Source of the DNA: Myxococcota bacterium
GTDB taxonomy: Bacteria > Myxococcota_A > UBA9160 > UBA6930
Direction of reading: 5' to 3'
Assembly (NCBI GenBank): GCA_965223705.1
Contig: OZ245015.1
Coordinates: 1,472,001 to 1,536,000 of the forward strand
Length of the DNA stretch: 64,000 nucleotides
The number at the start of each line of letters is the position of its first letter. The first letter of the stretch is position 1. Below are positions 1 to 64,000 of this stretch, in pieces. The position numbers and the translations under genes were made by a program. The notes below the pieces were generated by a model. That model saw nothing but the letters and a program-made list of their open reading frames with translations. It did no database searches and was not told where the DNA came from.

Positions 1-2
1 AT

Positions 3-557
3 GGCGCCCACGAACACCCGACCCAGGCGCTACTCGATTTGCTGACGGTTCTCGAGGAGAAGGGCCGACTCGACGGGCTGACCGTCACGATCGTGGGAGA
101 CATCGTGCACTCTCGCGTCGCCCGATCGAACATCAGCGCTTTTCAAAAGATGGGAGCAGAAGTTCGGCTCGTCGCGCCGCCGACCATGCTCCCCGCGGAT
201 GTCGCGAGCCTCGGCGCGAAAACCACGGACTCACTCCGCGAGGCGCTCGACGGCGCGGACGTCGTGATGGCGCTGCGGATTCAGAACGAGCGACTCGAGG
301 GAGCGTTCGTCCCGAGCATCCGCGAGTATGCGGCGACCTTCGGAATCGACCGGGAAAAGCTGCGACACGCGAAGGACGACGCCATCGTGATGCATCCCGG
401 ACCGGTCAACCGCGGCGTCGAATTGGCCCACGACTTGGCTGACCGTCGGCCTGGGGTCGTTCTCAATCAAGTGCGCAACGGCGTCGCGCTTCGCATGGCC
501 GTGCTCTACATGGTGGCCGGACGCGCTCCCGCCACCCCCTCGGAGTCTTCCTCGTGA
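3..557 (+). CDS. pyrB: Aspartate carbamoyltransferase catalytic subunit (5'-truncated by window edge)
   Basis: Frame from nt 3 reads GAHEHPTQALLD; also GDIVHSRVARS and MHPGPVNRGVE; directly upstream of pyrC-carAB. Confidence 0.97.
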   Translation, partial: GAHEHPTQALLDLLTVLEEKGRLDGLTVTIVGDIVHSRVARSNISAFQKMGAEVRLVAPPTMLPADVASLGAKTTDSLREALDGADVVMALRIQNERLEGAFVPSIREYAATFGIDREKLRHAKDDAIVMHPGPVNRGVELAHDLADRRPGVVLNQVRNGVALRMAVLYMVAGRAPATPSESSS

Positions 558-1849
558 GCCGAATTCTCCTACACGGCGGTCGCGTGCTGGATCCCGGTTC
601 CGACCGCGACGAGGTCCTCGATGTCTTGATCGAAGACGGCCAGGTCGCCGAAGTGGGACCCGACCTTCGGGCCGCGGACTCGGAGCGCATCGATGCGACG
701 GGGCTGTGGGTGACGCCCGGCTTCGTCGACCTGCACACGCACTTGCGAGAGCCCGGGCAGGAATACAAGGAAGACATCGCATCGGGTGCGCGCGCGGCGG
801 CGGCCGGCGGTTTCACCACGATCGCATGCATGGCGAATACCCTGCCCGTGAACGACGACCCGTCGGTCACGGATTTCATCCTCGACCGGGCGCGTCACGA
901 CGCTCCCGTACATGTCCTGCCTATCGCCGCGGCGACGAAAGGTCTCGCCGGGGAGACGATGACCGAAATGGACGCCCTCGTGCGTTCGGGTGCCGTGGCC
1001 TTCAGTGACGACGGCAAGACGGTGATGAACGGTGGCACCATGCGCCGCGTACTCGAATACTCGAAGCTGGTCTCGAAGCCGATCATCGTCCATGCCGAGG
1101 ACCGAACCCTCGTCGGAGACGGCGTCATCAACGAAGGCGCGGTTTCGACGCGGCTGGGCTTGCCCGGCAACCCGTCGGTGGCCGAAGTATCGCTCGTTGC
1201 CCGAGATCTCATGTTGGCGGAGATCACCGGAGCGCATTTGCACGTCGCTCACGTTTCGACCGCGGGGGCCGTCGAGCTGATCCGCGAAGCGCGTGCACGC
1301 GGTGTCCACGTGACGAGTGAAGTCACTCCGCATCACCTCATGCTCACCGATGAAGCCAGCCTCGGTTACGACACGAACACGAAGGTGGCGCCGCCGCTCC
1401 GCGGAGCGGCCGACCGCGACGCCCTGCGGATCGCTTTGGCGGAAGGCATCATCGACGCCATCGCAACGGACCACGCGCCGCATGCGGAGCACGAGAAGGA
1501 GAGCGACTTCCGAAGTGCTCCGCCCGGAATGATCGGACTGGAAACGGCTTTCTCCGTGGTGAGCGAACTCGTTCGCTCGGGAACGCTTTCGCCGCTCGAT
1601 CTCGTGCGCCGCCTCTCGACCGAGCCGGCCCGGGTGCTGGGCCTGGCCGCCGGGAAGCTCGCCCTGGGAGAGCCGGCCGACATCACGGTCATCGATCCGG
1701 AAGTCTCGTGGACCTACGACCCGGCGAAGGGCTATTCGAAGAGCCGCAACTCGCCGTGGGCCGGAGAGACGCTGCGAGGTCGGGTCTGCAAGACAATCGT
1801 CGCAGGTCAATGCATCTATGACGCAGAGCGGGGAGTGCTTTACCCATGA
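554..1849 (+). CDS. pyrC: Dihydroorotase (type I, multifunctional-complex type)
   Basis: [29 protein letters not shown] motifs; GTGA overlap with pyrB. Confidence 0.96.
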
Positions 1850-3047
1850 GCGGATTCGCTGAGCGGAAACCGGCGAAACTCGCCCTCGCGGATGGCACCG
1901 TCTTTCGCGGCACCGCCTTCGGAGCATCAGCGACGCAAGTCGGAGAAGTTTGCTTCAACACGAGCATGACGGGATACCAAGAGATCGTCACCGATCCGTC
2001 CTACGCGGAGCAGATCGTGACGATGACGTACACGCAAATCGGCAACGTGGGCGTGAATGCGCTCGATTGCGAGGCCGCGTTGGCTCACCTCAACGGATTC
2101 GTCGTGAAAGAGCTCTGTCACGAGCCGTCCAACTGGAGGGCGGAAGGCACGCTCGACGACTTCTTGCGCGAGGCCGGTGTCCCCGGAATCGAAGGCCTGG
2201 ACACCCGAGCGCTCGTGCGCAGGATCCGCGACGGCGGTTTCCAGATGGGCGTGCTCTCGACAGCCCCGGACGCCCAGAACGAAGACGAGCTCGTTCGGTT
2301 GGCTCAGGCGGCATCTCCCCTCGACGGACGCGATCTCGTGGCGGGCGTGACATGCGCCGCGCCGTACAACTTCGACGCCGGGTTGTGGAAAGGCGTCGAG
2401 GGCGAGCTCCCGCGCCAACCGCGTCCCGACAAACGTCTGCGTTGTGTCGCGTTCGACTTCGGTGTGAAGCGCAACATTCTGCGACTCCTGGTCGAGCACG
2501 GTTTCGAGGTGGTCGTGGTTCCCGCACAGACGTCCGCAGAGGCGGTGGACGCGATGCACCCCGACGCCGTTTTCTTCTCGAACGGGCCCGGAGACCCCGC
2601 CGCCGTGGCCGGTGTGCGCGACAACGTCCGCGAGCTCGCTTCCCGCTACCCGACCTTCGGAATTTGCCTGGGGCACCAGATCTTGGGCTTGGCGCTCGGC
2701 GGGGCGACCCAGAAGCTCAAGTTCGGCCACCACGGCGGCAACCAACCCGGCCAAGACGTCGCGACGAAACGGGTCGCGATCTGCGCGGAAAACCACGGTT
2801 ACGCGGTCGATCCATCGTCCCTGACGAACGCGGGAGTCCCCGTGGTCGTCACCCACGAGAACTTGAACGACGGCGTCGTCGAAGGGCTCGCCCACCGCGA
2901 GAAACCGGTCTTCTCGGTCCAGTACCACCCCGAAGCTTCGCCCGGGCCCCACGACGCCTCGTATTTCTTTCAGCGCTTCCGGGAGATGACCGAACGCCAC
3001 CGAGCCGGCGAGTCGGTGACCGGCGCCCAAATCGCGGGGATCGCCTA

Positions 3048-3048
<1 letters not shown>
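1846..3048 (+). CDS. carA: Carbamoyl-phosphate synthase small subunit
   Basis: [37 protein letters not shown]. Confidence 0.98.
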
Positions 3049-6266
<3,218 letters not shown>

Positions 6267-6269
6267 GGC

Positions 6270-8642
6270 GTGACGGCTCCGAGCCCCTTTCGCCGCGGCC
6301 TCGACGCGCTCCTCCGTCCGCTCGCCTTTGCGTCGCGCGACCTGAGCCACCCTGGAAAGATCCAGAACTTCCGAGAGAACGTGCAGCTGCAAGCGCGGCG
6401 CACCGCCGATCTCGCGATCCCCGAAGACGTTCGCAAACGCCTTCGGGCACTCGCGGCGAGCTTCGACGAAGCCGTCGGAGAGCCCGAGATCGCGCGCGCC
6501 GAAGCGCTGGTCCTCGAGCTGATCGCGCCGGAGTTTTCCGAGGCAGCGCTCGCGCGACCTCTGGCTTCACTTCGTGGGCTAGGCAATAAGCGCTCGGAAT
6601 TGCTCGCGAAACGAGATCTGCGCACCGTGGAGGATCTGCTCTTCCTGTTGCCGCAGCGATACGACGATCGACGCCAGCGGGTCACGGTCGGCCAGCTCGA
6701 GGTCGGTCAGCGAGCGACCTTCGAGGCGACCGTCTTGGTCTCCGGAGAGGCTTCCCATCGCGGTCGCCGCGGGCAACGGCTCATCGAAGCGGTGGTGGGC
6801 GACGACTCGGGCACGGTGAACCTCAAATGGTTCCGCGGCTTCGACTCCCTGCTGCGCACGCTCCGCAAGGGCACCCGACTCCAAGTGACCGGCGACGTCA
6901 AGCGGTACCGCTTCTCGAAGGAAATCGTCCATCCGGAGATCGCCGTCGTCGGGGAGGAAACCTCGGATGCCGGCGACGCGATCCTCGCCGAGTACCCCGC
7001 GATCCAGGGAATCCCGCCCCGCAGTCTCCGCGACGCGATTCGCACCGCGCTCGCTCAATACGCCGATCTGTTTCCGACCTACGCGCCCTCGGGCGACGGC
7101 GACACGGCCTTGCCGGACGTTCCCAATGCGCTGCGCGCTCTCCACGAACCGCAGGGTGACGCCGACGTCGAAGCCCTCCGTCAGCACGGTCACGTCGCGC
7201 ACCAGCGATTGGTGCTCGAGGAGCTCTACCTCCTCGAGGTGGGCCTCGCCCTGAGGCAGCGCGGCGGCGATCGCATCCCTGCGACCCCCGTCGTCCCGAA
7301 GGGGGGGCGCGTCGATCGCGCGCGAGAGAGTTTGCCGTTCGCGCTCACCGGTGCTCAGGACAGGGCATGGCGCGAAATTCGCGAGGATCTCGCCCGCAGC
7401 AGGCCGATGCACCGGCTCCTCCAGGGCGACGTCGGCAGTGGCAAGACGGCGGTGGCCTACTTGGCCGCGTTGGCCACCGCTACGGCGGGCCATCAAACCG
7501 CACTCATGGCGCCCACCGAGCTACTCGCCGAACAACACGCTCGCACCCTCGAGAAGCTCGCGGCAAACGATCCGAGCGTCGGCCTCCGGTTGGCGCTGCT
7601 GACGGCCTCTCGCGGAAAAAGCGCCGCGGCCGAGATCCGGGAAGGCCTGGCGGCGGGCGAAATCGAATGCGTGGTGGGGACGCAAGCGCTCCTCGAGCCC
7701 GGCGTTCGCTTCCGGTCCCTCGCTCTGGCGGTGGTCGACGAACAACATCGCTTCGGTGTGAAGCAGCGGGCCGCGCTTGCTGCGAAGTGTCCCGGCGAAA
7801 AAATGCCGCACACCCTGGTGATGACCGCGACCCCGATTCCACGCACGTTGTCCCTCACCCTCTACGGGGACCTCGACATTTCGGTCATCGACGAGCTGCC
7901 CCCGGGACGCGCGCCGGTCGAGACCCACCTGCTGCGGAGCGGCGAGGGGCCGCGGGTGATGGAACACATCCGGGAGACCCTCGCGCGAGGCGAGCAGGTC
8001 TACGTGGTCTATCCCTTGGTCGAAGAGTCGGAAGCCATCGATCTGCGTTCGGCGACCGAGCAGGCGGAACGGATCGCGCGCGCGCTTCCCGAGGAGCGGG
8101 TCGCGCTGGTCCACGGCCGCCAGGACCCCGCACTTCGCAGCGAGACCATGGCCGCTTTCGAGGCCGGCGAAGTCTCGATCCTGGTGTCGACGACGGTCGT
8201 CGAGGTCGGGGTCGACGTGCCGGGAGCCACGCTGATGGTGATCGAGCACGCAGAGCGCTTTGGTCTCGCGCAGTTACACCAGCTTCGCGGACGTGTCGGG
8301 CGAGGTTCGCGGCCGGGCACGTGCCTGCTGATCGCCCGGGGCTCCACCGAAGACAGTGAGGCGCGACTCCGGGCCCTCCTCACGACAACCGACGGTTTCG
8401 ACATCGCGGACGCCGATCTACGCATCCGCGGTCCCGGTGAGTTCTTGGGTACGCGCCAGCATGGCCACTTGCCCGCACTTCGGATGGCCGATCTCCTGCG
8501 CGACACGCGGCTCCTCGCCGAGGCGCGCCGGCTCGCCTTCGAAGCGGTCGCGAAGGATCCGGAGTTGACCGAGCGCCCGGGGCTCGCCCGGGCGGTGGAG
8601 AGGCGTTGGGGTGAGCGACTCGCCCTCGCAGACGTCGGATGA
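6270..8642 (+). CDS. recG: ATP-dependent DNA helicase RecG
   Basis: LLQGDVGSGKT, VVDEQHRFGV, MTATPIPRTL, QLHQLRGRVGRG, DLRIRGPGEFLGTRQHG. Confidence 0.97.
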   Translation: MTAPSPFRRGLDALLRPLAFASRDLSHPGKIQNFRENVQLQARRTADLAIPEDVRKRLRALAASFDEAVGEPEIARAEALVLELIAPEFSEAALARPLASLRGLGNKRSELLAKRDLRTVEDLLFLLPQRYDDRRQRVTVGQLEVGQRATFEATVLVSGEASHRGRRGQRLIEAVVGDDSGTVNLKWFRGFDSLLRTLRKGTRLQVTGDVKRYRFSKEIVHPEIAVVGEETSDAGDAILAEYPAIQGIPPRSLRDAIRTALAQYADLFPTYAPSGDGDTALPDVPNALRALHEPQGDADVEALRQHGHVAHQRLVLEELYLLEVGLALRQRGGDRIPATPVVPKGGRVDRARESLPFALTGAQDRAWREIREDLARSRPMHRLLQGDVGSGKTAVAYLAALATATAGHQTALMAPTELLAEQHARTLEKLAANDPSVGLRLALLTASRGKSAAAEIREGLAAGEIECVVGTQALLEPGVRFRSLALAVVDEQHRFGVKQRAALAAKCPGEKMPHTLVMTATPIPRTLSLTLYGDLDISVIDELPPGRAPVETHLLRSGEGPRVMEHIRETLARGEQVYVVYPLVEESEAIDLRSATEQAERIARALPEERVALVHGRQDPALRSETMAAFEAGEVSILVSTTVVEVGVDVPGATLMVIEHAERFGLAQLHQLRGRVGRGSRPGTCLLIARGSTEDSEARLRALLTTTDGFDIADADLRIRGPGEFLGTRQHGHLPALRMADLLRDTRLLAEARRLAFEAVAKDPELTERPGLARAVERRWGERLALADVG

Positions 8643-8653
8643 CCGCGCTCGGC

Positions 8654-10183
8654 CTAGAGGACGGCCTCGATGAGATGGGGGCCGGGCTCGCTCAGCGCTA
8701 CCAGGATTTCGCGGTGGAGCTCCTCGGCTCGCGTCACACGTGTCGCCGGGACACCCATGCCGGCGGCAAACTGCGTCCAGTCGAGATCGGGCTGACCCAA
8801 ATCCGTTAGCGCGGACGCCTTCTCTTCCGGCTTCTTCACGCCTACGCGCGCGAGCTCGATCCGCAGGATCCGGTAGCTCCGGTTGGAGCAGATGATGGTC
8901 GTCACATCGAGCCCTTCGCGCGCCTGGGTCCACAGGGCTTGCAGGGTGTACATCCCGCTGCCGTCCGCCTGGAGGTTGATCACCGGGCGGTCGGGGCATG
9001 CGATCGCAGCGCCGGTCGCGCAGGGCATTCCCTGGCCGATCGCCCCTCCGGTGAGCTGTAAGACCGAGTGCGCCGGCGCGCGGTGGGCGAGTTCGGTGTA
9101 GGGACCTCCGGACGTCGCCGATTCGTCGACCACAATCGCGCCCTCGGGTTGTGCGGCGCAGAGCGCCGCCGCCAAGGATTCGGCGTCGAGTGGACCGTTC
9201 GGGACCCCGGGGAGCGGCGCCGCAGGGGCTCGCGCCACGTTTGGAAAGTCCGCAGCCAGCTCTTCGAGAACCGCGACGCTGTCCTCCGAGACGCCGGACA
9301 CCGGGCACACCTGGGTCTCTTCGGGAACCAGCGAACTCGGAACTCCCGGATACCCGAAGAAGGCGACGGGCTCGCGCGCACCGAACAGCAGCAGCTCGCG
9401 GACCGGCGCGAGCATCGCGAGGGCGGGCTCCGGGAAGTACGGGAGTCGCGTCGCTCTCGCGTGTGCTCCGCCGCGTTCAGCGCGCGCCACAAAGGTCTCG
9501 GCGATGAGCTCCGAGCCGGTCGCGGCGGCGATCCGCCCGGCGGCGGCGAGACCTTCCTCGGTCAGCGCGTTGGCCCCGAGGAGAAGTGCGCAAGGACCGC
9601 CTTTGAGGGCGGCCCGGGCCGCGGCGACGCGATCCTGTGGGACCGCCGTCGCCCCGTCGGCGGCGAGCGGGTCACAGGGCTCGCCCGGCCCGTCCTGCGC
9701 GTCTGTCGGCAGGACGAGGGTCGCGACCCGGCCCGGCGCGGAACCGGCCGCGGCGATGGCTCGGGCGGTATCCGCCGGGGCCGCGTCGGAGTGCGTTGTG
9801 TGGTGAAACCAGGGGGAGACCGGACGCGCCAAGCTCTCGATGTCCGAGGTGAGCGGCGCGTCGGCGTGGAGGTGCCAGCTCGCGTGGTCGCCGATGAGAT
9901 TCACGATCGGCGTGTGCGCGCGCCGGGCGTTGTGCAGATTCGCCAGCCCGTTCGCTAAGCCGGGGCCCAAATGGAGAAGGGTCAGGGCAGGCGTGCGACG
10001 CATGCGGCCGTACCCGTCCGCCGCGCCGGTGCAGACCCCTTCGAACAGGCCCAGCACGGCGCGCATCTCCGGCACGCGGTCGAGCGCCCGGACCAGCGCC
10101 ATCTCGGTGGTCCCGGGGTTCGCGAAGCACACGTCCACGCCCGCCCGGACGGCGGTTCGGAGTAGGGCTTCGGCGGCTTCCAT
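8654..10183 (-). CDS. Acetolactate synthase large-subunit-like TPP-dependent enzyme
   Basis: [40 protein letters not shown] motif; ATG at 10183 preceded by AAGGAG. Confidence 0.88.
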
Positions 10184-10421
10184 CGTGACTCCTTGTCGGT
10201 TCCCAGGGGGAAGATACCCCAGTCGCGGCGTCAAGCGGCCCGGATTCCGTCGCAAAAACCGCACTTTGGTCTGGATTAATGCGGCCCTTCCATTTACTGT
10301 CGCCCGACCGGATCACCGCGCGCCGATCGGCGGCGCCTGTCCGTGCCGGAATACCCAATACGCGACCAAAGACGCTCCGGGCATTGCTCAGAGAGACGGG
10401 AGCGTTCGCGGGAGGGCCCAG

Positions 10422-12467
10422 ATGCCGACCACTGAGATCGCTTTTGCCGCGAGCATCCTCGCCATTGTTGTGGGGATCGTGCTCTACAAGAGGGTGCTGT
10501 CCGCGCCGACCTCGACCGACCGGGCGAATGACATCGCCTCGGCGATCGCCGTGGGAGCCCAGGCGTTCTTGAGCCGTCAATACCGGACGGTGGGGATGGT
10601 GGGCTTGCCGATCGGGATACTCATCGGCTTCATCCCGTCCCTCGGTTGGTGGTACGCCGGCGGCTTCTTTCTCGGCGCGATCGCCAGCGCCGCGGCGGGT
10701 TTCATCGGCATGAACGTCTCCGTGCGCGCGAACTTGCGCGTAGCGCAAGCGGCCAGCAACGGCTTCGGGCCCGCTTTCTCCCTCGCGTTTCAGGGCGGGG
10801 CGGTAACGGGCCTCATGGTGGTGGGGGCGGGCCTGTTGTCGCTCGCGCTCGTCGTCTTCGCGATGCACCAGGCCGGGTATCACCAGCCCGATGCGCTGAT
10901 CGGCTTGGCTTTCGGCGGCTCGCTGATCTCCGTCTTTGCGCGCCTCGGCGGCGGGATCTTCACGAAAGGCGCCGACGTCGGTGCCGACTTGGTCGGAAAA
11001 GTCGAAGCGAACATTCCCGAAGACGATCCCCGCAATCCGGCGGTGATTGCGGACAACGTCGGCGACAACGTCGGCGACTGCGCCGGAATGGCGGCGGACC
11101 TCTTCGAGACCTTCGGCGTGACGGCGGCCGCGGCGATGCTGATCGCGCACATCGTCTTCCCGGAAAACCAGACCATGTTCCTCTATCCCTTGGCGATCGG
11201 CGCTGCCGGCGTGATCGGATCCGTGGTGGCGCTCTTCGTGGTTCGCATCGGCGAGCCCGCGAAGGGCGAGTCGCCGGCCGTGATGCGCGCGATGTACCTG
11301 GGCCTCGGCTTGGCCACGCTCGTGATGTTGGGGCTGGTCTGGGTGATGACGGGCATGATCTCGATTCCGTCGGTCGACGCGCACGGCACCGCCATCACGG
11401 CCCGAAGCCTCTGGATTTGCGCCGCTGCGGGCGGGGTCGTGACCGGCGTCATGATGTGGATCACGGACGTCTACACCGGCGACGGTTCGTCCTTCGTGAA
11501 ACGCATCGCCTCGGCGAGCGAAGGCGGACACGCGACGAACATCATCAGCGGCCTCGCCGTGGGCATGCAGGCGACGGTGGTGCCGGTGGTCGTGATCGTC
11601 GCTGCGATCGTCTTGTGCTCGAACTTGGCCGGTCTCTACGGCGTCGGGGTCGCGGCGATGAGCATGCTGTCCCTCGCCGGGATCGTGGTGGCGATCGACG
11701 CCTACGGCCCGATCACGGACAATGCCGGCGGTATCGCCGAGATGGCCGAGCTCGGAGACGCGGTCCGCGACGTCACCGATCCCCTCGATGCATTCGGCAA
11801 CACGACGAAAGCCGTCACGAAGGGTTATGCGATCGCATCGGCGGGGCTCGCTGCGGTGGTTCTCTTCGCGACCTACATCGAAGACCTGAAGCGCCTCGGG
11901 GGTATCGAGACGTCCTTCGACCTGGCGAGCGTCCCGGTCCTCGGGGGCCTCTTCATCGGCGCGATGATTCCGTTCGTGTTCGCGTCCCTCGCCATGAACG
12001 CCGTCGCGGTGGCGGGGCAGCGCGTTGTCGACGAGGTGCGCCGCCAATTCCGCGAGATCGAAGGCATCATGGAGGGTACGGGGAAGCCCGACTACCGCAC
12101 CTGCGTCGACATCGTGACGAGCGAGGCGCTGCGCTTGATGGTCGCCCCGGCGCTCATCCCGGCGCTGATTCCGATCGTCGTGGGCTTCGCCCTGGGGGCG
12201 CAGGCCTTGGGGGGCCTCCTCATCGGGTCGATCGTCGCGGGCGTTTGCGTCGCCTTGTCGATGACGACCGGCGGCGCAGCCTGGGACAACGCGAAGAAGT
12301 ACATCGAGACCGGCGCGCACGGGGGCAAGGGCTCCGAGGCCCACAAAGCCTCGGTCACCGGCGACACCGTCGGCGACCCCTACAAGGACACCGCAGGACC
12401 CGCGATCAACCCGATGCTCAAGCTGGTGAACATCGTGGCGCTCCTGGTGATTCCCTTCCTGTCGTAG
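10422..12467 (+). CDS. hppA: Membrane-bound H+-translocating pyrophosphatase, K+-independent type
   Basis: [37 protein letters not shown] carries the Lys diagnostic of K+ independence; ATG after GGAGG. Confidence 0.95.
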
Positions 12468-12475
12468 GAGCACGC

Positions 12476-12502
12476 ACGGGAAGGGGCTCCGCGCCTTCCC
12501 GT
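12476..12502 (+). terminator. Stem-loop after hppA (possible terminator or stability hairpin)
   Basis: ACGGGAAGG / CCTTCCCGT 9-bp inverted repeat; no U-tract. Confidence 0.35.
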
Positions 12503-12649
12503 CCGAATGGTCTCGGTAGACTACCGGCTCCTTGCCGGCGGTCCGGCCGTCCCATACCGTCGCCTATTCGAGTTTTGCCTCGCTTGAGACCTCGGCTGAG
12601 AAGGCCGATAAGGGCAAAGGCTGAGCCCAATTGCCCCAACAGAGAGCCA

Positions 12650-13858
12650 ATGACGGGTCCGATTCGCCACGATTTCTCAAAACTCCGTCGCCTCCCTCCA
12701 TACGTTTTGGCGGAGGTGACCGCACTTCGGCACGCCGCCCGGCGAGCCGGCGAGGACGTGGTCGATCTGGGGATGGGGAACCCCGACCTCCCGACGCCGC
12801 CGCACGTCGTGGAGAAGATCTGCGAAGCCGCCCGCAATGATCGGAACCACCGCTATTCCTCTTCGCGCGGCGTTCCGAACCTCCGCGCCGCGGCTTGCGA
12901 GTGGTATGAGCGTCGCCACGGTGTGACTCTCGATCCCGAAACGGAAGCCATCGCGGTGATCGGCGCGAAGGAGGGGCTCTCGCATTTCGTTCTCGTCACG
13001 ACGGGCCCCGGCGATGTCGTCCTCGCGCCGGATCCGACGTACCCCATCCATCAGTACTCGGTGATCATCGCCGGCGGCGACTTGCGCCACGTACCGCTCA
13101 CACCGGATTCCGACTTCATCGAGAACCTCGAGCTGGCATTGCAGCGGACGTGGCCAAAACCGAAGCTGCTCATCCTGTCGTTTCCGCATAATCCGACGAC
13201 GGTGACGGTGGATCGCCATTTCTTCGAACGCATCGTCGAGTTTGCCCGCGAACACCAGCTGATGGTCATCCACGATTTCGCCTACGCCGAGATCTGCTTC
13301 GATGGCTACCGACCGCCGAGTATTCTCGAGGTTCCCGGGGCGAAGGACGTCGCGATCGAGTTCATTTCGCTGTCGAAGAGTCACTCGATGGCGGGTTGGC
13401 GGGTCGGGTTTGCCTGCGGAAACCCGGAGATGATTCACGCGTTGACGCGCATCAAGAGCTACCTCGACTACGGGATCCCGCAGCCGATCCAAATCGGGGC
13501 GATCGTCGCACTGCGCGGTCCTCAAGACTGTGTCGAGGAGGCCGCCGCGGAATATCGCGAACGTCGGGACGTGCTCGTCGAAGGATTGGCCGCGGAAGGC
13601 CCGGGCCAGTGGAAAATGGAGAAGCCCCAGGCGACGATGTTTGTCTGGGCGCCGCTTCCCGAGCCGTTCACATCGATGGGGTCGCTCGAGTTCTCGAAAC
13701 GACTGCTCAAAGAAGCGAAAGTCGCCGTCGCTCCGGGCGTGGGCTTTGGCGCAAACGGCGAGGGCTACGTGCGGTTCGCGTTGGTGGAGAATCGTCATCG
13801 GATTCGGCAAGCGGCACGGGGGATCCGCCGCTTCCTGCGCGACTCGGAGGTTCGCTAG
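12650..13858 (+). CDS. Class I/II PLP aminotransferase (AlaC / LL-DAP aminotransferase family)
   Basis: [33 protein letters not shown]; position upstream of hom-thrC is typical of AlaC-like genes. Confidence 0.9.
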
Positions 13859-13860
13859 TC

Positions 13861-15180
13861 ATGGCGTCAGGCGTCGGGATCGGACTCATCGGCCTGGGGA
13901 CCGTGGGAGGCGGCGTCGTGAAAGTGCTGCAGCGCAACCGCGACGTGATCGCTTCGCGCTTGGGGTTTCCCCTCGAGCTTCGGCGCATCATCGATCGAAA
14001 CCCCGACCGTAAGCGGGATTTCGACCTGGGCGACGTTCGGATCGAAACCGATCCCGAGATCCTTATCCGGGATCCCGAAGTCTCCGTCATCATCGAGCTC
14101 ATCGGGGGCTACGACGCCGCGAAAGAATTGACCCTACGCGCGTTTCAAGCAGGCAAGCACGTGGTGACGGCGAACAAAGCCCTGCTCGCCGTACACGGCG
14201 AGGAGATATTCGCGGCCGCGCGTAAGCACAACGTCGACATCGCCTTCGAAGCGAGCGTCGGCGGCGGCATCCCCATCCTCCGGTCCATGCGCGAGGGACT
14301 GTCGGCGAACCGCATCGAGGGATTGTCCGGCATCATGAACGGCACGACGAACTACGTGCTGACCGAAATGGAGCGCACCGGAGAAGATTTTGCACCGGTC
14401 CTCGAGCGGGCTCAACAACTCGGTTACGCCGAAGCGGACCCGAGCTTCGACGTCGACGGCGTCGACGCTGCGCACAAGCTCACCTTGCTCGTCGCGATGG
14501 CGTTCGGCACGCAGCTCGCGTTCAAAGACATCCCGACCGAAGGGATTCGCGGACTGACACCGCTCGATTTCGATTCCGCCCGCGAATTCGGTTACCGGAT
14601 CAAGCTACTCGGCATCGCGAAGCGCAACCGCGGACCGCATGGCGAGCGCATCGAAGCGCGCGTGCACCCCACCATGATTCGCCAATCGAGTCTGCTCGCG
14701 AACGTCGACGGGGCGATGAACGCCATTGCGGTCGAAGGCGACGCCGTCGGTCCGACGCTCTACTACGGGGCCGGCGCCGGTGAGCTGCCGACCGCGAGCG
14801 CCGTAGTCGCCGATCTGATGGAGATCGCTCGGGAAATTCATCGCGGCACGGCAGGGCGCGTCGCTCCGTTGTCGTATCCGACCGAGGCGCTCCGCACCCA
14901 GGAGCTCGTCCCCCTGTCGGACATCCGCGGGCGAGCCTATCTCGTGTTTCAGGCGCAGGACCGGCCGGGCGTGCTGGCAAAAATTGCGGGTCTGTTGGGT
15001 GAGCAAGAGATCAGTCTCGAAAGTGTGGTCCAGCACGGCGGCAGCGGGCCGACGGTCCCCGTGGTTGTCTTGACGCACCCCGCGCGGGAAGGGGCTCTGC
15101 GCGAAGCGCTGGGGCGCATCGATCAGCTACCGGAAGTGGGCGAGCCCACGAGGATGATCCGCATCGACGAGGAGATCTGA
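13861..15180 (+). CDS. hom: Homoserine dehydrogenase with C-terminal ACT domain
   Basis: [48 protein letters not shown]. Confidence 0.96.
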
Positions 15181-16532
15181 TGGCTGCGACCGCTACGCCG
15201 CACCGCGCGTGGTTCGAGAGCCTTCGCGATCCGAGCGAACGCTATGCACTCGACGAAGTCGTTTATACCGACTCGAGCGGGGGGCTCCTTCAGGTCGCTC
15301 ACGATATGGAGGCGTTGCGTAAGACGAGCGCGGAAACCTGGCGTCAACGCTTCGACGAGCGGGGACACCGCAACCGCTGGCCCTACGGTTCGGGGGTTTG
15401 GGGAAAGAAGGAGTGGGTCCTCCCCGAGATCGACAACGAGAACATCGTGTCGATGTACGAGGGGCACACGAATCTCTTCTGGGCGGAGCGCTACGGCGCT
15501 TCGCTCGGTCTCGAAGACTTGTGGCTCAAGCTCTGCGGCAATACGCACACCGGTTCGTTCAAAGATCTCGGCATGACGGTATTGGTCTCGATGGTGAGTG
15601 AAATGATCGCGCGCGGGAAGGAGATCCGCGCCGTTGCCTGCGCTTCGACGGGCGATACTTCGGCCGCGCTCTCCGCCTACGCCGCGGCGGCCGGGATTCC
15701 CGCGGTGGTCTTCTTGCCGCGCGACAAGATCTCGCTCGCTCAACTGATCCAGCCGGTGGCGAACGGCGCGATCGTGTTCGCCTTGGACACGGATTTTGAT
15801 GGCTGCATGGAAATCGTGAAGAAGGTCGCCGAGAAAGACGGCATCTACTTGGCGAACTCAATGAACAGTTTGCGGATCGAGGGGCAAAAGACCGTCGCGA
15901 TCGAGATCGTCCAGCAATTCGACTGGGATCCCCCCGATTGGATCGTCATTCCGGGAGGCAACCTCGGGAACGTATCGGCGCTCGCGAAGGGGCTCGATAT
16001 GATGATCGACCTGGGCCTCATCGAGAAGCGGCCTCGAATCGTGTGCGCTCAGGCCGAAAACGCGAATCCTCTCTATTTGGCGTACCAACGCGGTTTCGAG
16101 GTGTTCGAACCGATCTCCGCTCGACCGACGCTGGCATCGGCGATTCAAATCGGAAACCCGGTCTCGTACGAGAAAGCCGTCGATGCACTGCGCCGCTACG
16201 ACGGCATCGTCGAACAAGCCAGTGAAGTGGAACTCGCCGAAGCGAGCGCCGAGGCCGATCGCACGGGCTTGTTCAATTGCCCGCACACGGGAGTCGCGCT
16301 GGCCGCGATGAAGAAACTCGCCCTTGCGGGAACGATTCGACGCGGAGATCGGGTGGTGGTCATATCGACCGCTCACGGCCTCAAGTTCGTCGACGTCAAG
16401 GTGCGATACCACGAAATGAAACTCGAGGGTGTCGAGTCCGCGTTGCCGAATCCCGAGATCCCGCTTCCCGCGGACTACGCCGTGGTCCGAGATCGCATGC
16501 TGAAAGAGATCGAATTGCGGTTCGGGAGCTAG
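15180..16532 (+). CDS. thrC: Threonine synthase
   Basis: [11 protein letters not shown] (PLP lysine), [16 protein letters not shown]; follows hom. Confidence 0.95.
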
Positions 16533-16533
16533 C

Positions 16534-17136
16534 ATGTTCACCGGCATCATCGAAACCGTCGGACGCGTCGCCCAGTTGCGGGATGAGGGGGGTCTACGAC
16601 GACTGCGGGTTGTGGCTCCTTCGATCCGCGACGGGGTCGCCATCGGCGACAGTATCGCCGTAAACGGCGCCTGTCTGACCGTCACGGAATTCCACGACGA
16701 CGGCTTTTCCTTCGACGCGATTGCCGAGACCCTCGCCCTGACCACGATCGGCGACTTGAACGTCGATTCGGCAGTGAACCTCGAGCGGGCCATGCGCGCC
16801 GACGCGCGTTTCGACGGGCACATCGTGCAAGGCCACGTCGACGAGACCGGGACGGTTTCGAATCTCGAGCGGAAGGGCGACGACGTGCGCCTTTACGTCG
16901 CCTGCAGCCCCGAATTTTCCGAACTGCTCGTGGAGAAGGGCTCGGTCGCGATCGCCGGCGTTTCGCTCACGGTGGTCGGCGTGCGAAGCGACGGCTTCGA
17001 CGTAGCGCTCATTCCCCACACATTGGCGGTGACGACGCTGGGCGAACTCTCCCCGGGCTCGCGGGTCAACCTGGAAGCGGACGTTCTCGGGAAGTACGTG
17101 AATCGCTACCTCCGCCGCGTGGCCGTCTCGTCTTGA
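16534..17136 (+). CDS. ribE: Riboflavin synthase (alpha chain)
   Basis: N-terminal MFTGII, GDSIAVNGACLTV, GHIVQGHVD, VNLEAD. Confidence 0.96.
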   Translation: MFTGIIETVGRVAQLRDEGGLRRLRVVAPSIRDGVAIGDSIAVNGACLTVTEFHDDGFSFDAIAETLALTTIGDLNVDSAVNLERAMRADARFDGHIVQGHVDETGTVSNLERKGDDVRLYVACSPEFSELLVEKGSVAIAGVSLTVVGVRSDGFDVALIPHTLAVTTLGELSPGSRVNLEADVLGKYVNRYLRRVAVSS

Positions 17137-19955
17137 GAGCTCTCGCAGCGGTCTTTTCCCTTGTCTGCCTGCTCGCTCACGCGGGGTTTGCCCAAGAAGC
17201 GAGCCTCGAGAGTGGACCCTGGGCCCGTGCGCTCGATCGCTCGGTCCCGGCCGTCGTCGCACTGCGGGTCGCGGCGACTCGACCTTTCGATACCGAGAGT
17301 GCGCTGGTCTCGAACGCGACGGGCTTCGTGGTGGACGCTGCACGTGGCCTCATCCTGACGAACCGCCACGTGGTGATGCCCGGCCCGGTGACCGCCGAAG
17401 CCGTTTTTCTCAACCACGAGAAGGTGGACGTGTTTCCGGTCTACCGCGATCCGGTGCACGATTTCGGATTTTTCCGCTTCGATCCGAAAGCGATCAAGTT
17501 CATGGAGCTGCGAGAGATTCGCTTGGCACCGGAACGCGCGAGAGTGGGGCGTGAGATCCGCATCCTGGGGAACGATGCCGGCGAAAAACTCTCGATCTTG
17601 GCCGGAACCCTGGCTCGACTCGATCGACAGGCGCCCCGCTACGGGCCGAGCCAATACAACGACTTCAACACGTTCTACTACCAGGCCGCTTCCGGGACCT
17701 CGGGCGGTTCCTCCGGGTCGCCGGTCATCGACCGCAGCGGTCATGCCGTGGCGCTCAACGCCGGTGCGAACCGGCGCGCAGCCTCGAGCTTCTTTCTGCC
17801 GCTGCATCGTGTCGTTCGCGCGCTCTCGTTGTTGCAGTCGGAAGAGACTGTCGCGCGCGGGACGATCCAGACGGTCTTTCGGCACGAGTCCTATGATGAA
17901 CTTCGCCGTTTGGGCCTGCCCGCGGATCTCGAGCGTGTGTCCCGCGAGCGCTTCCACGAGCACTCGGGCCTGCTGGTGGTTCGCAGCACCGTCGCCGGTA
18001 GCCCCGCGCGTCGGCACCTCACTCCCGGCGATATCTTGCTCTCGGTCGACGACGAACCGGTTGCCGCGTTCGAAGCGCTTGAGCAGATCCTCGACGGGGC
18101 CGTCAACCGCGAGGTGTCGCTCGACATCATTCGCGGCGGCGCGCACGTCGAAGCGACACTTCCGGTCGACGATCTCCACGCACTGACGCCGGCCGAATAC
18201 CTGGAGTGGAGCGGCGCGGTCATCCACGCCTTGTCCTACCAACAAGCGCGCAACCACGGCCTGCCCACGGGAAGCCTCTACGTCGCATCGAGCGGCTATG
18301 CACTGTCTCGCGGCGGCATTCCGTCGCGCGCTGTGATCACCCACGTCGGAGGCGAAGCCGCGCAGAACCTGACGGACCTCGAGCGATTGTTGTCCGAACG
18401 GGCAGACGGAGAGCGAATTCCCGTCCGTTTCTTCCGGGTTCGGTCGCCCCGCAGTCCGCAGATCGCCCTCGTGACCGTCGACCGGCGCTGGTTTCCGATG
18501 CAACGCTGCCGACGCGACGATGTGTCGGGTCGCTGGCCGTGTTCGTTGTCCGATCCACCTCCGCCCACACCCGCAGCGGTTCCCGACACCGTGAAGCTCG
18601 ATTTTCGCGGTCCGAAGCCGGCCCGGGCGCTCGCTCGCTCGCTCGTGTTCGTCGAGTTCCACGTTCCGTACAAGACCGACGGCGTTCAGGCGACTTCGTT
18701 CAGCGGAGCGGGGCTCATCGTCGATGCGGAGCGCGGGTTGGTCGTCGTCGATCGTGACACGGTGCCCGTTGCCCTCGGCGACTTGCACATGACCTTCGGC
18801 GGACAGCTCAAGATCCCCGCCGAAGTCGTGTTCCTCCACCCGGAGCACAACTTCACGTTTCTGCGCTACGACCCGAAGCTCATCGGTGAAACCAAGGTGC
18901 GAGCGGCCAAATTGCGCCCGCACCCCCTGCGCACGGGCGATCGCGTGTGGCTCGTCGGGATGAACTCCCGTCAAGACCTGGTCGCCCGAAAGACCCAGGT
19001 CGAACGGCAGGACCCGGTGGCCCTGCCGATCCCCAACCCGCCGAGGTTCCGCCAAATCAACGCCCTCCTGACGACCTTGACCGAGCTTCCGCCCACGGTC
19101 GGCGGCGTCTTGGCCGATCGGCGCGGTCGCGTTCATGCGTTGTGGTCTTCGTTCTCGACGCAGCGGGACGGCGAACCGAGCTCCTTCTTCGGCGGCTTTC
19201 CCATCGGTCCTGTGGTGGATGCGCTCGACGCGGTAAGACAGGGAAGGGCGCTGTCTTGGCGGACCCTCGGCGTCGAGCTCGCTCTCCTACGCGTCGCCGA
19301 TGCGCGCGCCCGGGGACTTTCTCGCGAAGAGGCAGCCCCGTTTTCGGGGTCTGGAGGCCGCGTTCTGGCGATCCGGCGAATCGCCTCGGATGCGCCCGCG
19401 GCATCGCTTCTCCAGGCCGGCGATTTGCTTCTCGGGATGAACGGCGAACCCGCACTCGACCTCCGCAGCGTCCAGCGCGCGTCCCAAGAGCAAACCGTTG
19501 CATTGCGCGTCTTGCGCGACGGCGAGCCCCTCGAGCTCGTGGTCGAGACGTTACCCGTGTCCTCGGTCGGTACGGAGCGAGCGCTGATCTGGGCGGGAGC
19601 GCTGCTGCAAGACCCGCCCCGATTCCTCGCGACACAGCGCGGCCTCGCGCTCTCGGGTGTCTACGTCGCCGCGCGCTGGCGCGGATCGCCGAGTGAGCGC
19701 TTCGGTCTCCAGCCGACCATGCGCATCACGGCGGCGAACGGCCGCCCCACACCCGACCTCGAGGCGTTCCTCGAAGCCGTTCGCGAGATCCCGGATCGGG
19801 GCGCCGTTCGCCTTCGGTTGGTCGATCTTCGGGGGCAGCCGCGGGTCGCGACCCTCGAGACCGATGACCACGACTGGCCATTCCAGATCCTATCGCGCAT
19901 GTCGGACGGTTTGCGTCGCGGGCGGATCGAGCCCGTCGTGGCGCGGGCGCCTTAG
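17133..19955 (+). CDS. Secreted HtrA-family protease with tandem (protease-PDZ-PDZ)x2 architecture, Nma111/Deg7-like
   Basis: Signal peptide; ILTNRHVV (His), DPVHDFGF (Asp), GGSSGSPV (Ser); GNDAGEKLSILAG and YNDFNTFY motifs; second degenerate protease domain. Confidence 0.85.
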   Translation: MRALAAVFSLVCLLAHAGFAQEASLESGPWARALDRSVPAVVALRVAATRPFDTESALVSNATGFVVDAARGLILTNRHVVMPGPVTAEAVFLNHEKVDVFPVYRDPVHDFGFFRFDPKAIKFMELREIRLAPERARVGREIRILGNDAGEKLSILAGTLARLDRQAPRYGPSQYNDFNTFYYQAASGTSGGSSGSPVIDRSGHAVALNAGANRRAASSFFLPLHRVVRALSLLQSEETVARGTIQTVFRHESYDELRRLGLPADLERVSRERFHEHSGLLVVRSTVAGSPARRHLTPGDILLSVDDEPVAAFEALEQILDGAVNREVSLDIIRGGAHVEATLPVDDLHALTPAEYLEWSGAVIHALSYQQARNHGLPTGSLYVASSGYALSRGGIPSRAVITHVGGEAAQNLTDLERLLSERADGERIPVRFFRVRSPRSPQIALVTVDRRWFPMQRCRRDDVSGRWPCSLSDPPPPTPAAVPDTVKLDFRGPKPARALARSLVFVEFHVPYKTDGVQATSFSGAGLIVDAERGLVVVDRDTVPVALGDLHMTFGGQLKIPAEVVFLHPEHNFTFLRYDPKLIGETKVRAAKLRPHPLRTGDRVWLVGMNSRQDLVARKTQVERQDPVALPIPNPPRFRQINALLTTLTELPPTVGGVLADRRGRVHALWSSFSTQRDGEPSSFFGGFPIGPVVDALDAVRQGRALSWRTLGVELALLRVADARARGLSREEAAPFSGSGGRVLAIRRIASDAPAASLLQAGDLLLGMNGEPALDLRSVQRASQEQTVALRVLRDGEPLELVVETLPVSSVGTERALIWAGALLQDPPRFLATQRGLALSGVYVAARWRGSPSERFGLQPTMRITAANGRPTPDLEAFLEAVREIPDRGAVRLRLVDLRGQPRVATLETDDHDWPFQILSRMSDGLRRGRIEPVVARAP

Positions 19956-19959
19956 CGTC

Positions 19960-20664
19960 GTGAGCTTTTCGTCGCGGCTCGCGAGCGTGCTGCGCGCGGG
20001 CGCGGGCAGTCGCGCGCGCAATGCGCGGGTGAACCTTCCACGCGCATCCGAACTTTGGCTCTATGAATTCGAGGCGTGTCCCTTCTGCCGAAAAGTGCGC
20101 GAGCTTCTCACCTTCCTCGATTTGGAGGCCACCATCTTCCCCTGCCCGAAAGGCGGGACACGCTACCGACCCGACGCGATACGCCGCGGCGGCAAAGCGC
20201 AGTTTCCGTTTCTCGTGGACCGTCGCGCCGACTGCCAGATCTACGAATCGGACGCGATCATCGCGCACTTGGCGTCGGCTTACGGGGAGGGTCAGATCCC
20301 CGTCTCCCTAAGGCTGGGACCGGTCACGAGTGCGACGGCTAGCGCAGCTTCGCTGGTCCGAGGCGCGGCGGGAACCTTTGCTCGCCCGAGCCATCCCGCG
20401 GAGCAGCCACTCGTCCTGTACGGCTTCGAGGCATGTCCCGAGACGCGGCCGATTCGGGAAGCCCTCTGTGTCTACGAGGTGCCGTATGTGTTGCGGAACG
20501 CCGCGCCGGGCAGTCGCAGGCGCGGCGAACTCGCGCGACTCTCGGACGGGGGAACCGCGCCCTATCTCGAAGACCCGAATACGGGCGAGGCGCGTGTCGG
20601 CGCGGAGAACGCCGCGGCGTACGTTCGGGCCACATACGCCGCGGCGAGCCCCGCTGCTTTCTAG
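19960..20664 (+). CDS. Protein with two glutaredoxin/GST-N thioredoxin-fold domains
   Basis: YEFEACPFCRKVRE...QFPFLVD...YESDAII and a second copy YGFEACPETRPIRE...APYLEDPNTG. Confidence 0.8.
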   Translation: MSFSSRLASVLRAGAGSRARNARVNLPRASELWLYEFEACPFCRKVRELLTFLDLEATIFPCPKGGTRYRPDAIRRGGKAQFPFLVDRRADCQIYESDAIIAHLASAYGEGQIPVSLRLGPVTSATASAASLVRGAAGTFARPSHPAEQPLVLYGFEACPETRPIREALCVYEVPYVLRNAAPGSRRRGELARLSDGGTAPYLEDPNTGEARVGAENAAAYVRATYAAASPAAF

Positions 20665-21311
20665 CCCTTCATGCCCACTTGTTCGTGGGCGGGATGCAAG
20701 CTCTTCGTTGCGCTGTCCCGACTGCTCATCCGCTCGTACCAGCCCGCGAGGTTCTTGAGCGCTGGGTCCAAGGGCTGACCCACGCCTTGCATGAAGTCGA
20801 GGCAGCCGAAGAGGAAGATGTCCGGCAGCCGCATTTCGTTCCCCGACACGTAGTCGCGACCTTTCATCTGCTCGTCGAGCCAAGCCAGGCCCTTGCGCGC
20901 TTTCTCCTTGAGGCCGTCGGCGGCTTCGGGAATGCAGTGCAGCCGGTCCTTGAAGATCTCGATGCCCTCGGCATAGCGGAACGCGTTGTACATGTGCTCC
21001 GTGATGCCGAGCTCGATCCGGCGCTGCCACTGGCTCGTGTTCGCGCGTTCCTCGGGTGTCGCTCCGATGAGCACGGGCGTCGGGTGCTTCTCTTCGAGGT
21101 ACTCGCAAATCGTGACCGTCTCGCCGATCACTGTACCGTCGTCGAGCTCGAGCGCGGGCATTTGACCACCGGGGTTTTCGTCCGTGTACGGCGGGCGGCG
21201 GTTTTCACCACCCATCAAATCCACGTCGCGTGTCGGTAGGTCGAGGCCCTTCTCGATGAGGAACATGCGAACGAGTCGGGGATTGGGTCCAAAGGAGTTA
21301 ACTAGTTTCAC
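20661..21311 (-). CDS. Glutathione S-transferase family protein
   Basis: GPNPRLVRMFLIEKG, NPGGQMPALELDDG, ETVTICEYLEE; GTG start. Confidence 0.9.
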   Translation of the reverse strand: MKLVNSFGPNPRLVRMFLIEKGLDLPTRDVDLMGGENRRPPYTDENPGGQMPALELDDGTVIGETVTICEYLEEKHPTPVLIGATPEERANTSQWQRRIELGITEHMYNAFRYAEGIEIFKDRLHCIPEAADGLKEKARKGLAWLDEQMKGRDYVSGNEMRLPDIFLFGCLDFMQGVGQPLDPALKNLAGWYERMSSRDSATKSLHPAHEQVGMKG

Positions 21312-21342
21312 GGGATCTCCAGTTGCTTGGGGTAGTGCGCCG

Positions 21343-22959
21343 TCAGGAACGGCGGGATTCGCCCGAAGGCGTAAACACGTTGTCAGCGGTTTTCGAGAAC
21401 GCCTCGAGGAGGAAACGCTCTTGCGGTTTCTCCGAGGCGGTTTTGGGGATCTCGTCGACCATCTGCAGGAAACTCGGAACGAAATTCGGTTCGAGGCCTT
21501 CGCGGCAGCGAGCAAAAACGGTTTCGGCGTCGCACGTGGTGCCCTCTGCCGATACGATAGCGGCGACGACGTCTTTTTCGCCCGGCGCGCCCGAAGCTGC
21601 CGGAACGCCGTACACAAACACATCCGACACGCTCGGGACCTCGGCGATGACTTTCTCGACGTAGCCGGGGTGCACGAAGTCGCCGTTGTGGCGGATGCCG
21701 CCGCCATCTCGGTAATCGAAAAACAACCAGCCGTCCTCGTCGGCGTGACCGATATCGCCGCTTCGCAGCCAACCGCCTCGGGTTTTCTTCTCCGAGGCAT
21801 CGGGCTTGTTGTAGTAGTTGACGACCGGGGCTTCGCCGCCTTGCGGTCGCGAGCAGATTTCTCCGCGCACGAAGGGCGGGCACTCGACATCATTCTCATC
21901 GAGGATCTTCATCTCGAGGCCCGGGCCGGCTTTGCCGAACGACCCCACGGGTCCTTGGCCGATGGGCTTCACCGCCAGGCCGCCCTCGACCGCGCCGTAC
22001 CACTCGAGAATGTCGACACCGAAGCGTCGTTCGAACGCTTCCCAGATCGTGGGGGGCATACCGGCGCTCGTCACCATGCGCACGGGGTTGTCGGCGTCGT
22101 CGGGCTTCTCCGGCTCGGAGTAGATCGCGGTTGCCATCCCGCCGAGGAGGGAGAACGTCGTGCAGCCATGCTTTCGGCAGATGTCGAGCAAGCGAGATTT
22201 CGTGAAGCGGCGACTGATCACCGCCGGAAGCCCCATTCCCATCGCGTTGCCCAGAGTGACCGCCTGGGCGTTGCCGTGGGTGAGCGAAAGGCCGGTGTAC
22301 AGAATGTCTGAACGATCGAAATGGAACAGCAACTCGCCGAGGCGCGAGAACAGTCCAAAGCGCCCGTTGTCCATCACCACGCCCTTGGGATCGCCCGTGG
22401 TGCCCGACGTGTAGATGATCTGGAGCGGCGCCTTCGCATCGTCGAGGCGGCAGTCCGCGGGCTTCGCTTCCTCGAGAACACCGCCGAGCGCTTCGACGCC
22501 GGGCCAGTCGCTGACTCCAGGTGCGTCGTCTTCACCGGTTTCCGCAGCGAGGACGAAGCGCACATCGGGGAGTTCCGCGCGGACCTCGTCCCACTGCCGG
22601 AGGTTGTAGTCGGCGAGCACCACGGCTTCCGACCCCGAGTTGCGGAGCGTGTAGCCGAGCTTTTCTCCGCGCATCCGGGGATCGATGGGCACGAACACGG
22701 TTCCCGAGAGCGACGCGGCGATCATCGCTTCGACGAACTCCGGGTGGTTCCGCATCATCAGACCGAAACGGTCGCCGCGCCCGAGGCCGCGGTCGGACAA
22801 CACCGCGGCGAGCCGACGCCCCCGGTCGAGGAGCTCGGCGAATGTACGTGTCTCGTCTTCTCGGCCGGCGCACTCGAATGTCAGAACGCGAAAGTCGGGG
22901 TCGCTCTCGGCGCGCGCCGAGGCGATCGCCGCCAGCGTTCCGTCGGGGGGAGAGGTCAA
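21343..22959 (-). CDS. AMP-dependent acyl-CoA ligase (CaiC-like)
   Basis: YTSGTTGDPKG, WYGAVEG, WLRSGDIG, PKTASEKPQ. Confidence 0.9.
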   Translation of the reverse strand: MTSPPDGTLAAIASARAESDPDFRVLTFECAGREDETRTFAELLDRGRRLAAVLSDRGLGRGDRFGLMMRNHPEFVEAMIAASLSGTVFVPIDPRMRGEKLGYTLRNSGSEAVVLADYNLRQWDEVRAELPDVRFVLAAETGEDDAPGVSDWPGVEALGGVLEEAKPADCRLDDAKAPLQIIYTSGTTGDPKGVVMDNGRFGLFSRLGELLFHFDRSDILYTGLSLTHGNAQAVTLGNAMGMGLPAVISRRFTKSRLLDICRKHGCTTFSLLGGMATAIYSEPEKPDDADNPVRMVTSAGMPPTIWEAFERRFGVDILEWYGAVEGGLAVKPIGQGPVGSFGKAGPGLEMKILDENDVECPPFVRGEICSRPQGGEAPVVNYYNKPDASEKKTRGGWLRSGDIGHADEDGWLFFDYRDGGGIRHNGDFVHPGYVEKVIAEVPSVSDVFVYGVPAASGAPGEKDVVAAIVSAEGTTCDAETVFARCREGLEPNFVPSFLQMVDEIPKTASEKPQERFLLEAFSKTADNVFTPSGESRRS

Positions 22960-22967
22960 GGGCGCTG

Positions 22968-24197
22968 TTACTTCTGGAGAATGGTCACGCTCATCGCCGC
23001 CGCGTCATTGCCGATGCTGCCGCCGCCGTTCTGCGCCATGCCGACCTTGGCGTTGGGCACCTGGCGGGCATCGCAAAGGCCGCGGAGCTGCTCGGTGAGC
23101 TCCGTGATTTGCGCGAGTCCCGTCGCGCCCACCGGGTGTCCTTTGCGGAGGAGACCGCCGCTCGGATTCACCGGGAGGCGACCGCCCAAACGCGTGTCTC
23201 CGGAATCGATCAAGCTTCCGCCTTGGCCTTCCTCACACAGTCCGAACTCTTCGTAGTAGTGGAGTTCCGCGGGAGCGGATGCGTCGTGACATTCGATCAC
23301 CGACAGATCGTCCGGCCCGACGCCCGCCGCTTCGTAGGCCTCGCTCACGCACAGAGCGACCGTGCCGGGTTCGTCGGCTTCGTGGTCCCAGCCGGAGTGG
23401 AGCACGGTCGATGCGATCCGAATCGGCTGACGCACGCCGAGTTCCCGCGCTTTCCGTTCGCTCATCACGATTGCCGCAGCAGCCCCGTCGCCGATGGGTG
23501 AACACATCGAGCGGGTCAGCGGCTCCGCGATCATCCGATCGGCGAGTACTTCGTCGACGCTCAGCGACGTCTGGAACTGCGCTTTCGGGTTCAGGCTGCC
23601 GTGGAAAGCGTTCTTCGCGGCGACCGCGGCGAACTGCGCTGCCGTCGTTCCGTAGGTCTGCATGTGTTTGCGCGCCGAAGCGGCGTAGAAATCCATGAAC
23701 ATGCTGCGCTTGTCGCCGGCACCTTCCGTCGCCTTTTCGGCCCCGGCCGCGGCGGCGTTCTTTTTCAGGTTGGCGACGATTTCGGCCATCTCTTCCGTGT
23801 CGACGGCGCTGCCGATCGCGCGGAAGCTCCGGGTCTTGTCCTCGTGGTAGAGCTTCTCGACGCCGAGAGCCAACACGACGTCGTACACGCCGGCGCCGAC
23901 CATCGCCGTCGCCTGGTGGAACGCCGTGGAGCCGCTGGCGCAGGCGTTTTCGACGTTGATCACGGGGATCGTGCCGATGCCCGCCGAGCGGAGCACGACC
24001 TGGCCGCGAATGCATTCCTGGCCCGTGACGAGACCGGCCATCGCGTTGCCGACGTAGGCCGCCTCGATGGCTTGGGGCTCTATGCCGGCGTTCTCGATCG
24101 CAGCGAGTACGGCCTCGCGACCGAGGGCCTTGAGTCCGATGTCCAAGTGCTTGCCGAACCGCGTCATTCCGACGCCGGCGATAACAGGGCGCTCCAT
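22968..24197 (-). CDS. Thiolase family protein (SCP-x type)
   Basis: NVENACASGS, CSPIGDGAAA, ECHDA, NPSGGLLRKGHPVGATG. Confidence 0.92.
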   Translation of the reverse strand: MERPVIAGVGMTRFGKHLDIGLKALGREAVLAAIENAGIEPQAIEAAYVGNAMAGLVTGQECIRGQVVLRSAGIGTIPVINVENACASGSTAFHQATAMVGAGVYDVVLALGVEKLYHEDKTRSFRAIGSAVDTEEMAEIVANLKKNAAAAGAEKATEGAGDKRSMFMDFYAASARKHMQTYGTTAAQFAAVAAKNAFHGSLNPKAQFQTSLSVDEVLADRMIAEPLTRSMCSPIGDGAAAAIVMSERKARELGVRQPIRIASTVLHSGWDHEADEPGTVALCVSEAYEAAGVGPDDLSVIECHDASAPAELHYYEEFGLCEEGQGGSLIDSGDTRLGGRLPVNPSGGLLRKGHPVGATGLAQITELTEQLRGLCDARQVPNAKVGMAQNGGGSIGNDAAAMSVTILQK

Positions 24198-24308
24198 GGG
24201 GTACCTCCGAAGTCGACCCGCATTGTACCAGAGGGGACGGGCGAGATTCGGCGTTGCAGAAGGGGGGCTTCGTGAGGTCTACTGCGGTGTCGCGCCAAGG
24301 AGACCAGC

Positions 24309-25091
24309 ATGGAATTCAAAGAAGTCTTGGGAATCCGTCGATCGATCCGCTATTTCGACCCCGAGCGTCCCGTCGAACGCGAAAAGATCCAGAAAATCCT
24401 CGAAGCCATGCGGATCGCGTCATGCGCGGTCAACGCGCACTGGTTGCGCGCGATCGTGATCAACAAGGAAGACATCCCACCCGACACGATGGAGGCGCTG
24501 AAAACGCCCGTCGCGGCCCTCGTCCAGGAACTCTCGCCGGTCCACATCTACTGCTACATGGACCTCGGCGTCGTCAACCGCATCAAGGGGACGCGGCTGA
24601 AAGAGCTGATCGACGCCGGAGCGCTCAACCCGACTCACGGGTGGAGCTACCAGTTCGTCGACGAGGTGGTCTACCCCACAGTGCTCGCGCCGCTGACAGA
24701 GAATCCGGCGTATCCGGTCGCGGCCGCCTTCGACGCCGGCGGAGCGGCCTTCCAGGGCCTCCTGATGGCGTTCGACGAAGGGCTCGGCGCCTGCTGGACC
24801 GCCTTCAACCCGGAGCCGGTCGCCGAGATGCTCGAAGTTCCCGAAGATTGGGCGCCCCTTTACGTGATGAACCTGGGTTATCCGGCGGAGTCGCGAGAAG
24901 CCGGCGGTCAACGGCCCCGTCCGCCTTTCGAAGAACTCTATTTCGAGGGGCGTTACGGCGAGCCCTTCGCCCGAGATCCGCTGGTCGTGAAAGACCTCGA
25001 AGAGTCGAACATGCTCCAAGACCCGGCACCGCTCCCGAACCGGAAGCAGGAGATTCGCGACATCGCCCGCAAGCTCGGGTTGCCCGAGTAG
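24309..25091 (+). CDS. Nitroreductase family protein
   Basis: RRSIRYF N-terminus, GLGACW, MNLGYP; SD AAGGAG. Confidence 0.85.
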   Translation: MEFKEVLGIRRSIRYFDPERPVEREKIQKILEAMRIASCAVNAHWLRAIVINKEDIPPDTMEALKTPVAALVQELSPVHIYCYMDLGVVNRIKGTRLKELIDAGALNPTHGWSYQFVDEVVYPTVLAPLTENPAYPVAAAFDAGGAAFQGLLMAFDEGLGACWTAFNPEPVAEMLEVPEDWAPLYVMNLGYPAESREAGGQRPRPPFEELYFEGRYGEPFARDPLVVKDLEESNMLQDPAPLPNRKQEIRDIARKLGLPE

Positions 25092-25095
25092 ATTC

Positions 25096-25449
25096 GTGCC
25101 CGAGCAAGCGATCGATTCCTACGACAGCGTCGTGCGCTGGCGAGACGGTCTCATCCGCCAGTGGGGAGGAGACCCCCTCGCCGAGGAGCCCGAGAAGCTC
25201 GAGCACCTCGCTCGCTTTCTCACCTACCTAGGGAAAGACCCCGACGAAGCCGTCGCTTTCTGCTTCCTGCGCCGCAAGGAGACCGGAGAACGCTTCGCCA
25301 GTGCCAAACGCCGAGAAGTCCTGGTCGGCGACCTCCGCGGGTTCCGAGACGAGATGCCCGAGCGTGGGCTGGCGGCCCGCCGCGTCACTGCCAATGTGCT
25401 CTCGTTCTTTATCCACAACGGCATCTTGATCGATCCCGCTATGATCTAG
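25096..25449 (+). CDS. Small helical hypothetical protein
   Basis: 117-aa ORF 4 nt after the nitroreductase; protein-like composition. Confidence 0.7.
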   Translation: MPEQAIDSYDSVVRWRDGLIRQWGGDPLAEEPEKLEHLARFLTYLGKDPDEAVAFCFLRRKETGERFASAKRREVLVGDLRGFRDEMPERGLAARRVTANVLSFFIHNGILIDPAMI

Positions 25450-25529
25450 ACGAAAATTTGCCCCGCGGGGCAATCTGTTCTGGCCCGGCCAGCGTCTTAC
25501 TATGTAGGGAGCTGCTTGAGAGGAGAGCT

Positions 25530-26144
25530 ATGCCGGTGACGCACCCGGGCGTAGAGAGCGGAATCGCAGGTCGCAAGCCCTCACGGAAAATGTTCGCAGA
25601 CAGCGATGCGCCGAATCGCCGGGCCGGGGAGCTCTTGGCCCGTATGGCGCGCGGCGACGAGACGGCCTTGTTACTGCTGTACTCGCAACTCTCGGGCACG
25701 ATCTACGCCTGCACGCTCCGCATTCTGTCGGATGTGGAAGAGGCGAAAGACGCCACCGAAGAGATCTTCTTCCGATTGTGGTCGCGGGCGGATCGCTACG
25801 ACCCGAGTCGCTGCTCAGCGCTGGCTTGGATCCTGACCGTCGCCCGACGTTTTGCGCTCGACCGTAAACGCGCCATCACCCGGCGCGCGAGTGCGATGCG
25901 CCGCCTCGAAGAGGCGGCGCCGCCGGAAGCGAGTTCCCCCGATGGGCTGAATCGTCTCGATCTGCTGGCCGCATTGGAACAACTTTCGAGCAAGGATCGA
26001 GAGCTGCTCGAATCCGCTTACTTCGAGGGACTCACCGGCGCCGAGATCGCGCGCCGTGACGACCTTCCCCTGGGCACCGTCAAAACGCGCATCCGCGCCG
26101 CGGTCGCCCGCCTTCGCAAAGTCTTTCAGGGAGGCTCGCTATGA
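25530..26144 (+). CDS. ECF RNA polymerase sigma factor (SigK-like)
   Basis: Region 2 (EAKDATEEIFFRLW..WILTVARRFALD) and region 4 (YFEGLTGAEIA..LGTVKTRI); ATG after GAGGAG. Confidence 0.92.
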   Translation: MPVTHPGVESGIAGRKPSRKMFADSDAPNRRAGELLARMARGDETALLLLYSQLSGTIYACTLRILSDVEEAKDATEEIFFRLWSRADRYDPSRCSALAWILTVARRFALDRKRAITRRASAMRRLEEAAPPEASSPDGLNRLDLLAALEQLSSKDRELLESAYFEGLTGAEIARRDDLPLGTVKTRIRAAVARLRKVFQGGSL

Positions 26145-26881
26145 GCGTACGAACTCTCTTCGCAACCGAAGCGACCTGCGCGACCACCGAGGCGCAGCTC
26201 GACGCTTACGTGCTCGACGAGCTCCTGCCCCGCCGGGCGGAGCGGATCACGCGGCATCTCGAGCGATGCGCCGACTGCCGCGCGGCGGTTCGCGATCAAC
26301 GCGAGCTCTTCGCGTTGATCCCTCAAGCCCTCGAGCCCGTGAATCCGCCGCCCGAGGTCCTCGAAGGGCTCCTGCGACGCGTCCGAAAGCCCGAACGACG
26401 CTCGTGGACCTTGGGAGCCGGCATGGCGGCTTCGGCGGCCGCAGCAGCTCTCCTGGTTCTCGTGATGCAGCCGCTGGCGGCGAGCTCGCTCGTACAAGCG
26501 CTGCGTTCTCCCGACATTGCCGTGATCAACTTGTTCGCCGCTCTCGATGCGCCCTTGTCCTCGCGATACGAATACCGGACGGCGTCTCACGTGCAGTTCG
26601 ATCGCAGCGTCGGACGCATACTCTTCAACACGCGGTCGGGTCAATGGGAGCTGGCCGTACACGGTCTCCCGCGTCCCCCCCGTGGTTCGCGCTACGTCCT
26701 GTCGACCTGGGAAGGGACGACGGAAAAGGAGCTCGGAACGATCGAGCGCTGGGAAGACGGCGTCGCGACGCTCAAGGGCGCTTCGGGGCGCGATCTGACG
26801 CAGATGGATCGTCTCTCACTGCAACTCGTTTCCGCGAGTTCCAAGCTACGATTGCTCGATGCCGTTCCGGGAGCTTGGTAA
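26141..26881 (+). CDS. Zinc-binding anti-sigma factor (ZAS/RskA-like)
   Basis: HLERCADC (HxxxCxxC), one TM segment, C-terminal GLPRPP..Y motif; ATGA overlap with the sigma gene. Confidence 0.85.
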   Translation: MSVRTLFATEATCATTEAQLDAYVLDELLPRRAERITRHLERCADCRAAVRDQRELFALIPQALEPVNPPPEVLEGLLRRVRKPERRSWTLGAGMAASAAAAALLVLVMQPLAASSLVQALRSPDIAVINLFAALDAPLSSRYEYRTASHVQFDRSVGRILFNTRSGQWELAVHGLPRPPRGSRYVLSTWEGTTEKELGTIERWEDGVATLKGASGRDLTQMDRLSLQLVSASSKLRLLDAVPGAW

Positions 26882-27716
26882 GGGCACGCATCGGTTAAGC
26901 GCCCCGCTCGCAGCGCTTGCCGCGGCTTGCGCGCTCGCGTTCGCGCCCTCGTGTTCGGGCGGGAAGAACCGCCTCTACCCGCGACCCGCACCCATGGAAG
27001 TTCACGCGGACAGCGACTTGTCGTCGGGGCAGCAGACCCGGCTCGGTGACATCCGCCGGTTCTTGGCGCCCGCGGATCAAGCCCAACTCGAGCGCACACT
27101 CGCGCAGCTCGCCGAAGATCCGAATCTCGACAAGAAGGTCGGCGAGGAAGCGCTGCAGCGAGCCCTATCGGGTTTCTCTGGCGCCGAGGGCTTCTGTCAG
27201 CGGGTTCGCGACGAGCTGCGACCGCATCGGTTGTCGGGGCCCATCGCCGCGGCGCCCGAGCGGGTGGCGTTCGCCGTGTCGATCCGCGAAGCCCACGAGC
27301 GCTGGCTCAGCGCAACGGGTCGGGGCCGGTTTCCAGACCCCAAGGCCCTCGCGCGAGCCGTCCGAGATGGTCAACACACGTCGGAAGACTTCGCGCCGGG
27401 CGCTTCGCTCGGACTCCCGGGAGAGCCTCTTTTTGTCACCGACGCGTTGGCCTTCGCCGAGCGAAAAGGACCGAGTGCGGCGACGCGGCTGTGCCTGACC
27501 GGTCCGGCTTCGCCGAGCTACGTCGTGGCGTTGATTCGCACGGCGGATCTTCCCGGTGACCTCCACGTGCCGACCGCTGCCGATGGTGCGTGTCGAAAGC
27601 GGTTCGAACTCCCCGAGGCGGGCGCGGCCACGGGGAAGAACTGCGGCGGCCAACCGGAATTCGTGAGTGCCCCCGCGACGGTGGGCCAGGTCGCCGAGTT
27701 TCGGCTCTTTCGGTAA
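26859..27716 (+). CDS. Hypothetical exported protein or lipoprotein (start uncertain)
   Basis: Hydrophobic N-terminus with Cys (LAALAAACALAFAPSC); fills the gap in a same-strand run. Confidence 0.6.
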   Translation: MPFRELGKGTHRLSAPLAALAAACALAFAPSCSGGKNRLYPRPAPMEVHADSDLSSGQQTRLGDIRRFLAPADQAQLERTLAQLAEDPNLDKKVGEEALQRALSGFSGAEGFCQRVRDELRPHRLSGPIAAAPERVAFAVSIREAHERWLSATGRGRFPDPKALARAVRDGQHTSEDFAPGASLGLPGEPLFVTDALAFAERKGPSAATRLCLTGPASPSYVVALIRTADLPGDLHVPTAADGACRKRFELPEAGAATGKNCGGQPEFVSAPATVGQVAEFRLFR

Positions 27717-27742
27717 CGGCATCCCGCTAGCGGTATCATGGG

Positions 27743-28867
27743 TTGGTGATTTCGTTCCCCTACCGTTTCGACCGCGGCGTATGGCTGCTGATTTCCCTGG
27801 GGGTCCACGCGCTGATCTTCTCGGGCTGGTTGGTCTGGCTGGGCCAGCGAGAGGTGGAGCGGGAACCGATCGAGATCTCCCTCCTTCGAGAGGCTGAGGC
27901 GGAGCCCGACGAGCTACCTCCGCCGGGGCCAAAGCTGCAGTTTCGCGATCCGACGCACCCCAAGGTGCGTGAGAGCGTCGAAATTCCGAAAGAGATTCTC
28001 GCCCTCACGCCGCCGCCGATCGACGCCGTCCTGACGCCCAGCGCGATGGGAGGCGGCATGGGTCTCGAAGCGACCCGCGCGCGCAGTCTCTCGGCGTTCG
28101 CCGTGGGCGGATCGGGCGGCGGCTACGCAGGGCAGGGCTTCGGGCGAGGCAACGCGGCAGGCGGGGCGGGGAGCTTCCAGGACTACGTCGGCGGCTTGCG
28201 GCAGGGAGGGCTCGACGTCGTCTTCGTGATCGACGCCACCGGATCGATGGGTTGGCTGATCGACGAAGTGAAGACCCGCGTGCGTCACCTGTCCAACTGG
28301 ATCCGCAGCTTGGTCCCGACGACACGCTTCGGCGTCGTCGCTTACCGCGACCACGACGATCCCGAGTTCGTGACCCAGGTCCGGAAGCTCACGTTGAGCG
28401 TTCGCAAGGTCAAACGCTTTCTCGAAGATCTCGAGACGCGGGGCGGCGGTGACCTACCCGAAGCGGTGGGTGCAGGCCTTGAGCGCGCGATCGCCGACGC
28501 GGGTTGGAAGGCGACGAGCAAGCAAGTGATCATCGTGATCGGGGATGCGCCGCCCCACCCGGAGCGAATGGCGGCGAACGTCGCGGCGGTGGCGGCGTGG
28601 AGAGCGCGGGGCGGAACGGTCACGACACTCGACGTGAGCTTCGACGCCAACCCGGAGCTTGCGGCGCGACAACTCAAGCGCCGCGTCGAAGATCTCCAGA
28701 CCATCCGTCCACGTGGGCCCCGAGACGAGTTCGTCGCCCTGGCCCGCGCCGGGGGAGGTGACGCCTCCACACTGAAGGGCGATCTCCAAGTCGTGCGCCA
28801 GCTCGCGGTGCTGATTTTCGGCGAAGAATGGTCGGACGACGTTCGGCCGTTGCTCGGCGAGCTCTAG
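27743..28867 (+). CDS. Membrane-anchored VWA domain protein
   Basis: N-terminal TM with LGVHALI, Pro/Gly linker, DVVFVIDATGSM MIDAS motif, GGGDLPEA, IGDAPPH. Confidence 0.88.
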   Translation: MVISFPYRFDRGVWLLISLGVHALIFSGWLVWLGQREVEREPIEISLLREAEAEPDELPPPGPKLQFRDPTHPKVRESVEIPKEILALTPPPIDAVLTPSAMGGGMGLEATRARSLSAFAVGGSGGGYAGQGFGRGNAAGGAGSFQDYVGGLRQGGLDVVFVIDATGSMGWLIDEVKTRVRHLSNWIRSLVPTTRFGVVAYRDHDDPEFVTQVRKLTLSVRKVKRFLEDLETRGGGDLPEAVGAGLERAIADAGWKATSKQVIIVIGDAPPHPERMAANVAAVAAWRARGGTVTTLDVSFDANPELAARQLKRRVEDLQTIRPRGPRDEFVALARAGGGDASTLKGDLQVVRQLAVLIFGEEWSDDVRPLLGEL

Positions 28868-28884
28868 CCGCGCGCGTGTAGCCC

Positions 28885-29000
28885 GGGGCCGGAGGGGAGC
28901 GGGTGTCGTGCTCAGAGTTCCGGCGCTCGGGCCTCTCTGCCTAGCGCGGTCAACCAGCGCGCCTCCACATTCCGCGCGCCACCCGCTCCCCTCCGGCCCC
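28885..29000. repeat. Perfect 21-bp inverted repeat with 74-nt spacer between convergent genes
   Basis: GGGGCCGGAGGGGAGCGGGTG (28885-28905) is the exact reverse complement of CACCCGCTCCCCTCCGGCCCC (28980-29000). Confidence 0.85.
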
Positions 29001-29071
29001 TCGCGCCGTGGGAGCTACGCGAATTCGCATCGAAACGCACGGTGCCCCACCCGCAACGACCCGGCCTCGAT

Positions 29072-29767
29072 CTAGTTCGGGAAGTTGTACTCGAGAAGAA
29101 GCTGCTCCATGTGGTTCTTCTCGCTCTTCTCCATGTCGTCCGTTTCGCTCTTGATGAGCCCGACGCCGCGCGCGTAGTAGTCGCGATAGGCGACCTGGGG
29201 CTCCGGCGTCGATTCGGACTCATCGATGTAGACGGTTTCGACGAGCAACACGTCTCGAAAAGTTCCCGCCGGAACGGTCACTTCGTCGACGTGAGAAACT
29301 TTTCCGTCCCAGCCGAGCTTACCGCCGCCGCCTTCGGGAGTTCCGAACATGCGCGTCGATTGTTGCCAGGACTGGCCGTCTTCGGGCTCGGTGGGTAGCA
29401 AGCGCACGGGGAAATCTTCGCCGAGAAGAACCAAGTCGCCCTTGTCGTTGTAGTCGATACCGACGAGCCGGAGGTGGAACTCGTCATCTTGGAGGTACGC
29501 GACCGGCGCGGTGCGCACGAAGCCCATGGCGGCTCCCAGATTCCGCTCTTCGATGATGAAAGCCGGCCCGAAACGGGGGAGTTCGCGATCGCCGATGGCC
29601 TTCATCTCGACTTCGAGCTCACCGACGGGTGACTGAAGTTGATACTTCCAACGGGTCCCTTCGACCAGCGGAAAGTAATCCTCGCCCGCTTCGCCCGTCG
29701 CGGGCTGACGGTCGGGCGCGCAGGCGAGAAGCGCCGCGCAAACCAGGGCCGCGGCGAGGCGCTTCAC
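29072..29767 (-). CDS. Hypothetical lipoprotein (beta-rich, YFPL..G..W.Y / VTVPAGTF / YYARGVG type)
   Basis: GTG at 29767 overlaps the MMPL stop; lipobox LLAC; motifs as named. Confidence 0.8.
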   Translation of the reverse strand: MKRLAAALVCAALLACAPDRQPATGEAGEDYFPLVEGTRWKYQLQSPVGELEVEMKAIGDRELPRFGPAFIIEERNLGAAMGFVRTAPVAYLQDDEFHLRLVGIDYNDKGDLVLLGEDFPVRLLPTEPEDGQSWQQSTRMFGTPEGGGGKLGWDGKVSHVDEVTVPAGTFRDVLLVETVYIDESESTPEPQVAYRDYYARGVGLIKSETDDMEKSEKNHMEQLLLEYNFPN

Positions 29768-32700
29768 TAAGCGCCGTCCCCGCCCGCTTTTTTCTCGCCC
29801 ACGGTCGCGGCGAACTTCGGCTGGAAGACCGTGGTAAACGCCGGGACGAGCAGGATGGCTCCGAACATGTTCGCGATGAGAAGGATCGACAGAAGAAGAC
29901 TCATGTCGCCGGCAAAGCGCAGACTGCTGATGATCTTCCAAAAGATGATCCCTCCGACGAGCGTTGAGCCTGTAAAGAATACGGCCATGCCCGTCGTTCG
30001 GATTGCTATCCGTAACGATTCCTCGAGGTTATGTCCCCGTTTTCTCTCGTTGACGACCCGGTCCATGATGTAGAGGGCATAGTCAACCCCCACGCCGACC
30101 CCGAGGGCCTGCACGGGCAGGGTGTTCACGTCGAAGCCGATGTTCGTCAACCACATGTACCCGAGGGAGATGAGCGCCGCCGTGCCAAGCGATGTGACGA
30201 GCAGAATCCCGATCGCAAAGGAGCGGTAGGACAGCAGAATCACGACAAAGACCGTGGTGAACGACGCGATGAGCGTGGCGTTGTTGCTGCCTTCGACTTC
30301 TTCGTTACTCGCGCCAAGCACGCCCATAAGGCCGGATGCCAGTGCGTAGCTCGTGCCTTCGGCCCACTGTCCAGACTCGCGTCGGACCCAGTCTCGTCCC
30401 TGGTACTGGACCCACAGTTCGTCGGCTTCGTAGAGCCCGCGTTTGCGCATCTGCGCGTGGATGCCGAGCTCTTCGTCCTGCCATTCGGCCCGCACGACGT
30501 AGTCGCGCCGATCGAGTTCCGCCGCCTGCTGTAGGGCGTAAGCCGTTACGAGGTCGAATCCGGGAACTTCGGCCAAGCGCTCGAGATTCGCGTCCGCGAG
30601 CTTCTGAACGGTGTCGTAGCCATTCTCCGTCAGTGCGTTGACGAGTTCCTTGGTCGTCCGCGGCAACGTGAGAATCCAATCGGTGGAGTCTTCCGGCGGC
30701 GGTTCGCGGCGATTCGGTTCGGTGACGCTCGCGGTCTCGTAAAAACCGTCGTCGTTACGGAGCTGTACGACCATCTCGGGTTTTCGGGGCGGCGCCAGAG
30801 GTCCAAGCCACCACAACACGCGCGCGAGCAGGTCGTCGTCCGGCGTTTCGAGATGAATCCGAACGCGGCCGGTCGGACGTTGCTCGATGTAGTGCTCGGC
30901 GCGCTCCACCGCGTGGCGGATCGTGTCACCTTGGTGGTCCGCATAGAAGATCCGCACGGCGGCGTTTTGGGCTTCTTGGTCCCGGTAGGGATCGAGGAGT
31001 CGCGGATCCGGAGAGCCCGCTTCGTACAGGTAGAGCAGGCCACCGATCTCGATGTCGGTGGGCGGCGTCGCGAACCACCGCGGGTCGCCGTTGTGGAACG
31101 TGCGGTTGATCTGCTTCAAGAAGTCGACGATCGAAAGCGAACCACCGACTTTGGCGTCCTGCTCCATGTAGCGCTGGAAGCCCTCGATCTCGTTCATCAC
31201 TTCCGGCCGGTGAATACCACCGGGCTGCTCCGTTTCCACGATGACCATCAGGTCGTCCGCCCCGAAGAACTTCGTACTGATGAGCTGCGCGGACTGATTG
31301 AACTCGGAATCTTCGTAGAGGATCGGCGTGCCCGGACGCGATTCGCCGACCTTCACGTCGAGCGCGACACTCGCGCACAACACGACGACCACGGCCCAGA
31401 TCGCCAAGATGACTTTGGACGACCGCTTGCCGGTGGCGAGGTTCGCGATGCCGTCGAGGAACTTGAGCACCGGTGCCGGCGTGTAGTGATCGAAGCTCTT
31501 CGGCGCCGGGAAGTAGGCGATCATCAACCGGTTGAGGAGCATTTCCGTCACGGCGATCGAGAGCGCCCAGAACGCACCGAAGAGGGCGACTTTCTTCATC
31601 AACGCAATCGATGAAACGCCGATCACGAAAATGCCGAAGGCGTCGGTGATAATCGCCAGGGTTCCGGGCAACAACAGCTCGGCCATCGAACTGATGACGG
31701 CCTCGTGTTTGTCGCGAAGCCGCTGGTACTCCTCGTAGAAACGTTCCACGAACTGCACCGAGTGACTGACCGCGCGGGCGGTGATCAGCATGGGGATCAC
31801 CAGCACGAGCGGTTCTAACTGGTACCCCATGATGGAGATGAACCCGAGCCCCCAGATCGCCGACACGACGGCGCCGGAGAAGGGCATCACGATGCCGTAC
31901 CAATGCCGGAAGTAGATTCCGAGGAGCACCACCAGGATGAGCAGGCTCAGGCCCAGAATGAGGATGATCTCGGTGGCGTAGAAGAAGGTCCAGCCGAGAA
32001 GCACCGGCTGCCCGGTGAGGTGGATTTCGACGCTGCCGTCGGCTTCGAGCGCGGACTGAATCTCGCGGATACGCGTGAAGACCGCTTCGTAATCGAGACG
32101 TCCTTCGAGGAAGCCCGCGACCACAAGTGCGGCGTTGTCATCGAGCGACACCAGACGACCGAAGACCTGCTTGTTTTGATGGATCCGGTCCGGCAGGGTG
32201 TCGACGGTTTCTTGGGGGAGAAGGTTCCCGTCCGGCCCTTCGATTTCGTCACCGTTCAACTTGTAGTCGTCCGGAAGATCCCGCATGCGGAGGCTCAAGA
32301 ACTCGAGCTCCGCCGCTTCCTCGCGCTTGGCCTTGATGACCTTGGCCGCTTTCTGGTCCTCCATGAGCTCGAGGCGCACGGCCGCCGACGGCGCCAGCTC
32401 CTCGCCGAGGGCGCGCTTGTCGCGGTCCACCATCTCGTCGAGTTCTTTCAAGGTGGTTGGGACGTCTTCCCCGCGTTCTTTTTTGCGTTCGATGTAGCGC
32501 CGCGTAAAGAACTGCGCCTCGAGGAAGGAGATCGCTTGTTCGCCGATGATCTGGGCGGACTGCAGGATCCCCTCTTTGTCGATGTACTGGTCGCGGATCC
32601 GGATGCTCGTGATCGACGACACCTGGTCGTGGTTGACGCCTTCGACTTTGTCGATCTGGTCGGTAAACCCGAAGATTTTTTCGAGGACCTGCTCGTCGTA

Positions 32701-32943
32701 GATCGTGCCCTTCTTCGAGATGATGGCGGCGGTGACGATGTTCGCGCTTCCGAACTGCCGGTTGTACTTCTCGTAGACCTGGATGTGGGGGTGGTTGCGC
32801 GGCAACAGGTCGATGAATTGGCTGAAGACTTGGAGCTGCAGCGCCTTGTAACCGAAGAACGCGGTCGCGGCGCCGATCAGGAGCAGGTTGATCAGGCGGT
32901 GCTTGATAAAGAACCGCGAGAAGCGGAGCATCAGTTCGTCCAT
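29767..32943 (-). CDS. MMPL/RND-superfamily transporter with extra inserted domains
   Basis: Two repeats of TM + large loop + 5 TM; ARAVSHSVQF and GVGVDYALYI motifs; start MDELMLRF. Confidence 0.9.
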   Translation of the reverse strand: MDELMLRFSRFFIKHRLINLLLIGAATAFFGYKALQLQVFSQFIDLLPRNHPHIQVYEKYNRQFGSANIVTAAIISKKGTIYDEQVLEKIFGFTDQIDKVEGVNHDQVSSITSIRIRDQYIDKEGILQSAQIIGEQAISFLEAQFFTRRYIERKKERGEDVPTTLKELDEMVDRDKRALGEELAPSAAVRLELMEDQKAAKVIKAKREEAAELEFLSLRMRDLPDDYKLNGDEIEGPDGNLLPQETVDTLPDRIHQNKQVFGRLVSLDDNAALVVAGFLEGRLDYEAVFTRIREIQSALEADGSVEIHLTGQPVLLGWTFFYATEIILILGLSLLILVVLLGIYFRHWYGIVMPFSGAVVSAIWGLGFISIMGYQLEPLVLVIPMLITARAVSHSVQFVERFYEEYQRLRDKHEAVISSMAELLLPGTLAIITDAFGIFVIGVSSIALMKKVALFGAFWALSIAVTEMLLNRLMIAYFPAPKSFDHYTPAPVLKFLDGIANLATGKRSSKVILAIWAVVVVLCASVALDVKVGESRPGTPILYEDSEFNQSAQLISTKFFGADDLMVIVETEQPGGIHRPEVMNEIEGFQRYMEQDAKVGGSLSIVDFLKQINRTFHNGDPRWFATPPTDIEIGGLLYLYEAGSPDPRLLDPYRDQEAQNAAVRIFYADHQGDTIRHAVERAEHYIEQRPTGRVRIHLETPDDDLLARVLWWLGPLAPPRKPEMVVQLRNDDGFYETASVTEPNRREPPPEDSTDWILTLPRTTKELVNALTENGYDTVQKLADANLERLAEVPGFDLVTAYALQQAAELDRRDYVVRAEWQDEELGIHAQMRKRGLYEADELWVQYQGRDWVRRESGQWAEGTSYALASGLMGVLGASNEEVEGSNNATLIASFTTVFVVILLSYRSFAIGILLVTSLGTAALISLGYMWLTNIGFDVNTLPVQALGVGVGVDYALYIMDRVVNERKRGHNLEESLRIAIRTTGMAVFFTGSTLVGGIIFWKIISSLRFAGDMSLLLSILLIANMFGAILLVPAFTTVFQPKFAATVGEKKAGGDGA

Positions 32944-32959
32944 GGGTCTTCCTTCGGGG

Positions 32960-34096
32960 CTATTTCGCCGGCGGTTTTTCTTGCGTGCCCTTCTCGAGGA
33001 GGAAGGGTACGGGCACTCGTTCGCGAGCGGGTTTGGGCGATTCGACAACGGCGCGTTCGAAACTCGCTCCGCCGTCGTTCGAGACGAGAATCACTGCATT
33101 TTCGCCCACGACTAAAACGACTCCGTTCGGCCCGTAATCCGCGCCCTGAAGCCAGTTGAAAAGATGCGGTCGCTTGGGTTCCGTCCACGTTTCACCCGCA
33201 TCGGAGCTGGTGAAGATGACGCCGCGGTCTCCGACGACGATCACTTTCTCGCCCGCAGCGGCGATGTCGTACAGACCCGCACCCGTCGGAACCCGGAGCG
33301 TCGTCCAAGTGACGCCCCCGTCTTGCGTCCGAATGGCGACGCCGCCGACGCCGCATGCATAGCTCAGCAGCTCGCCGGTGTTCGCCATTCCGATGAGGTA
33401 GATATCCTCGACCGCGCCATCGAGCTGCCGCTCTCCTTGCCAGGTCATGCCGGCATCCCGACTTCGGAGCAGGGTCCCGAACTCGCCCGTGATCCAACCG
33501 CTCTCGGGGGTCGAGAACTCGATGGCGTTGAAAATCCGGTCGGGGAGCTCCGTGTCGTTGAAATTCTCTTCCGGCACCCGCTCGCGCTTCCACGTCGCGC
33601 CGCCGTCCGAGGTGTGGATGATCACGCCGAGGTCTCCGACGGCCCACGCGGTGTCGGGCGATAAGGCGACGACCCCGAACAGGGTTTCCTCGATAGCGAT
33701 TCGCCCCTCGAATTCGTCGTCCACCTCGGCGACTTGCAGGCTCCAGGACTCTCCGCCGTCGGTCGTCCGGAGGATCACGCCTTGCGCGCCCACTGCCCAG
33801 CCGTGCTTTTCGCCGTGAAAGTCGACGGCGTGCAGATTGCGCTGGGTGGGTGTCGGAGCCACGCGCCAGGTCTGGCCCTGATCGGTGGAACGCAGGATGA
33901 CGCCCCAGTAACCCACCGCGAACGCCATATTTCCTTCGATGTCGACATCGTAGAGATCGGCGAGCGGTACTTCCCAGGACCGGGAGTTGGCCGGATCGAA
34001 GGGCGCGCCCTCGTCGTTGGCTGCGGCGGGGGTGGCGGAGATCAACCACACCAACATCCACCGCATCGCGCGCCGGAAACTCGTACTTTCCTTCAT
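32960..34096 (-). CDS. YCF48/BNR-repeat beta-propeller protein
   Basis: Repeated AVG..G.IL.T.DGG.TW units; signal peptide. Confidence 0.9.
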   Translation of the reverse strand: MKESTSFRRAMRWMLVWLISATPAAANDEGAPFDPANSRSWEVPLADLYDVDIEGNMAFAVGYWGVILRSTDQGQTWRVAPTPTQRNLHAVDFHGEKHGWAVGAQGVILRTTDGGESWSLQVAEVDDEFEGRIAIEETLFGVVALSPDTAWAVGDLGVIIHTSDGGATWKRERVPEENFNDTELPDRIFNAIEFSTPESGWITGEFGTLLRSRDAGMTWQGERQLDGAVEDIYLIGMANTGELLSYACGVGGVAIRTQDGGVTWTTLRVPTGAGLYDIAAAGEKVIVVGDRGVIFTSSDAGETWTEPKRPHLFNWLQGADYGPNGVVLVVGENAVILVSNDGGASFERAVVESPKPARERVPVPFLLEKGTQEKPPAK

Positions 34097-34195
34097 ACCA
34101 ATCGCTGCCCGTTCGTTCGTAGGGTTGGTCCGGGATTCGCCCGGGGTCGTATCATCGTTTCGGAGGCGGTCCCCCGTCAATCGCATTCCTCGATT

Positions 34196-35275
34196 TCAGC
34201 GCACCTCAAAGCGCTCGGAGCCGTCTTCCCACTTGATCGGTACGTCTCCTGGGTCGCGCTGTTCCAAAAACATTCGCGTCCGGTACCGGAGACGGTGGAT
34301 CGTGACGGGATTCGGCTCCTGACCCTGCTGGTAGCTTGCCCGGATCACGTCCTCGAGGACGACACGGCGCACCCGCGACGTGGCCAATTCGATCCAGGCC
34401 TCTCCGTCGAGGCTCGCCACCACGCGATCAAAATCGAACCCTGCCGAGCTCGGAACGCCTTCGGCGTTCTGCTCGGCCTTGAGGAGCAACCAGGCGCAGG
34501 GAACCCCCTCGATCTCCGAGTAGCCGGCGAGGCTGTACTCGATATCGATGCCGAGGCCCAGCCCGCCCGCGAGGTTGGGGGGAAAGTGCGTGGTCGTCCA
34601 CGTATCGCCCGGCTCGACGGGCCCCTTCGGCAAGGGAACTCCGGCGTAGAGTACGCCCTGCCGGATCGGCATTTCCCGCAGGAAGCGGCGGATCGAGCGC
34701 AGACCCTGAGCCTGGTACTGCTTGATCTCACCGCGATCGTCGAGACTGATGAGCGCGAAGGGACGGTAGAGCAACTTTCTTGGCGTGATGGCCTGCTTGG
34801 GCGCGCTGCCTTCGATGTCCGCGACCTGCTCCTCGTTTTGAAACAGTCGCAGACGGTCTGAGCCCGCTTCGACTTCCCGACTTCGATCGGGATTCTGTTC
34901 AACGCGCTTGTAGTGAAGCGCGTCGAGGACCAACCGCTGGCCTTTCATATTCTCGGTATTGAGAGCGATCGCGCGATATTCGAGCTCGAGCAGGTGGGAA
35001 TCCCGCGAGGGGTCCTTACGGCGCTCGTCGTCGGACTTGAAGACATCGCGCTCGCCGCTCGTTTCGAGCACCAGCCGATACGCGACCTCGCCGGTGTCGA
35101 GATTGCGGGAGGGGAGGGCGAGCGGCCCGCGCGCTTCCGGCACGGCCTCCGTTACCGGCCGGTCACGCTCGATCGGGGACGACTCGAGGATGCTCGGCCC
35201 GCGCGGTTCGTTGGATTTGCAGGCGGAGAGACACGCGACGAGCAGAGAGCAGCAGATGAAGGCGCGGGGGATGAT
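34196..35275 (-). CDS. Hypothetical lipoprotein; probable non-canonical ATC start (first canonical start 35143)
   Basis: Frame is open 44 codons upstream of 35143 and encodes IIPRAFICCSLLVACLSAC (lipobox LSAC), 7 nt after GAGGAG. Confidence 0.7.
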   Translation of the reverse strand: MIPRAFICCSLLVACLSACKSNEPRGPSILESSPIERDRPVTEAVPEARGPLALPSRNLDTGEVAYRLVLETSGERDVFKSDDERRKDPSRDSHLLELEYRAIALNTENMKGQRLVLDALHYKRVEQNPDRSREVEAGSDRLRLFQNEEQVADIEGSAPKQAITPRKLLYRPFALISLDDRGEIKQYQAQGLRSIRRFLREMPIRQGVLYAGVPLPKGPVEPGDTWTTTHFPPNLAGGLGLGIDIEYSLAGYSEIEGVPCAWLLLKAEQNAEGVPSSAGFDFDRVVASLDGEAWIELATSRVRRVVLEDVIRASYQQGQEPNPVTIHRLRYRTRMFLEQRDPGDVPIKWEDGSERFEVR

Positions 35276-35375
35276 TGCCGGTCTCCTCGGGGCTCACCGG
35301 CCCCGGTCGCTAGATACAGTGCGGGGCGCGGAGCATCGCTCCGCGCCCCGTGTTCTTGGCGCGAGTTGGCTCAGC

Positions 35376-37868
35376 CTACCACTGGTAGGTGAAGCCGAAC
35401 CAAACCTCGTCGCGAGCCTGATAGAACTTGTCCGCGAAGGACTCCTGCCCGAAGAAGGGCGAGCGCGCCGATCGCTGGAAGTTCTCGACCCAGTTCTGCC
35501 AGGTGCCGGCCTGCCAGGTCGACGGATCGAAGATGTTACAACCCGCACCGTCGTCGCCGGTACCGAGCAGCCCGTCGGCGCCCGGGTTACCCAAGGTGCC
35601 GTCGGGGCAGAGGTTCGCGATGTCGTGGCTGCGTCGGTTGCCCCAAATCAGGTTCACGCCGATGTCGAAGAACCAGTTCTCGTTCAGCACGTAGCGGAGC
35701 CGCGGGAAGATCGTCCAAGCGCCCGCGTTCCAGTCGACGGCTGCGACCGTCGTCAGGATGATCGTGTCGTTCCGCCAGTAGTTCTCCATGAAGAACGTGC
35801 TGATGACGTTGGTCTCGTAATCGATCATGCCGTTGTCGTGACCGCTGCCGTCCTCGTAGTCCGTGATGTGCGCGATGAACGTCTGGAACGAGAGGAAGGC
35901 CGTGCGGTTCCGGTTCAGGAACGGAATGAACGTCGAGCGGTCGAGACCGATCGAGAGCTGGAAGAAATCGCTCTCGCTCTGGTAATCCTGCTCGGAGCTG
36001 TCGCTGAACTGCCGATCGAAGTCATACGAGAGCTCGAAGCGCAGGATCGTGTCGATGCCCGGGATCTGGTAGTCGATCGAACCACCGATCGTGAGGACCC
36101 GCGGGTACTCGAGCGTGAACTCCGACGCCGTCCAGGGCAGGGCGGCCAAGTCGAGGGAGTTCGCCGTGAAACACGCCCCGACGGCTGACGGAGCCAAGCC
36201 GCCGCAGGCCGCTGCCGCGACCGCTTGGAACTGGCCGAGGTACGTGTTGTTCATCGTCTCGAGCGAAGAGCCCGCGAGCGGCCGGCTAATCGTCGCCACT
36301 TCGCCGTTGGCGCGGACACCCTCAACCGGGGCATTTCTTGCGAACGGGTCAAAGGCCACGCCCAGCGCCCCCAACCCGGGAATTCCGCCGAAGCCCAAGC
36401 CCTGGAGGAACAGGAACATGGCCGAGTTCGGGTTATCCGTTGAGTAGTGGTTCTGGGCCTTCAGCACCGGGATGTCCTGGTGCGTCCAGAACGCCGACAG
36501 CGAGAACGCGATCGACGGCTTGGGAATCCGGAACTCGAGCCGCACACCCGGCTCGGTGTTCGAGAACTTCCAGTGCTGCACGTCGTCGGTCACGCCGGCG
36601 AAGGACACGTTGAACAGCTGGTGACCACCGGCGTCCGCACGCGCCTCGCAGGCGCCCGTGAAGGCGTAGGGCTCGCCGCACTGACCGACCTGCACCGGAA
36701 GGAAGCGGTCGAACACCCAGACGAACTCGAGAGAGACGTCCTGGAACATGCCCACGTTTCCAAAACTGTGGATGACGTCGAGAGCGAGCTGGGGGATGCG
36801 CCGCTCCTCGAGATCCGCCCAAATGCTGTGGTAGCCGAAGTCGAGCGGATTGATCCGATCCTGCAAGCGGAACGCGTCGGTCTTTCCCCAAACGATCTGT
36901 TGCTTGCCGAGTCGTACGAACGTCTCTTTGTGTTCGAACTCGATGTAGAGCTCGCGGACGAAGCACCAGGGGTGCGCGTTGTCGCCGCACTCGAATTGGA
37001 GGTTGCTTTGTCGGCGGTTGATGTCGACCGGGGCGTGCTCGTAAGAACCGCGGTCGCTGATGCCGCCTCCGAAGCCAAAGTTGAGCGGGGCCCAGGAGTT
37101 GTTGATCGCGACGGGGTCACCGTCGGCGATCGCGGCTCCGATGCCGCCTTCTTCGCCGGCCATACCGAGCGAAGCGAGGACCAACCCCGCGCCCGGGTTC
37201 AGGGTGCCGATGCCCTGCACTCGGCCGTCGAGGGTGGCGCCAGCGAAGCCTTGGTAGGTCTCGATGGTCGCGTTGCCGCCGCTCTTGCCCTGGTTGGGAC
37301 CGACGGCCTCCCACGTCGCGGGGACGCCGCCGAAGAACACCTTGTTGTCGATGAACACGGCCGCCGTCGGTCCGAAGCCGAACAGTGAACCCGTGTCGGC
37401 CGCCACCGTCGTGAGCTCGCCTTCGATCTGACAGCCAGCGCTACCGGTACCGCCAGCGGCGAGCATGACGTCGTCGCCGCGTCCCGACGCTTCCGCGTTG
37501 GCCGCGCCGACGCCGAAGGTGTCGAAGAAATCCTGGTCGATGTCGTCGCCGAAGCAGTCGTCCTGGATGTCGTAGATCGCTTCGTAGATCGGACGCACGA
37601 CGCCGTACACGGCAACGCGCGTATCCATGTTGTCGTAGAGACGGGCTTCCCACTCGAGGTTGAGTTCGGTGCGCCACGACGTCAGTTCCGGTCGCTCCCG
37701 GAAACCCGGTGTTCGGAAATACGCTTTCGAGGTCAAGAAACCGTGAACTTCGAAGTTGTCTTCCCACCAACCAGCGCTTGCGGGCTGGCTACCAAACGTG
37801 AGCGAGAACACAGAACTGAGCAGCAACGTGGCCAGAGCGGTTGCAACAGCCTTTCGGCAAATCGACAT
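35376..37868 (-). CDS. DUF1302-like outer-membrane beta-barrel protein
   Basis: Signal peptide; RELYIE..RLGKQQIVWGKTD.FR..D.INPLD motif; aromatic C-terminus FGFTYQW; lies upstream of YCF48 and MMPL genes. Confidence 0.82.
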   Translation of the reverse strand: MSICRKAVATALATLLLSSVFSLTFGSQPASAGWWEDNFEVHGFLTSKAYFRTPGFRERPELTSWRTELNLEWEARLYDNMDTRVAVYGVVRPIYEAIYDIQDDCFGDDIDQDFFDTFGVGAANAEASGRGDDVMLAAGGTGSAGCQIEGELTTVAADTGSLFGFGPTAAVFIDNKVFFGGVPATWEAVGPNQGKSGGNATIETYQGFAGATLDGRVQGIGTLNPGAGLVLASLGMAGEEGGIGAAIADGDPVAINNSWAPLNFGFGGGISDRGSYEHAPVDINRRQSNLQFECGDNAHPWCFVRELYIEFEHKETFVRLGKQQIVWGKTDAFRLQDRINPLDFGYHSIWADLEERRIPQLALDVIHSFGNVGMFQDVSLEFVWVFDRFLPVQVGQCGEPYAFTGACEARADAGGHQLFNVSFAGVTDDVQHWKFSNTEPGVRLEFRIPKPSIAFSLSAFWTHQDIPVLKAQNHYSTDNPNSAMFLFLQGLGFGGIPGLGALGVAFDPFARNAPVEGVRANGEVATISRPLAGSSLETMNNTYLGQFQAVAAAACGGLAPSAVGACFTANSLDLAALPWTASEFTLEYPRVLTIGGSIDYQIPGIDTILRFELSYDFDRQFSDSSEQDYQSESDFFQLSIGLDRSTFIPFLNRNRTAFLSFQTFIAHITDYEDGSGHDNGMIDYETNVISTFFMENYWRNDTIILTTVAAVDWNAGAWTIFPRLRYVLNENWFFDIGVNLIWGNRRSHDIANLCPDGTLGNPGADGLLGTGDDGAGCNIFDPSTWQAGTWQNWVENFQRSARSPFFGQESFADKFYQARDEVWFGFTYQW

Positions 37869-37948
37869 GATGTAAGCCCTTCCCCCTGTGGCGATCGGAG
37901 CCGACGGTGGGCACCCGCCGGATCAGACCGCATGTCCCCTTACGGGAC

Positions 37949-38029
37949 AATCACTTACCGGGGATTTTTGCATGGGGATGGGGACCCGGGGCAAGTGATT
38001 TTCTGACTTTCCCGAGGGATTTTTTGCAT
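37949..38029. promoter_or_regulatory. Divergent promoter region with operator-like repeats
   Basis: Direct repeat GGGATTTTT(T)GCAT at 37961 and 38016; inverted pair AATCACTT (37949) / AAGTGATT (37993). Confidence 0.45.
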
Positions 38030-38083
38030 TTGCGTGCCCCGGGGGGATCGGGCACCGTGAGGGATTCCCGGGAGGATTTCAGT

Positions 38084-38917
38084 ATGGATGGGAACGGCAA
38101 GCTCGAAGATCGCGTGGCGCTCGTCACCGGTGCAGGCCGCGGCGTGGGGGCGGCGTTGGCTCGAAAGCTGGCCGCCGAAGGCGCTTCGGTGGTGGTCGCC
38201 GACCTCGATGCGGGGCCGGCCGCGTCCGTCGCACAGGAGATCGAGGCCGCGGGCGGGCGGGCGACACCGCTGGCCGGGGACGTCACCGCCCCGGGCTTCG
38301 GCGAAACCGCGATCGCGTGCATGCTCGACACCTACGGCGGGGTGGACATCCTGGTCAACAACGCCGGCTACATCTGGAACTCGAGCATCCACAAGACAGG
38401 CGAAGAGCAGTGGCAAGCGATGCTCGACGTCCACGTGACGGCGCCGTTCCGAATCCTGAAAGCGGCGGCCGGTTTTATTCGCAACGCGGGGACGCGGGAA
38501 GTTCCAACGCATCATCGCAAGGTCGTGAACGTGTCGTCGGTCTCCGGACTCTACGGTGGCGCCACCCAGATCGGGTATTCCGCCGCAAAAGCGGCGCTCG
38601 TCGGCGTCACGCGCACCCTCGCGAAGGAATGGGGCCGGTACCGTGTCAACGTCAATTGTGTCGCGTTCGGCCTGATCGATACGCGGTTGACACAAACGTG
38701 GGACGGGGACGAGATCGCGCAGATCGAAGTCGGCGGTCGTCGCCATCCCGTCGGTTTCGACGACGCGACCCGTCAGGAGATTACGAAGCGGATTCCGCTC
38801 GGGCGCCCCGGTACCCCGGAAGAAGCGGCAGGAGCGGTGTACCTCTTGTGCACGCCGGAATCCGACTACATCAGCGGCGAAGTGCTCGTCGCGGGCGGCG
38901 GCCTGCTCTCGCTCTAG
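38084..38917 (+). CDS. SDR family oxidoreductase (FabG-like)
   Basis: TGAGRGVG, NNAG, YSAAK; ATG after GGAGGA. Confidence 0.93.
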   Translation: MDGNGKLEDRVALVTGAGRGVGAALARKLAAEGASVVVADLDAGPAASVAQEIEAAGGRATPLAGDVTAPGFGETAIACMLDTYGGVDILVNNAGYIWNSSIHKTGEEQWQAMLDVHVTAPFRILKAAAGFIRNAGTREVPTHHRKVVNVSSVSGLYGGATQIGYSAAKAALVGVTRTLAKEWGRYRVNVNCVAFGLIDTRLTQTWDGDEIAQIEVGGRRHPVGFDDATRQEITKRIPLGRPGTPEEAAGAVYLLCTPESDYISGEVLVAGGGLLSL

Positions 38918-39738
38918 CCCTTTCGCGGGTGGATGAGCTCGCTCTTCCGTTCGAGCCAGTCGCGCCGTTTCTCAAAGGGGAGGGCGATGTATTCCTGCAT
39001 GTCCCCGAGACCCCGGGGCGACTTCATCGTTTCCATGAACGCGTGCCCCTCGATCTCGAGTCCCGCCTCGAGGTGGGTCTCGATCCCCTGATAGAGGCAC
39101 CGCTTGATCTCGTTCACCGCCGAGGGATTGTGGCTGGCGAGTCCTTTCGCGACCTCGATCGCGCGCTTCGCGGCATCCGGTGCGATTTCCGCGACAAGCC
39201 CCATCTCGAGGGCTTCCTCGGGCCGGCAGATTCGGCCGCGCAGGATGAAGTCGATCGCTCGACCGACGCCGATCATGCGGGGCAGCCGCTGAGTGCCGCA
39301 GCCGCCGGGCAGAATGCCGAGGGTCACTTCCGGCAGCCCGAAGCGATGGTCGCCTTCCGCGCCGATGCGGATATCGCACGACAGCGACAATTCGAACCCG
39401 CCCCCCATCGTGTCGCCGTTCATCGCGGCGATCACGACTTTCGGCAGGTCCCGCAGCTTTCGGAGCATCGCGTGGTAGTTCGCGTTCAACGCGGTGCCCA
39501 TCCGCTCCATTCCTGCTTTGTCCGACGCGATCTCGACCAATTCCTCGACGGAGTAGTGCGTGATGAACTTGCCGTCCATACCGCCCGTGAGGACGACAGC
39601 CCGGATCTCCGGATCGCGCCAGGTCTCGATCAGTTCGAGGAGCTCTCCCGCGCCGTCTGCGCAGAAGTAGTTCATCGGGGGGTTCAGATACGTCGCGACG
39701 ACGACCGCGCCGTCGCGTTCGGTGGTCCAAAGCGGCAT
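38914..39738 (-). CDS. Enoyl-CoA hydratase/isomerase family protein
   Basis: GGGFELSLSCDIR, FGLPEVTLGILPGGCGTQRLPR. Confidence 0.92.
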   Translation of the reverse strand: MPLWTTERDGAVVVATYLNPPMNYFCADGAGELLELIETWRDPEIRAVVLTGGMDGKFITHYSVEELVEIASDKAGMERMGTALNANYHAMLRKLRDLPKVVIAAMNGDTMGGGFELSLSCDIRIGAEGDHRFGLPEVTLGILPGGCGTQRLPRMIGVGRAIDFILRGRICRPEEALEMGLVAEIAPDAAKRAIEVAKGLASHNPSAVNEIKRCLYQGIETHLEAGLEIEGHAFMETMKSPRGLGDMQEYIALPFEKRRDWLERKSELIHPRKG

Positions 39739-39751
39739 CAAGGCCTCCGGG

Positions 39752-40219
39752 TTAGTCGTTCAGAACTTGCGAGACGCGGTACTGCACCGCCGGATTGCCG
39801 TCCTGCGTGAGGAGGCGACCCTCGGCGATGCAGAAAATGTCGTTCACCCAGGCGTAGCGGGGATCGCCCGTCTCCATCCGGGGATTCGTGAAGAAGTATT
39901 GGTCCCCGTACTGGGTCTCGCCGCCGCCTTCGAGCACGGCGACGACCTGCTCCGTCAATTCGACGATGCCGTAGTACTGGACGTAGATGAACGCGCCGTC
40001 GTGGGTCTCGAAAGTCGCCCGCACGTCGAGCGCGCCGTGGCCGGATTCGCGCATGATGAGCCAGTCGCCGCCGCTGTGGAGCAATTTACCCCGTAGCTTC
40101 GGTCCTTCGAAGACGCCGCCGGTCACGTCGACGATGTTGCGATTGCCCGAAGGCCCCGGGCCCACCGCGACGCCCGGCTTCAGGTTGGCGGTGTATTCGA
40201 GCAGAAATTCCGTCTTCAC
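39752..40219 (-). CDS. DUF3237 family protein
   Basis: GGVFEGPKLRG..GGDW, LDVRATFETHDGAFIY, ETGDPRYAWVN. Confidence 0.88.
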   Translation of the reverse strand: MKTEFLLEYTANLKPGVAVGPGPSGNRNIVDVTGGVFEGPKLRGKLLHSGGDWLIMRESGHGALDVRATFETHDGAFIYVQYYGIVELTEQVVAVLEGGGETQYGDQYFFTNPRMETGDPRYAWVNDIFCIAEGRLLTQDGNPAVQYRVSQVLND

Positions 40220-40313
40220 AGCGAAAACTCCTCGTCGAAGCCGCCCCAAAAGACGAACGGCCAGGAGGGCATGAGACCACTCCTGGCCGTTCGCTGGCAA
40301 GGTGAATCGGCGG

Positions 40314-41882
40314 TCAGTCCGTGACGTTCACCGAGTACACCGTCGTGGTCGCGCTCTCCTCGTTCGTCACGACGAGCAGCGGCTGTCGCGTGGGACTCTG
40401 CAAGCGGCGGATGAAGACCAGCCCTTCGGGAGCCAAGTCGCCACCGCCGGCAAAGTCGCGGTTGTTGATGTAGTCCTCGAAGGTCGGGTCCCACGGGTTG
40501 GTCACGTCGTAGGTCATCACACCGCCGACCCGCTCGAGGCCGATGAACGCGTAGGTCCGGTGGCCGATACGACCCACGGCCACACCCTCGGGCTCCGGGC
40601 CTTTCGCGTCGCTGCGGGCGTCGAAGTCCGGTTCGTCGTTGTCGGCGTTGAAGTTGTCCGGAACGGCCAGCGCAGTGATCTGCTCGAAGTCGTCCCCGCT
40701 ATCGAAGACCAGATTCCCGCGCGAGGACCAGATCGAGAAGGAGCGGCCGCCGAGGGAAAACAGCGCGTCGTAATCGCCGTCCCCGTCGGGGTCTCCCTCG
40801 AAGAGGCTGACGCCCAGACGGCCTAGGTTCTCGTCCTCTTGCAGCGTGGCGGCGTCGGGGAAGGCCACCGGATCGAGGTCGAGATCTTTGATCCGTTCGT
40901 CTTCCTCGGTCACGTCACCGATCAGGCAGTCGTACTCGCGGGCATCGCCCTCGTTCGCGGTGATGACGAACGAGCGACCGTACGTGCGGAACGAGGCGAT
41001 GGAATCGGGCTGGTACATCCCGTGAACGGGCCAGTTCTGGATGTTGATGGCGTCGTCGCGATCACTCGCGTCGATCCCGTTGCCGGGCGCGTTGTGGTCC
41101 TTCGTACCGAGCGGGATGATCCGACGGACGCGCGCCCGAAACACGTCGACTTCCGCGATGGCGTTGTTCTCCTGCAGGGAGACCCAGGCCGTAAACGGGT
41201 CCTTCATCGTGATGTACTCGGGCTCGAGGTCCTGTGCGACCGTCGCGCCCGGTCCGAAGATCCGGACGCCGGCGTCTCGAAGCTGGTCGACTCGGTCGTT
41301 GAACCGGCGGAAGTCGGCGGTCCGGACGCGGATCTGGCCGGCGTGTCGCAGCCGGACCGGCAGCCGAATCACGGAGATCGATCCCTCCGGGTCGATGCCG
41401 TCCTCGCAGTACGAGCTCGGCTCGCCTTCGTTCGCGACCAGGATATGGATTCCCCACGTATCGAAGGTCACCATGTCGGGAAGCGCGCCGACCGGCACCA
41501 CCGCGATGGGAGAGCCGCTCGAGGACAGTGCGCTGCGATAGATGGCGACGCTTCCGGGCGACTGACGCGTGGTTCCGGGGATGGCGACGGCGAGCAGACC
41601 GCGTTTCACCGCGACACTCGTCGCTTCTCCGCCTCCGATTCCGGAGACATCGATCTGGAATAACAGGGTCGGATTCGTGGGGTCCGACAGGTCGAGAACA
41701 TCGACCGCTTGTTCGGGGCTGTTCGTCACGAAGAAACGATCCGTGTGGGAATCGAAGGCTCCGATCTCTGCGCCTCCGCCCGCGTACGTGCCGAGGACGG
41801 ACAACGAGACGTCTCCCGACGCGGGTGAGGCCGCCGCAATGGTCGCGGCTAGCAGGAAGGCGAAGGCGTGTCTGTGCTGCAT
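40314..41882 (-). CDS. Secreted choice-of-anchor I beta-propeller protein
   Basis: Signal peptide; VGALPDMV, ANEGEP, DLEPEYI, MYQPD, RSDAKGPEPEG, GLERVGG. Confidence 0.88.
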   Translation of the reverse strand: MQHRHAFAFLLAATIAAASPASGDVSLSVLGTYAGGGAEIGAFDSHTDRFFVTNSPEQAVDVLDLSDPTNPTLLFQIDVSGIGGGEATSVAVKRGLLAVAIPGTTRQSPGSVAIYRSALSSSGSPIAVVPVGALPDMVTFDTWGIHILVANEGEPSSYCEDGIDPEGSISVIRLPVRLRHAGQIRVRTADFRRFNDRVDQLRDAGVRIFGPGATVAQDLEPEYITMKDPFTAWVSLQENNAIAEVDVFRARVRRIIPLGTKDHNAPGNGIDASDRDDAINIQNWPVHGMYQPDSIASFRTYGRSFVITANEGDAREYDCLIGDVTEEDERIKDLDLDPVAFPDAATLQEDENLGRLGVSLFEGDPDGDGDYDALFSLGGRSFSIWSSRGNLVFDSGDDFEQITALAVPDNFNADNDEPDFDARSDAKGPEPEGVAVGRIGHRTYAFIGLERVGGVMTYDVTNPWDPTFEDYINNRDFAGGGDLAPEGLVFIRRLQSPTRQPLLVVTNEESATTTVYSVNVTD

Positions 41883-41983
41883 GGTGGTTCTCCCTTTGTG
41901 GAAGAAGGGCGTATACCGATACGCGTCTCCGGGGCGGTGACGTCCGCGTGAAGCCGCTGTGAAAGAGGCGGTACATTCGCGTC

Positions 41984-43045
41984 ATGGAACTCGGAATCGC
42001 TGTGGCGTCCGGTGCTGACGCCTTCCACGTGGTCCGCCGAGCGGAAGAGCTCGGCGTCGGGCACGCATGGTTTTACGACTCCCAACTTCTCTACGGGGAA
42101 ATCTTCGCTTCGATGGCCGCGGCCGCGATGAAGACGGAGCGCATTCGCCTGGGTTCCGGCGTTTTGATTCCATCGAACCGCACCGCTCCGATCGCCGCGA
42201 ACGGCTTTGCAACGTTGAACCGGTTGGCTCCCGGCCGGATCGATTTCGGCGTCGGGACAGGTTTCACCGGCCGGCGCACCGTCGGCGCGGACGCGATTCC
42301 GCTTCGCGAACTGAAGGAGCACGTGCGCGTCATTCGCGAACTGTGGGCCGGTGGCACGCCGGAATGGGATTTCGAGGGGAAGCGCCGGAAGATCCGTTTT
42401 CTGAACCCGGAAACAACGCGCCTCAATCTGGGCGACCCGATTCCGCTCTACGTCTCGGCCTTCGGTCCCAAGACCCGCGCGTACACGGCCGAGGCCGCAG
42501 ACGGTTGGATGAACTTCTTGTTCGACGACGAAACCGCGATCGCCGATGTCGCCGACATTCGGGAGTGTTGCCGCGAGCGCGGCCGCGAGCCCGATTCATT
42601 GCACAGCATTGCCTTCACCCTCGGCTGTGTGCTCGAGGCCGGCGAGCCGCCGGACAGCCCGCGTGCAATCGCTCAGGCAGGTCCCCTCGTCGGAGCGATG
42701 CTCCACAACTGGGCGGAAGCCGAAGAGCGTGGCAGCGCGCTGACGTTACCGCCCGCCTGGAGAGGTGTGATCGATGAATACATCGCGCACCACAAGACCT
42801 TTGAACCGCCGGACGCTCGCTACCTCGAAAACCACACCGGTCACCTGATGTTCGTCCGCGACGGCGATCGACGGTTTATCCGGGGCGACATGATTCGCGC
42901 GCTGACGTTCACGGGGACCGTCGGCGAACTCAGGGAACGCGCGCGAGCCTTGGCCGACGCGGGCTATCACCAGATCGCCATACAACTCGTGCCGGATGCG
43001 GAAGACGCACTCGACGCGTGGGTCGACGTGTTTCGGGGCCTCTAG
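41984..43045 (+). CDS. Luciferase-like (LLM) flavin- or F420-dependent oxidoreductase
   Basis: AEELG..AWFYDSQ, TERIRLGSGV, APGRIDFGVGTG, ADGW. Confidence 0.9.
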   Translation: MELGIAVASGADAFHVVRRAEELGVGHAWFYDSQLLYGEIFASMAAAAMKTERIRLGSGVLIPSNRTAPIAANGFATLNRLAPGRIDFGVGTGFTGRRTVGADAIPLRELKEHVRVIRELWAGGTPEWDFEGKRRKIRFLNPETTRLNLGDPIPLYVSAFGPKTRAYTAEAADGWMNFLFDDETAIADVADIRECCRERGREPDSLHSIAFTLGCVLEAGEPPDSPRAIAQAGPLVGAMLHNWAEAEERGSALTLPPAWRGVIDEYIAHHKTFEPPDARYLENHTGHLMFVRDGDRRFIRGDMIRALTFTGTVGELRERARALADAGYHQIAIQLVPDAEDALDAWVDVFRGL

Positions 43046-44394
43046 GAGAGCCGACTGAGCAGGAGCGTCCCGAAGCCGAGGAAGCTCGCGAAGCCGAACA
43101 GGTCGGTCAGGGTCGTCACGAGGACACCAGAGCCCACTGCCGGGTCGAGTTTCAAGGCCTTGAGCGCCAGGGGAACGGCGGCCCCGAGCACCCCGGCGAC
43201 CATCATCGTCGCCATCATGGTCACGAACAACACGAGACCCAGGTACGCGTTGCCCTGCCACAGATACGCGAGGCCACCGCTGATCGCGCCGGTGACGAGT
43301 CCGATGGCACAGGCCACCGCGAGCTCTTTGCCAACCGCCCGAAGGCCGGTCGAGAACTCGATCTCGCCGAGCGCGATACCACGCGTGATGACGGTGAGCG
43401 CCTGGATTCCGCCGTTGCCCCCCATACCGGCGACGACGGGCATGAAGAAGGCGAGCGCCACGATTTCTTCGAGCGTTCGCTCGAAGAGACCCACCACCCA
43501 TGCCGCGAGAAACGTCGCCGCCAGGTTGAGGAGCATCCACGGCAATCGCTTGCGCACCGCGTGGTGGGCAGGGCTGAAGACGCGGTCCTCTTCCGACAAG
43601 CCCGCGAGCAGATACATGTCTTCCGTCGCTTCTTCGTGAATGACTTCGATGACGTCGTCGACGGTGATCACGCCGAGGATACGACGCTCGGGGTCGACCA
43701 CCGGAACCGCGAGCAGGTTGTAACGCGACACGATGCGAGCGACTTCCTCTTGATCGGCGTCGACGGAAACGCAGACCGGGTCCTCGACCATCATCACGCC
43801 GCAGGTCCGGTCTTTGGGCGCGGCGACGAGGCGACGGATCGGCACCACACCGCGCAGCTGTTCTTTGTCGTTCGTGACGTAGAGGTAGAGGATGGCCTCT
43901 TCGTCGTCCCCGGCCTGGCGAACGCGTTCGATCGCTTCCTCGGCCGTCATGTCTTCGGCCAGCGCGACGAAGTTCGTGTTCATCACCCGGCCGGCGGTCT
44001 CGGCCGGGTAGAGCTCTGCTTTGCGCAAGGCGTCGCGCTTCGGCGGAGGGAGCAGCGTCATCACCGCGTCGTGTCGCTCTTCCGGCAGCCACTCGACGAC
44101 CTCGACCATATCGTCGAGCTCGAGCCGCGCGAGGACCTGGGCGAGTAGCTCGTCGCCCACTGCGTCAAAGACGGTCGGTAACAACTCCGAAGGCAATTCC
44201 TTCAACATGGGCGCCGCGCGCCGTTGTCGGAAGAGGAGATCGACCACGGTACGGATCTCGCTGGGCGTTAGGTCGGAGATCACCGGGCCGACGTCGGCGG
44301 GATGAAGGCGGGCCAGCAGCCGTTCCGCACGCGTGGTCATGCTGCTCGCGAGCAGCCGGCGGAGGATTCGGGTGGTCTCGGTCGTTGTGGCCAC
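43042..44394 (-). CDS. mgtE: Magnesium transporter MgtE
   Basis: LHPAD N-domain, CBS pair, EEATED, RLPW, GMGGNGG.Q, DPA..S..LVTT.TD. Confidence 0.96.
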   Translation of the reverse strand: MATTTETTRILRRLLASSMTTRAERLLARLHPADVGPVISDLTPSEIRTVVDLLFRQRRAAPMLKELPSELLPTVFDAVGDELLAQVLARLELDDMVEVVEWLPEERHDAVMTLLPPPKRDALRKAELYPAETAGRVMNTNFVALAEDMTAEEAIERVRQAGDDEEAILYLYVTNDKEQLRGVVPIRRLVAAPKDRTCGVMMVEDPVCVSVDADQEEVARIVSRYNLLAVPVVDPERRILGVITVDDVIEVIHEEATEDMYLLAGLSEEDRVFSPAHHAVRKRLPWMLLNLAATFLAAWVVGLFERTLEEIVALAFFMPVVAGMGGNGGIQALTVITRGIALGEIEFSTGLRAVGKELAVACAIGLVTGAISGGLAYLWQGNAYLGLVLFVTMMATMMVAGVLGAAVPLALKALKLDPAVGSGVLVTTLTDLFGFASFLGFGTLLLSRLS

Positions 44395-44478
44395 GCGGCG
44401 CTCCGAGAGACTCCGAGGTCTGGCAAGTCGCCCACCCCGGCGGAGCCCCGATGGCCGCGCTTAGGTGGGCGTCGTTCC

Positions 44479-44493
44479 TGGCACGTGCGATGC
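44479..44493 (+). promoter_or_regulatory. Possible sigma54 (-24/-12) promoter facing the polysaccharide locus
   Basis: TGGCAC-N5-ATGC, one mismatch to TGGCAC-N5-TTGC; about 390 nt upstream of the first gene. Confidence 0.35.
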
Positions 44494-44880
44494 GGGCAGC
44501 GGGACCCGCGATGGCCGTGCGACGTGTCGAGTACTTCGTGACATCCGTTGGACGGCTTTGTACTCCAGTTCGGATGACTTCTCTACCCGCCTGACGCTCT
44601 TCTCACGGACCGGCAAGTCGAGCGCGGTCTTTCCGGGTGCTTGCCGACGCTCGACCCCTTTTCTGCACGTCACCCTGCACTCCCGGTTCGATGCAGATAG
44701 GAATCTAAACCGCCGAAAAATAATCGAAATTCTTGTTTTTCCCCAGGGGATTCAAGATTCATGCGCGAATTCTTCCGGGTGGTGCATCAAGCGCGGGTCG
44801 GTGGGACCGATGAGGGAAAGAGGCGCATTTCTCCCGACGCTGGGAGCGGGTGAAGTTCGCACGCGAAATGAGGTCTTTTC

Positions 44881-46215
44881 TTGTCGGGTCGCTCCCACAA
44901 CCGCCGTCGAAGAACCGTTTCCGCCCGAGACCGCTGGTTTGCGGGAGCGGCGGTGCTCGCGTTGTTCTTCTGCGCGAACGCGCTGGCGCGCGATGCGAGC
45001 TTCGGAACCTGGGATGGGGAGGAGCTCGAGCCCCACGACGTCCATCGAGCGATCAATCAAGCCGAGTGGGCGGCGATGCTGCTCGAAGCGCTCGGCTTGG
45101 CCGACGCTCTGCCCGAGGACCACGATGCGGAGGACCTTTTCTCGCTTCTCTGCGCAAAGCGGGCGCCGCGGAGGGCCCGGGCCGACGCGGGAATCCCCGC
45201 GTCGGGGGCACCGGACGTTTCGATTTTTGAACCGCGATCCGCCCCGAACCAGGGTCTCCGCTGGGTTGCGAAGGTCCCGACGACGGCGCTCTACGCGCTC
45301 TCGGTGACGGGCAGGGGCGCCGCGAACTGGAGCATCGATCGGCGACCGGTCGGGAGAATGGACCCGACCGCACTCGGTCGGGATGTATCGCGTCGATTGA
45401 TGGCGCTGCCTCGCGGTTTTCACGAAGTGGAAGCGAGCGCCTTCCGCGGGCAGGTCGAGACGCTTTCGCTCGTGCCGTACCGAAACCTCTGCATCGCACC
45501 GGCGGGTGGCTGGCGCGCATCTGCACCGCTTACGTACGGAGCGAAGGCGCGATCGCTCGTGCGAGCGTTCGGGATCGAAGACCAACTGCCGCACGCCGAC
45601 GAACCGGTGTTGATCGAAGGCGAGGCGTTTTCCGACGCATCGACGGGTGCGGTGGTCAGCGACCGCAACCTCGGCGCCATCGCCTCGGCCGACCGCTGGG
45701 GAAGCGCCGGCACCGGCACCGCGACGTTCGCCTACCGGCTGGTGCTCGAGGAACCGGCCTTAGTCAGCATCGCCGCCCGGGTTCACGGGGCCGAGCGTCA
45801 ACTCTGGAGTCTCGACGACCACTTCGTCGCCTCGGTAGCACCCCCGCCCGAGGCGCTCTCGTTCGGTTGGATGAAGATCTTCACGCTGCCGCTCCCCTCC
45901 GGTGAGCACCGGCTGCGCGCACAACTTCCGCGAGGCGCGGGGATCGACGTGATCCGGGTTCTGCCGAGGCGCGCATCGGATCGGGATTATCTGAACCTTC
46001 TGGAGAGCATGGGCTTCTCCGAAGGCGCACCGGGAGAAACCGTCTCACTACGAGGCGCGGAGAGCAATCTTTCGCATCCCGCGTTTCGGCCGCTGACGAA
46101 CGATCTCCTGGTTCGGTCTTTCTCCGGAACCGCGCGGGCGATTCGCGTGTTGCAGGAAGACAGCCGCCGCCACTTCGAACGCCCCCTGTCTCCTGTCGTG
46201 CCGTCGGAACTCTGA
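44881..46215 (+). CDS. Secreted hypothetical protein with internal duplication; first gene of polysaccharide locus
   Basis: Signal peptide ending ANALA; two similar modules (WSIDR..LPRGFHEV / WSLDD..LPSGEHRL); TGATG coupling to the next gene. Confidence 0.7.
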   Translation: MSGRSHNRRRRTVSARDRWFAGAAVLALFFCANALARDASFGTWDGEELEPHDVHRAINQAEWAAMLLEALGLADALPEDHDAEDLFSLLCAKRAPRRARADAGIPASGAPDVSIFEPRSAPNQGLRWVAKVPTTALYALSVTGRGAANWSIDRRPVGRMDPTALGRDVSRRLMALPRGFHEVEASAFRGQVETLSLVPYRNLCIAPAGGWRASAPLTYGAKARSLVRAFGIEDQLPHADEPVLIEGEAFSDASTGAVVSDRNLGAIASADRWGSAGTGTATFAYRLVLEEPALVSIAARVHGAERQLWSLDDHFVASVAPPPEALSFGWMKIFTLPLPSGEHRLRAQLPRGAGIDVIRVLPRRASDRDYLNLLESMGFSEGAPGETVSLRGAESNLSHPAFRPLTNDLLVRSFSGTARAIRVLQEDSRRHFERPLSPVVPSEL

Positions 46216-47387
46216 TGCGCGCTTCCACCGTTGCGATCGGTGCGGTTTTTCTCGCCTTCCCCGTAGCCGCGTACGGTGAAGGGGACCCGGAAAAGTTTCG
46301 CGTCGGCGCCAGGGTCCGGACCACGGCGGTCTACGACGACAACTTCGAGAACAACGATCAGAAACTCGATGACCTGGGCTACTGGATCGAGCCTCTCATC
46401 GAAGCCGAGTACCGGCGCCGCTCCATCCGTCTCCGCACGGAGCTCGGCGGCGACGTGCGTATCCACCCGCAGCACAGCGACGACAACGACGGGTTCGTCC
46501 ACGCGGTGGGGGAACTCGATTGGAGACTCGGGCGCGGACTGACCTTCAAGTTGTCCGATGCCTTCGTCCCGAGCCCTCTGGAACTCGGTCAGCCGTCGGA
46601 CGATGTCGGAAACCTCGGTCAAACGAACCGCGCGGAAGCGGAGCTCCGCTACGAGCGCGAGCTGGGGCAACGGCGCAGCGTCTTGTTCGGCGTCCGCGCT
46701 TCGCGCTTCGACACCGAAGGATTCGAAGCGACGCTCGATACCGACGGGGACGGCGCGGCCGAACTCGATCGCGATTTTCGCGCGGACTACTGGCAGGCAG
46801 ATACGTACTTGGAACTGCAGCAGCGATTGGGTCGCAAGCACCGGCTGTACGTGCGGGGCGAGTTGCGGGAAAGGCGATTCGACGACTTCGAGGACGCGGA
46901 CTTCGACGAAGTGTTCGGACTGGTCGGCATGAAAGGTCGGTTGGGAAAGCGCATCCGTTGGGGCGCCGCGTTGGGCTACGGGACTCTCAACTACGATCAG
47001 GGCGATCGCGACGGTCGCATGTTGGGCAACGCCAACCTCGAGTACGCGTTTGGCGCCGGCTACACGCTCGACGCGTCCGTCAGCCGTCGGCTGACCAGCG
47101 ACGCGGCGTTCTCCGATCACCGCGAAACGACCTACCGGGCATCGCTCGAGAAGCGGCTCGGCGCTCGCACTCGGGTCGAGCTCGGCAGCTTCTTGACGAG
47201 CTTTCGTAACAGCGTCACCGGAGGCGGAGACAACCGCGTCTTTGGTGTCGATCTCGAGATACGGCGTCAACTCTGGCGCCGTTTCGAAGGCGCCCTCATC
47301 GGACAGCATTTCAAGAACGCCGGCGATCAAGGCGCCGACGACTTCAGGAAGAACCGTGTTTTTGTCGAACTCACTTATCGCTACTAG
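46215..47387 (+). CDS. Outer-membrane beta-barrel of polysaccharide export (EpsX/WzpB-like)
   Basis: Signal peptide, YDDN near N-terminus, alternating beta strands, C-terminal VFVELTYRY; adjacent to an OPX gene. Confidence 0.8.
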   Translation: MRASTVAIGAVFLAFPVAAYGEGDPEKFRVGARVRTTAVYDDNFENNDQKLDDLGYWIEPLIEAEYRRRSIRLRTELGGDVRIHPQHSDDNDGFVHAVGELDWRLGRGLTFKLSDAFVPSPLELGQPSDDVGNLGQTNRAEAELRYERELGQRRSVLFGVRASRFDTEGFEATLDTDGDGAAELDRDFRADYWQADTYLELQQRLGRKHRLYVRGELRERRFDDFEDADFDEVFGLVGMKGRLGKRIRWGAALGYGTLNYDQGDRDGRMLGNANLEYAFGAGYTLDASVSRRLTSDAAFSDHRETTYRASLEKRLGARTRVELGSFLTSFRNSVTGGGDNRVFGVDLEIRRQLWRRFEGALIGQHFKNAGDQGADDFRKNRVFVELTYRY

Positions 47388-48237
47388 CCGCGTTGCGATC
47401 GGCTGCCTCTTGCTCTTCGCGGCAGGGATCGCGGGGGCGACGGACTACCGAATCCGCCCGGGCGATCTACTGGAGATCACCGTCTGGCGAGAGCCCGACC
47501 TGTCGGGCACCCACCGCGTCGGCGCCGACGGCGCTCTGCAGCACGTATTGGTCGGCGCGGTCCCCGTGGAAGGTGCCAGCCTGAGCGAGGCCGGCGCCTT
47601 GATCTCCGAGCGACTGGAGCGCGAATTCCTCCGCGAGGCGCGCGTGGCGATCACGCTCGTCGAATCGACGCATCGGCAGGCATCGGTCCTCGGCGACGTG
47701 CCGGCCCCCGGTCGTTACCCCGTCGACGAAGCGACGCACGTCCTCGATCTGTTGCTCGCCGCCTCGGTTGTTCACGGTGCGGGCGGAACGCTGCTTCGCT
47801 TCGAAGCGGCCCCGGACTCGGGAGCGGTCACGGAACCGACGGAGCGATTGCCCGTCGACGTCGCGGCCCTGCTCCAAGGGCGCTCTTTCGAAGACAACCA
47901 TCGCGTCTTCCCCGGCGACGTTCTCGTCGTGAGCGCCGCACCGGGCGAGGTCAGCGCCGGCCCGCAGCGTCGAGAGCCGGTTCGCGTCGTCGGAGCGGTG
48001 GAGTCGCCCGGGGGATTCGAGCTCGAGCAGGCCAGCACCCTCCTCGACGCCGTGCTCGCGGCGGGCGGACTCGCCGAGTATGCGTCGGGAAACCGGGCAC
48101 GTCTGGTGCGGGGCACGGGTGAGTCGCGCACCGAAACGCGCGTGCGCTTGCGCGATCTTCTGAAAGGGCGAGGCGCCCAAGAGAACCTCGCGCTCGAACC
48201 CGGAGACCTGTTGGTTGTTCCGGAGAGCTTCTTCTAG
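47362..48237 (+). CDS. Polysaccharide export OPX/Wza-family protein (Poly_export + 2 SLBB); start approximate
   Basis: YRIRPGDLLEITVW..DLS...V..DG, VLGDV..PG.Y, VVGAVESPG, LEPGDLLVVPESFF. Confidence 0.88.
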   Translation: MSNSLIATSRVAIGCLLLFAAGIAGATDYRIRPGDLLEITVWREPDLSGTHRVGADGALQHVLVGAVPVEGASLSEAGALISERLEREFLREARVAITLVESTHRQASVLGDVPAPGRYPVDEATHVLDLLLAASVVHGAGGTLLRFEAAPDSGAVTEPTERLPVDVAALLQGRSFEDNHRVFPGDVLVVSAAPGEVSAGPQRREPVRVVGAVESPGGFELEQASTLLDAVLAAGGLAEYASGNRARLVRGTGESRTETRVRLRDLLKGRGAQENLALEPGDLLVVPESFF

Positions 48238-48239
48238 CC

Positions 48240-50072
48240 ATGCTCGGACGCGAAGAGGGGAACGCCGAAGACGCGCGGTTGTCGGATTACGTCGCTTTTT
48301 TGCGGCGCCGGTTCCGCACCGCACTCGGCGTCTGCGCCGGCTTCATGGCGGTCGCGTTTTTCTGGAACGGCAGCCTGCCCGAGGTCTACGAGTCGAGTGC
48401 GCGCGTCGTGATTGGCTCCGCAACCCGCGGGTTCTTTAGCGACACCACCAATCCGATCGAGAGCTACTTGTTCGAGCGTCGCTCTTTCGAAACGCAGCTC
48501 GAGGTCATCGCGAGCGAACCCGTCGCGACCCTCGCGGCGATCGACCTCGGTTGGGTCGCGGAGGATGCGCCCCTCGAGGCGCGGCAACACGCGGCCGGAC
48601 AAGTTCGCGGCGCTCTCTCCGTGCGTCATCTTCGCGACACCCGAATCGCGGTCATCGCGGCGCGCGATTCGAACCCGGCCCGGGCCCGGAACGTGGCAAA
48701 CGCTGTTGCGCGCGCCTACATCGCTTTTTCTCAGCAGGAAGGGCAGGAGGCCCGTTTGCGTTCTGCCGCTTGGTTGACCGAGGAGCTCGACGAGATTCGC
48801 GGTCGATTGCGCACGCGTTCCGAGGAGCTCGTCGCCGCACCGCCAGCGGTGAGCGCCGCACCCGGGCAGGCGGCTCGCGGCCAATCGGAACGGCTCACGA
48901 CGGCGTTGGGCGCGGCGGAGCTCGACTTGGTCGAGTTGCTGCAGCGCTATCGCGAGGGACACCCGCGCGTCGTCGAAGCGCGAGCGCGCGTCGCGCGTCT
49001 GCGCGGAAAGGCCGCGCCGCGCGTGGCGGAAGCGGACCAGGACGCGGCGACGCGCGCGAGACTGCTACAGCGGGACATCGAGCTCGATCATGAGATGTAC
49101 GACGTTCTCCTCAAGAAGCTGAAAGAGATCGACGTATCGGGCTCGATCGGCGAGGCGAATCTCCGAATTCTCGAATCCGCGCGCATGAGCTCCGCACCCA
49201 TCGCGCCGCGGACGACGCGCAACTTGGCCGTCGCTCTTCTGCTCTCGCTTTGCGCCGCGGTCGCCACGGCGTTCTGCATCGACAATCTCGACCGAAGCGT
49301 CGGAACGCCCGAAGAAATCAGACGCTTCTTGGGACTTCCCACCTTGGGCGTCGTCACCCGGCTCGCGCAGCACTCGGGCAGGGCGGGCGCGACCGGCACG
49401 AGCCCCGGCGGCGAGATGTTCCGGACCCTGCGGACGAACTTGCGTTTCAGCCACGTCGATGCCCCGCGTCGGGTCGTTCTCGTGACGAGCGCGGGGCCCG
49501 CGGAGGGCAAGTCGACGGTCATTGCGAACCTCGGTCGGTCGTTGGCAGCGAGCGGGCGCCGCACCTTGTTGATCGATACGGACCTTCGCAAGCCGTCATT
49601 GCATCGCGCCTTCGAGGTCGGACGCACCCCCGGCTTGGTCGATGTCCTGGCGGGCGACGCGTCGGTTACGGACGCCCTTCGCACCACGGAAACGGACGGC
49701 TTGGCACTCTTGACCTGCGGTCCGCGTCCTGCGAACCCGGCCGAACTCATCGAGTCTCGGAAGCTCCAAGAGCTCGTCGCGCAGCTGCGGGAGTCCTTTG
49801 ACTACGTGCTCCTCGACTCGCCGCCTTCGGGCGGACTCATCGATGCGAGCTTGCTGTCGGTACTGGCCGACGGAGTCATCTTCGTCGTCGAACCCCGACG
49901 TTTTGATTCGCGCATCTTGCGCGGCGCCCTGCGTCAGCTCGAGCGGGGCGGAGCGCGCATCTACGGAGCGGTCCTCAACAAGGCGGAGCGCGACGACAAC
50001 GCGTCGGTCTACGGCTACTACGAGTACGGAGAGCCGGCTGAAGTCGTCGCCGCGCCGGTCTCGACGCCGTGA
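48240..50072 (+). CDS. Wzc-like polysaccharide co-polymerase / BY-kinase
   Basis: Two TMs flanking a coiled region; Walker A GPAEGKS, IDTDLRKP, LLDSPP; Tyr cluster VYGYYEY. Confidence 0.92.
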   Translation: MLGREEGNAEDARLSDYVAFLRRRFRTALGVCAGFMAVAFFWNGSLPEVYESSARVVIGSATRGFFSDTTNPIESYLFERRSFETQLEVIASEPVATLAAIDLGWVAEDAPLEARQHAAGQVRGALSVRHLRDTRIAVIAARDSNPARARNVANAVARAYIAFSQQEGQEARLRSAAWLTEELDEIRGRLRTRSEELVAAPPAVSAAPGQAARGQSERLTTALGAAELDLVELLQRYREGHPRVVEARARVARLRGKAAPRVAEADQDAATRARLLQRDIELDHEMYDVLLKKLKEIDVSGSIGEANLRILESARMSSAPIAPRTTRNLAVALLLSLCAAVATAFCIDNLDRSVGTPEEIRRFLGLPTLGVVTRLAQHSGRAGATGTSPGGEMFRTLRTNLRFSHVDAPRRVVLVTSAGPAEGKSTVIANLGRSLAASGRRTLLIDTDLRKPSLHRAFEVGRTPGLVDVLAGDASVTDALRTTETDGLALLTCGPRPANPAELIESRKLQELVAQLRESFDYVLLDSPPSGGLIDASLLSVLADGVIFVVEPRRFDSRILRGALRQLERGGARIYGAVLNKAERDDNASVYGYYEYGEPAEVVAAPVSTP

Positions 50073-51868
50073 GACACCTCGCGCTGCCGCTCGCTCTGTT
50101 GGCTTTGGTCGCGACGGCCTTGGTGGGCTATGGCGGTACCACGCCCTGGGCCGCGGCTCTGGCACACCTCCTGATTGCACTGACGGTTCTCGTCTTCGCG
50201 GTTGCTACACGCCGAACCGGCTCGATCAGCGCCTACGTGCTGGTGGGGTCATGGATCGGGCTCGGGGCGATGTCGCTCTCCATCGGAGACTCGGTCGACC
50301 CCGGTCTCGATGCCTTGGGCGCCTTGGTGGCTTCTGCGAGCGTGTTCTTGCTCGCCGAACGCGTCCGCGGTCGCCGCGCGGAGCGCTGGCTTGCGACTGG
50401 AATCGCGAGCCTCGCCGCCGTCGTCTCGGTGTGGGCGATCGTGCGGGTGCCGGCGGACGGCGATGCCCTCGGGCCTTTCGGAAACGCGAACCACCTGGCG
50501 TCCTGGATGCTGCTGCCGGGAGCCCTCGCGCTCGCCGCGTTTCTCGACTCCGACATCCGGAGGCGGGGCCGCCGAGAGTCGGGTTTCCTTTGGTTTCTCT
50601 TGTGCGGCGCAGCCGCTGCCGCCGTCGCGGTGACCGGTTCTCTCGGCGGGGCGATCGCGGGGGCGGTGGCCGCGCTGGTTGCGGTGGGAGGTCACCGGTT
50701 CGTCCGGAACGCGGAGATCCGAAAGGCCGCCGGACAACTCCCCGTGGCGAGGCTTCCGCGGATCGCCTCGCTTTCGCTCCTCGCAGCCTACGTGGCGCTC
50801 GCCGGAGCTCTGACCGTCGGTTCGTCACTCTTCCCCGACGGCATCTCCGTAAAATCGGTGGGAAGCGAGTCGTCCGTGGGGATGCGTTGGGCGGTTTACG
50901 GAGCGGCTTCGCGAGCCGGTCTCGAGCACGCGCCGCTCGGCTCCGGCCTGGGAAGCTTCGCGGAAGCCTTCGCCGCCGAACGGCCGCGAGGACTCCCCTA
51001 CGGCGTTCGGTTCGCGCACAACGAGCCGCTTCACGGATGGGTGGAGCTCGGAGTGCCCTTCCTGCTTCTCGCGCTCGTGTCTCTCACCATCATGGCGAGG
51101 CGTCTTCCCGCGGCGCTCGCGCTCGCTCCCTCGCGCTTTCGCATCGGAGCGATGGCGGGGCTCGCCGGCCTCGCGGTGCACAGTTTGTTCGACTTCCCGC
51201 TCCACGTGCCGGCAATCGCTTGCGTGGCGGCGATCGGCTTGGGTTTTGCCTGGCGTCTCCCCCGAGAAGGAACCGGCCTGCGGCCGCAGTGGTCGAGTGC
51301 TGCGCTGGCGAGTCTGGGCGTGCTCGGGATCGGTTTGTCCGGCACCCAGCTCGTCGCGAGCGCAAACGAGGAGCTGGCCGTTCGGGCGGAAGCGGCCGGC
51401 GACTTTCAGGCCGCGCTCTCCCACGTCGAACGCGGCCTGCGCGCGCGCCCCTGGCGGCCCTCGCTGCGGCAACTGCGCGCCGACAACCTGGAATACGCGG
51501 CCGTCTTCGATGGCGCAAAACTCGGAGACTCGTCCGTTGCCGACGCGCGCGCAGACGCCATCGCGGTAGCGCCGAGGCGCGCGAATTTCCGCCTGCAGTT
51601 CGCTCGGGCTCTCGCGGAGGCAGGTGACGCGGACCGCGCGCGCGAAGAAATCGCGGCGGCGAAGCGCCTCGACCCCGCATCTCCGGCGCCACTGCTCGCC
51701 GCCGCGAATCTCGCTTTTCGCAGCGGAGACCTGTCCCAGGCGGAAGAGCAGATCCGGGCGGCGATCGCCCTCCACCCGGGCTTGGCTTCGGAACTCGCAC
51801 GTCACGCTCCGGTATTGTGGGGACGCGTGCACGCGGTGTCCCTGGCCGAACCGGGGACGAAGAAATGA
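50069..51868 (+). CDS. O-antigen ligase/Wzy_C family protein with C-terminal TPR repeats
   Basis: GPFGNANH, GSGLGSF, AHNEPL...ELG, HSLFDFPLH; TPR-like tail. Confidence 0.85.
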   Translation: MRHLALPLALLALVATALVGYGGTTPWAAALAHLLIALTVLVFAVATRRTGSISAYVLVGSWIGLGAMSLSIGDSVDPGLDALGALVASASVFLLAERVRGRRAERWLATGIASLAAVVSVWAIVRVPADGDALGPFGNANHLASWMLLPGALALAAFLDSDIRRRGRRESGFLWFLLCGAAAAAVAVTGSLGGAIAGAVAALVAVGGHRFVRNAEIRKAAGQLPVARLPRIASLSLLAAYVALAGALTVGSSLFPDGISVKSVGSESSVGMRWAVYGAASRAGLEHAPLGSGLGSFAEAFAAERPRGLPYGVRFAHNEPLHGWVELGVPFLLLALVSLTIMARRLPAALALAPSRFRIGAMAGLAGLAVHSLFDFPLHVPAIACVAAIGLGFAWRLPREGTGLRPQWSSAALASLGVLGIGLSGTQLVASANEELAVRAEAAGDFQAALSHVERGLRARPWRPSLRQLRADNLEYAAVFDGAKLGDSSVADARADAIAVAPRRANFRLQFARALAEAGDADRAREEIAAAKRLDPASPAPLLAAANLAFRSGDLSQAEEQIRAAIALHPGLASELARHAPVLWGRVHAVSLAEPGTKK

Positions 51869-53145
51869 TCCGGCCGAACGCGAACACGCAGTGGGTCCTG
51901 GGGGCGGCGTGCGGCGCAGCACTCGCAGGCGTGTTGGCCCTCGCCCCGCTCGGGCTTTCGGTCGCCCTCGCGGCCTTCTCTCTGCTGTTCGTTCCCTCGC
52001 TACTCCTGCTCGCGCGCGAGCCCTTCGAGCGACGGGTTTTCTGCGCGGCCGTGGGCGCACGTGCCCTCTTGGCGGTCGTGATCTACTACAGCGGAGTTTC
52101 GGACTTCTTTGCCCTCGATCCGGTGCGGTACGAGCGTCTCGGCGCCGAGCTCGCTGCCTACTGGTCGGGCTCGCAGAGCGCGCCGCCGCAAATCTACGGT
52201 CGCGTCGGCTACTACGCGTGGAATGCCGCCATCTATTTCGTGTTTGGCCACGAGCCCCTCGCGCCGACACTCATCAACGCCGTGATCGGCGGATGGTGCG
52301 TGATCTTCGCGAGCCGTGTCGCCGGAGTGCTCTCGGGAGAACGGGCGGCTCGCTACACGGCGTTGGTCTGCGCGTTCTGGCCATCGCTCATGCTGTGGTC
52401 GAGTCTCAATCTCAAAGACGCGCAGGCGATCTTTCTGATTCTGGCGGCGATCCTGGCCGTCCAAAAGCTCTCCGCCCGGCCCTTGGCAGCCGGGGCCTCG
52501 GCCTTTGCAGCGATCGCACTACTCAGTCAGATCCGCGGCTACATGGCGCTGGTCTTGCTCCTCTCGATGTCGCTCGGCGTTCTGATACCGCGACTCGCGC
52601 GGGTGTCTCTCCTTGTGGTGCCCGCCGCGGTCGTCGCGCTCGCGTTGCTGCCGAGCTTGGAGCTCTTTCAGGAGCTGGCTCAGGAAGTCACGCTCGAGCA
52701 GCTTTCGAGAACGCGCGGGAAACTCGCGGCCGGCGCGTCGGCGTATTTCGCGGACGCCGATCTGTCGACTCCGCGCGCGGCGCTGTCGTTCTTGCCGATC
52801 GGACTCACGTACTTCTTTCTAGCCCCGATGCCGTGGCATTTGCTCAGCGGGCGTCAGTTGATGGTCCTCCCCGAAATGCTCGCGTGGTACGGACTGTTGA
52901 TTTGGATTGCGCGGGGCGCCATTTCGCTGCTGCGCACGCGATCCAGGGAGACGCTGCCGGTTCTCCTGTTCGTCGCCACGGCGTCGGTCTCTTACGCGAT
53001 GGTGGAGGGGAACCTCGGCACGGTGTACCGACATCGCGCGCAGGTCGTGGTTCCGTTGCTGGTCTTCGCGGCCCACGCGCTCGCCGAAGCAAAGGAAGAA
53101 CGTCGACGCCCGCTGCCCCTGGCGCCGGCGGTGAGTCCCGCATGA
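51865..53145 (+). CDS. Multi-pass membrane protein, putative GT-C glycosyltransferase or Wzy-type polymerase
   Basis: Roughly 10 TMs; D...Y after the early TMs, WPS...WSSLNLKD, NLGTVYRHR. Confidence 0.7.
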   Translation: MIRPNANTQWVLGAACGAALAGVLALAPLGLSVALAAFSLLFVPSLLLLAREPFERRVFCAAVGARALLAVVIYYSGVSDFFALDPVRYERLGAELAAYWSGSQSAPPQIYGRVGYYAWNAAIYFVFGHEPLAPTLINAVIGGWCVIFASRVAGVLSGERAARYTALVCAFWPSLMLWSSLNLKDAQAIFLILAAILAVQKLSARPLAAGASAFAAIALLSQIRGYMALVLLLSMSLGVLIPRLARVSLLVVPAAVVALALLPSLELFQELAQEVTLEQLSRTRGKLAAGASAYFADADLSTPRAALSFLPIGLTYFFLAPMPWHLLSGRQLMVLPEMLAWYGLLIWIARGAISLLRTRSRETLPVLLFVATASVSYAMVEGNLGTVYRHRAQVVVPLLVFAAHALAEAKEERRRPLPLAPAVSPA

Positions 53146-54332
53146 CGGTGGGTTGGCTCGTGGAGAACGCGGCTCCGTTTGTGTACGAGGAAGTCGCCGC
53201 CCTGAGGAAGCGGGGAATCTCGGTTTCCGTCGCGTCGGTGTTCCGGCCTTTCGGCGCACAAGATTGGACCGAAGCGTTCGACGGGCCGGTGTTCTATCCC
53301 GCACGCGGTCGGCGCGGTTGGCTCCTTCGTTCGATCCAAAACGCGGCGCGTCGACCCCTTGCTTTTGCGAGGGTGATGAACCGCGCACGGCTCGAGCGCG
53401 CGCCGTACCGGTTGGTCGCGCTCGCCGCCGAGTTGGCCGAGCGGGCGAAGGTCGAGGAATGGACCCATGTCCACGGAACGTTCGCGACGTTTCCGGCCTG
53501 GGTCGCTTGGGCGGTCGCCGAGATGCGGTCGATTCCCTTCAGCATGACGGGCCACGCGTACGATGTGCAGGAGCCGCGACCCTGGTTGCCGAGAGTGATC
53601 GACGACTGCGCGTTCGCTCGGGCGATTTCGACGGAAACCGCCGGCCGGATGAAGCGACTGGCCGCGAGCGGAAACGGCCGCTCGAAGATTCGGGTCGCAC
53701 ATTTAGGGGTCGACACCGAGCGTTTCGCGCCGAGTGGCGAGCGCCGCCGACGCGGTGCGCCGCGCATTCTTTGCGTCGCGAATCACGTCCCGGAAAAAGG
53801 GATCGAGCACCTTCTCGATGCCGCCCGCCAACTGGCCGAGGAGGGCACCGAAGTGCGCGTCGAGCTCGTCGGCGAGGGCCCGCTCACGGACTCGCTCCGC
53901 GCACGCGCCTCGCGTCTCGGGTTGACGCCGCGCTCTGTGGTCTTTCGCGGGCGTCGCGATCGAGAGCAGGTACGCCGAGCGCTCGCTCGCGCGACGATTT
54001 TTGCTTTGCCGTGCAGCGCGGGTGGGGGCGTCGATCACGACGGGTTGCCGGTGGCGATTCTGGAAGCGATGGCCTGCGGTCTCCCGCTGGTCACGACGCC
54101 GGTGGGCGGTATCCCCGACGCGATCGAAGACGGCGAGAACGGGCGTCTCGTCCCGCCGGACGACCCGGCCGCTCTCGCGCGCACGTTGTCGGAACTGCTG
54201 ACGGATCCCGCACAGCGGCGTCGGTTGGGAGCGAGCGCCCGCCGATCCGCGGAGGAGCGATTCTCCGCCAGCGCGGCGGCGCGGCGGCTCGATGTTCTTC
54301 TGTCGGGCACCGTGTCGGGAGCCCGCGCATGA
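53142..54332 (+). CDS. Glycosyltransferase family 4
   Basis: HAYD, EKGI, DGLPVAILEAMACG.P. Confidence 0.9.
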   Translation: MTVGWLVENAAPFVYEEVAALRKRGISVSVASVFRPFGAQDWTEAFDGPVFYPARGRRGWLLRSIQNAARRPLAFARVMNRARLERAPYRLVALAAELAERAKVEEWTHVHGTFATFPAWVAWAVAEMRSIPFSMTGHAYDVQEPRPWLPRVIDDCAFARAISTETAGRMKRLAASGNGRSKIRVAHLGVDTERFAPSGERRRRGAPRILCVANHVPEKGIEHLLDAARQLAEEGTEVRVELVGEGPLTDSLRARASRLGLTPRSVVFRGRRDREQVRRALARATIFALPCSAGGGVDHDGLPVAILEAMACGLPLVTTPVGGIPDAIEDGENGRLVPPDDPAALARTLSELLTDPAQRRRLGASARRSAEERFSASAAARRLDVLLSGTVSGARA

Positions 54333-55639
54333 GGGCACCTCGCGTCTTGTTGGCGGCCTACTACTTTCCGCCCGTCGCGGGGGGCGGGGTCACGCGCACC
54401 CTCGCTTTGATCGATTCCCTGCGTCGGCACGGCGCCCACCCGTCGGTAGTGACCGTCGACGACGCGGCTTGGACGCGCGACCCGACCCTGTGCGCGGGAA
54501 TCTCCGAGGTGCCCGTCGTTCGCGTCCCGAATCCCGATTGGGGTCGCGTCCGTCGCCGTGGAACGGTGTCGGCTGGACGACCCGGAAGAGGGCGTCTGCG
54601 CAAAGTGCTCGTCCCCGATCTCCACGTCGGGTGGAGTGTGCTCGCCGCTGCGGTCGTCGCCGGGATGGCACGCGCCAACGCCTTCGACGTCGTCTACACC
54701 ACGGCGCCGCCGTACTCCGCACACGTCATCGGGTACGTCGCGCGTCGTTTGGGTAAGCGTTGGGTCGCGGATTTCCGCGACGCTTGGATCGATGCGCCGG
54801 ACCGACAAGGGCTCGGCCCGCGGCGACTCGCTGTTGAGAAACGGCTCGAAGCCGCCGTGTTTCGGCACGCCGATCGGACGATCTTCGCGTCGGCAGGTGC
54901 TCGGCGCCGCGCGATCGCGCGCCATCCGAACCTCGCGAACCGCAGCGAGGTAACGCTCACGGGCTTTGACCCCCGTCGCTACGTAGGCGCGGCCGATCCG
55001 GTTCCGACGCGCGCCGAACGCCGCTACCGGTTGGTGCACGCCGGCAACGTCGGACTCGATGCGAAGGCCTCGAGGGCGACCGCATTCCTCGACGTCTTGG
55101 CGACGTGGCGGGAGCGGCATCCCGAAGTAGAGACGTCCGTCGACGTGACGTTTCTCGCAGCGGAGGCGTGGTTCCGCGGTGAAATCAACCGTCGGGAGCT
55201 CCAGCGGTTCGTACGCATCGAACCCGCCTGCTCGCGCGGAGACCTCGCAGCGAGGCTCGAGCAGGCGCATCGATGTTTGCACATCGCGCCTCCGGGACCG
55301 CGTGGTGCCGACCCGATTCCGGGAAAGCTTTTCGACGCCCTGGGCTCCCGCCGTCGCTTGTTGTCCTTCGCCGACGGGGGCGCGCTGTCGGAGCTCTTGC
55401 AGCAATACGACTGGGGCGAGGCTTTCGCCCCAAGCGACACCGAGTCGCTGATCCACTTCCTCGAATCGGAACGCCGGGGGGTGCTCGCGGGGACTTACGT
55501 TCCCGTCCTGACCGACGCGGCTCGCTCGTCGTGCACGAACGAAGTGGCTCTCGAGGGCCTCGTTCGGGCGATTCTCCGAGAAGAGCGCGAGGAACGATCC
55601 CGGCAAACGGCGTTCGCGCCTTGGGGAGCGACGCCATGA
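54329..55639 (+). CDS. Glycosyltransferase (GT4-like)
   Basis: AYYFPPVAGGGV.R, TAPPYSAH, ADFRDAW, PGKLFDAL. Confidence 0.85.
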   Translation: MRAPRVLLAAYYFPPVAGGGVTRTLALIDSLRRHGAHPSVVTVDDAAWTRDPTLCAGISEVPVVRVPNPDWGRVRRRGTVSAGRPGRGRLRKVLVPDLHVGWSVLAAAVVAGMARANAFDVVYTTAPPYSAHVIGYVARRLGKRWVADFRDAWIDAPDRQGLGPRRLAVEKRLEAAVFRHADRTIFASAGARRRAIARHPNLANRSEVTLTGFDPRRYVGAADPVPTRAERRYRLVHAGNVGLDAKASRATAFLDVLATWRERHPEVETSVDVTFLAAEAWFRGEINRRELQRFVRIEPACSRGDLAARLEQAHRCLHIAPPGPRGADPIPGKLFDALGSRRRLLSFADGGALSELLQQYDWGEAFAPSDTESLIHFLESERRGVLAGTYVPVLTDAARSSCTNEVALEGLVRAILREEREERSRQTAFAPWGATP

Positions 55640-56517
55640 GAGTGTCTGTCAGTCTCGTGACGCACCGCAGTCGATCGCATATCGACGCTTGCCTCGCTGC
55701 ACTCCGTACGCAGCGCGAAGTCGCAGAGATTCTCGTGGTGGACAGCGGCAGCGACGATGGTACGACGCAACACTTGCGGAGAACCCATCGCGATGTGTGG
55801 GTCGACGCGTCCGCCGAGAACGTCGGTTACGCGGCTGGACACAACCGCAACTACCGGCGCGCCACCGGGGACGCGTTCCTCGCGCTGAACCCGGACGTCG
55901 TCATGGATCTGAACTGTCTCGAACGACTCTGCGGCGCTCTGGCCGATCGAGCCGATATCGGCTCGGTCGGGCCCAAACTACTGCGCGCTCGTACGAACAG
56001 TCTGGTCGATTCCGCGGGGATCGAACGCGATGTCTTGCGCGGAAAGTTCCGCGACCGCGGTGCGGGCGAGGCATCGAGTCGATATCGCCAACGCGAAGAA
56101 GTGTTCGGGATCTGCGGGGCCGCCGCGCTCTACCGGAGGGAGGCGCTCGAAGAGGTTTCCGGGAAAGAGCGCGCTCCGTTCGCCGAATCATTTTTCATGT
56201 ACTACGAGGATGTCGACCTGGCGTGGCGTCTTCGCCGGGCTGGGTGGAAGAACGTTTTCGTACCGACCGCGCGCGCACACCACCGACGCGGGGGCGCAGG
56301 GGCGGCGTCGGCGTTTACGGAATACCACCTCGTGCGAAACCGCCTCTGGGTTTCCGTGCGAAATGCGAGCTTGGCCGAATTCGCGTGCGAAGCGCCGGGT
56401 CTTCTCTTGTTCGAAGCCGCGAAGTGCGTGCAGGCCACGCGCCGAGGCCATCTGCGTCGTGCGCTGAGGGATCAGTGGCGCGGCATGGCTCGGGCGTGGT
56501 CGGAGAGGGCGCCGTGA
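55636..56517 (+). CDS. Glycosyltransferase family 2
   Basis: VVDSGSDDGT, NVGYAAGHN, LNPD, FFMYYEDVDLAWR. Confidence 0.92.
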   Translation: MRVSVSLVTHRSRSHIDACLAALRTQREVAEILVVDSGSDDGTTQHLRRTHRDVWVDASAENVGYAAGHNRNYRRATGDAFLALNPDVVMDLNCLERLCGALADRADIGSVGPKLLRARTNSLVDSAGIERDVLRGKFRDRGAGEASSRYRQREEVFGICGAAALYRREALEEVSGKERAPFAESFFMYYEDVDLAWRLRRAGWKNVFVPTARAHHRRGGAGAASAFTEYHLVRNRLWVSVRNASLAEFACEAPGLLLFEAAKCVQATRRGHLRRALRDQWRGMARAWSERAP

Positions 56518-57692
56518 AGATCGCGCACGTCGCCAACACCGATTACTTCTGCGGTTTCCTGCTGCGGGATCAGTTGAGGAAGCTGCGCGACTCCGGGCAC
56601 GAGGTCCACGCCGTGAGCGGCCCCGGCCCGCTTCTCGATGCCCTCGGTGCCGACGGGATTCGCGTGCACACCGTCGAGAACGCGCGCCGGATCGATCCCG
56701 GGCGAGACCTGCGAACGCTCTTCTCCTACGTGCGTTTGTTCCGTCGAGAGGCGTTTGATCTGGTCCACACCCACAACCCGAAGGTGAACGTCTTGGCGAG
56801 TGCCGCCGCCCGCATCGCGGGAGTGCCGCGAGTGGTGTCTACGCTTCACGGTCTCTACTCCCACGAGGGGCAGCGGGCAGCCGTGCGACGCCTCTGGCGG
56901 GGATTCGAGTCGGTGGGCGCACGGTTCGCAGATCTCGTCCTGTGTCAAAGCGCCGAAGACGTCCGCACGGCGCGTTGGCGCCGCATCGTTCCGGACGAGA
57001 GCCTGCGACGGTTGGGCAACGGAGTCGATCTTCGACGATTCGACGCGCGCCGCTTTCGCTCGGAGGACAGCGCCGCGCTCCGCCGCCGCTTCGGCATCGC
57101 GGCGGACGAACGGGTCGTGGGTTTTGTCGGTCGTCTCGTGCGCGAAAAGGGCGTAGAGGATCTACTCGCCGCTTGCCGTCGTCTGCCTCGCACGCGTGTG
57201 TTGTTGGTCGGACCGGACGAGCGCGGAGAAAAAAGCGACGCGTTGGATCCCCGCGCGTTGCGAGCGGCTCCCGGCGTCTCGTGGCTCGGCGTGCGAAACG
57301 ACATGCCGTCGGTGTTCGCGACGTTCGACGCCTTTGTCTTGCCGTCCTACCGGGAGGGGTTCCCCCGCTCGCTGGTCGAGAGCGCAGCGATGGGAATCCC
57401 CGCGATTGCGACGGACATTCGCGGTTGCCGCGAAGTGGTCGTGCCGGGACAGACCGGTTGGCTCGTTCCGGCGCGGGCGCCCCACGTCTTGCGCAGCGCG
57501 CTCGAGGGGCTGCTGCGCGATGCTTCGCGTCGCCGACGATTCGGCGAAGCGGCCCGTCGCCGAGCGGAAGCGAACTTCGACGAGCACGCCGTTTTCGAGC
57601 GGGTCGCGCGGGCTTACGCGGAGCTCCCGCTCCGCCGTCCTGCTGCTGCGCCGCGCGTCCCTGCGCGTGCAGAGAGCCCGGCAACCCGCTGA
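56514..57692 (+). CDS. Glycosyltransferase family 4
   Basis: VHTHNPK, GNGVDL, GRLVREKG, LPSYREGFPRSLVESAAMG. Confidence 0.93.
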   Translation: MKIAHVANTDYFCGFLLRDQLRKLRDSGHEVHAVSGPGPLLDALGADGIRVHTVENARRIDPGRDLRTLFSYVRLFRREAFDLVHTHNPKVNVLASAAARIAGVPRVVSTLHGLYSHEGQRAAVRRLWRGFESVGARFADLVLCQSAEDVRTARWRRIVPDESLRRLGNGVDLRRFDARRFRSEDSAALRRRFGIAADERVVGFVGRLVREKGVEDLLAACRRLPRTRVLLVGPDERGEKSDALDPRALRAAPGVSWLGVRNDMPSVFATFDAFVLPSYREGFPRSLVESAAMGIPAIATDIRGCREVVVPGQTGWLVPARAPHVLRSALEGLLRDASRRRRFGEAARRRAEANFDEHAVFERVARAYAELPLRRPAAAPRVPARAESPATR

Positions 57693-57786
57693 ATCCGCGG
57701 ACCATTTCCCTAAAGCCGAGGGCGGGTCCCTCCGAAGAAACCAGGAGCGGCGCGTCCCTGGTTGTCCGGTGTTCGACTACGGGTGA

Positions 57787-58995
57787 GTGCGCGCGGAAGG
57801 AGGGGATTTCGTGTTCGTGATTCCCAGGCAATCCCCGCCGGCGAGACGCTGGCTAGCGCACCTCGTTCGTGCCTCGGCGGGTGCGATTCGCCCCGGCGAC
57901 CTGTTCGACGACGTGCTCCCGTTCGACACGGCCGAAGCCGTTTCTCTGGCGCGACGTCACCGGGTCGGTCCGCTGATCCACCGCGGGTTGGCCGATGGGA
58001 GAATCGCCGATTCGCTGCCCGACGCGTTCGCTCGGGCTTGTCGCGAACTGTATTTCGCGACGCTCCGCAAAAACATCGTCGCGCTCGAGACCGCCGGGCC
58101 GGTTCTCTCGCACTTGGCGGCCGCCGGCATCGCCAGCGCACCCCTCAAGGGTTGGGCGCTGCTCACCGGCGCCGAGCCGGTCTACGCCGACGCGGGCATG
58201 CGGCCGATGGACGACCTCGATCTCATCGTTCCGCGCGCGGAAGTCGACCGCGCGACGCGCATCATCGAAGCCCACGACTTCCGAGCCATCGCGCCTCGCG
58301 GTCCTCGGCTCGCTGCGGGGCACGAGATCGCGTTTCACCGGCAAGTCGCAGGCGTCGATCTTTTCGTCGAACTCCACTTTGCATGGGCCGGTAGCGAAAG
58401 CTTGATGCGGCAGTACGCGATGGGCGGGGAGACGTTCCTCGAGGCCTTCTGCTCCGATTGCGGACCGGGAGAACCCCGGCAACCGACACGGATCGGACAC
58501 CTTCTGTTCGTGGCGGTGCACGCGGCGCGACACGCGTTTCGCCGCTGGCTCTGGTTGCTCGACCTCCACCGGATTGTCGACGGGGTGGCTGGTGAGCCGG
58601 CACTGGATTGGTCCGAGGTCGTTCGCACGGCGAGCGAGCACCGGTTGCGGCGTCCGCTGTACGCGGGCCTCGCGGCGGCGCGCGAGCTCCTTCGGACGCC
58701 GGTGCCGAAGGAAGTGCTCGCAGAGCTCGCGCCGGGACCGGTGCGACGCCGCCTTCTGCACAGCAGCTTGCGGCCGAGTGCGGCGCCGAGCGAAGCCCAG
58801 CGTCGCGATCGCGTGGCGAAGCTTCTCTTGGGGGAGTCGTGGTGGGATGTGGCGCGAACCGCGGCCTGGGCGTCGAACCCGGGTCGCTCCTGGTACGAGA
58901 AACGCGGGGAGCGCTCGGATCTCGCTCAGCGGATCGCCAACCCGGTACGAATGCTTCGCGGAGCGCCTCGGCCGAATCTGGAGCCGCGCAAGTGA
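57787..58995 (+). CDS. Nucleotidyltransferase family protein (NTP_transf_5 type)
   Basis: PLKG.AL...Y.D.GMRPMDDLDLIV, VELH, HAARH, WLLDL. Confidence 0.85.
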   Translation: MRAEGGDFVFVIPRQSPPARRWLAHLVRASAGAIRPGDLFDDVLPFDTAEAVSLARRHRVGPLIHRGLADGRIADSLPDAFARACRELYFATLRKNIVALETAGPVLSHLAAAGIASAPLKGWALLTGAEPVYADAGMRPMDDLDLIVPRAEVDRATRIIEAHDFRAIAPRGPRLAAGHEIAFHRQVAGVDLFVELHFAWAGSESLMRQYAMGGETFLEAFCSDCGPGEPRQPTRIGHLLFVAVHAARHAFRRWLWLLDLHRIVDGVAGEPALDWSEVVRTASEHRLRRPLYAGLAAARELLRTPVPKEVLAELAPGPVRRRLLHSSLRPSAAPSEAQRRDRVAKLLLGESWWDVARTAAWASNPGRSWYEKRGERSDLAQRIANPVRMLRGAPRPNLEPRK

Positions 58996-59273
58996 CCGAG
59001 AGCGCTTGCGCGCGAAGGGTCGAGGGGGTGATCTCTCGGACGATCGCCGGAGAGACGGTTCTCGTTCCGATTCACAGTCGCGCGGAAGAGCTCGGGCTCT
59101 TCACACTCAATTCCGTCGCCAGTTTTATCTGGGAACGGATGGACGGGCGCCCTCTTCGCGACATCGCATCCGAGCTGGCGGCCACCTACGACGTCAGCAT
59201 CGAAGAAGCGACGACGGACCTCACGCACTTTGCACGAGAACTCGTTGCCGCCCGCTGCGCCGAGGTGTGTTGA
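58992..59273 (+). CDS. PqqD-family RiPP recognition element (RRE)
   Basis: 93 aa; RTIAGETVLVP..LFTLNSVASFIWERMDG...IASEL...YDV..EEA..DL..F...L; overlaps both neighbours. Confidence 0.92.
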   Translation: MTESACARRVEGVISRTIAGETVLVPIHSRAEELGLFTLNSVASFIWERMDGRPLRDIASELAATYDVSIEEATTDLTHFARELVAARCAEVC

Positions 59274-60433
59274 TGGTTGCGCCCGAAGTGAACCTCCGAA
59301 GCGTCCGAAGCGATGCCCTCACGCGCGACTACAAGCGGCGGATCGTCGAGGATCGCGTTCCCGTCTCGGCGTCCATCGAGCTCACGTACCGTTGCAACCT
59401 GCACTGCGGCCACTGCTACTGCCCAAAGGGAGAGCGTTCACAGGAACTATCGACGCAGGAGATCTCGGATCTCATCGACGAGATGGCCGACATGGGGACG
59501 CTCTTTCTGCTGATGACGGGCGGGGACCCGCTGTTGCGGAAGGATTTCCCCGAGCTTTATCGCCACGCCAAGGAACGCGGGCTTCTCGTCACGGTCTTCA
59601 CAAATGGCACGTTGATCGATGAAGACATCGCCGACCTGTTTCGCGAACTCCCTCCGTACCTGATCGAAATCTCGCTCTATGGGCTCACTCGCAAGACCTA
59701 TGAGACCGTCGTCGCCGTTCGCGGTTCGTACGATCGCTGTCTCGCCGGGATCACGCGAGTTCTTCGCGATGGACACCGGCTCGCGCTGAAATGCCCGGCG
59801 ACGTCCGACAATGCCCACGAAATTCCCGAGCTCGCGCGTTTTGCCAAGGATCTGGGAGTCGACTTCCGCTACGACCCAGTGATCCTCGCGACGATGGAGG
59901 GCAAGACGCACACACACGCCATGCGACTCACGGCGGAGCAGGTCGTCGCCCTCGAAGCGGCCGACGTCGAGAAGGACCGGGCGTGGACGAGCTACATGGA
60001 GGAAGCCCCTGCGGTTCCCGAGAACGATCGGCTGTTCTCGTGTGGCGCCGGGAAGAACTCGTTCCACATCGATCCCTACGGAAACGTCCAAGTGTGTCTG
60101 ATGGTGAAAAATTTCCCCCGCAACGTGCGAGAACGCTCGCTTCGCGAGATCTACTACCAGGAATTCCCCGAGATCCTCGCGATCAAACGCAAGCCGGAAA
60201 CGAAATGCGGCTCGTGTAGCCACCGGGCGACGTGCAACAACTGTCCGGGGATGGCGCTCTGGGAAACCCAGACCAACGACGGGCACGTCGAGTTCGCTTG
60301 CCAGCTATCGCAAGTTCGGGCGGAAACGTACGGCCCGCCAGAAGCTTCGAGCGGCGCGTGCGGTTCCGGTGGTTGCGGTAGCGGCGGCTGTGGAGCCGCG
60401 GAATCGCTGCTTCAGATCGGGGGCATCCGATGA
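59273..60433 (+). CDS. Radical SAM/SPASM-domain peptide maturase
   Basis: ELTYRCNLHCGHC (CxxxCxxC), TGGDPLLR, TNG; SPASM CGAG...IDPYG.V..C...CxxCx5CxxC-x18-C. Confidence 0.93.
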   Translation: MVAPEVNLRSVRSDALTRDYKRRIVEDRVPVSASIELTYRCNLHCGHCYCPKGERSQELSTQEISDLIDEMADMGTLFLLMTGGDPLLRKDFPELYRHAKERGLLVTVFTNGTLIDEDIADLFRELPPYLIEISLYGLTRKTYETVVAVRGSYDRCLAGITRVLRDGHRLALKCPATSDNAHEIPELARFAKDLGVDFRYDPVILATMEGKTHTHAMRLTAEQVVALEAADVEKDRAWTSYMEEAPAVPENDRLFSCGAGKNSFHIDPYGNVQVCLMVKNFPRNVRERSLREIYYQEFPEILAIKRKPETKCGSCSHRATCNNCPGMALWETQTNDGHVEFACQLSQVRAETYGPPEASSGACGSGGCGSGGCGAAESLLQIGGIR

Positions 60434-60615
60434 CCGAGGAGAGCGGACGGAAACCCTACGAGGCGCCGGAGATTCGCAGAGTTGAACTCGACGTGATGGC
60501 GAGTTTCCCGGACAACTGCAAGATGGATGTCGGGACCGGGGGGTTTGGGGGTGCCGCGGGTTCATGCCAGCAGTCGAGCCTACCGACGGTGATGTGCATG
60601 AACATCGGCTCGTAG
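60430..60615 (+). CDS. Putative RiPP precursor peptide (61 aa)
   Basis: Leader KPYEAPEI (YxxPxL-type RRE motif); Gly-rich core with Cys30/46/56 ending GS; ATGA overlap with the rSAM stop. Confidence 0.85.
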   Translation: MTEESGRKPYEAPEIRRVELDVMASFPDNCKMDVGTGGFGGAAGSCQQSSLPTVMCMNIGS

Positions 60616-60620
60616 CCGAC

Positions 60621-61505
60621 GTGCGCGTTCTCGAGGTCGCGGGTGTGCGCATCGCGGTCGAAGTACCCCGGGAGTTGCCTTGGACGTGGCCGGACGGTCC
60701 GCTGACGCGATTCGCCGGCGCGGACGCAGGCCGCGCCGACGTGCGCGTCGCCGTTCGAATCGGAAAGCCCGTCGTCAGTGCCAGGGCGCTGTCGTACGAC
60801 TCGGGCGGCGGGATCTTTGACGTCGTCGCAAGTCGCGACACTCTGGAGATCGTTCTGCGCATCCGCGGCGAGATCCAGCGCGTGGCGCGATTCGACCGCG
60901 ACTTTCGCGATGGCGAAGTCACGCTCGCCCCGGATTCCTTCTACGCGACCGAGAACTACTACCCCTTGGCCTACCCCCTCGACGAATGGATCTTCTTCCA
61001 CCGCATCTTGCGGGAGAGCGGGTTGCTGGTTCACGCCTGCGCGGCGGAGCGGTCCGGGCGCGCGTTGTTGTACTGCGGTCGCTCCGGCGCCGGGAAGAGC
61101 ACCACCGCGAAGTTGCTGCGGCGCTACGCCGACGCTTCCGTGCTCTCAGACGATCGCATCGCGCTGCGGGTCGAAAAAGACGGAATCTGGGCGCACGGCA
61201 CGCCCTGGCACGGCGAAGCGCCGCTCTCCGAACCGCGCGCCGCGAAGCTCGTCGCGATTCACTGGATCGAGCACGCCGCACGCCTCGTACACTCGCCGAT
61301 GCGGGGGGCCCGTGCTGCGGTGGCTCTGCTGGGCAACGCTTTTCTCCCCGCCTACGACGACAAGGGCGCCGCCGCCGGTCTTGCAGTCGCAGAGGAAATC
61401 GTCGCGCGGGTACCCCTCGCGAAGCTCGGCTTCCCGAAAGATCGCCGCATGGTCGATCACGCACAGTCCCTCTGGTCGAACGCCGGTGGGAGCGCGCTGG
61501 CGTGA
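60621..61505 (+). CDS. HPr kinase/PEPCK-fold P-loop kinase (RiPP-associated)
   Basis: LLVHACA, GRSGAGKSTT, LSDDRIAL, GTPWHG. Confidence 0.85.
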   Translation: MRVLEVAGVRIAVEVPRELPWTWPDGPLTRFAGADAGRADVRVAVRIGKPVVSARALSYDSGGGIFDVVASRDTLEIVLRIRGEIQRVARFDRDFRDGEVTLAPDSFYATENYYPLAYPLDEWIFFHRILRESGLLVHACAAERSGRALLYCGRSGAGKSTTAKLLRRYADASVLSDDRIALRVEKDGIWAHGTPWHGEAPLSEPRAAKLVAIHWIEHAARLVHSPMRGARAAVALLGNAFLPAYDDKGAAAGLAVAEEIVARVPLAKLGFPKDRRMVDHAQSLWSNAGGSALA

Positions 61506-61948
61506 GCGACGCTCCGCCGGCTTTTGCTGCACACGAGCTCGCCTTGACCGAGGCTCTTCGAAAAGGAGCCGTGTGGATCCGACCGTGCGGTGTGTCGATG
61601 CGCCCCACACTCGTCGAAGGCGATTCTGTCGAGCTCGCGCTCTTACCGGCGCGCTGGGGCGCGATCGCTCTGGTGTCCCACCGAGGAAGGTTGTGGCTCC
61701 ACCGGTTGGTATGGCGCCGCGGCGGGCGGTGGTTGTTGTGGGGCGACGCGCGAGCGCGTCCCGAGGGCTGGGTGGAAGAACGGCAGATCCTCGCGATCGC
61801 CGTGGCGCGCCGCCGCGATGACGGACGGGCGCTCGACCTCGTGCGCGGTCCGGCGCGCCTTCTGGGGCTCTGCGCCGCAGCCGTCCGACGCCCTTTGCGC
61901 CGTCTACGCGCCCACGCGCAGCGAGCCACGCCGCTCCGCGCGCCCTAG
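61502..61948 (+). CDS. S24/S26-family peptidase, probable leader peptidase
   Basis: GVSMRPTL..GD, LHRLV, WGD; no N-terminal TM; GTGA overlap with the kinase. Confidence 0.8.
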   Translation: MSDAPPAFAAHELALTEALRKGAVWIRPCGVSMRPTLVEGDSVELALLPARWGAIALVSHRGRLWLHRLVWRRGGRWLLWGDARARPEGWVEERQILAIAVARRRDDGRALDLVRGPARLLGLCAAAVRRPLRRLRAHAQRATPLRAP

Positions 61949-62743
61949 AGCGATCCGCAGGAGCGCGGAGGACAGGCACCATCCCAGCGCAGCCATCCAG
62001 GTGAGATGCAAGAGGGGCTCTGCGAGCTGACGCAGCGACGCGCCTGCAAACAACGCATCGCGGAGGGCGTCGATTCCGATGTAAAGGGGCAGCCACGAAG
62101 CGAGGACCGCGGCGGGGGCGGGGAGGAGCTCCGCCGGAAAATAGACGCCGCCGAGGAGCGTCATCAGCGCGAGCGACCCGCTGACGAACAAGTGCGCCCG
62201 TCGAGTGGCGAGCCACACCGCCGCTCCGGCGATGCCCACCGGAAGCATCGCGATTAGCGTGAGCGCGGCACACACCGAAGCGCCGATCCAATCGGGAGAG
62301 AATCCGGAGCTGCCGCGAAGCAACCAAAGCCAGGCGGCGGCGCCGTAGGCTGCCATTTGGATCGAAGCGAGGAGAAGTGCCGCCGTCGCGGCGCCGGCGA
62401 GAATCCCGGCGACGGGAGCCCCCGCTGCGATCGCGATTTCGAGCGTTCCCTCAGACGCGTCGCGCGCGAAGCCGTTCGCCACCGAACCGGCGACCACGGC
62501 GACCGTTTGGAACAGGATCAACCCCGATACGACGAATGCGAAGTAGTCGCCGCCGACGAGCTCGTCCGGCGCGCCGTCGACGAGACGGGCGATGAAAAAA
62601 TAGACGACCAGCCCGAGCAAACCGGACGCCAGCCCCGCGGCGGCAACCCAGCCGTAGGATCGCTGAATCGACAAGTCGCGTCGGATCACGCCCAGTGCCG
62701 TCGCGCATCCGGCGCGCCAATGCGGGCGCACGGCCGCGGTCAC
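61904..62743 (-). CDS. ABC-2 type transporter permease
   Basis: About 6 TMs; RRDL..RSY, EGTLE, LGGVYFP..LLP, LP....IDALR. Confidence 0.87.
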   Translation of the reverse strand: MTAAVRPHWRAGCATALGVIRRDLSIQRSYGWVAAAGLASGLLGLVVYFFIARLVDGAPDELVGGDYFAFVVSGLILFQTVAVVAGSVANGFARDASEGTLEIAIAAGAPVAGILAGAATAALLLASIQMAAYGAAAWLWLLRGSSGFSPDWIGASVCAALTLIAMLPVGIAGAAVWLATRRAHLFVSGSLALMTLLGGVYFPAELLPAPAAVLASWLPLYIGIDALRDALFAGASLRQLAEPLLHLTWMAALGWCLSSALLRIALGRAERRGSLRVGA

Positions 62744-63402
62744 GCGGCGCGTTCCAAAGCCGATCGCGTCAGCCGACCTTCACGCAGGGTGAGCCACCCC
62801 GAGCAGTGTTCGGCGACGTGCCGCGGTTGGTGCGAAACCCAAAGTGCCGTCCGGCCCAACGCGCGAAGTTCCTCGGTGAGGCCGCGGTGGATGTCGTCCG
62901 TGCTGTCGGGATCGACCGCTGAGGTGGGCTCGTCGAGAAGTGCGAGTGTCGCAGGGGAGGTCAGGATTCGGACGAGGCCTGCGCGTTGCAGCATGCCCTG
63001 TGAGCATGCGTCGGCGCGAACGTCGAGGTCGCTCGCAATGCCGAAGCGCTCACTCAGCCGATCGATCTCCCGATCGATCGCGTGGGAGAAAGCGCCGGAC
63101 CAGCTCCCCGCGTAGCGCAGGTTCGCGCGCAGGCTGAGTCTGCGCTGAAAGCGGCCGCCGGCCTCTCCCGACCAAGCGATGGCGCCGCGCCGGCGAGCCG
63201 CGACCGCGCCGAGCGCGCCGACGCGTACGGTCCCGCGATCCGGGCGGAGCAGGCCGGCGCACAGGCGCAGCAGGGTGCTTTTGCCCGCTGCATTTCTTCC
63301 GCCGATCCCGACGATTCCCCCTCTGGGGACTTCGAGGCTCAACCCATCGAGGACGGCGTGCCCGTTGAATGCCTTCCGCACGTCGTGCAGTTCGAGAAAC
63401 AC
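62740..63402 (-). CDS. ABC transporter ATP-binding protein
   Basis: GRNAAGKST, CSQGMLQR signature variant, LLDEPT, SH; GTG at 63402 after GGAGG. Confidence 0.88.
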   Translation of the reverse strand: MFLELHDVRKAFNGHAVLDGLSLEVPRGGIVGIGGRNAAGKSTLLRLCAGLLRPDRGTVRVGALGAVAARRRGAIAWSGEAGGRFQRRLSLRANLRYAGSWSGAFSHAIDREIDRLSERFGIASDLDVRADACSQGMLQRAGLVRILTSPATLALLDEPTSAVDPDSTDDIHRGLTEELRALGRTALWVSHQPRHVAEHCSGWLTLREGRLTRSALERAA

Positions 63403-63563
63403 GCCTCCAATTTCGGCGCCGTACAGGAAAACCTTGAGTCCCGAGATTTCGAGAAAACCCGCTGCAGACGCGAACTTCACGCCGCAATCACCGCTTCGTG
63501 ATACATTGGACAAGCTGTATCGGACCCGGTGTGCTTGTTCTGAGCGAGCTCGAGGGGAGCGGG

Positions 63564-63797
63564 ATGAGAGAGCTCATCGAAGCGATCGTGAAGGCTTTGG
63601 TCGATCAGCCCGACGAAGTCCAAATCAAGGAAGTGATCGGCGACCACGCCCACGTTCTCGAATTGCGCGTCGCCAAAGAAGATCTCGGAAAGGTGATCGG
63701 CAAGGGCGGGGCGCATGCGTCTGCCATCCGAACGATCATGGCCGCGGCCAGCGGCAAAGAGAAGAAGCGCTACATCCTGGAAATCATCGAGTTCTAG
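63564..63797 (+). CDS. khpA: KH-domain RNA-binding protein KhpA
   Basis: MRELIEAIVKALVDQPDEV...LRVAKEDLGKVIGKGG..A.AIRT; 77 aa. Confidence 0.9.
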   Translation: MRELIEAIVKALVDQPDEVQIKEVIGDHAHVLELRVAKEDLGKVIGKGGAHASAIRTIMAAASGKEKKRYILEIIEF

Positions 63798-63949
63798 GAA
63801 CTCGCTTCGCAAACCGCGCGGCAAGTCCCCCTCGCGCGAAGCACGATATTGAAACTGCAGTTCCGAAACGGGTATCGCCCGAAAGGGCGGATTGATGCCC
63901 GTTCACCGCAGTTCGGTGACTTAGCGCCGCGGCTGCGGGTGGCTTGGGT

Positions 63950-63964
63950 TGGCACGTGTGTTGC
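63950..63964 (+). promoter_or_regulatory. sigma54 (-24/-12) promoter for a gene beyond the window
   Basis: TGGCAC-GTGTG-TTGC, exact consensus and spacing, in an intergenic region. Confidence 0.7.
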
Positions 63965-64000
63965 GATCACCAAAACGAAACGTGAGCCCGGTCACCCGCG

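What the first reader, a model, noticed from the sequence alone, without database searches (positions are those of the whole stretch)
44881..61948. RiPP cassette attached to a surface-polysaccharide operon: possible peptide-glycan conjugate pathway
Seen: 16 co-directional genes run from the export genes through four GTs to the RiPP genes; the only sizeable gap is about 95 nt (57693-57786). Established: in pseudomycoidin, kinase plus nucleotidyltransferase give a glycosylated phospho-Ser, and kinase-then-nucleotidyltransferase activation parallels LicA/LicC phosphocholine decoration of glycans. Inference: the modified peptide may be joined through a phosphodiester to a glycan, acting as a primer for the GTs or as a decoration of the exported polymer. 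That would make it a structural surface RiPP rather than a diffusible antibiotic.
Basis: inference. Interest (0 to 1): 0.8.

Follow-up and report, generated by a model that had tools for sequence, protein, structure and literature searches.

The report
Peptide-tagged surface glycan operon
A polysaccharide-export operon and a peptide-modifying cassette are inherited together in one group of uncultured bacteria, and they likely build a small cross-linked peptide whose last serine carries a phosphate-linked sugar chain, which would be an undescribed kind of peptide-glycan surface molecule.

Summary
The 16 co-directional genes are real. The glycan half and the peptide half (NTP_transf_5, RRE, radical SAM/SPASM, 61-aa three-Cys precursor ending in Ser, HprK-like kinase, SipW-type S26 peptidase) stay joined in close relatives, and are found or missed together across 61 genomes. 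In other phyla the link is recurrent, not obligatory: 16 of 39 full-length loci have glycan genes within 10 kb (control 40 of 216), and 19 of 39 have a giant PorU-like C25 protease instead or as well. This genome encodes that protease elsewhere. The 94-nt gap holds a conserved sigma-28-like promoter motif, also seen before the operon, the ABC exporter and the C25 genes: separate, likely co-regulated units. The operon has no priming transferase or flippase. The LicA/LicC analogy fits poorly: the transferase has a Pol-beta-type fold. Closest published system: LPP (Popov 2026), already noted inside capsule loci. This scan noted the same cassette before on other DNA. A peptide-glycan conjugate is plausible (0.45) and untested; a three-part protein-peptide-glycan anchor is the bold reading (0.2).

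The parts
44787..44813 (+). sigma-28-like promoter motif (TCAAG-N15-CCGATGA) before the first gene; predicted
   Evidence: same motif before the orthologue in four relatives
44881..46215 (+). conserved hypothetical protein with an N-terminal hydrophobic stretch; SLH/CBM likeness is a lead only
   Evidence: no Pfam or PDB match; 19 hits including itself; Atlas 0.77, below the reliable range
46215..47387 (+). outer-membrane beta-barrel (BBP2-like)
   Evidence: PF10082 E 7e-5, just under cut-off; TIGR03016 weak
47356..48237 (+). Wza-type polysaccharide export protein (start inferred)
   Evidence: PF02563 and SLBB
48240..50072 (+). Wzc-type co-polymerase / tyrosine autokinase
   Evidence: TIGR01007 175 bits, cut-off 108
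50069..51868 (+). Wzy_C / O-antigen-ligase-like membrane protein with TPR tail; candidate glycan ligase or polymerase
   Evidence: PF04932 36.8 bits, cut-off 31.7
51865..53145 (+). membrane glycosyltransferase, likely GT-C fold (PMT_2-like)
   Evidence: no Pfam hit; Atlas 0.99, PMT_2 in 48-77% of members of the top clusters
53142..54332 (+). GT4 glycosyltransferase
54329..55639 (+). GT4-like glycosyltransferase (weak match)
   Evidence: PF13439 E 1e-5, under cut-off
55636..56517 (+). GT2 glycosyltransferase
56514..57692 (+). GT4 glycosyltransferase, last gene of the glycan half
   Evidence: directly before the NTase in 9 of 9 metagenome contigs that reach it
57711..57738 (+). internal sigma-28-like promoter motif (TAAAG-N16-CCGAAGA); predicted
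   Evidence: 5 of 5 genomes; 10 of 10 further contigs; chance 5% per 260 nt for the relaxed pattern
57787..58995 (+). NTP_transf_5 (PsmN-family) nucleotidyltransferase, Pol-beta-type fold, DxD intact; likely start 57811
   Evidence: PF14907 127 bits; invariant G114, R131, D135, D137 in 33 rows
58992..59273 (+). PqqD-type RiPP recognition element
   Evidence: PF05402
59273..60433 (+). radical SAM/SPASM maturase, predicted to cross-link Cys
   Evidence: PF04055 and PF13186; 10 invariant Cys in 77 rows; below cut-off for the 25 best of 77 NCBIfam matches shown
60430..60615 (+). 61-aa precursor: YxxP leader, predicted cut after S25, 36-aa core with three Cys and terminal Gly-Ser
   Evidence: invariant Y10, P13, C30, K31, C46, C56, G60, S61 in 32 rows
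60621..61505 (+). HprK-like kinase
   Evidence: ScmC and HprK-rel models far below cut-off; invariant Walker A and Asp in 50 rows; HprK 1jb1 E 6e-5
61502..61948 (+). soluble SipW/SEC11-type S26 leader peptidase
   Evidence: invariant S32, H67, D82 in 54 rows; profile hits SEC11 at E 1e-14; no membrane segment
61904..63403 (-). ABC-2 permease and ATPase; candidate exporter
   Evidence: conserved in 4 of 4 genome relatives; absent from L192
63410..63437 (-). sigma-28-like promoter motif facing the ABC genes; predicted
   Evidence: ABC-oriented in 9 of 9 related loci, KhpA-oriented in 0 of 9

Best explanation
The locus joins a Wza/Wzc glycan operon to a peptide-maturation cassette, and it likely makes a surface peptide-glycan conjugate in which the peptide's terminal phospho-serine carries the sugar chain. 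Steps: (1) the RRE binds the YxxP leader (inferred from lasso and LPP systems); (2) the radical SAM enzyme cross-links Cys, probably as thioethers (inferred from family; linkage unknown); (3) the kinase phosphorylates Ser61 (inferred from paeninodin/pseudomycoidin and from Ser conservation); (4) the S26 peptidase cuts after Ser25, the same register as in LPP (inferred); (5) the NTase puts the first sugar on the phosphate, or activates it, in place of the priming transferase that the operon lacks (inferred from PsmN; weakest link); (6) the four GTs and the two membrane transferases extend or ligate the glycan, and ABC-2 plus Wza/Wzc export it (inferred). Shown here: gene order, co-inheritance, intact catalytic residues, a shared promoter motif. 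No chemistry is shown.
For: Unit conserved on one contig in G009, G052 and G046, and split over two contig ends in G044. rSAM in 5 of 61 and the GT-C gene in 6 of 61 genomes, five of them the same. In the sixth (G033, 68% complete) a gap-free stretch runs GT4-NTase-KhpA without the peptide genes, and that NTase has lost residues invariant elsewhere. Glycan markers within 10 kb in 16 of 39 full-length distant loci against 40 of 216 control windows; wza/wzc 9 of 39 against 12 of 216, scattered over the rSAM tree. Glycan markers in 15 of 29 loci with a local NTase against 9 of 51 without (p 0.002). Where the NTase is not local, 25 of 26 genomes have one elsewhere, and 12 of 20 such places hold glycan genes. 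In 91 Acidobacteriota genomes an NTase is found in 21 of 22 with the rSAM against 37 of 69 without. S26 and NTase domains share one ORF in 6 loci. A second cassette in this genome also pairs NTase, RRE and kinase with GT2 genes. No priming transferase or Wzx in the operon. PsmN needs its DxD to add hexose to phospho-Ser (PMC6993621, passages). LPP and paeninodin clusters sit in capsule loci and are up-regulated with an EPS gene (PMC13381572, sections 6, 7, 12).
Against: 22 of 39 full-length distant loci have no polysaccharide genes within 10 kb. Among full-length loci the NTase-glycan link is only 10 of 17 against 6 of 22 (p 0.059). The peptide half has its own predicted promoter, and the motif marks a broad set (62 of 3416 gene upstreams at 15 bits or more, including pilus-type genes), so sharing it is modest support. 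Priming transferases (three PF02397 genes) and a Wzx exist elsewhere in the genome and could serve in trans; another wza locus near C1:2,028,600 also shows no priming gene. NTases are common without this rSAM (37 of 69), so the trans counts are less specific than they look. PsmN adds only one or two hexoses and may act by making a substrate for a host GT; no in vitro activity; lppN deletion had no effect. G033 is one gappy scaffold. Kin are not independent, so p values overstate.
Confidence: 0.45

Rival explanations
1. The product is a small, diffusible pseudomycoidin-like glyco-phosphopeptide (zero to two sugars) that acts as a signal or regulator of surface assembly. It sits beside glycan genes for co-regulation and sugar-nucleotide supply, and is not joined to the polymer.
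For: Own predicted promoter and own ABC exporter; 22 of 39 distant loci away from glycan genes; PsmN product is mono- or di-hexose; the operon has a usual Wza/Wzc/Wzy-like set.
Against: A core 67-87% identical across the clade over the whole precursor fits a structural or enzyme-bound role as well as a signal. No sensor or immunity gene in the unit. NTases that lie apart from the cassette often lie among GT genes (12 of 20).
Confidence: 0.3
2. The peptide's main partner is the giant C25 (PorU/gingipain-like) surface protein, as its activator, inhibitor or substrate; the glycan operon is a secondary neighbour in the same surface regulon.
For: C25 within 10 kb in 19 of 39 full-length loci, more often than glycan genes. 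All 5 cassette-bearing close genomes have a 1,900-2,100-codon C25 frame against 5 of 56 others with shorter ones. Acidobacteriota: 18 of 22 against 21 of 69. His-Cys dyad invariant in 20 rows. Promoter motif at a fixed distance before 5 of 6 C25 genes.
Against: C25 not found in 19 of 30 cassette genomes that lack it locally (incomplete assemblies). It leaves the NTase and its tie to GT genes unexplained. This genome's own C25 promoter site is a weak variant (9.3 bits).
Confidence: 0.17
3. The adjacency is a frozen accident in one clade; the halves have unrelated jobs.
For: Most evidence for tight linkage comes from kin; an internal promoter separates the halves.
Against: Independent glycan linkage in Verrucomicrobiota, Omnitrophota, Aminicenantes, Acidobacteriota, Chloroflexota and Planctomycetota; the same pairing is published for LPP and paeninodin clusters.
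Confidence: 0.08

Closest known systems
Linear polyphosphorylated peptides (LPP; lppA-K-B-S-D-N) of Bacillota, Popov et al. 2026, PMC13381572
   Same: Discrete RRE, HprK-like kinase, SipW-type leader peptidase, uncharacterised NTP transferase, YxxP leader with the small residue 16 places from Tyr, position inside polysaccharide loci, role unknown.
   Different: Here a radical SAM/SPASM enzyme and a three-Cys core; conserved Ser is C-terminal, not core residue 3; ABC-2 exporter, not MsbA-like; Gram-negative host; frequent giant C25 partner.
Pseudomycoidin / paeninodin phosphorylated lasso peptides (PsmK, PsmN), PMC6993621
   Same: C-terminal Ser, HprK-like kinase, NTP_transf_5-type enzyme with a DxD, RRE.
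   Different: No lasso cyclase and no B2 protease among the 16 genes; rSAM and S26 instead; four GTs and an export set beside it.
SynChlorMet cassette (NCBIfam TIGR04248-04251; bioinformatic, untested as far as recalled)
   Same: ScmC-like kinase, ScmD-like PqqD, rSAM/SPASM; distant loci L074-L099 often have several rSAMs like it.
   Different: All scores far below cut-offs; one rSAM; NTase, S26 and glycan genes added.
PorU sortase of the type IX secretion system and its seryl-sugar acceptor (PMC7468200, PMC13086638)
   Same: C25 domain with His-Cys dyad; the profile's best solved match is PorU (6za2, E 2e-46). PorU joins a protein C-terminus to an amino-acid amine carried on a glycan.
   Different: The C25 here is fused behind a variable passenger and ends in a membrane-anchor-like tail; below the PorU cut-off; the amine acceptor would be a RiPP, which is only a hypothesis.
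LicA/LicC/LicD phosphocholine pathway and FKRP (LicC fold recalled, not from a call)
   Same: Kinase, then a nucleotidyltransferase-type step, ending in a phosphodiester on a glycan.
   Different: The NTase is PF14907 with a Pol-beta-type fold (MenT1 Z 11.3, rmsd 3.6, 176 aligned; FKRP Z 5.1, rmsd 4.5, 158 aligned): nearer the LicD/FKRP transfer step than the LicC activation step.

Membership tests
LPP | SpI/SipW-type leader peptidase | tested here: met
   Ser-His-Asp invariant; SEC11 E 1e-14
LPP | discrete RRE, HprK-like kinase, NTP transferase | tested here: met
LPP | MsbA-like transporter | tested here: not met
   ABC-2 permease plus ATPase instead
LPP | leader YxxPxVLxHQxIxFETxxS and phospho-Ser at core position 3 | tested here: not met
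   only YxxP and the register match; predicted core position 3 is Asp; conserved Ser is terminal
LPP | linear, polyphosphorylated product | not testable with these tools
   an rSAM and three conserved Cys point to cross-links
phosphorylated lasso peptide | lasso cyclase and B2 protease | tested here: not met
   none among the 16 genes; relatives carry an AsnB-like gene between GT2 and GT4, grouped with a GATase-bearing protein
phosphorylated lasso peptide | C-terminal Ser with kinase and PsmN-like enzyme | tested here: met
   35 of 39 end in Ser, background 114 of 1076
SynChlorMet | ScmC, ScmD, ScmE, ScmF above curated cut-offs | tested here: not met
   26/125, 28/100, 78/400, 68/400 bits
Wzx/Wzy-dependent polysaccharide | Wza, Wzc, Wzy-like membrane transferase, GTs | tested here: met
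Wzx/Wzy-dependent polysaccharide | priming phosphoglycosyl transferase and Wzx in the locus | tested here: not met
   both only elsewhere in the genome
LicC-type activating nucleotidyltransferase | NTP_transferase (PF00483) family sequence | tested here: not met
   only PF14907 at E 0.01
LicC-type activating nucleotidyltransferase | fold | tested here: inconclusive
   best matches are Pol-beta-type; an unlisted family is not excluded by these searches
PorU sortase (partner in trans) | C25 domain with His-Cys dyad | tested here: met
PorU sortase (partner in trans) | NF033707 above cut-off | tested here: not met
   224 of 420 bits
PorU sortase (partner in trans) | transpeptidation onto a glycan-borne amine | not testable with these tools
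   needs an assay
PorU sortase (partner in trans) | type IX secretion system in the genome | not tested
   no search made

The most novel reading that the evidence does not exclude
The RiPP is a two-ended covalent linker. Its C-terminal phospho-Ser is tied to the surface glycan by the NTase and GTs. Its freed N-terminus, or the conserved Lys next to the first Cys, is the nucleophile with which the PorU-like C25 domain captures the adhesin part of its own 1,000-3,200-residue protein, cut near a conserved PT-x-V-x-L junction (domain seen in 23 of 28 giants). That would be a ribosomally made anchor joining proteins to polysaccharide across about ten phyla: a RiPP counterpart of the seryl-sugar acceptor of the type IX system.
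Probability: 0.2. Interest if true: 0.92.

Novelty: new variant of a known kind. Interest (0 to 1): 0.64.

Why it matters
Kinase/RRE/NTP_transf_5 modules sit in capsule and EPS loci of many bacteria, and their role is an open question in print (PMC13381572 says so). This locus is a compact, well-conserved test case: one 36-residue core, four GTs, two membrane transferases, no priming enzyme, and four predicted co-regulated units including a sortase-like giant protein. If the peptide carries the glycan, RiPPs gain a structural role, NTP_transf_5 gains a function as a peptide-priming transferase, and a new protein-to-glycan anchoring route may exist outside Bacteroidota.

Tried and rejected
All-against-all BLAST of 7,091 raw ORFs timed out; replaced by self-built HMMs and a simple gene caller, which misses Arg-rich high-GC genes, so markers were counted on raw ORFs. 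The wza query was out of frame and corrected. The first precursor scan demanded a terminal Ser and is circular for that point; one search repeated it without that condition. The sigma-70 and terminator scan gave only chance numbers and nothing in the gap. The loose promoter pattern is not enriched genome-wide (221 against about 209 expected); only its position, strand and spacing are. The clade's motif is not seen before distant cassettes (1 of 71 RRE, 0 of 31 NTase, 0 of 22 C25 upstreams). A 16-nt-spacer matrix misses the 15-nt variants before the first gene in G000 and G009 and before the NTase in G044. A strict regex for the C25 junction matched 0 of 28; a looser one 23 of 28. No second copy of that junction domain in this genome, so no separate cargo proteins. 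No solved-structure sequence match for the NTase profile; Foldseek gave none at E 0.001, and no LicC was among the listed rows, which does not exclude it. The first gene has no family; its fold job had not finished. The complex predictor was not available, so C25-peptide binding is untested. No Rfam family in 43000-64000. G033 first looked like a glycan operon without the cassette because of an assembly gap; the rest lies on another part of the scaffold. The careful tree did not finish; the quick tree was used. Paper search for the promoter motif gave nothing relevant; the sigma-28 label is recalled from the FliA consensus.
Full report
Observation. The 16 co-directional genes are there. Twelve of 13 computed junctions overlap or are 2 nt apart; the exception is the 94-nt gap before the NTase. 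The glycan half is a hypothetical protein, a beta-barrel, Wza, Wzc, a Wzy_C/TPR protein, a GT-C-like membrane protein, three GT4 and one GT2. The peptide half is NTP_transf_5, RRE, rSAM/SPASM, precursor, kinase and S26 peptidase. Named homologues are Myxococcota. Catalytic residues are invariant in alignments of relatives: NTase DxD (33 rows), S26 Ser-His-Asp (54 rows), kinase Walker A (50 rows), ten rSAM Cys (77 rows).

Precursor. 38 hits were found and 32 aligned; six fragments or long forms were left out. Y10, P13, C30, K31, C46, C56, G60 and S61 never vary. A scan of 80 distant loci with no condition on the C-terminus found 39 leaders: 35 end in Ser (background 114 of 1076 genes), 29 have Cys-Lys, 33 have three Cys. 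Counting 16 from Tyr, as for the LPP cut site, puts the cut after S25; this is an inference.

Do the halves belong together? In 61 genomes of the order, the rSAM was found in 5 and the GT-C gene in 6, five in common. Order is kept in G009, G052 and G046 on one contig and in G044 across two contig ends; relatives add an AsnB-like gene. Of 21 metagenome loci, 17 were close relatives and were analysed; 9 of 9 that reach the upstream gene show the GT4 (some are near-copies). In G033 (68% complete, gappy scaffold) a gap-free stretch runs GT4-NTase-KhpA with no peptide genes, its NTase has lost residues invariant elsewhere, and no orthologous kinase, rSAM or C25 was found: one case in which the NTase seems to decay once the peptide is gone.

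Wider survey. The best 80 of 601 confirmed rSAM loci were mapped with self-built HMMs: RRE 73, kinase 72, S26 65, NTase 29, C25 24, any glycan marker 24, wza/wzc 12. Of the 39 loci of 20 kb or more, 16 have a glycan marker (one is from the window's own clade; 15 of 38 without it, p 0.009), 9 have wza/wzc, 19 have C25. Control windows of this genome: 40, 12 and 1 of 216. A Pfam scan of 81 singleton neighbours (220-1200 aa) from the 23 unmarked loci showed sugar-pathway genes in L027 and a lone epimerase in L073, otherwise housekeeping or unmatched proteins: 22 of 39 lie away from polysaccharide loci. Glycan-adjacent loci are spread over the quick rSAM tree (40 rows). Glycan markers go with a local NTase (15 of 29 against 9 of 51, p 0.002; full-length only 10 of 17 against 6 of 22, p 0.059). 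Of 26 genomes chosen for lacking a local NTase, 25 have one over cut-off elsewhere; for 20 of them the best site was fetched and 12 hold glycan genes. The base rate is 9 of 56 in cassette-less relatives but 37 of 69 in Acidobacteriota, against 21 of 22 with the rSAM (tallied by hand, tested).

The missed partner. The giants beside distant cassettes carry Peptidase_C25 behind variable adhesin-type domains (6 of the 7 long proteins scanned; the seventh is a pyruvate oxidoreductase). The His-Cys dyad is invariant and PorU is the best solved match. All 5 cassette-bearing close genomes have one, against 5 of 56 others. In G000 it lies at C1:4,444,364-4,450,555, with a signal-like start and an anchor-like tail. 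In Acidobacteriota: 18 of 22 against 21 of 69. It is not universal: 11 of 30 genomes without a local copy have one.

Transcription. The gap holds T(C/A)AAG-N15/16-CCGA(T/A) in 5 of 5 genomes. The pattern was set on these, then met 10 of 10 new contigs (chance 5% per 260 nt). It also precedes the first gene (5 of 5), the ABC genes (9 of 9) and the C25 genes (5 of 6 strong and at one fixed distance; G000's own is weak). It resembles the sigma-28 consensus (recalled), and G000 has a FliA/WhiG factor over cut-off. So the halves are likely transcribed separately but together. The motif marks about 2% of genes and is not seen in distant phyla.

Chemistry. The NTase model (pLDDT 86.8) resembles Pol-beta-type enzymes, not the LicC family by sequence. 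PsmN, with its DxD, is needed for one or two hexoses on phospho-Ser; the authors leave open whether it is the transferase (PMC6993621, passages). No in vitro activity is reported (PMC11912497, passage). The operon has no priming transferase or Wzx; both exist elsewhere. A phosphopeptide standing in for the lipid carrier is therefore possible, not required.

Prior art. PMC13381572 (abstract, passages, sections 6, 7, 12 read; supplements not opened, and they may list rSAM-linked clusters) describes the kinase/RRE/SpI/NTase module in capsule loci, finds no effect of lppN deletion and calls the role unknown; 'radical SAM' does not occur in its main text. PMC7533575 (passages) notes GTs beside lasso clusters. 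PMC7468200 (passages) and PMC13086638 (abstract) give the PorU chemistry. Searches returned no paper, and the listings of 14, 34 and 45 showed none describing this rSAM cassette; the library lacks most subscription journals. Earlier notes of this scan describe the same cassette with EPS genes or C25 on other DNA; they gave the LPP paper as a lead. I found the C25 link before reading those notes.

Verdict. A real, conserved, uncharacterised system; a new variant of the phosphopeptide RiPP kind. Peptide-glycan conjugate 0.45, small glycopeptide 0.30, C25-centred role 0.17, accident 0.08. The three-part anchor (0.2) is a sub-case of the first. Interest 0.64.

Noticed in passing
G000:C1:4,508,409-4,513,243 (L001 14410-19244): Second cassette: NTase, GT2, an RRE with a C-terminal tail holding its own YEPP motif, kinase, two more GT2; no separate precursor seen and no promoter motif before the NTase.
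   Followed up: partly
G000:C1:4,444,364-4,450,555 (L115 8365-14556): About 2,020-aa C25 giant with propeller-like N-terminal passenger, conserved junction domain, and a Cys plus hydrophobic plus Arg tail like a myxobacterial sorting signal (label recalled).
   Followed up: yes
G000:C1, about 60 upstream regions; sigma factor at 2,659,921: A sigma-28-like motif precedes genes that look like pilB, pilT, a pilin and TPR or PilZ-type proteins: a likely non-flagellar surface regulon (gene names by eye).
   Followed up: partly
window 60360-60400: The rSAM ends in a Gly/Ser/Cys-rich tail with three extra Cys outside the part shared with distant homologues.
   Followed up: no
L153 of 80-locus set not included; G153: One Acidobacteriota genome has 16 C25 matches but no rSAM of this family at E 1e-70: C25 giants can expand without the cassette, or the cassette was missed.
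   Followed up: no
L076, L088, L095: Distant multi-rSAM loci carry two to four precursor genes each, with WxxP leaders.
   Followed up: no
window 40314-41882 (-): 522-aa secreted beta-propeller-like protein resembling choice-of-anchor/alkaline-phosphatase families (by eye, not scanned).
   Followed up: no
window 29770-37868 (-): Cluster of an RND/MMPL-like transporter and large secreted or outer-membrane proteins (by eye).
   Followed up: no

Follow-up and report, generated by a model that had tools for sequence, protein, structure and literature searches.

The question raised by this locus is what a very short gene makes, and what the enzymes encoded on either side of it would do to its product. 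The window, by which we mean the whole stretch of 64,000 nucleotides analysed, comes from a Myxococcota bacterium; the gene occupies positions 60430-60615 of its plus strand. In the explanation preferred here, it would encode the precursor of an uncharacterised ribosomal peptide, whose three cysteines would be cross-linked, whose last serine would be phosphorylated and whose leader would be cut off. Six genes follow one another in the order nucleotidyltransferase, RRE, radical SAM/SPASM enzyme, precursor, HprK-like kinase and S26-type peptidase, and neighbors overlap or nearly touch. These genes and their surroundings are as follows.

47242-57692, plus strand: upstream exopolysaccharide locus, same strand as the operon (polysaccharide export protein, Wzc-like kinase, Wzy_C/TPR protein, GT4 and GT2 glycosyltransferases)
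57811-58995, plus strand: NTP_transf_5 nucleotidyltransferase (PF14907 match over the cut-off; start approximate)
58992-59273, plus strand: discrete PqqD/RRE protein, 93 aa (weak model and structure matches)
59273-60433, plus strand: radical SAM/SPASM enzyme, 386 aa (Cys motifs, profile, structure comparison)
60430-60615, plus strand: precursor peptide, 61 aa (translation, homologue matches, alignment, pN/pS, codon counts)
60621-61505, plus strand: HprK-like peptide kinase, about 294 aa (His-Lys-Asp-Asp motif; start approximate)
61502-61948, plus strand: S24/S26 (signal peptidase I-like) peptidase, 148 aa (PF00717 matches of orthologs, catalytic residues)
61904-62743, minus strand: ABC-2-type permease, convergent (conserved together with the cassette)
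62740-63513, minus strand: ABC ATPase, partner of the permease (profile match; start uncertain)

The precursor is translationally coupled within the six-gene operon. Its ATG shares the letters ATGA with the stop codon of the radical SAM gene, and the kinase gene starts 5 nt downstream of the precursor stop. The convergent ABC pair and then khpA lie downstream of the operon, and the ABC-2-type permease is a possible exporter. The same full order of genes is found at 6 genome loci. In metagenomes, 21 of the 22 loci have the radical SAM gene upstream of the precursor, the kinase gene downstream, or both; some of these loci are duplicates. A promoter and terminator scan of the locus gave signals at the level of shuffled sequence, and no close relative of the radical SAM enzyme was found in viral contigs and plasmids. 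The polysaccharide locus is headed by two uncharacterised, exported-looking genes (window 44881-47387), one of which matches the PEP-CTERM outer-membrane model TIGR03016 below its cut-off.

Translation of the gene gives exactly the 61-residue peptide quoted in the sequence-only reading, with Cys30, Cys46, Cys56 and a terminal Ser61. The leader contains Y10xxP13xI15 followed by L20-D21-V22-M23-A24-S25, so that the YxxPxL motif claimed previously stands in its YxxP part but ends in Ile rather than Leu. The core contains the three cysteines, a GGFGG stretch, S49-S50 and the terminal G60-S61. Database proteins matching the precursor number 38, of which 33 were aligned after five partial or aberrant ones had been excluded. 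There are 24 invariant columns in this alignment, including Y10, P13, C30, K31, C46, C56, G60 and S61, and the logo expected from the sequence-only reading (Y..P, CK, C, C, GS) was recovered with every predicted residue invariant, 33/33. Ser25 is kept in 32 of the 33 sequences and Ser49 and Ser50 in all 33; L20 and V22 are invariant, and F26, F39 and G38-G41 vary little or not at all.

The gene is under purifying selection, with pN/pS between 0.00 and 0.33 in 21 pairs drawn from seven gene copies. Among 25 distinct copies the Ser61 codon is TCN in 17 and AGC in 8, so the serine is kept across both codon families. Contigs from two samples of one study, possibly the source of the present DNA, show 0 differences. 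The motif alone proves nothing, because a loose pattern of YxxP, two Cys and a terminal Ser or Thr fits 71 frames in the organism's own genome; the conservation, unlike the motif, is beyond chance. The frame is thus a selected protein-coding gene for a conserved precursor of the RiPP type. The earlier claim of such a precursor with an RRE-type YxxP leader holds, as the leader is conserved and the gene adjoins a discrete PqqD/RRE gene.

Of 225 genomes of the class searched with the precursor profile, 10 contain the gene, each in one copy; they are spread over four families, and the named relatives are Myxococcota metagenome-assembled genomes, one of them labelled UBA9160. A profile search of 1.84 billion representatives returned six matches, namely five short peptides and one repeat protein; two of the five peptides have diverged but retain the leader, CK and the Ser at the end. 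The repeat protein (P0042) and a 17-residue Gly-rich match (L063) were treated as spurious, and an inversion within the precursor frame at L061 is probably an assembly artefact. The family is absent from Pfam and NCBIfam, where no precursor model fits, the ESM Atlas offers unnamed clusters only, and no paralog was found in the organism's own genome.

The 93-residue protein encoded two genes upstream would bind the Y10xxP13xI15 segment of the leader, and this is very probably so. The protein weakly matches the ScmD, PqqD and lasso B1 models as well as the TbiB1, PqqD and TfuB1 structures, and YxxP is the determinant in the LppB and PbaB1 crystal structures (PMC13381572).

The chemistry of the radical SAM enzyme is harder to read. 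The enzyme has C41, C45 and C48 and seven SPASM cysteines (257, 275, 312, 315, 321, 324 and 343). All seven are present in the 72 homologs aligned, out of 120 listed, and an eighth conserved SPASM cysteine is absent. Their spacing is that of CteB (PMC10177961), with a three-Cys auxiliary cluster I and a four-Cys cluster II. With seven SPASM cysteines and no eighth in the enzyme, auxiliary cluster I may carry an open iron site, or a ligand other than Cys may occupy it. A substrate cysteine would bind the open iron, and up to three thioethers between Cys and carbon would form. That the enzyme does form such links appears somewhat probable. The top PDB match, both by sequence and by fold, is the sactisynthase SkfB, and the three invariant precursor cysteines are an odd number. 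The kind of linkage, alpha as opposed to beta/gamma, and the acceptor residues are not predictable from sequence.

The cysteine pattern is not diagnostic of thioether chemistry, because the cyclopropane synthase TigE also has seven SPASM cysteines (PMC10878394), and because PqqE and SuiB score almost as high as SkfB, all of them at about 20% identity. The fold search did not separate the chemistries. Thus the earlier proposal that the cysteines are thioether donors remains plausible, but the enzyme lacks a feature that would be diagnostic. Cyclopropyl synthase identity (TigE/TvgB), which the I-G-S end of the precursor might recall, was rejected, as the GYW motif occurs in none of the 72 homologs. 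Formylglycine chemistry, for which CxPxR is the motif, was rejected likewise, the motif being absent from the peptide.

PqqE and SuiB form C-C bonds. The enzyme could accordingly make no thioethers at all, but C-C links, epimerisation or oxidation at F26, F39, the Gly run or I59, with the cysteines forming a disulfide or binding a metal. The closeness of PqqE and SuiB to SkfB in the searches is in keeping with this, as is the fact that the best NCBIfam model for the enzyme is that of mycofactocin MftC, albeit far under the cut-off. The near-invariance of F26, F39 and G38-G41 points the same way, and so does the occurrence of exactly two cysteines in 25 of 37 precursors from distant loci. Yet three cysteines cannot all pair, the GYW motif is missing from 72/72 homologs, and what the wider family shares is the cysteines and not an aromatic residue. 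This alternative is on the whole unlikely, and cross-linking through thioethers is retained as the preferred reading.

The C-terminus of the radical SAM enzyme (window 60355-60433) is a disordered tail of CGSGGC repeats ending in LLQIGG. Of 44 orthologs, 38 have a Cys-repeat tail and 41 finish in an LLQIGG-like sequence; among 73 distant homologs, only two carry a Cys-pair tail. The tail resembles the Cys/Gly core and I-G-S end of the precursor, and could be a metal site or a substrate mimic. At two further loci (L071 and L072), distant homologs of about 30% identity lie directly behind a methyltransferase-like frame, with no kinase adjoining.

The kinase has H138, K159, D177 and D178, invariant in 19/19 orthologs and spaced as in BsfK (PMC10368454). 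His-Lys-Asp-Asp is the motif of the lasso kinases (PMC9266682); a PDB sequence search with the kinase returned P-loop look-alikes only. The sequence-only reading had it that PadeK-type kinases phosphorylate the C-terminal Ser. This is true of PadeK, ThcoK, SyanK and PsmK (PMC9266682 and PMC6993621), but LppK (PMC13381572) and BsfK (PMC10368454) phosphorylate Ser3 of the core.

The comparative evidence nevertheless favors Ser61 as the target. A kinase profile was searched in 401 genomes of the phylum, 135 of which matched, and 60 of about 140 places were fetched and joined to two earlier loci. The kinase keeps both His and Lys in 43 loci, 38 of which have a radical SAM gene. For 37 of the 43 loci a candidate precursor was chosen by eye, from a list of pattern matches in which Cys and a C-terminal Ser were both optional. 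A motif of the [FL]E type is found at Y+11 in 34 of the 37, and 36 have at least two cysteines, the first of them at Y+18 to Y+20 in 34. The C-terminal residue is Ser in 21, Thr in 4 and another in 12, against a background of 7% Ser and 11% Thr; a binomial P for terminal Ser overstates the case, because one kinase clade supplies 11 of the 21.

In a tree of 37 kinase domains, from which 19 relics, described below, and seven other sequences were dropped as not matching the P-loop pattern, the window kinase pairs with that of locus L090 (support 99/94). The order at L090, RRE, radical SAM, precursor and kinase, is the same as in the window, and in the 55-residue L090 precursor no hydroxyl residue (Ser, Thr or Tyr) follows the leader Tyr except the Ser at the end. 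The window kinase would put one or more phosphates on Ser61, and this is fairly probable.

Another kinase clade (L106, L112, L129, L133 and L134; support 100/99) has precursors that mostly lack a terminal Ser and carry a Ser just after a leader Leu (LQSC, LSSG, LFSG), which is likely to represent a second kinase specificity. Genome G009, which also bears an ortholog, has a second, unrelated cassette at L073:7981-11200, with a kinase, an RRE, a radical SAM enzyme, a short two-Cys precursor ending in Ser, and an S26 peptidase fused to NTP_transf_5.

The dependence of the kinase on the rest of the cassette is apparent from genomes that lack it. In 19 genomes of the same order, khpA is flanked by a full-length kinase homolog, and neither a radical SAM nor an RRE gene lies closer than about 6 kb. 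These are drafts, 83-97% complete, and being kin they may reflect few loss events. At a threshold of 1e-30, 14 of the 19 have no radical SAM match, and the other five have distant matches only, between 1e-38 and 1e-57 compared with 1e-163 for an ortholog. The kinase keeps His or Lys in 0/19 of these loci, versus both in 43/43 loci of the cassette type. Since the catalytic residues decay where the radical SAM and RRE genes are gone, kinase activity appears to be tied to the presence of the cassette. The relic loci are L077-L089 and L091-L096, and L095 also keeps an S26 gene. Retention of the relic kinase suggests a non-catalytic role of its N-terminal domain.

The same decay, where precursor and radical SAM gene are missing, bears on the suggestion that the gene makes a small metal-binding or regulatory protein which stays unmodified, and that the enzymes act elsewhere, for example on exopolysaccharide. 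Very high conservation of the whole core and the position in a polysaccharide locus would suit such a protein, but an RRE, a YxxP leader and a leader peptidase are all present, and it is very unlikely. The peptide is taken further here as a substrate of its neighbors.

The 148-residue protein encoded last in the operon belongs to a family in which 12 of 15 members match PF00717, the window's own copy being without a match; the family profile weakly matches SEC11 and LexA. S32, H67 and D82 are invariant in 15/15. At the position of the catalytic LppS D93, by alignment by eye, the window copy has E88, where 13/13 covered orthologs have Asp. The E88 codon is at window 61763-61765, and its sequence is confirmed by the contigs. 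The protein thus looks like a leader peptidase with Ser, His and an acid at the catalytic positions of LppS. It would remove the leader after V22 or after S25, and that it does so is likely. The boundary directly before Cys30, as drawn in the sequence-only reading, is not established. The calculated monoisotopic mass is 6440.907 for the full-length precursor; for the unmodified core it is 3855.616 with cleavage after V22, 3566.507 after S25 and 3093.316 after N29. The register L20-D21-V22/M23-A24-S25 echoes the F-E-T/x-x-S of the linear polyphosphorylated peptides (LPPs), whereas a Tyr at -16, its position in LppA, would call for cleavage after S25.

The first of these cuts leads to another account of the same pathway, in which the kinase works in the LPP fashion. 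Cleavage between V22 and M23 makes Ser25 the Ser3 of the core, and Ser61 is kept for some other reason. The L-D-V-x-x-S of the window matches the F-E-T-x-x-S motif, L20 and V22 are invariant and Ser25 is conserved in 32/33, and the peptidase is of the kind known from the characterised LPP system, where LppK, like BsfK, uses Ser3. On the other hand, among the 34 distant precursors with the [FL]E-type motif only five have Ser or Thr at this place and 24 have Leu; the precursor of the L090 sister kinase has no Ser there; and the Tyr would fall at -13, compared with -16 in LppA. Phosphorylation of Ser25 in place of Ser61 is therefore improbable, and Ser61 remains the preferred site.

The nucleotidyltransferase at the head of the operon carries an MDDLD motif in 12 of 13 ortholog matches, the thirteenth being truncated. 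A single-sequence search picked up NTP_transf_5 at just 4 of the 43 distant kinase loci. The protein would lead to a sugar on the phosphate, as PsmN does. This step is proposed because PsmN is needed for the hexose on the pseudomycoidin phosphate (PMC6993621); in the LPP heterologous-host test LppN had no effect (PMC13381572). Addition of a sugar is accordingly put forward tentatively. The genome contains a second NTP_transf_5 gene (L075, from G000:C1:4508559 onward), followed by a frame that is PqqD-like by eye.

The nearest characterised system is the LPP pathway of Paenibacillus alginolyticus (LppA/K/B/S/D/N), as described in PMC13381572. It was missing from the sequence-only reading, which also lacked the Ser3 specificity of LppK and BsfK and left out the S26-type leader peptidase and the nucleotidyltransferase. 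Four tailoring proteins, the RRE, kinase, peptidase and NTP transferase, are common to the two systems, as are the YxxP leader and the setting in a capsule locus. The leader peptidase is SpI-like in both, with Ser, His and Asp as catalytic residues and a helix at the N-terminus, the window copy having E88 in place of D93.

The differences are equally clear. The LPP product is linear and made without a cyclising enzyme ('radical SAM' occurs 0 times in the main text of PMC13381572), whereas the window has a radical SAM/SPASM gene coupled to the precursor, and putatively cyclisation. The LPP core is variable, the LppA studied has no Cys, and the target is the core Ser3, which is polyphosphorylated; the core in the window is a conserved one, with three Cys and a C-terminal Ser. 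The LPP exporter is MsbA-like, in contrast to the two-gene ABC-2-type system on the opposite strand here, and LPPs occur mainly in Bacillota. Of the LPP leader consensus, YxxPxVLxHQxIxFETxxS, the window has only YxxP and the L-D-V-x-x-S echo, three residues shorter and without HQ. By its leader, transporter type and added enzyme the window system falls outside the LPPs. The supplement of PMC13381572 includes four Myxococcota peptidase rows, at least two of which have no assigned precursor.

Phosphorylated lasso peptides (paeninodin with PadeK, ThcoK, SyanK, pseudomycoidin with PsmK-PsmN, and BsfK of Bradymonas) share with the window the His-Lys-Asp-Asp kinase acting on a precursor, a conserved terminal Ser (except in Bsf) and a nucleotidyltransferase, which in the lasso systems is tied to hexose on the phosphate. 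The YxxP leader, discrete RRE, kinase and nucleotidyltransferase, as in paeninodin-type clusters, would suit a lasso precursor matured by a B2 peptidase and a cyclase encoded elsewhere. Lasso systems, however, have a B2 cysteine peptidase and a macrolactam cyclase where the window has an S26 peptidase and a radical SAM enzyme. PF13471 has no match in the genome, which is 95% complete; of six PF00733 matches, even the nearest lies at a distance of over 0.5 Mb; and the core is long and Cys-rich. Lasso identity was rejected on the missing B2 peptidase and the lack of a nearby cyclase, and has next to no likelihood left.

The maturases of sacti- and ranthipeptides (SkfB, CteB, PapB and Tte1186) resemble the window in the radical SAM/SPASM enzyme, the CteB spacing and the Cys-rich precursor. 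The window differs in its roughly 20% identity, in having the RRE as a separate gene and no CX3D acceptor pattern, and in the additional kinase, S26 peptidase and NTP transferase. Weak TIGRFAM/NCBIfam matches link the kinase to ScmC and HprK_rel_A/B, the RRE to ScmD, and the radical SAM enzyme to ScmE/F and GeoRSP. Membership in the SynChlorMet group was rejected, since the scores are far below the cut-offs (ScmC 25.9 against 125, ScmD 25.7 against 100, ScmE 75.5 against 400) and no precursor model fits.

About 300 lasso-type RREs beside radical SAM genes were noted, but left undescribed, in RRE-Finder (PMC7470986), and PMC13692751 concerns a different system. The literature covered, with most subscription papers outside it, contains no paper on a cassette of radical SAM enzyme, HprK-type kinase and S26 peptidase. 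The pathway is thus a combination of known parts for which the literature found has no experimental description.

Taken as a whole, thioether cross-links, a phosphate on Ser61 and removal of the leader, all by the neighboring enzymes, are the best explanation of the locus, with about an even chance of being right. The product, 36-39 residues long, would be an exported, cross-linked phospho- or phosphoglycopeptide linked to the biology of capsule or biofilm. The weakest step is this biological role, which most likely concerns the capsule or biofilm.

At this locus a peptide-tailoring kit first characterised in 2026, that of LPP, is combined with a radical SAM enzyme from a clade not yet studied, and with so short and invariant a substrate the chemistry lends itself to direct tests in E. 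coli. The cassette is carried by uncultured myxobacteria-like bacteria, in an operon beside capsule genes. The lineage provides a natural comparison, as whole-cassette genomes can be set against sister genomes that have only a decayed kinase at the same site. What LPP and paeninodin-type peptides do biologically in capsule loci is, by the account of the authors of PMC13381572, still to be answered. More speculatively, and with little probability, the window peptide may be the founding member of a widespread RiPP class of radical-SAM-cross-linked phosphopeptides, in which a sugar-bearing terminal phosphoserine would tether a rigid peptide to the capsular polysaccharide made by the adjacent genes, or would prime that polysaccharide. 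If true, this would give the capsule-linked kinase/NTP-transferase cassettes their missing function.
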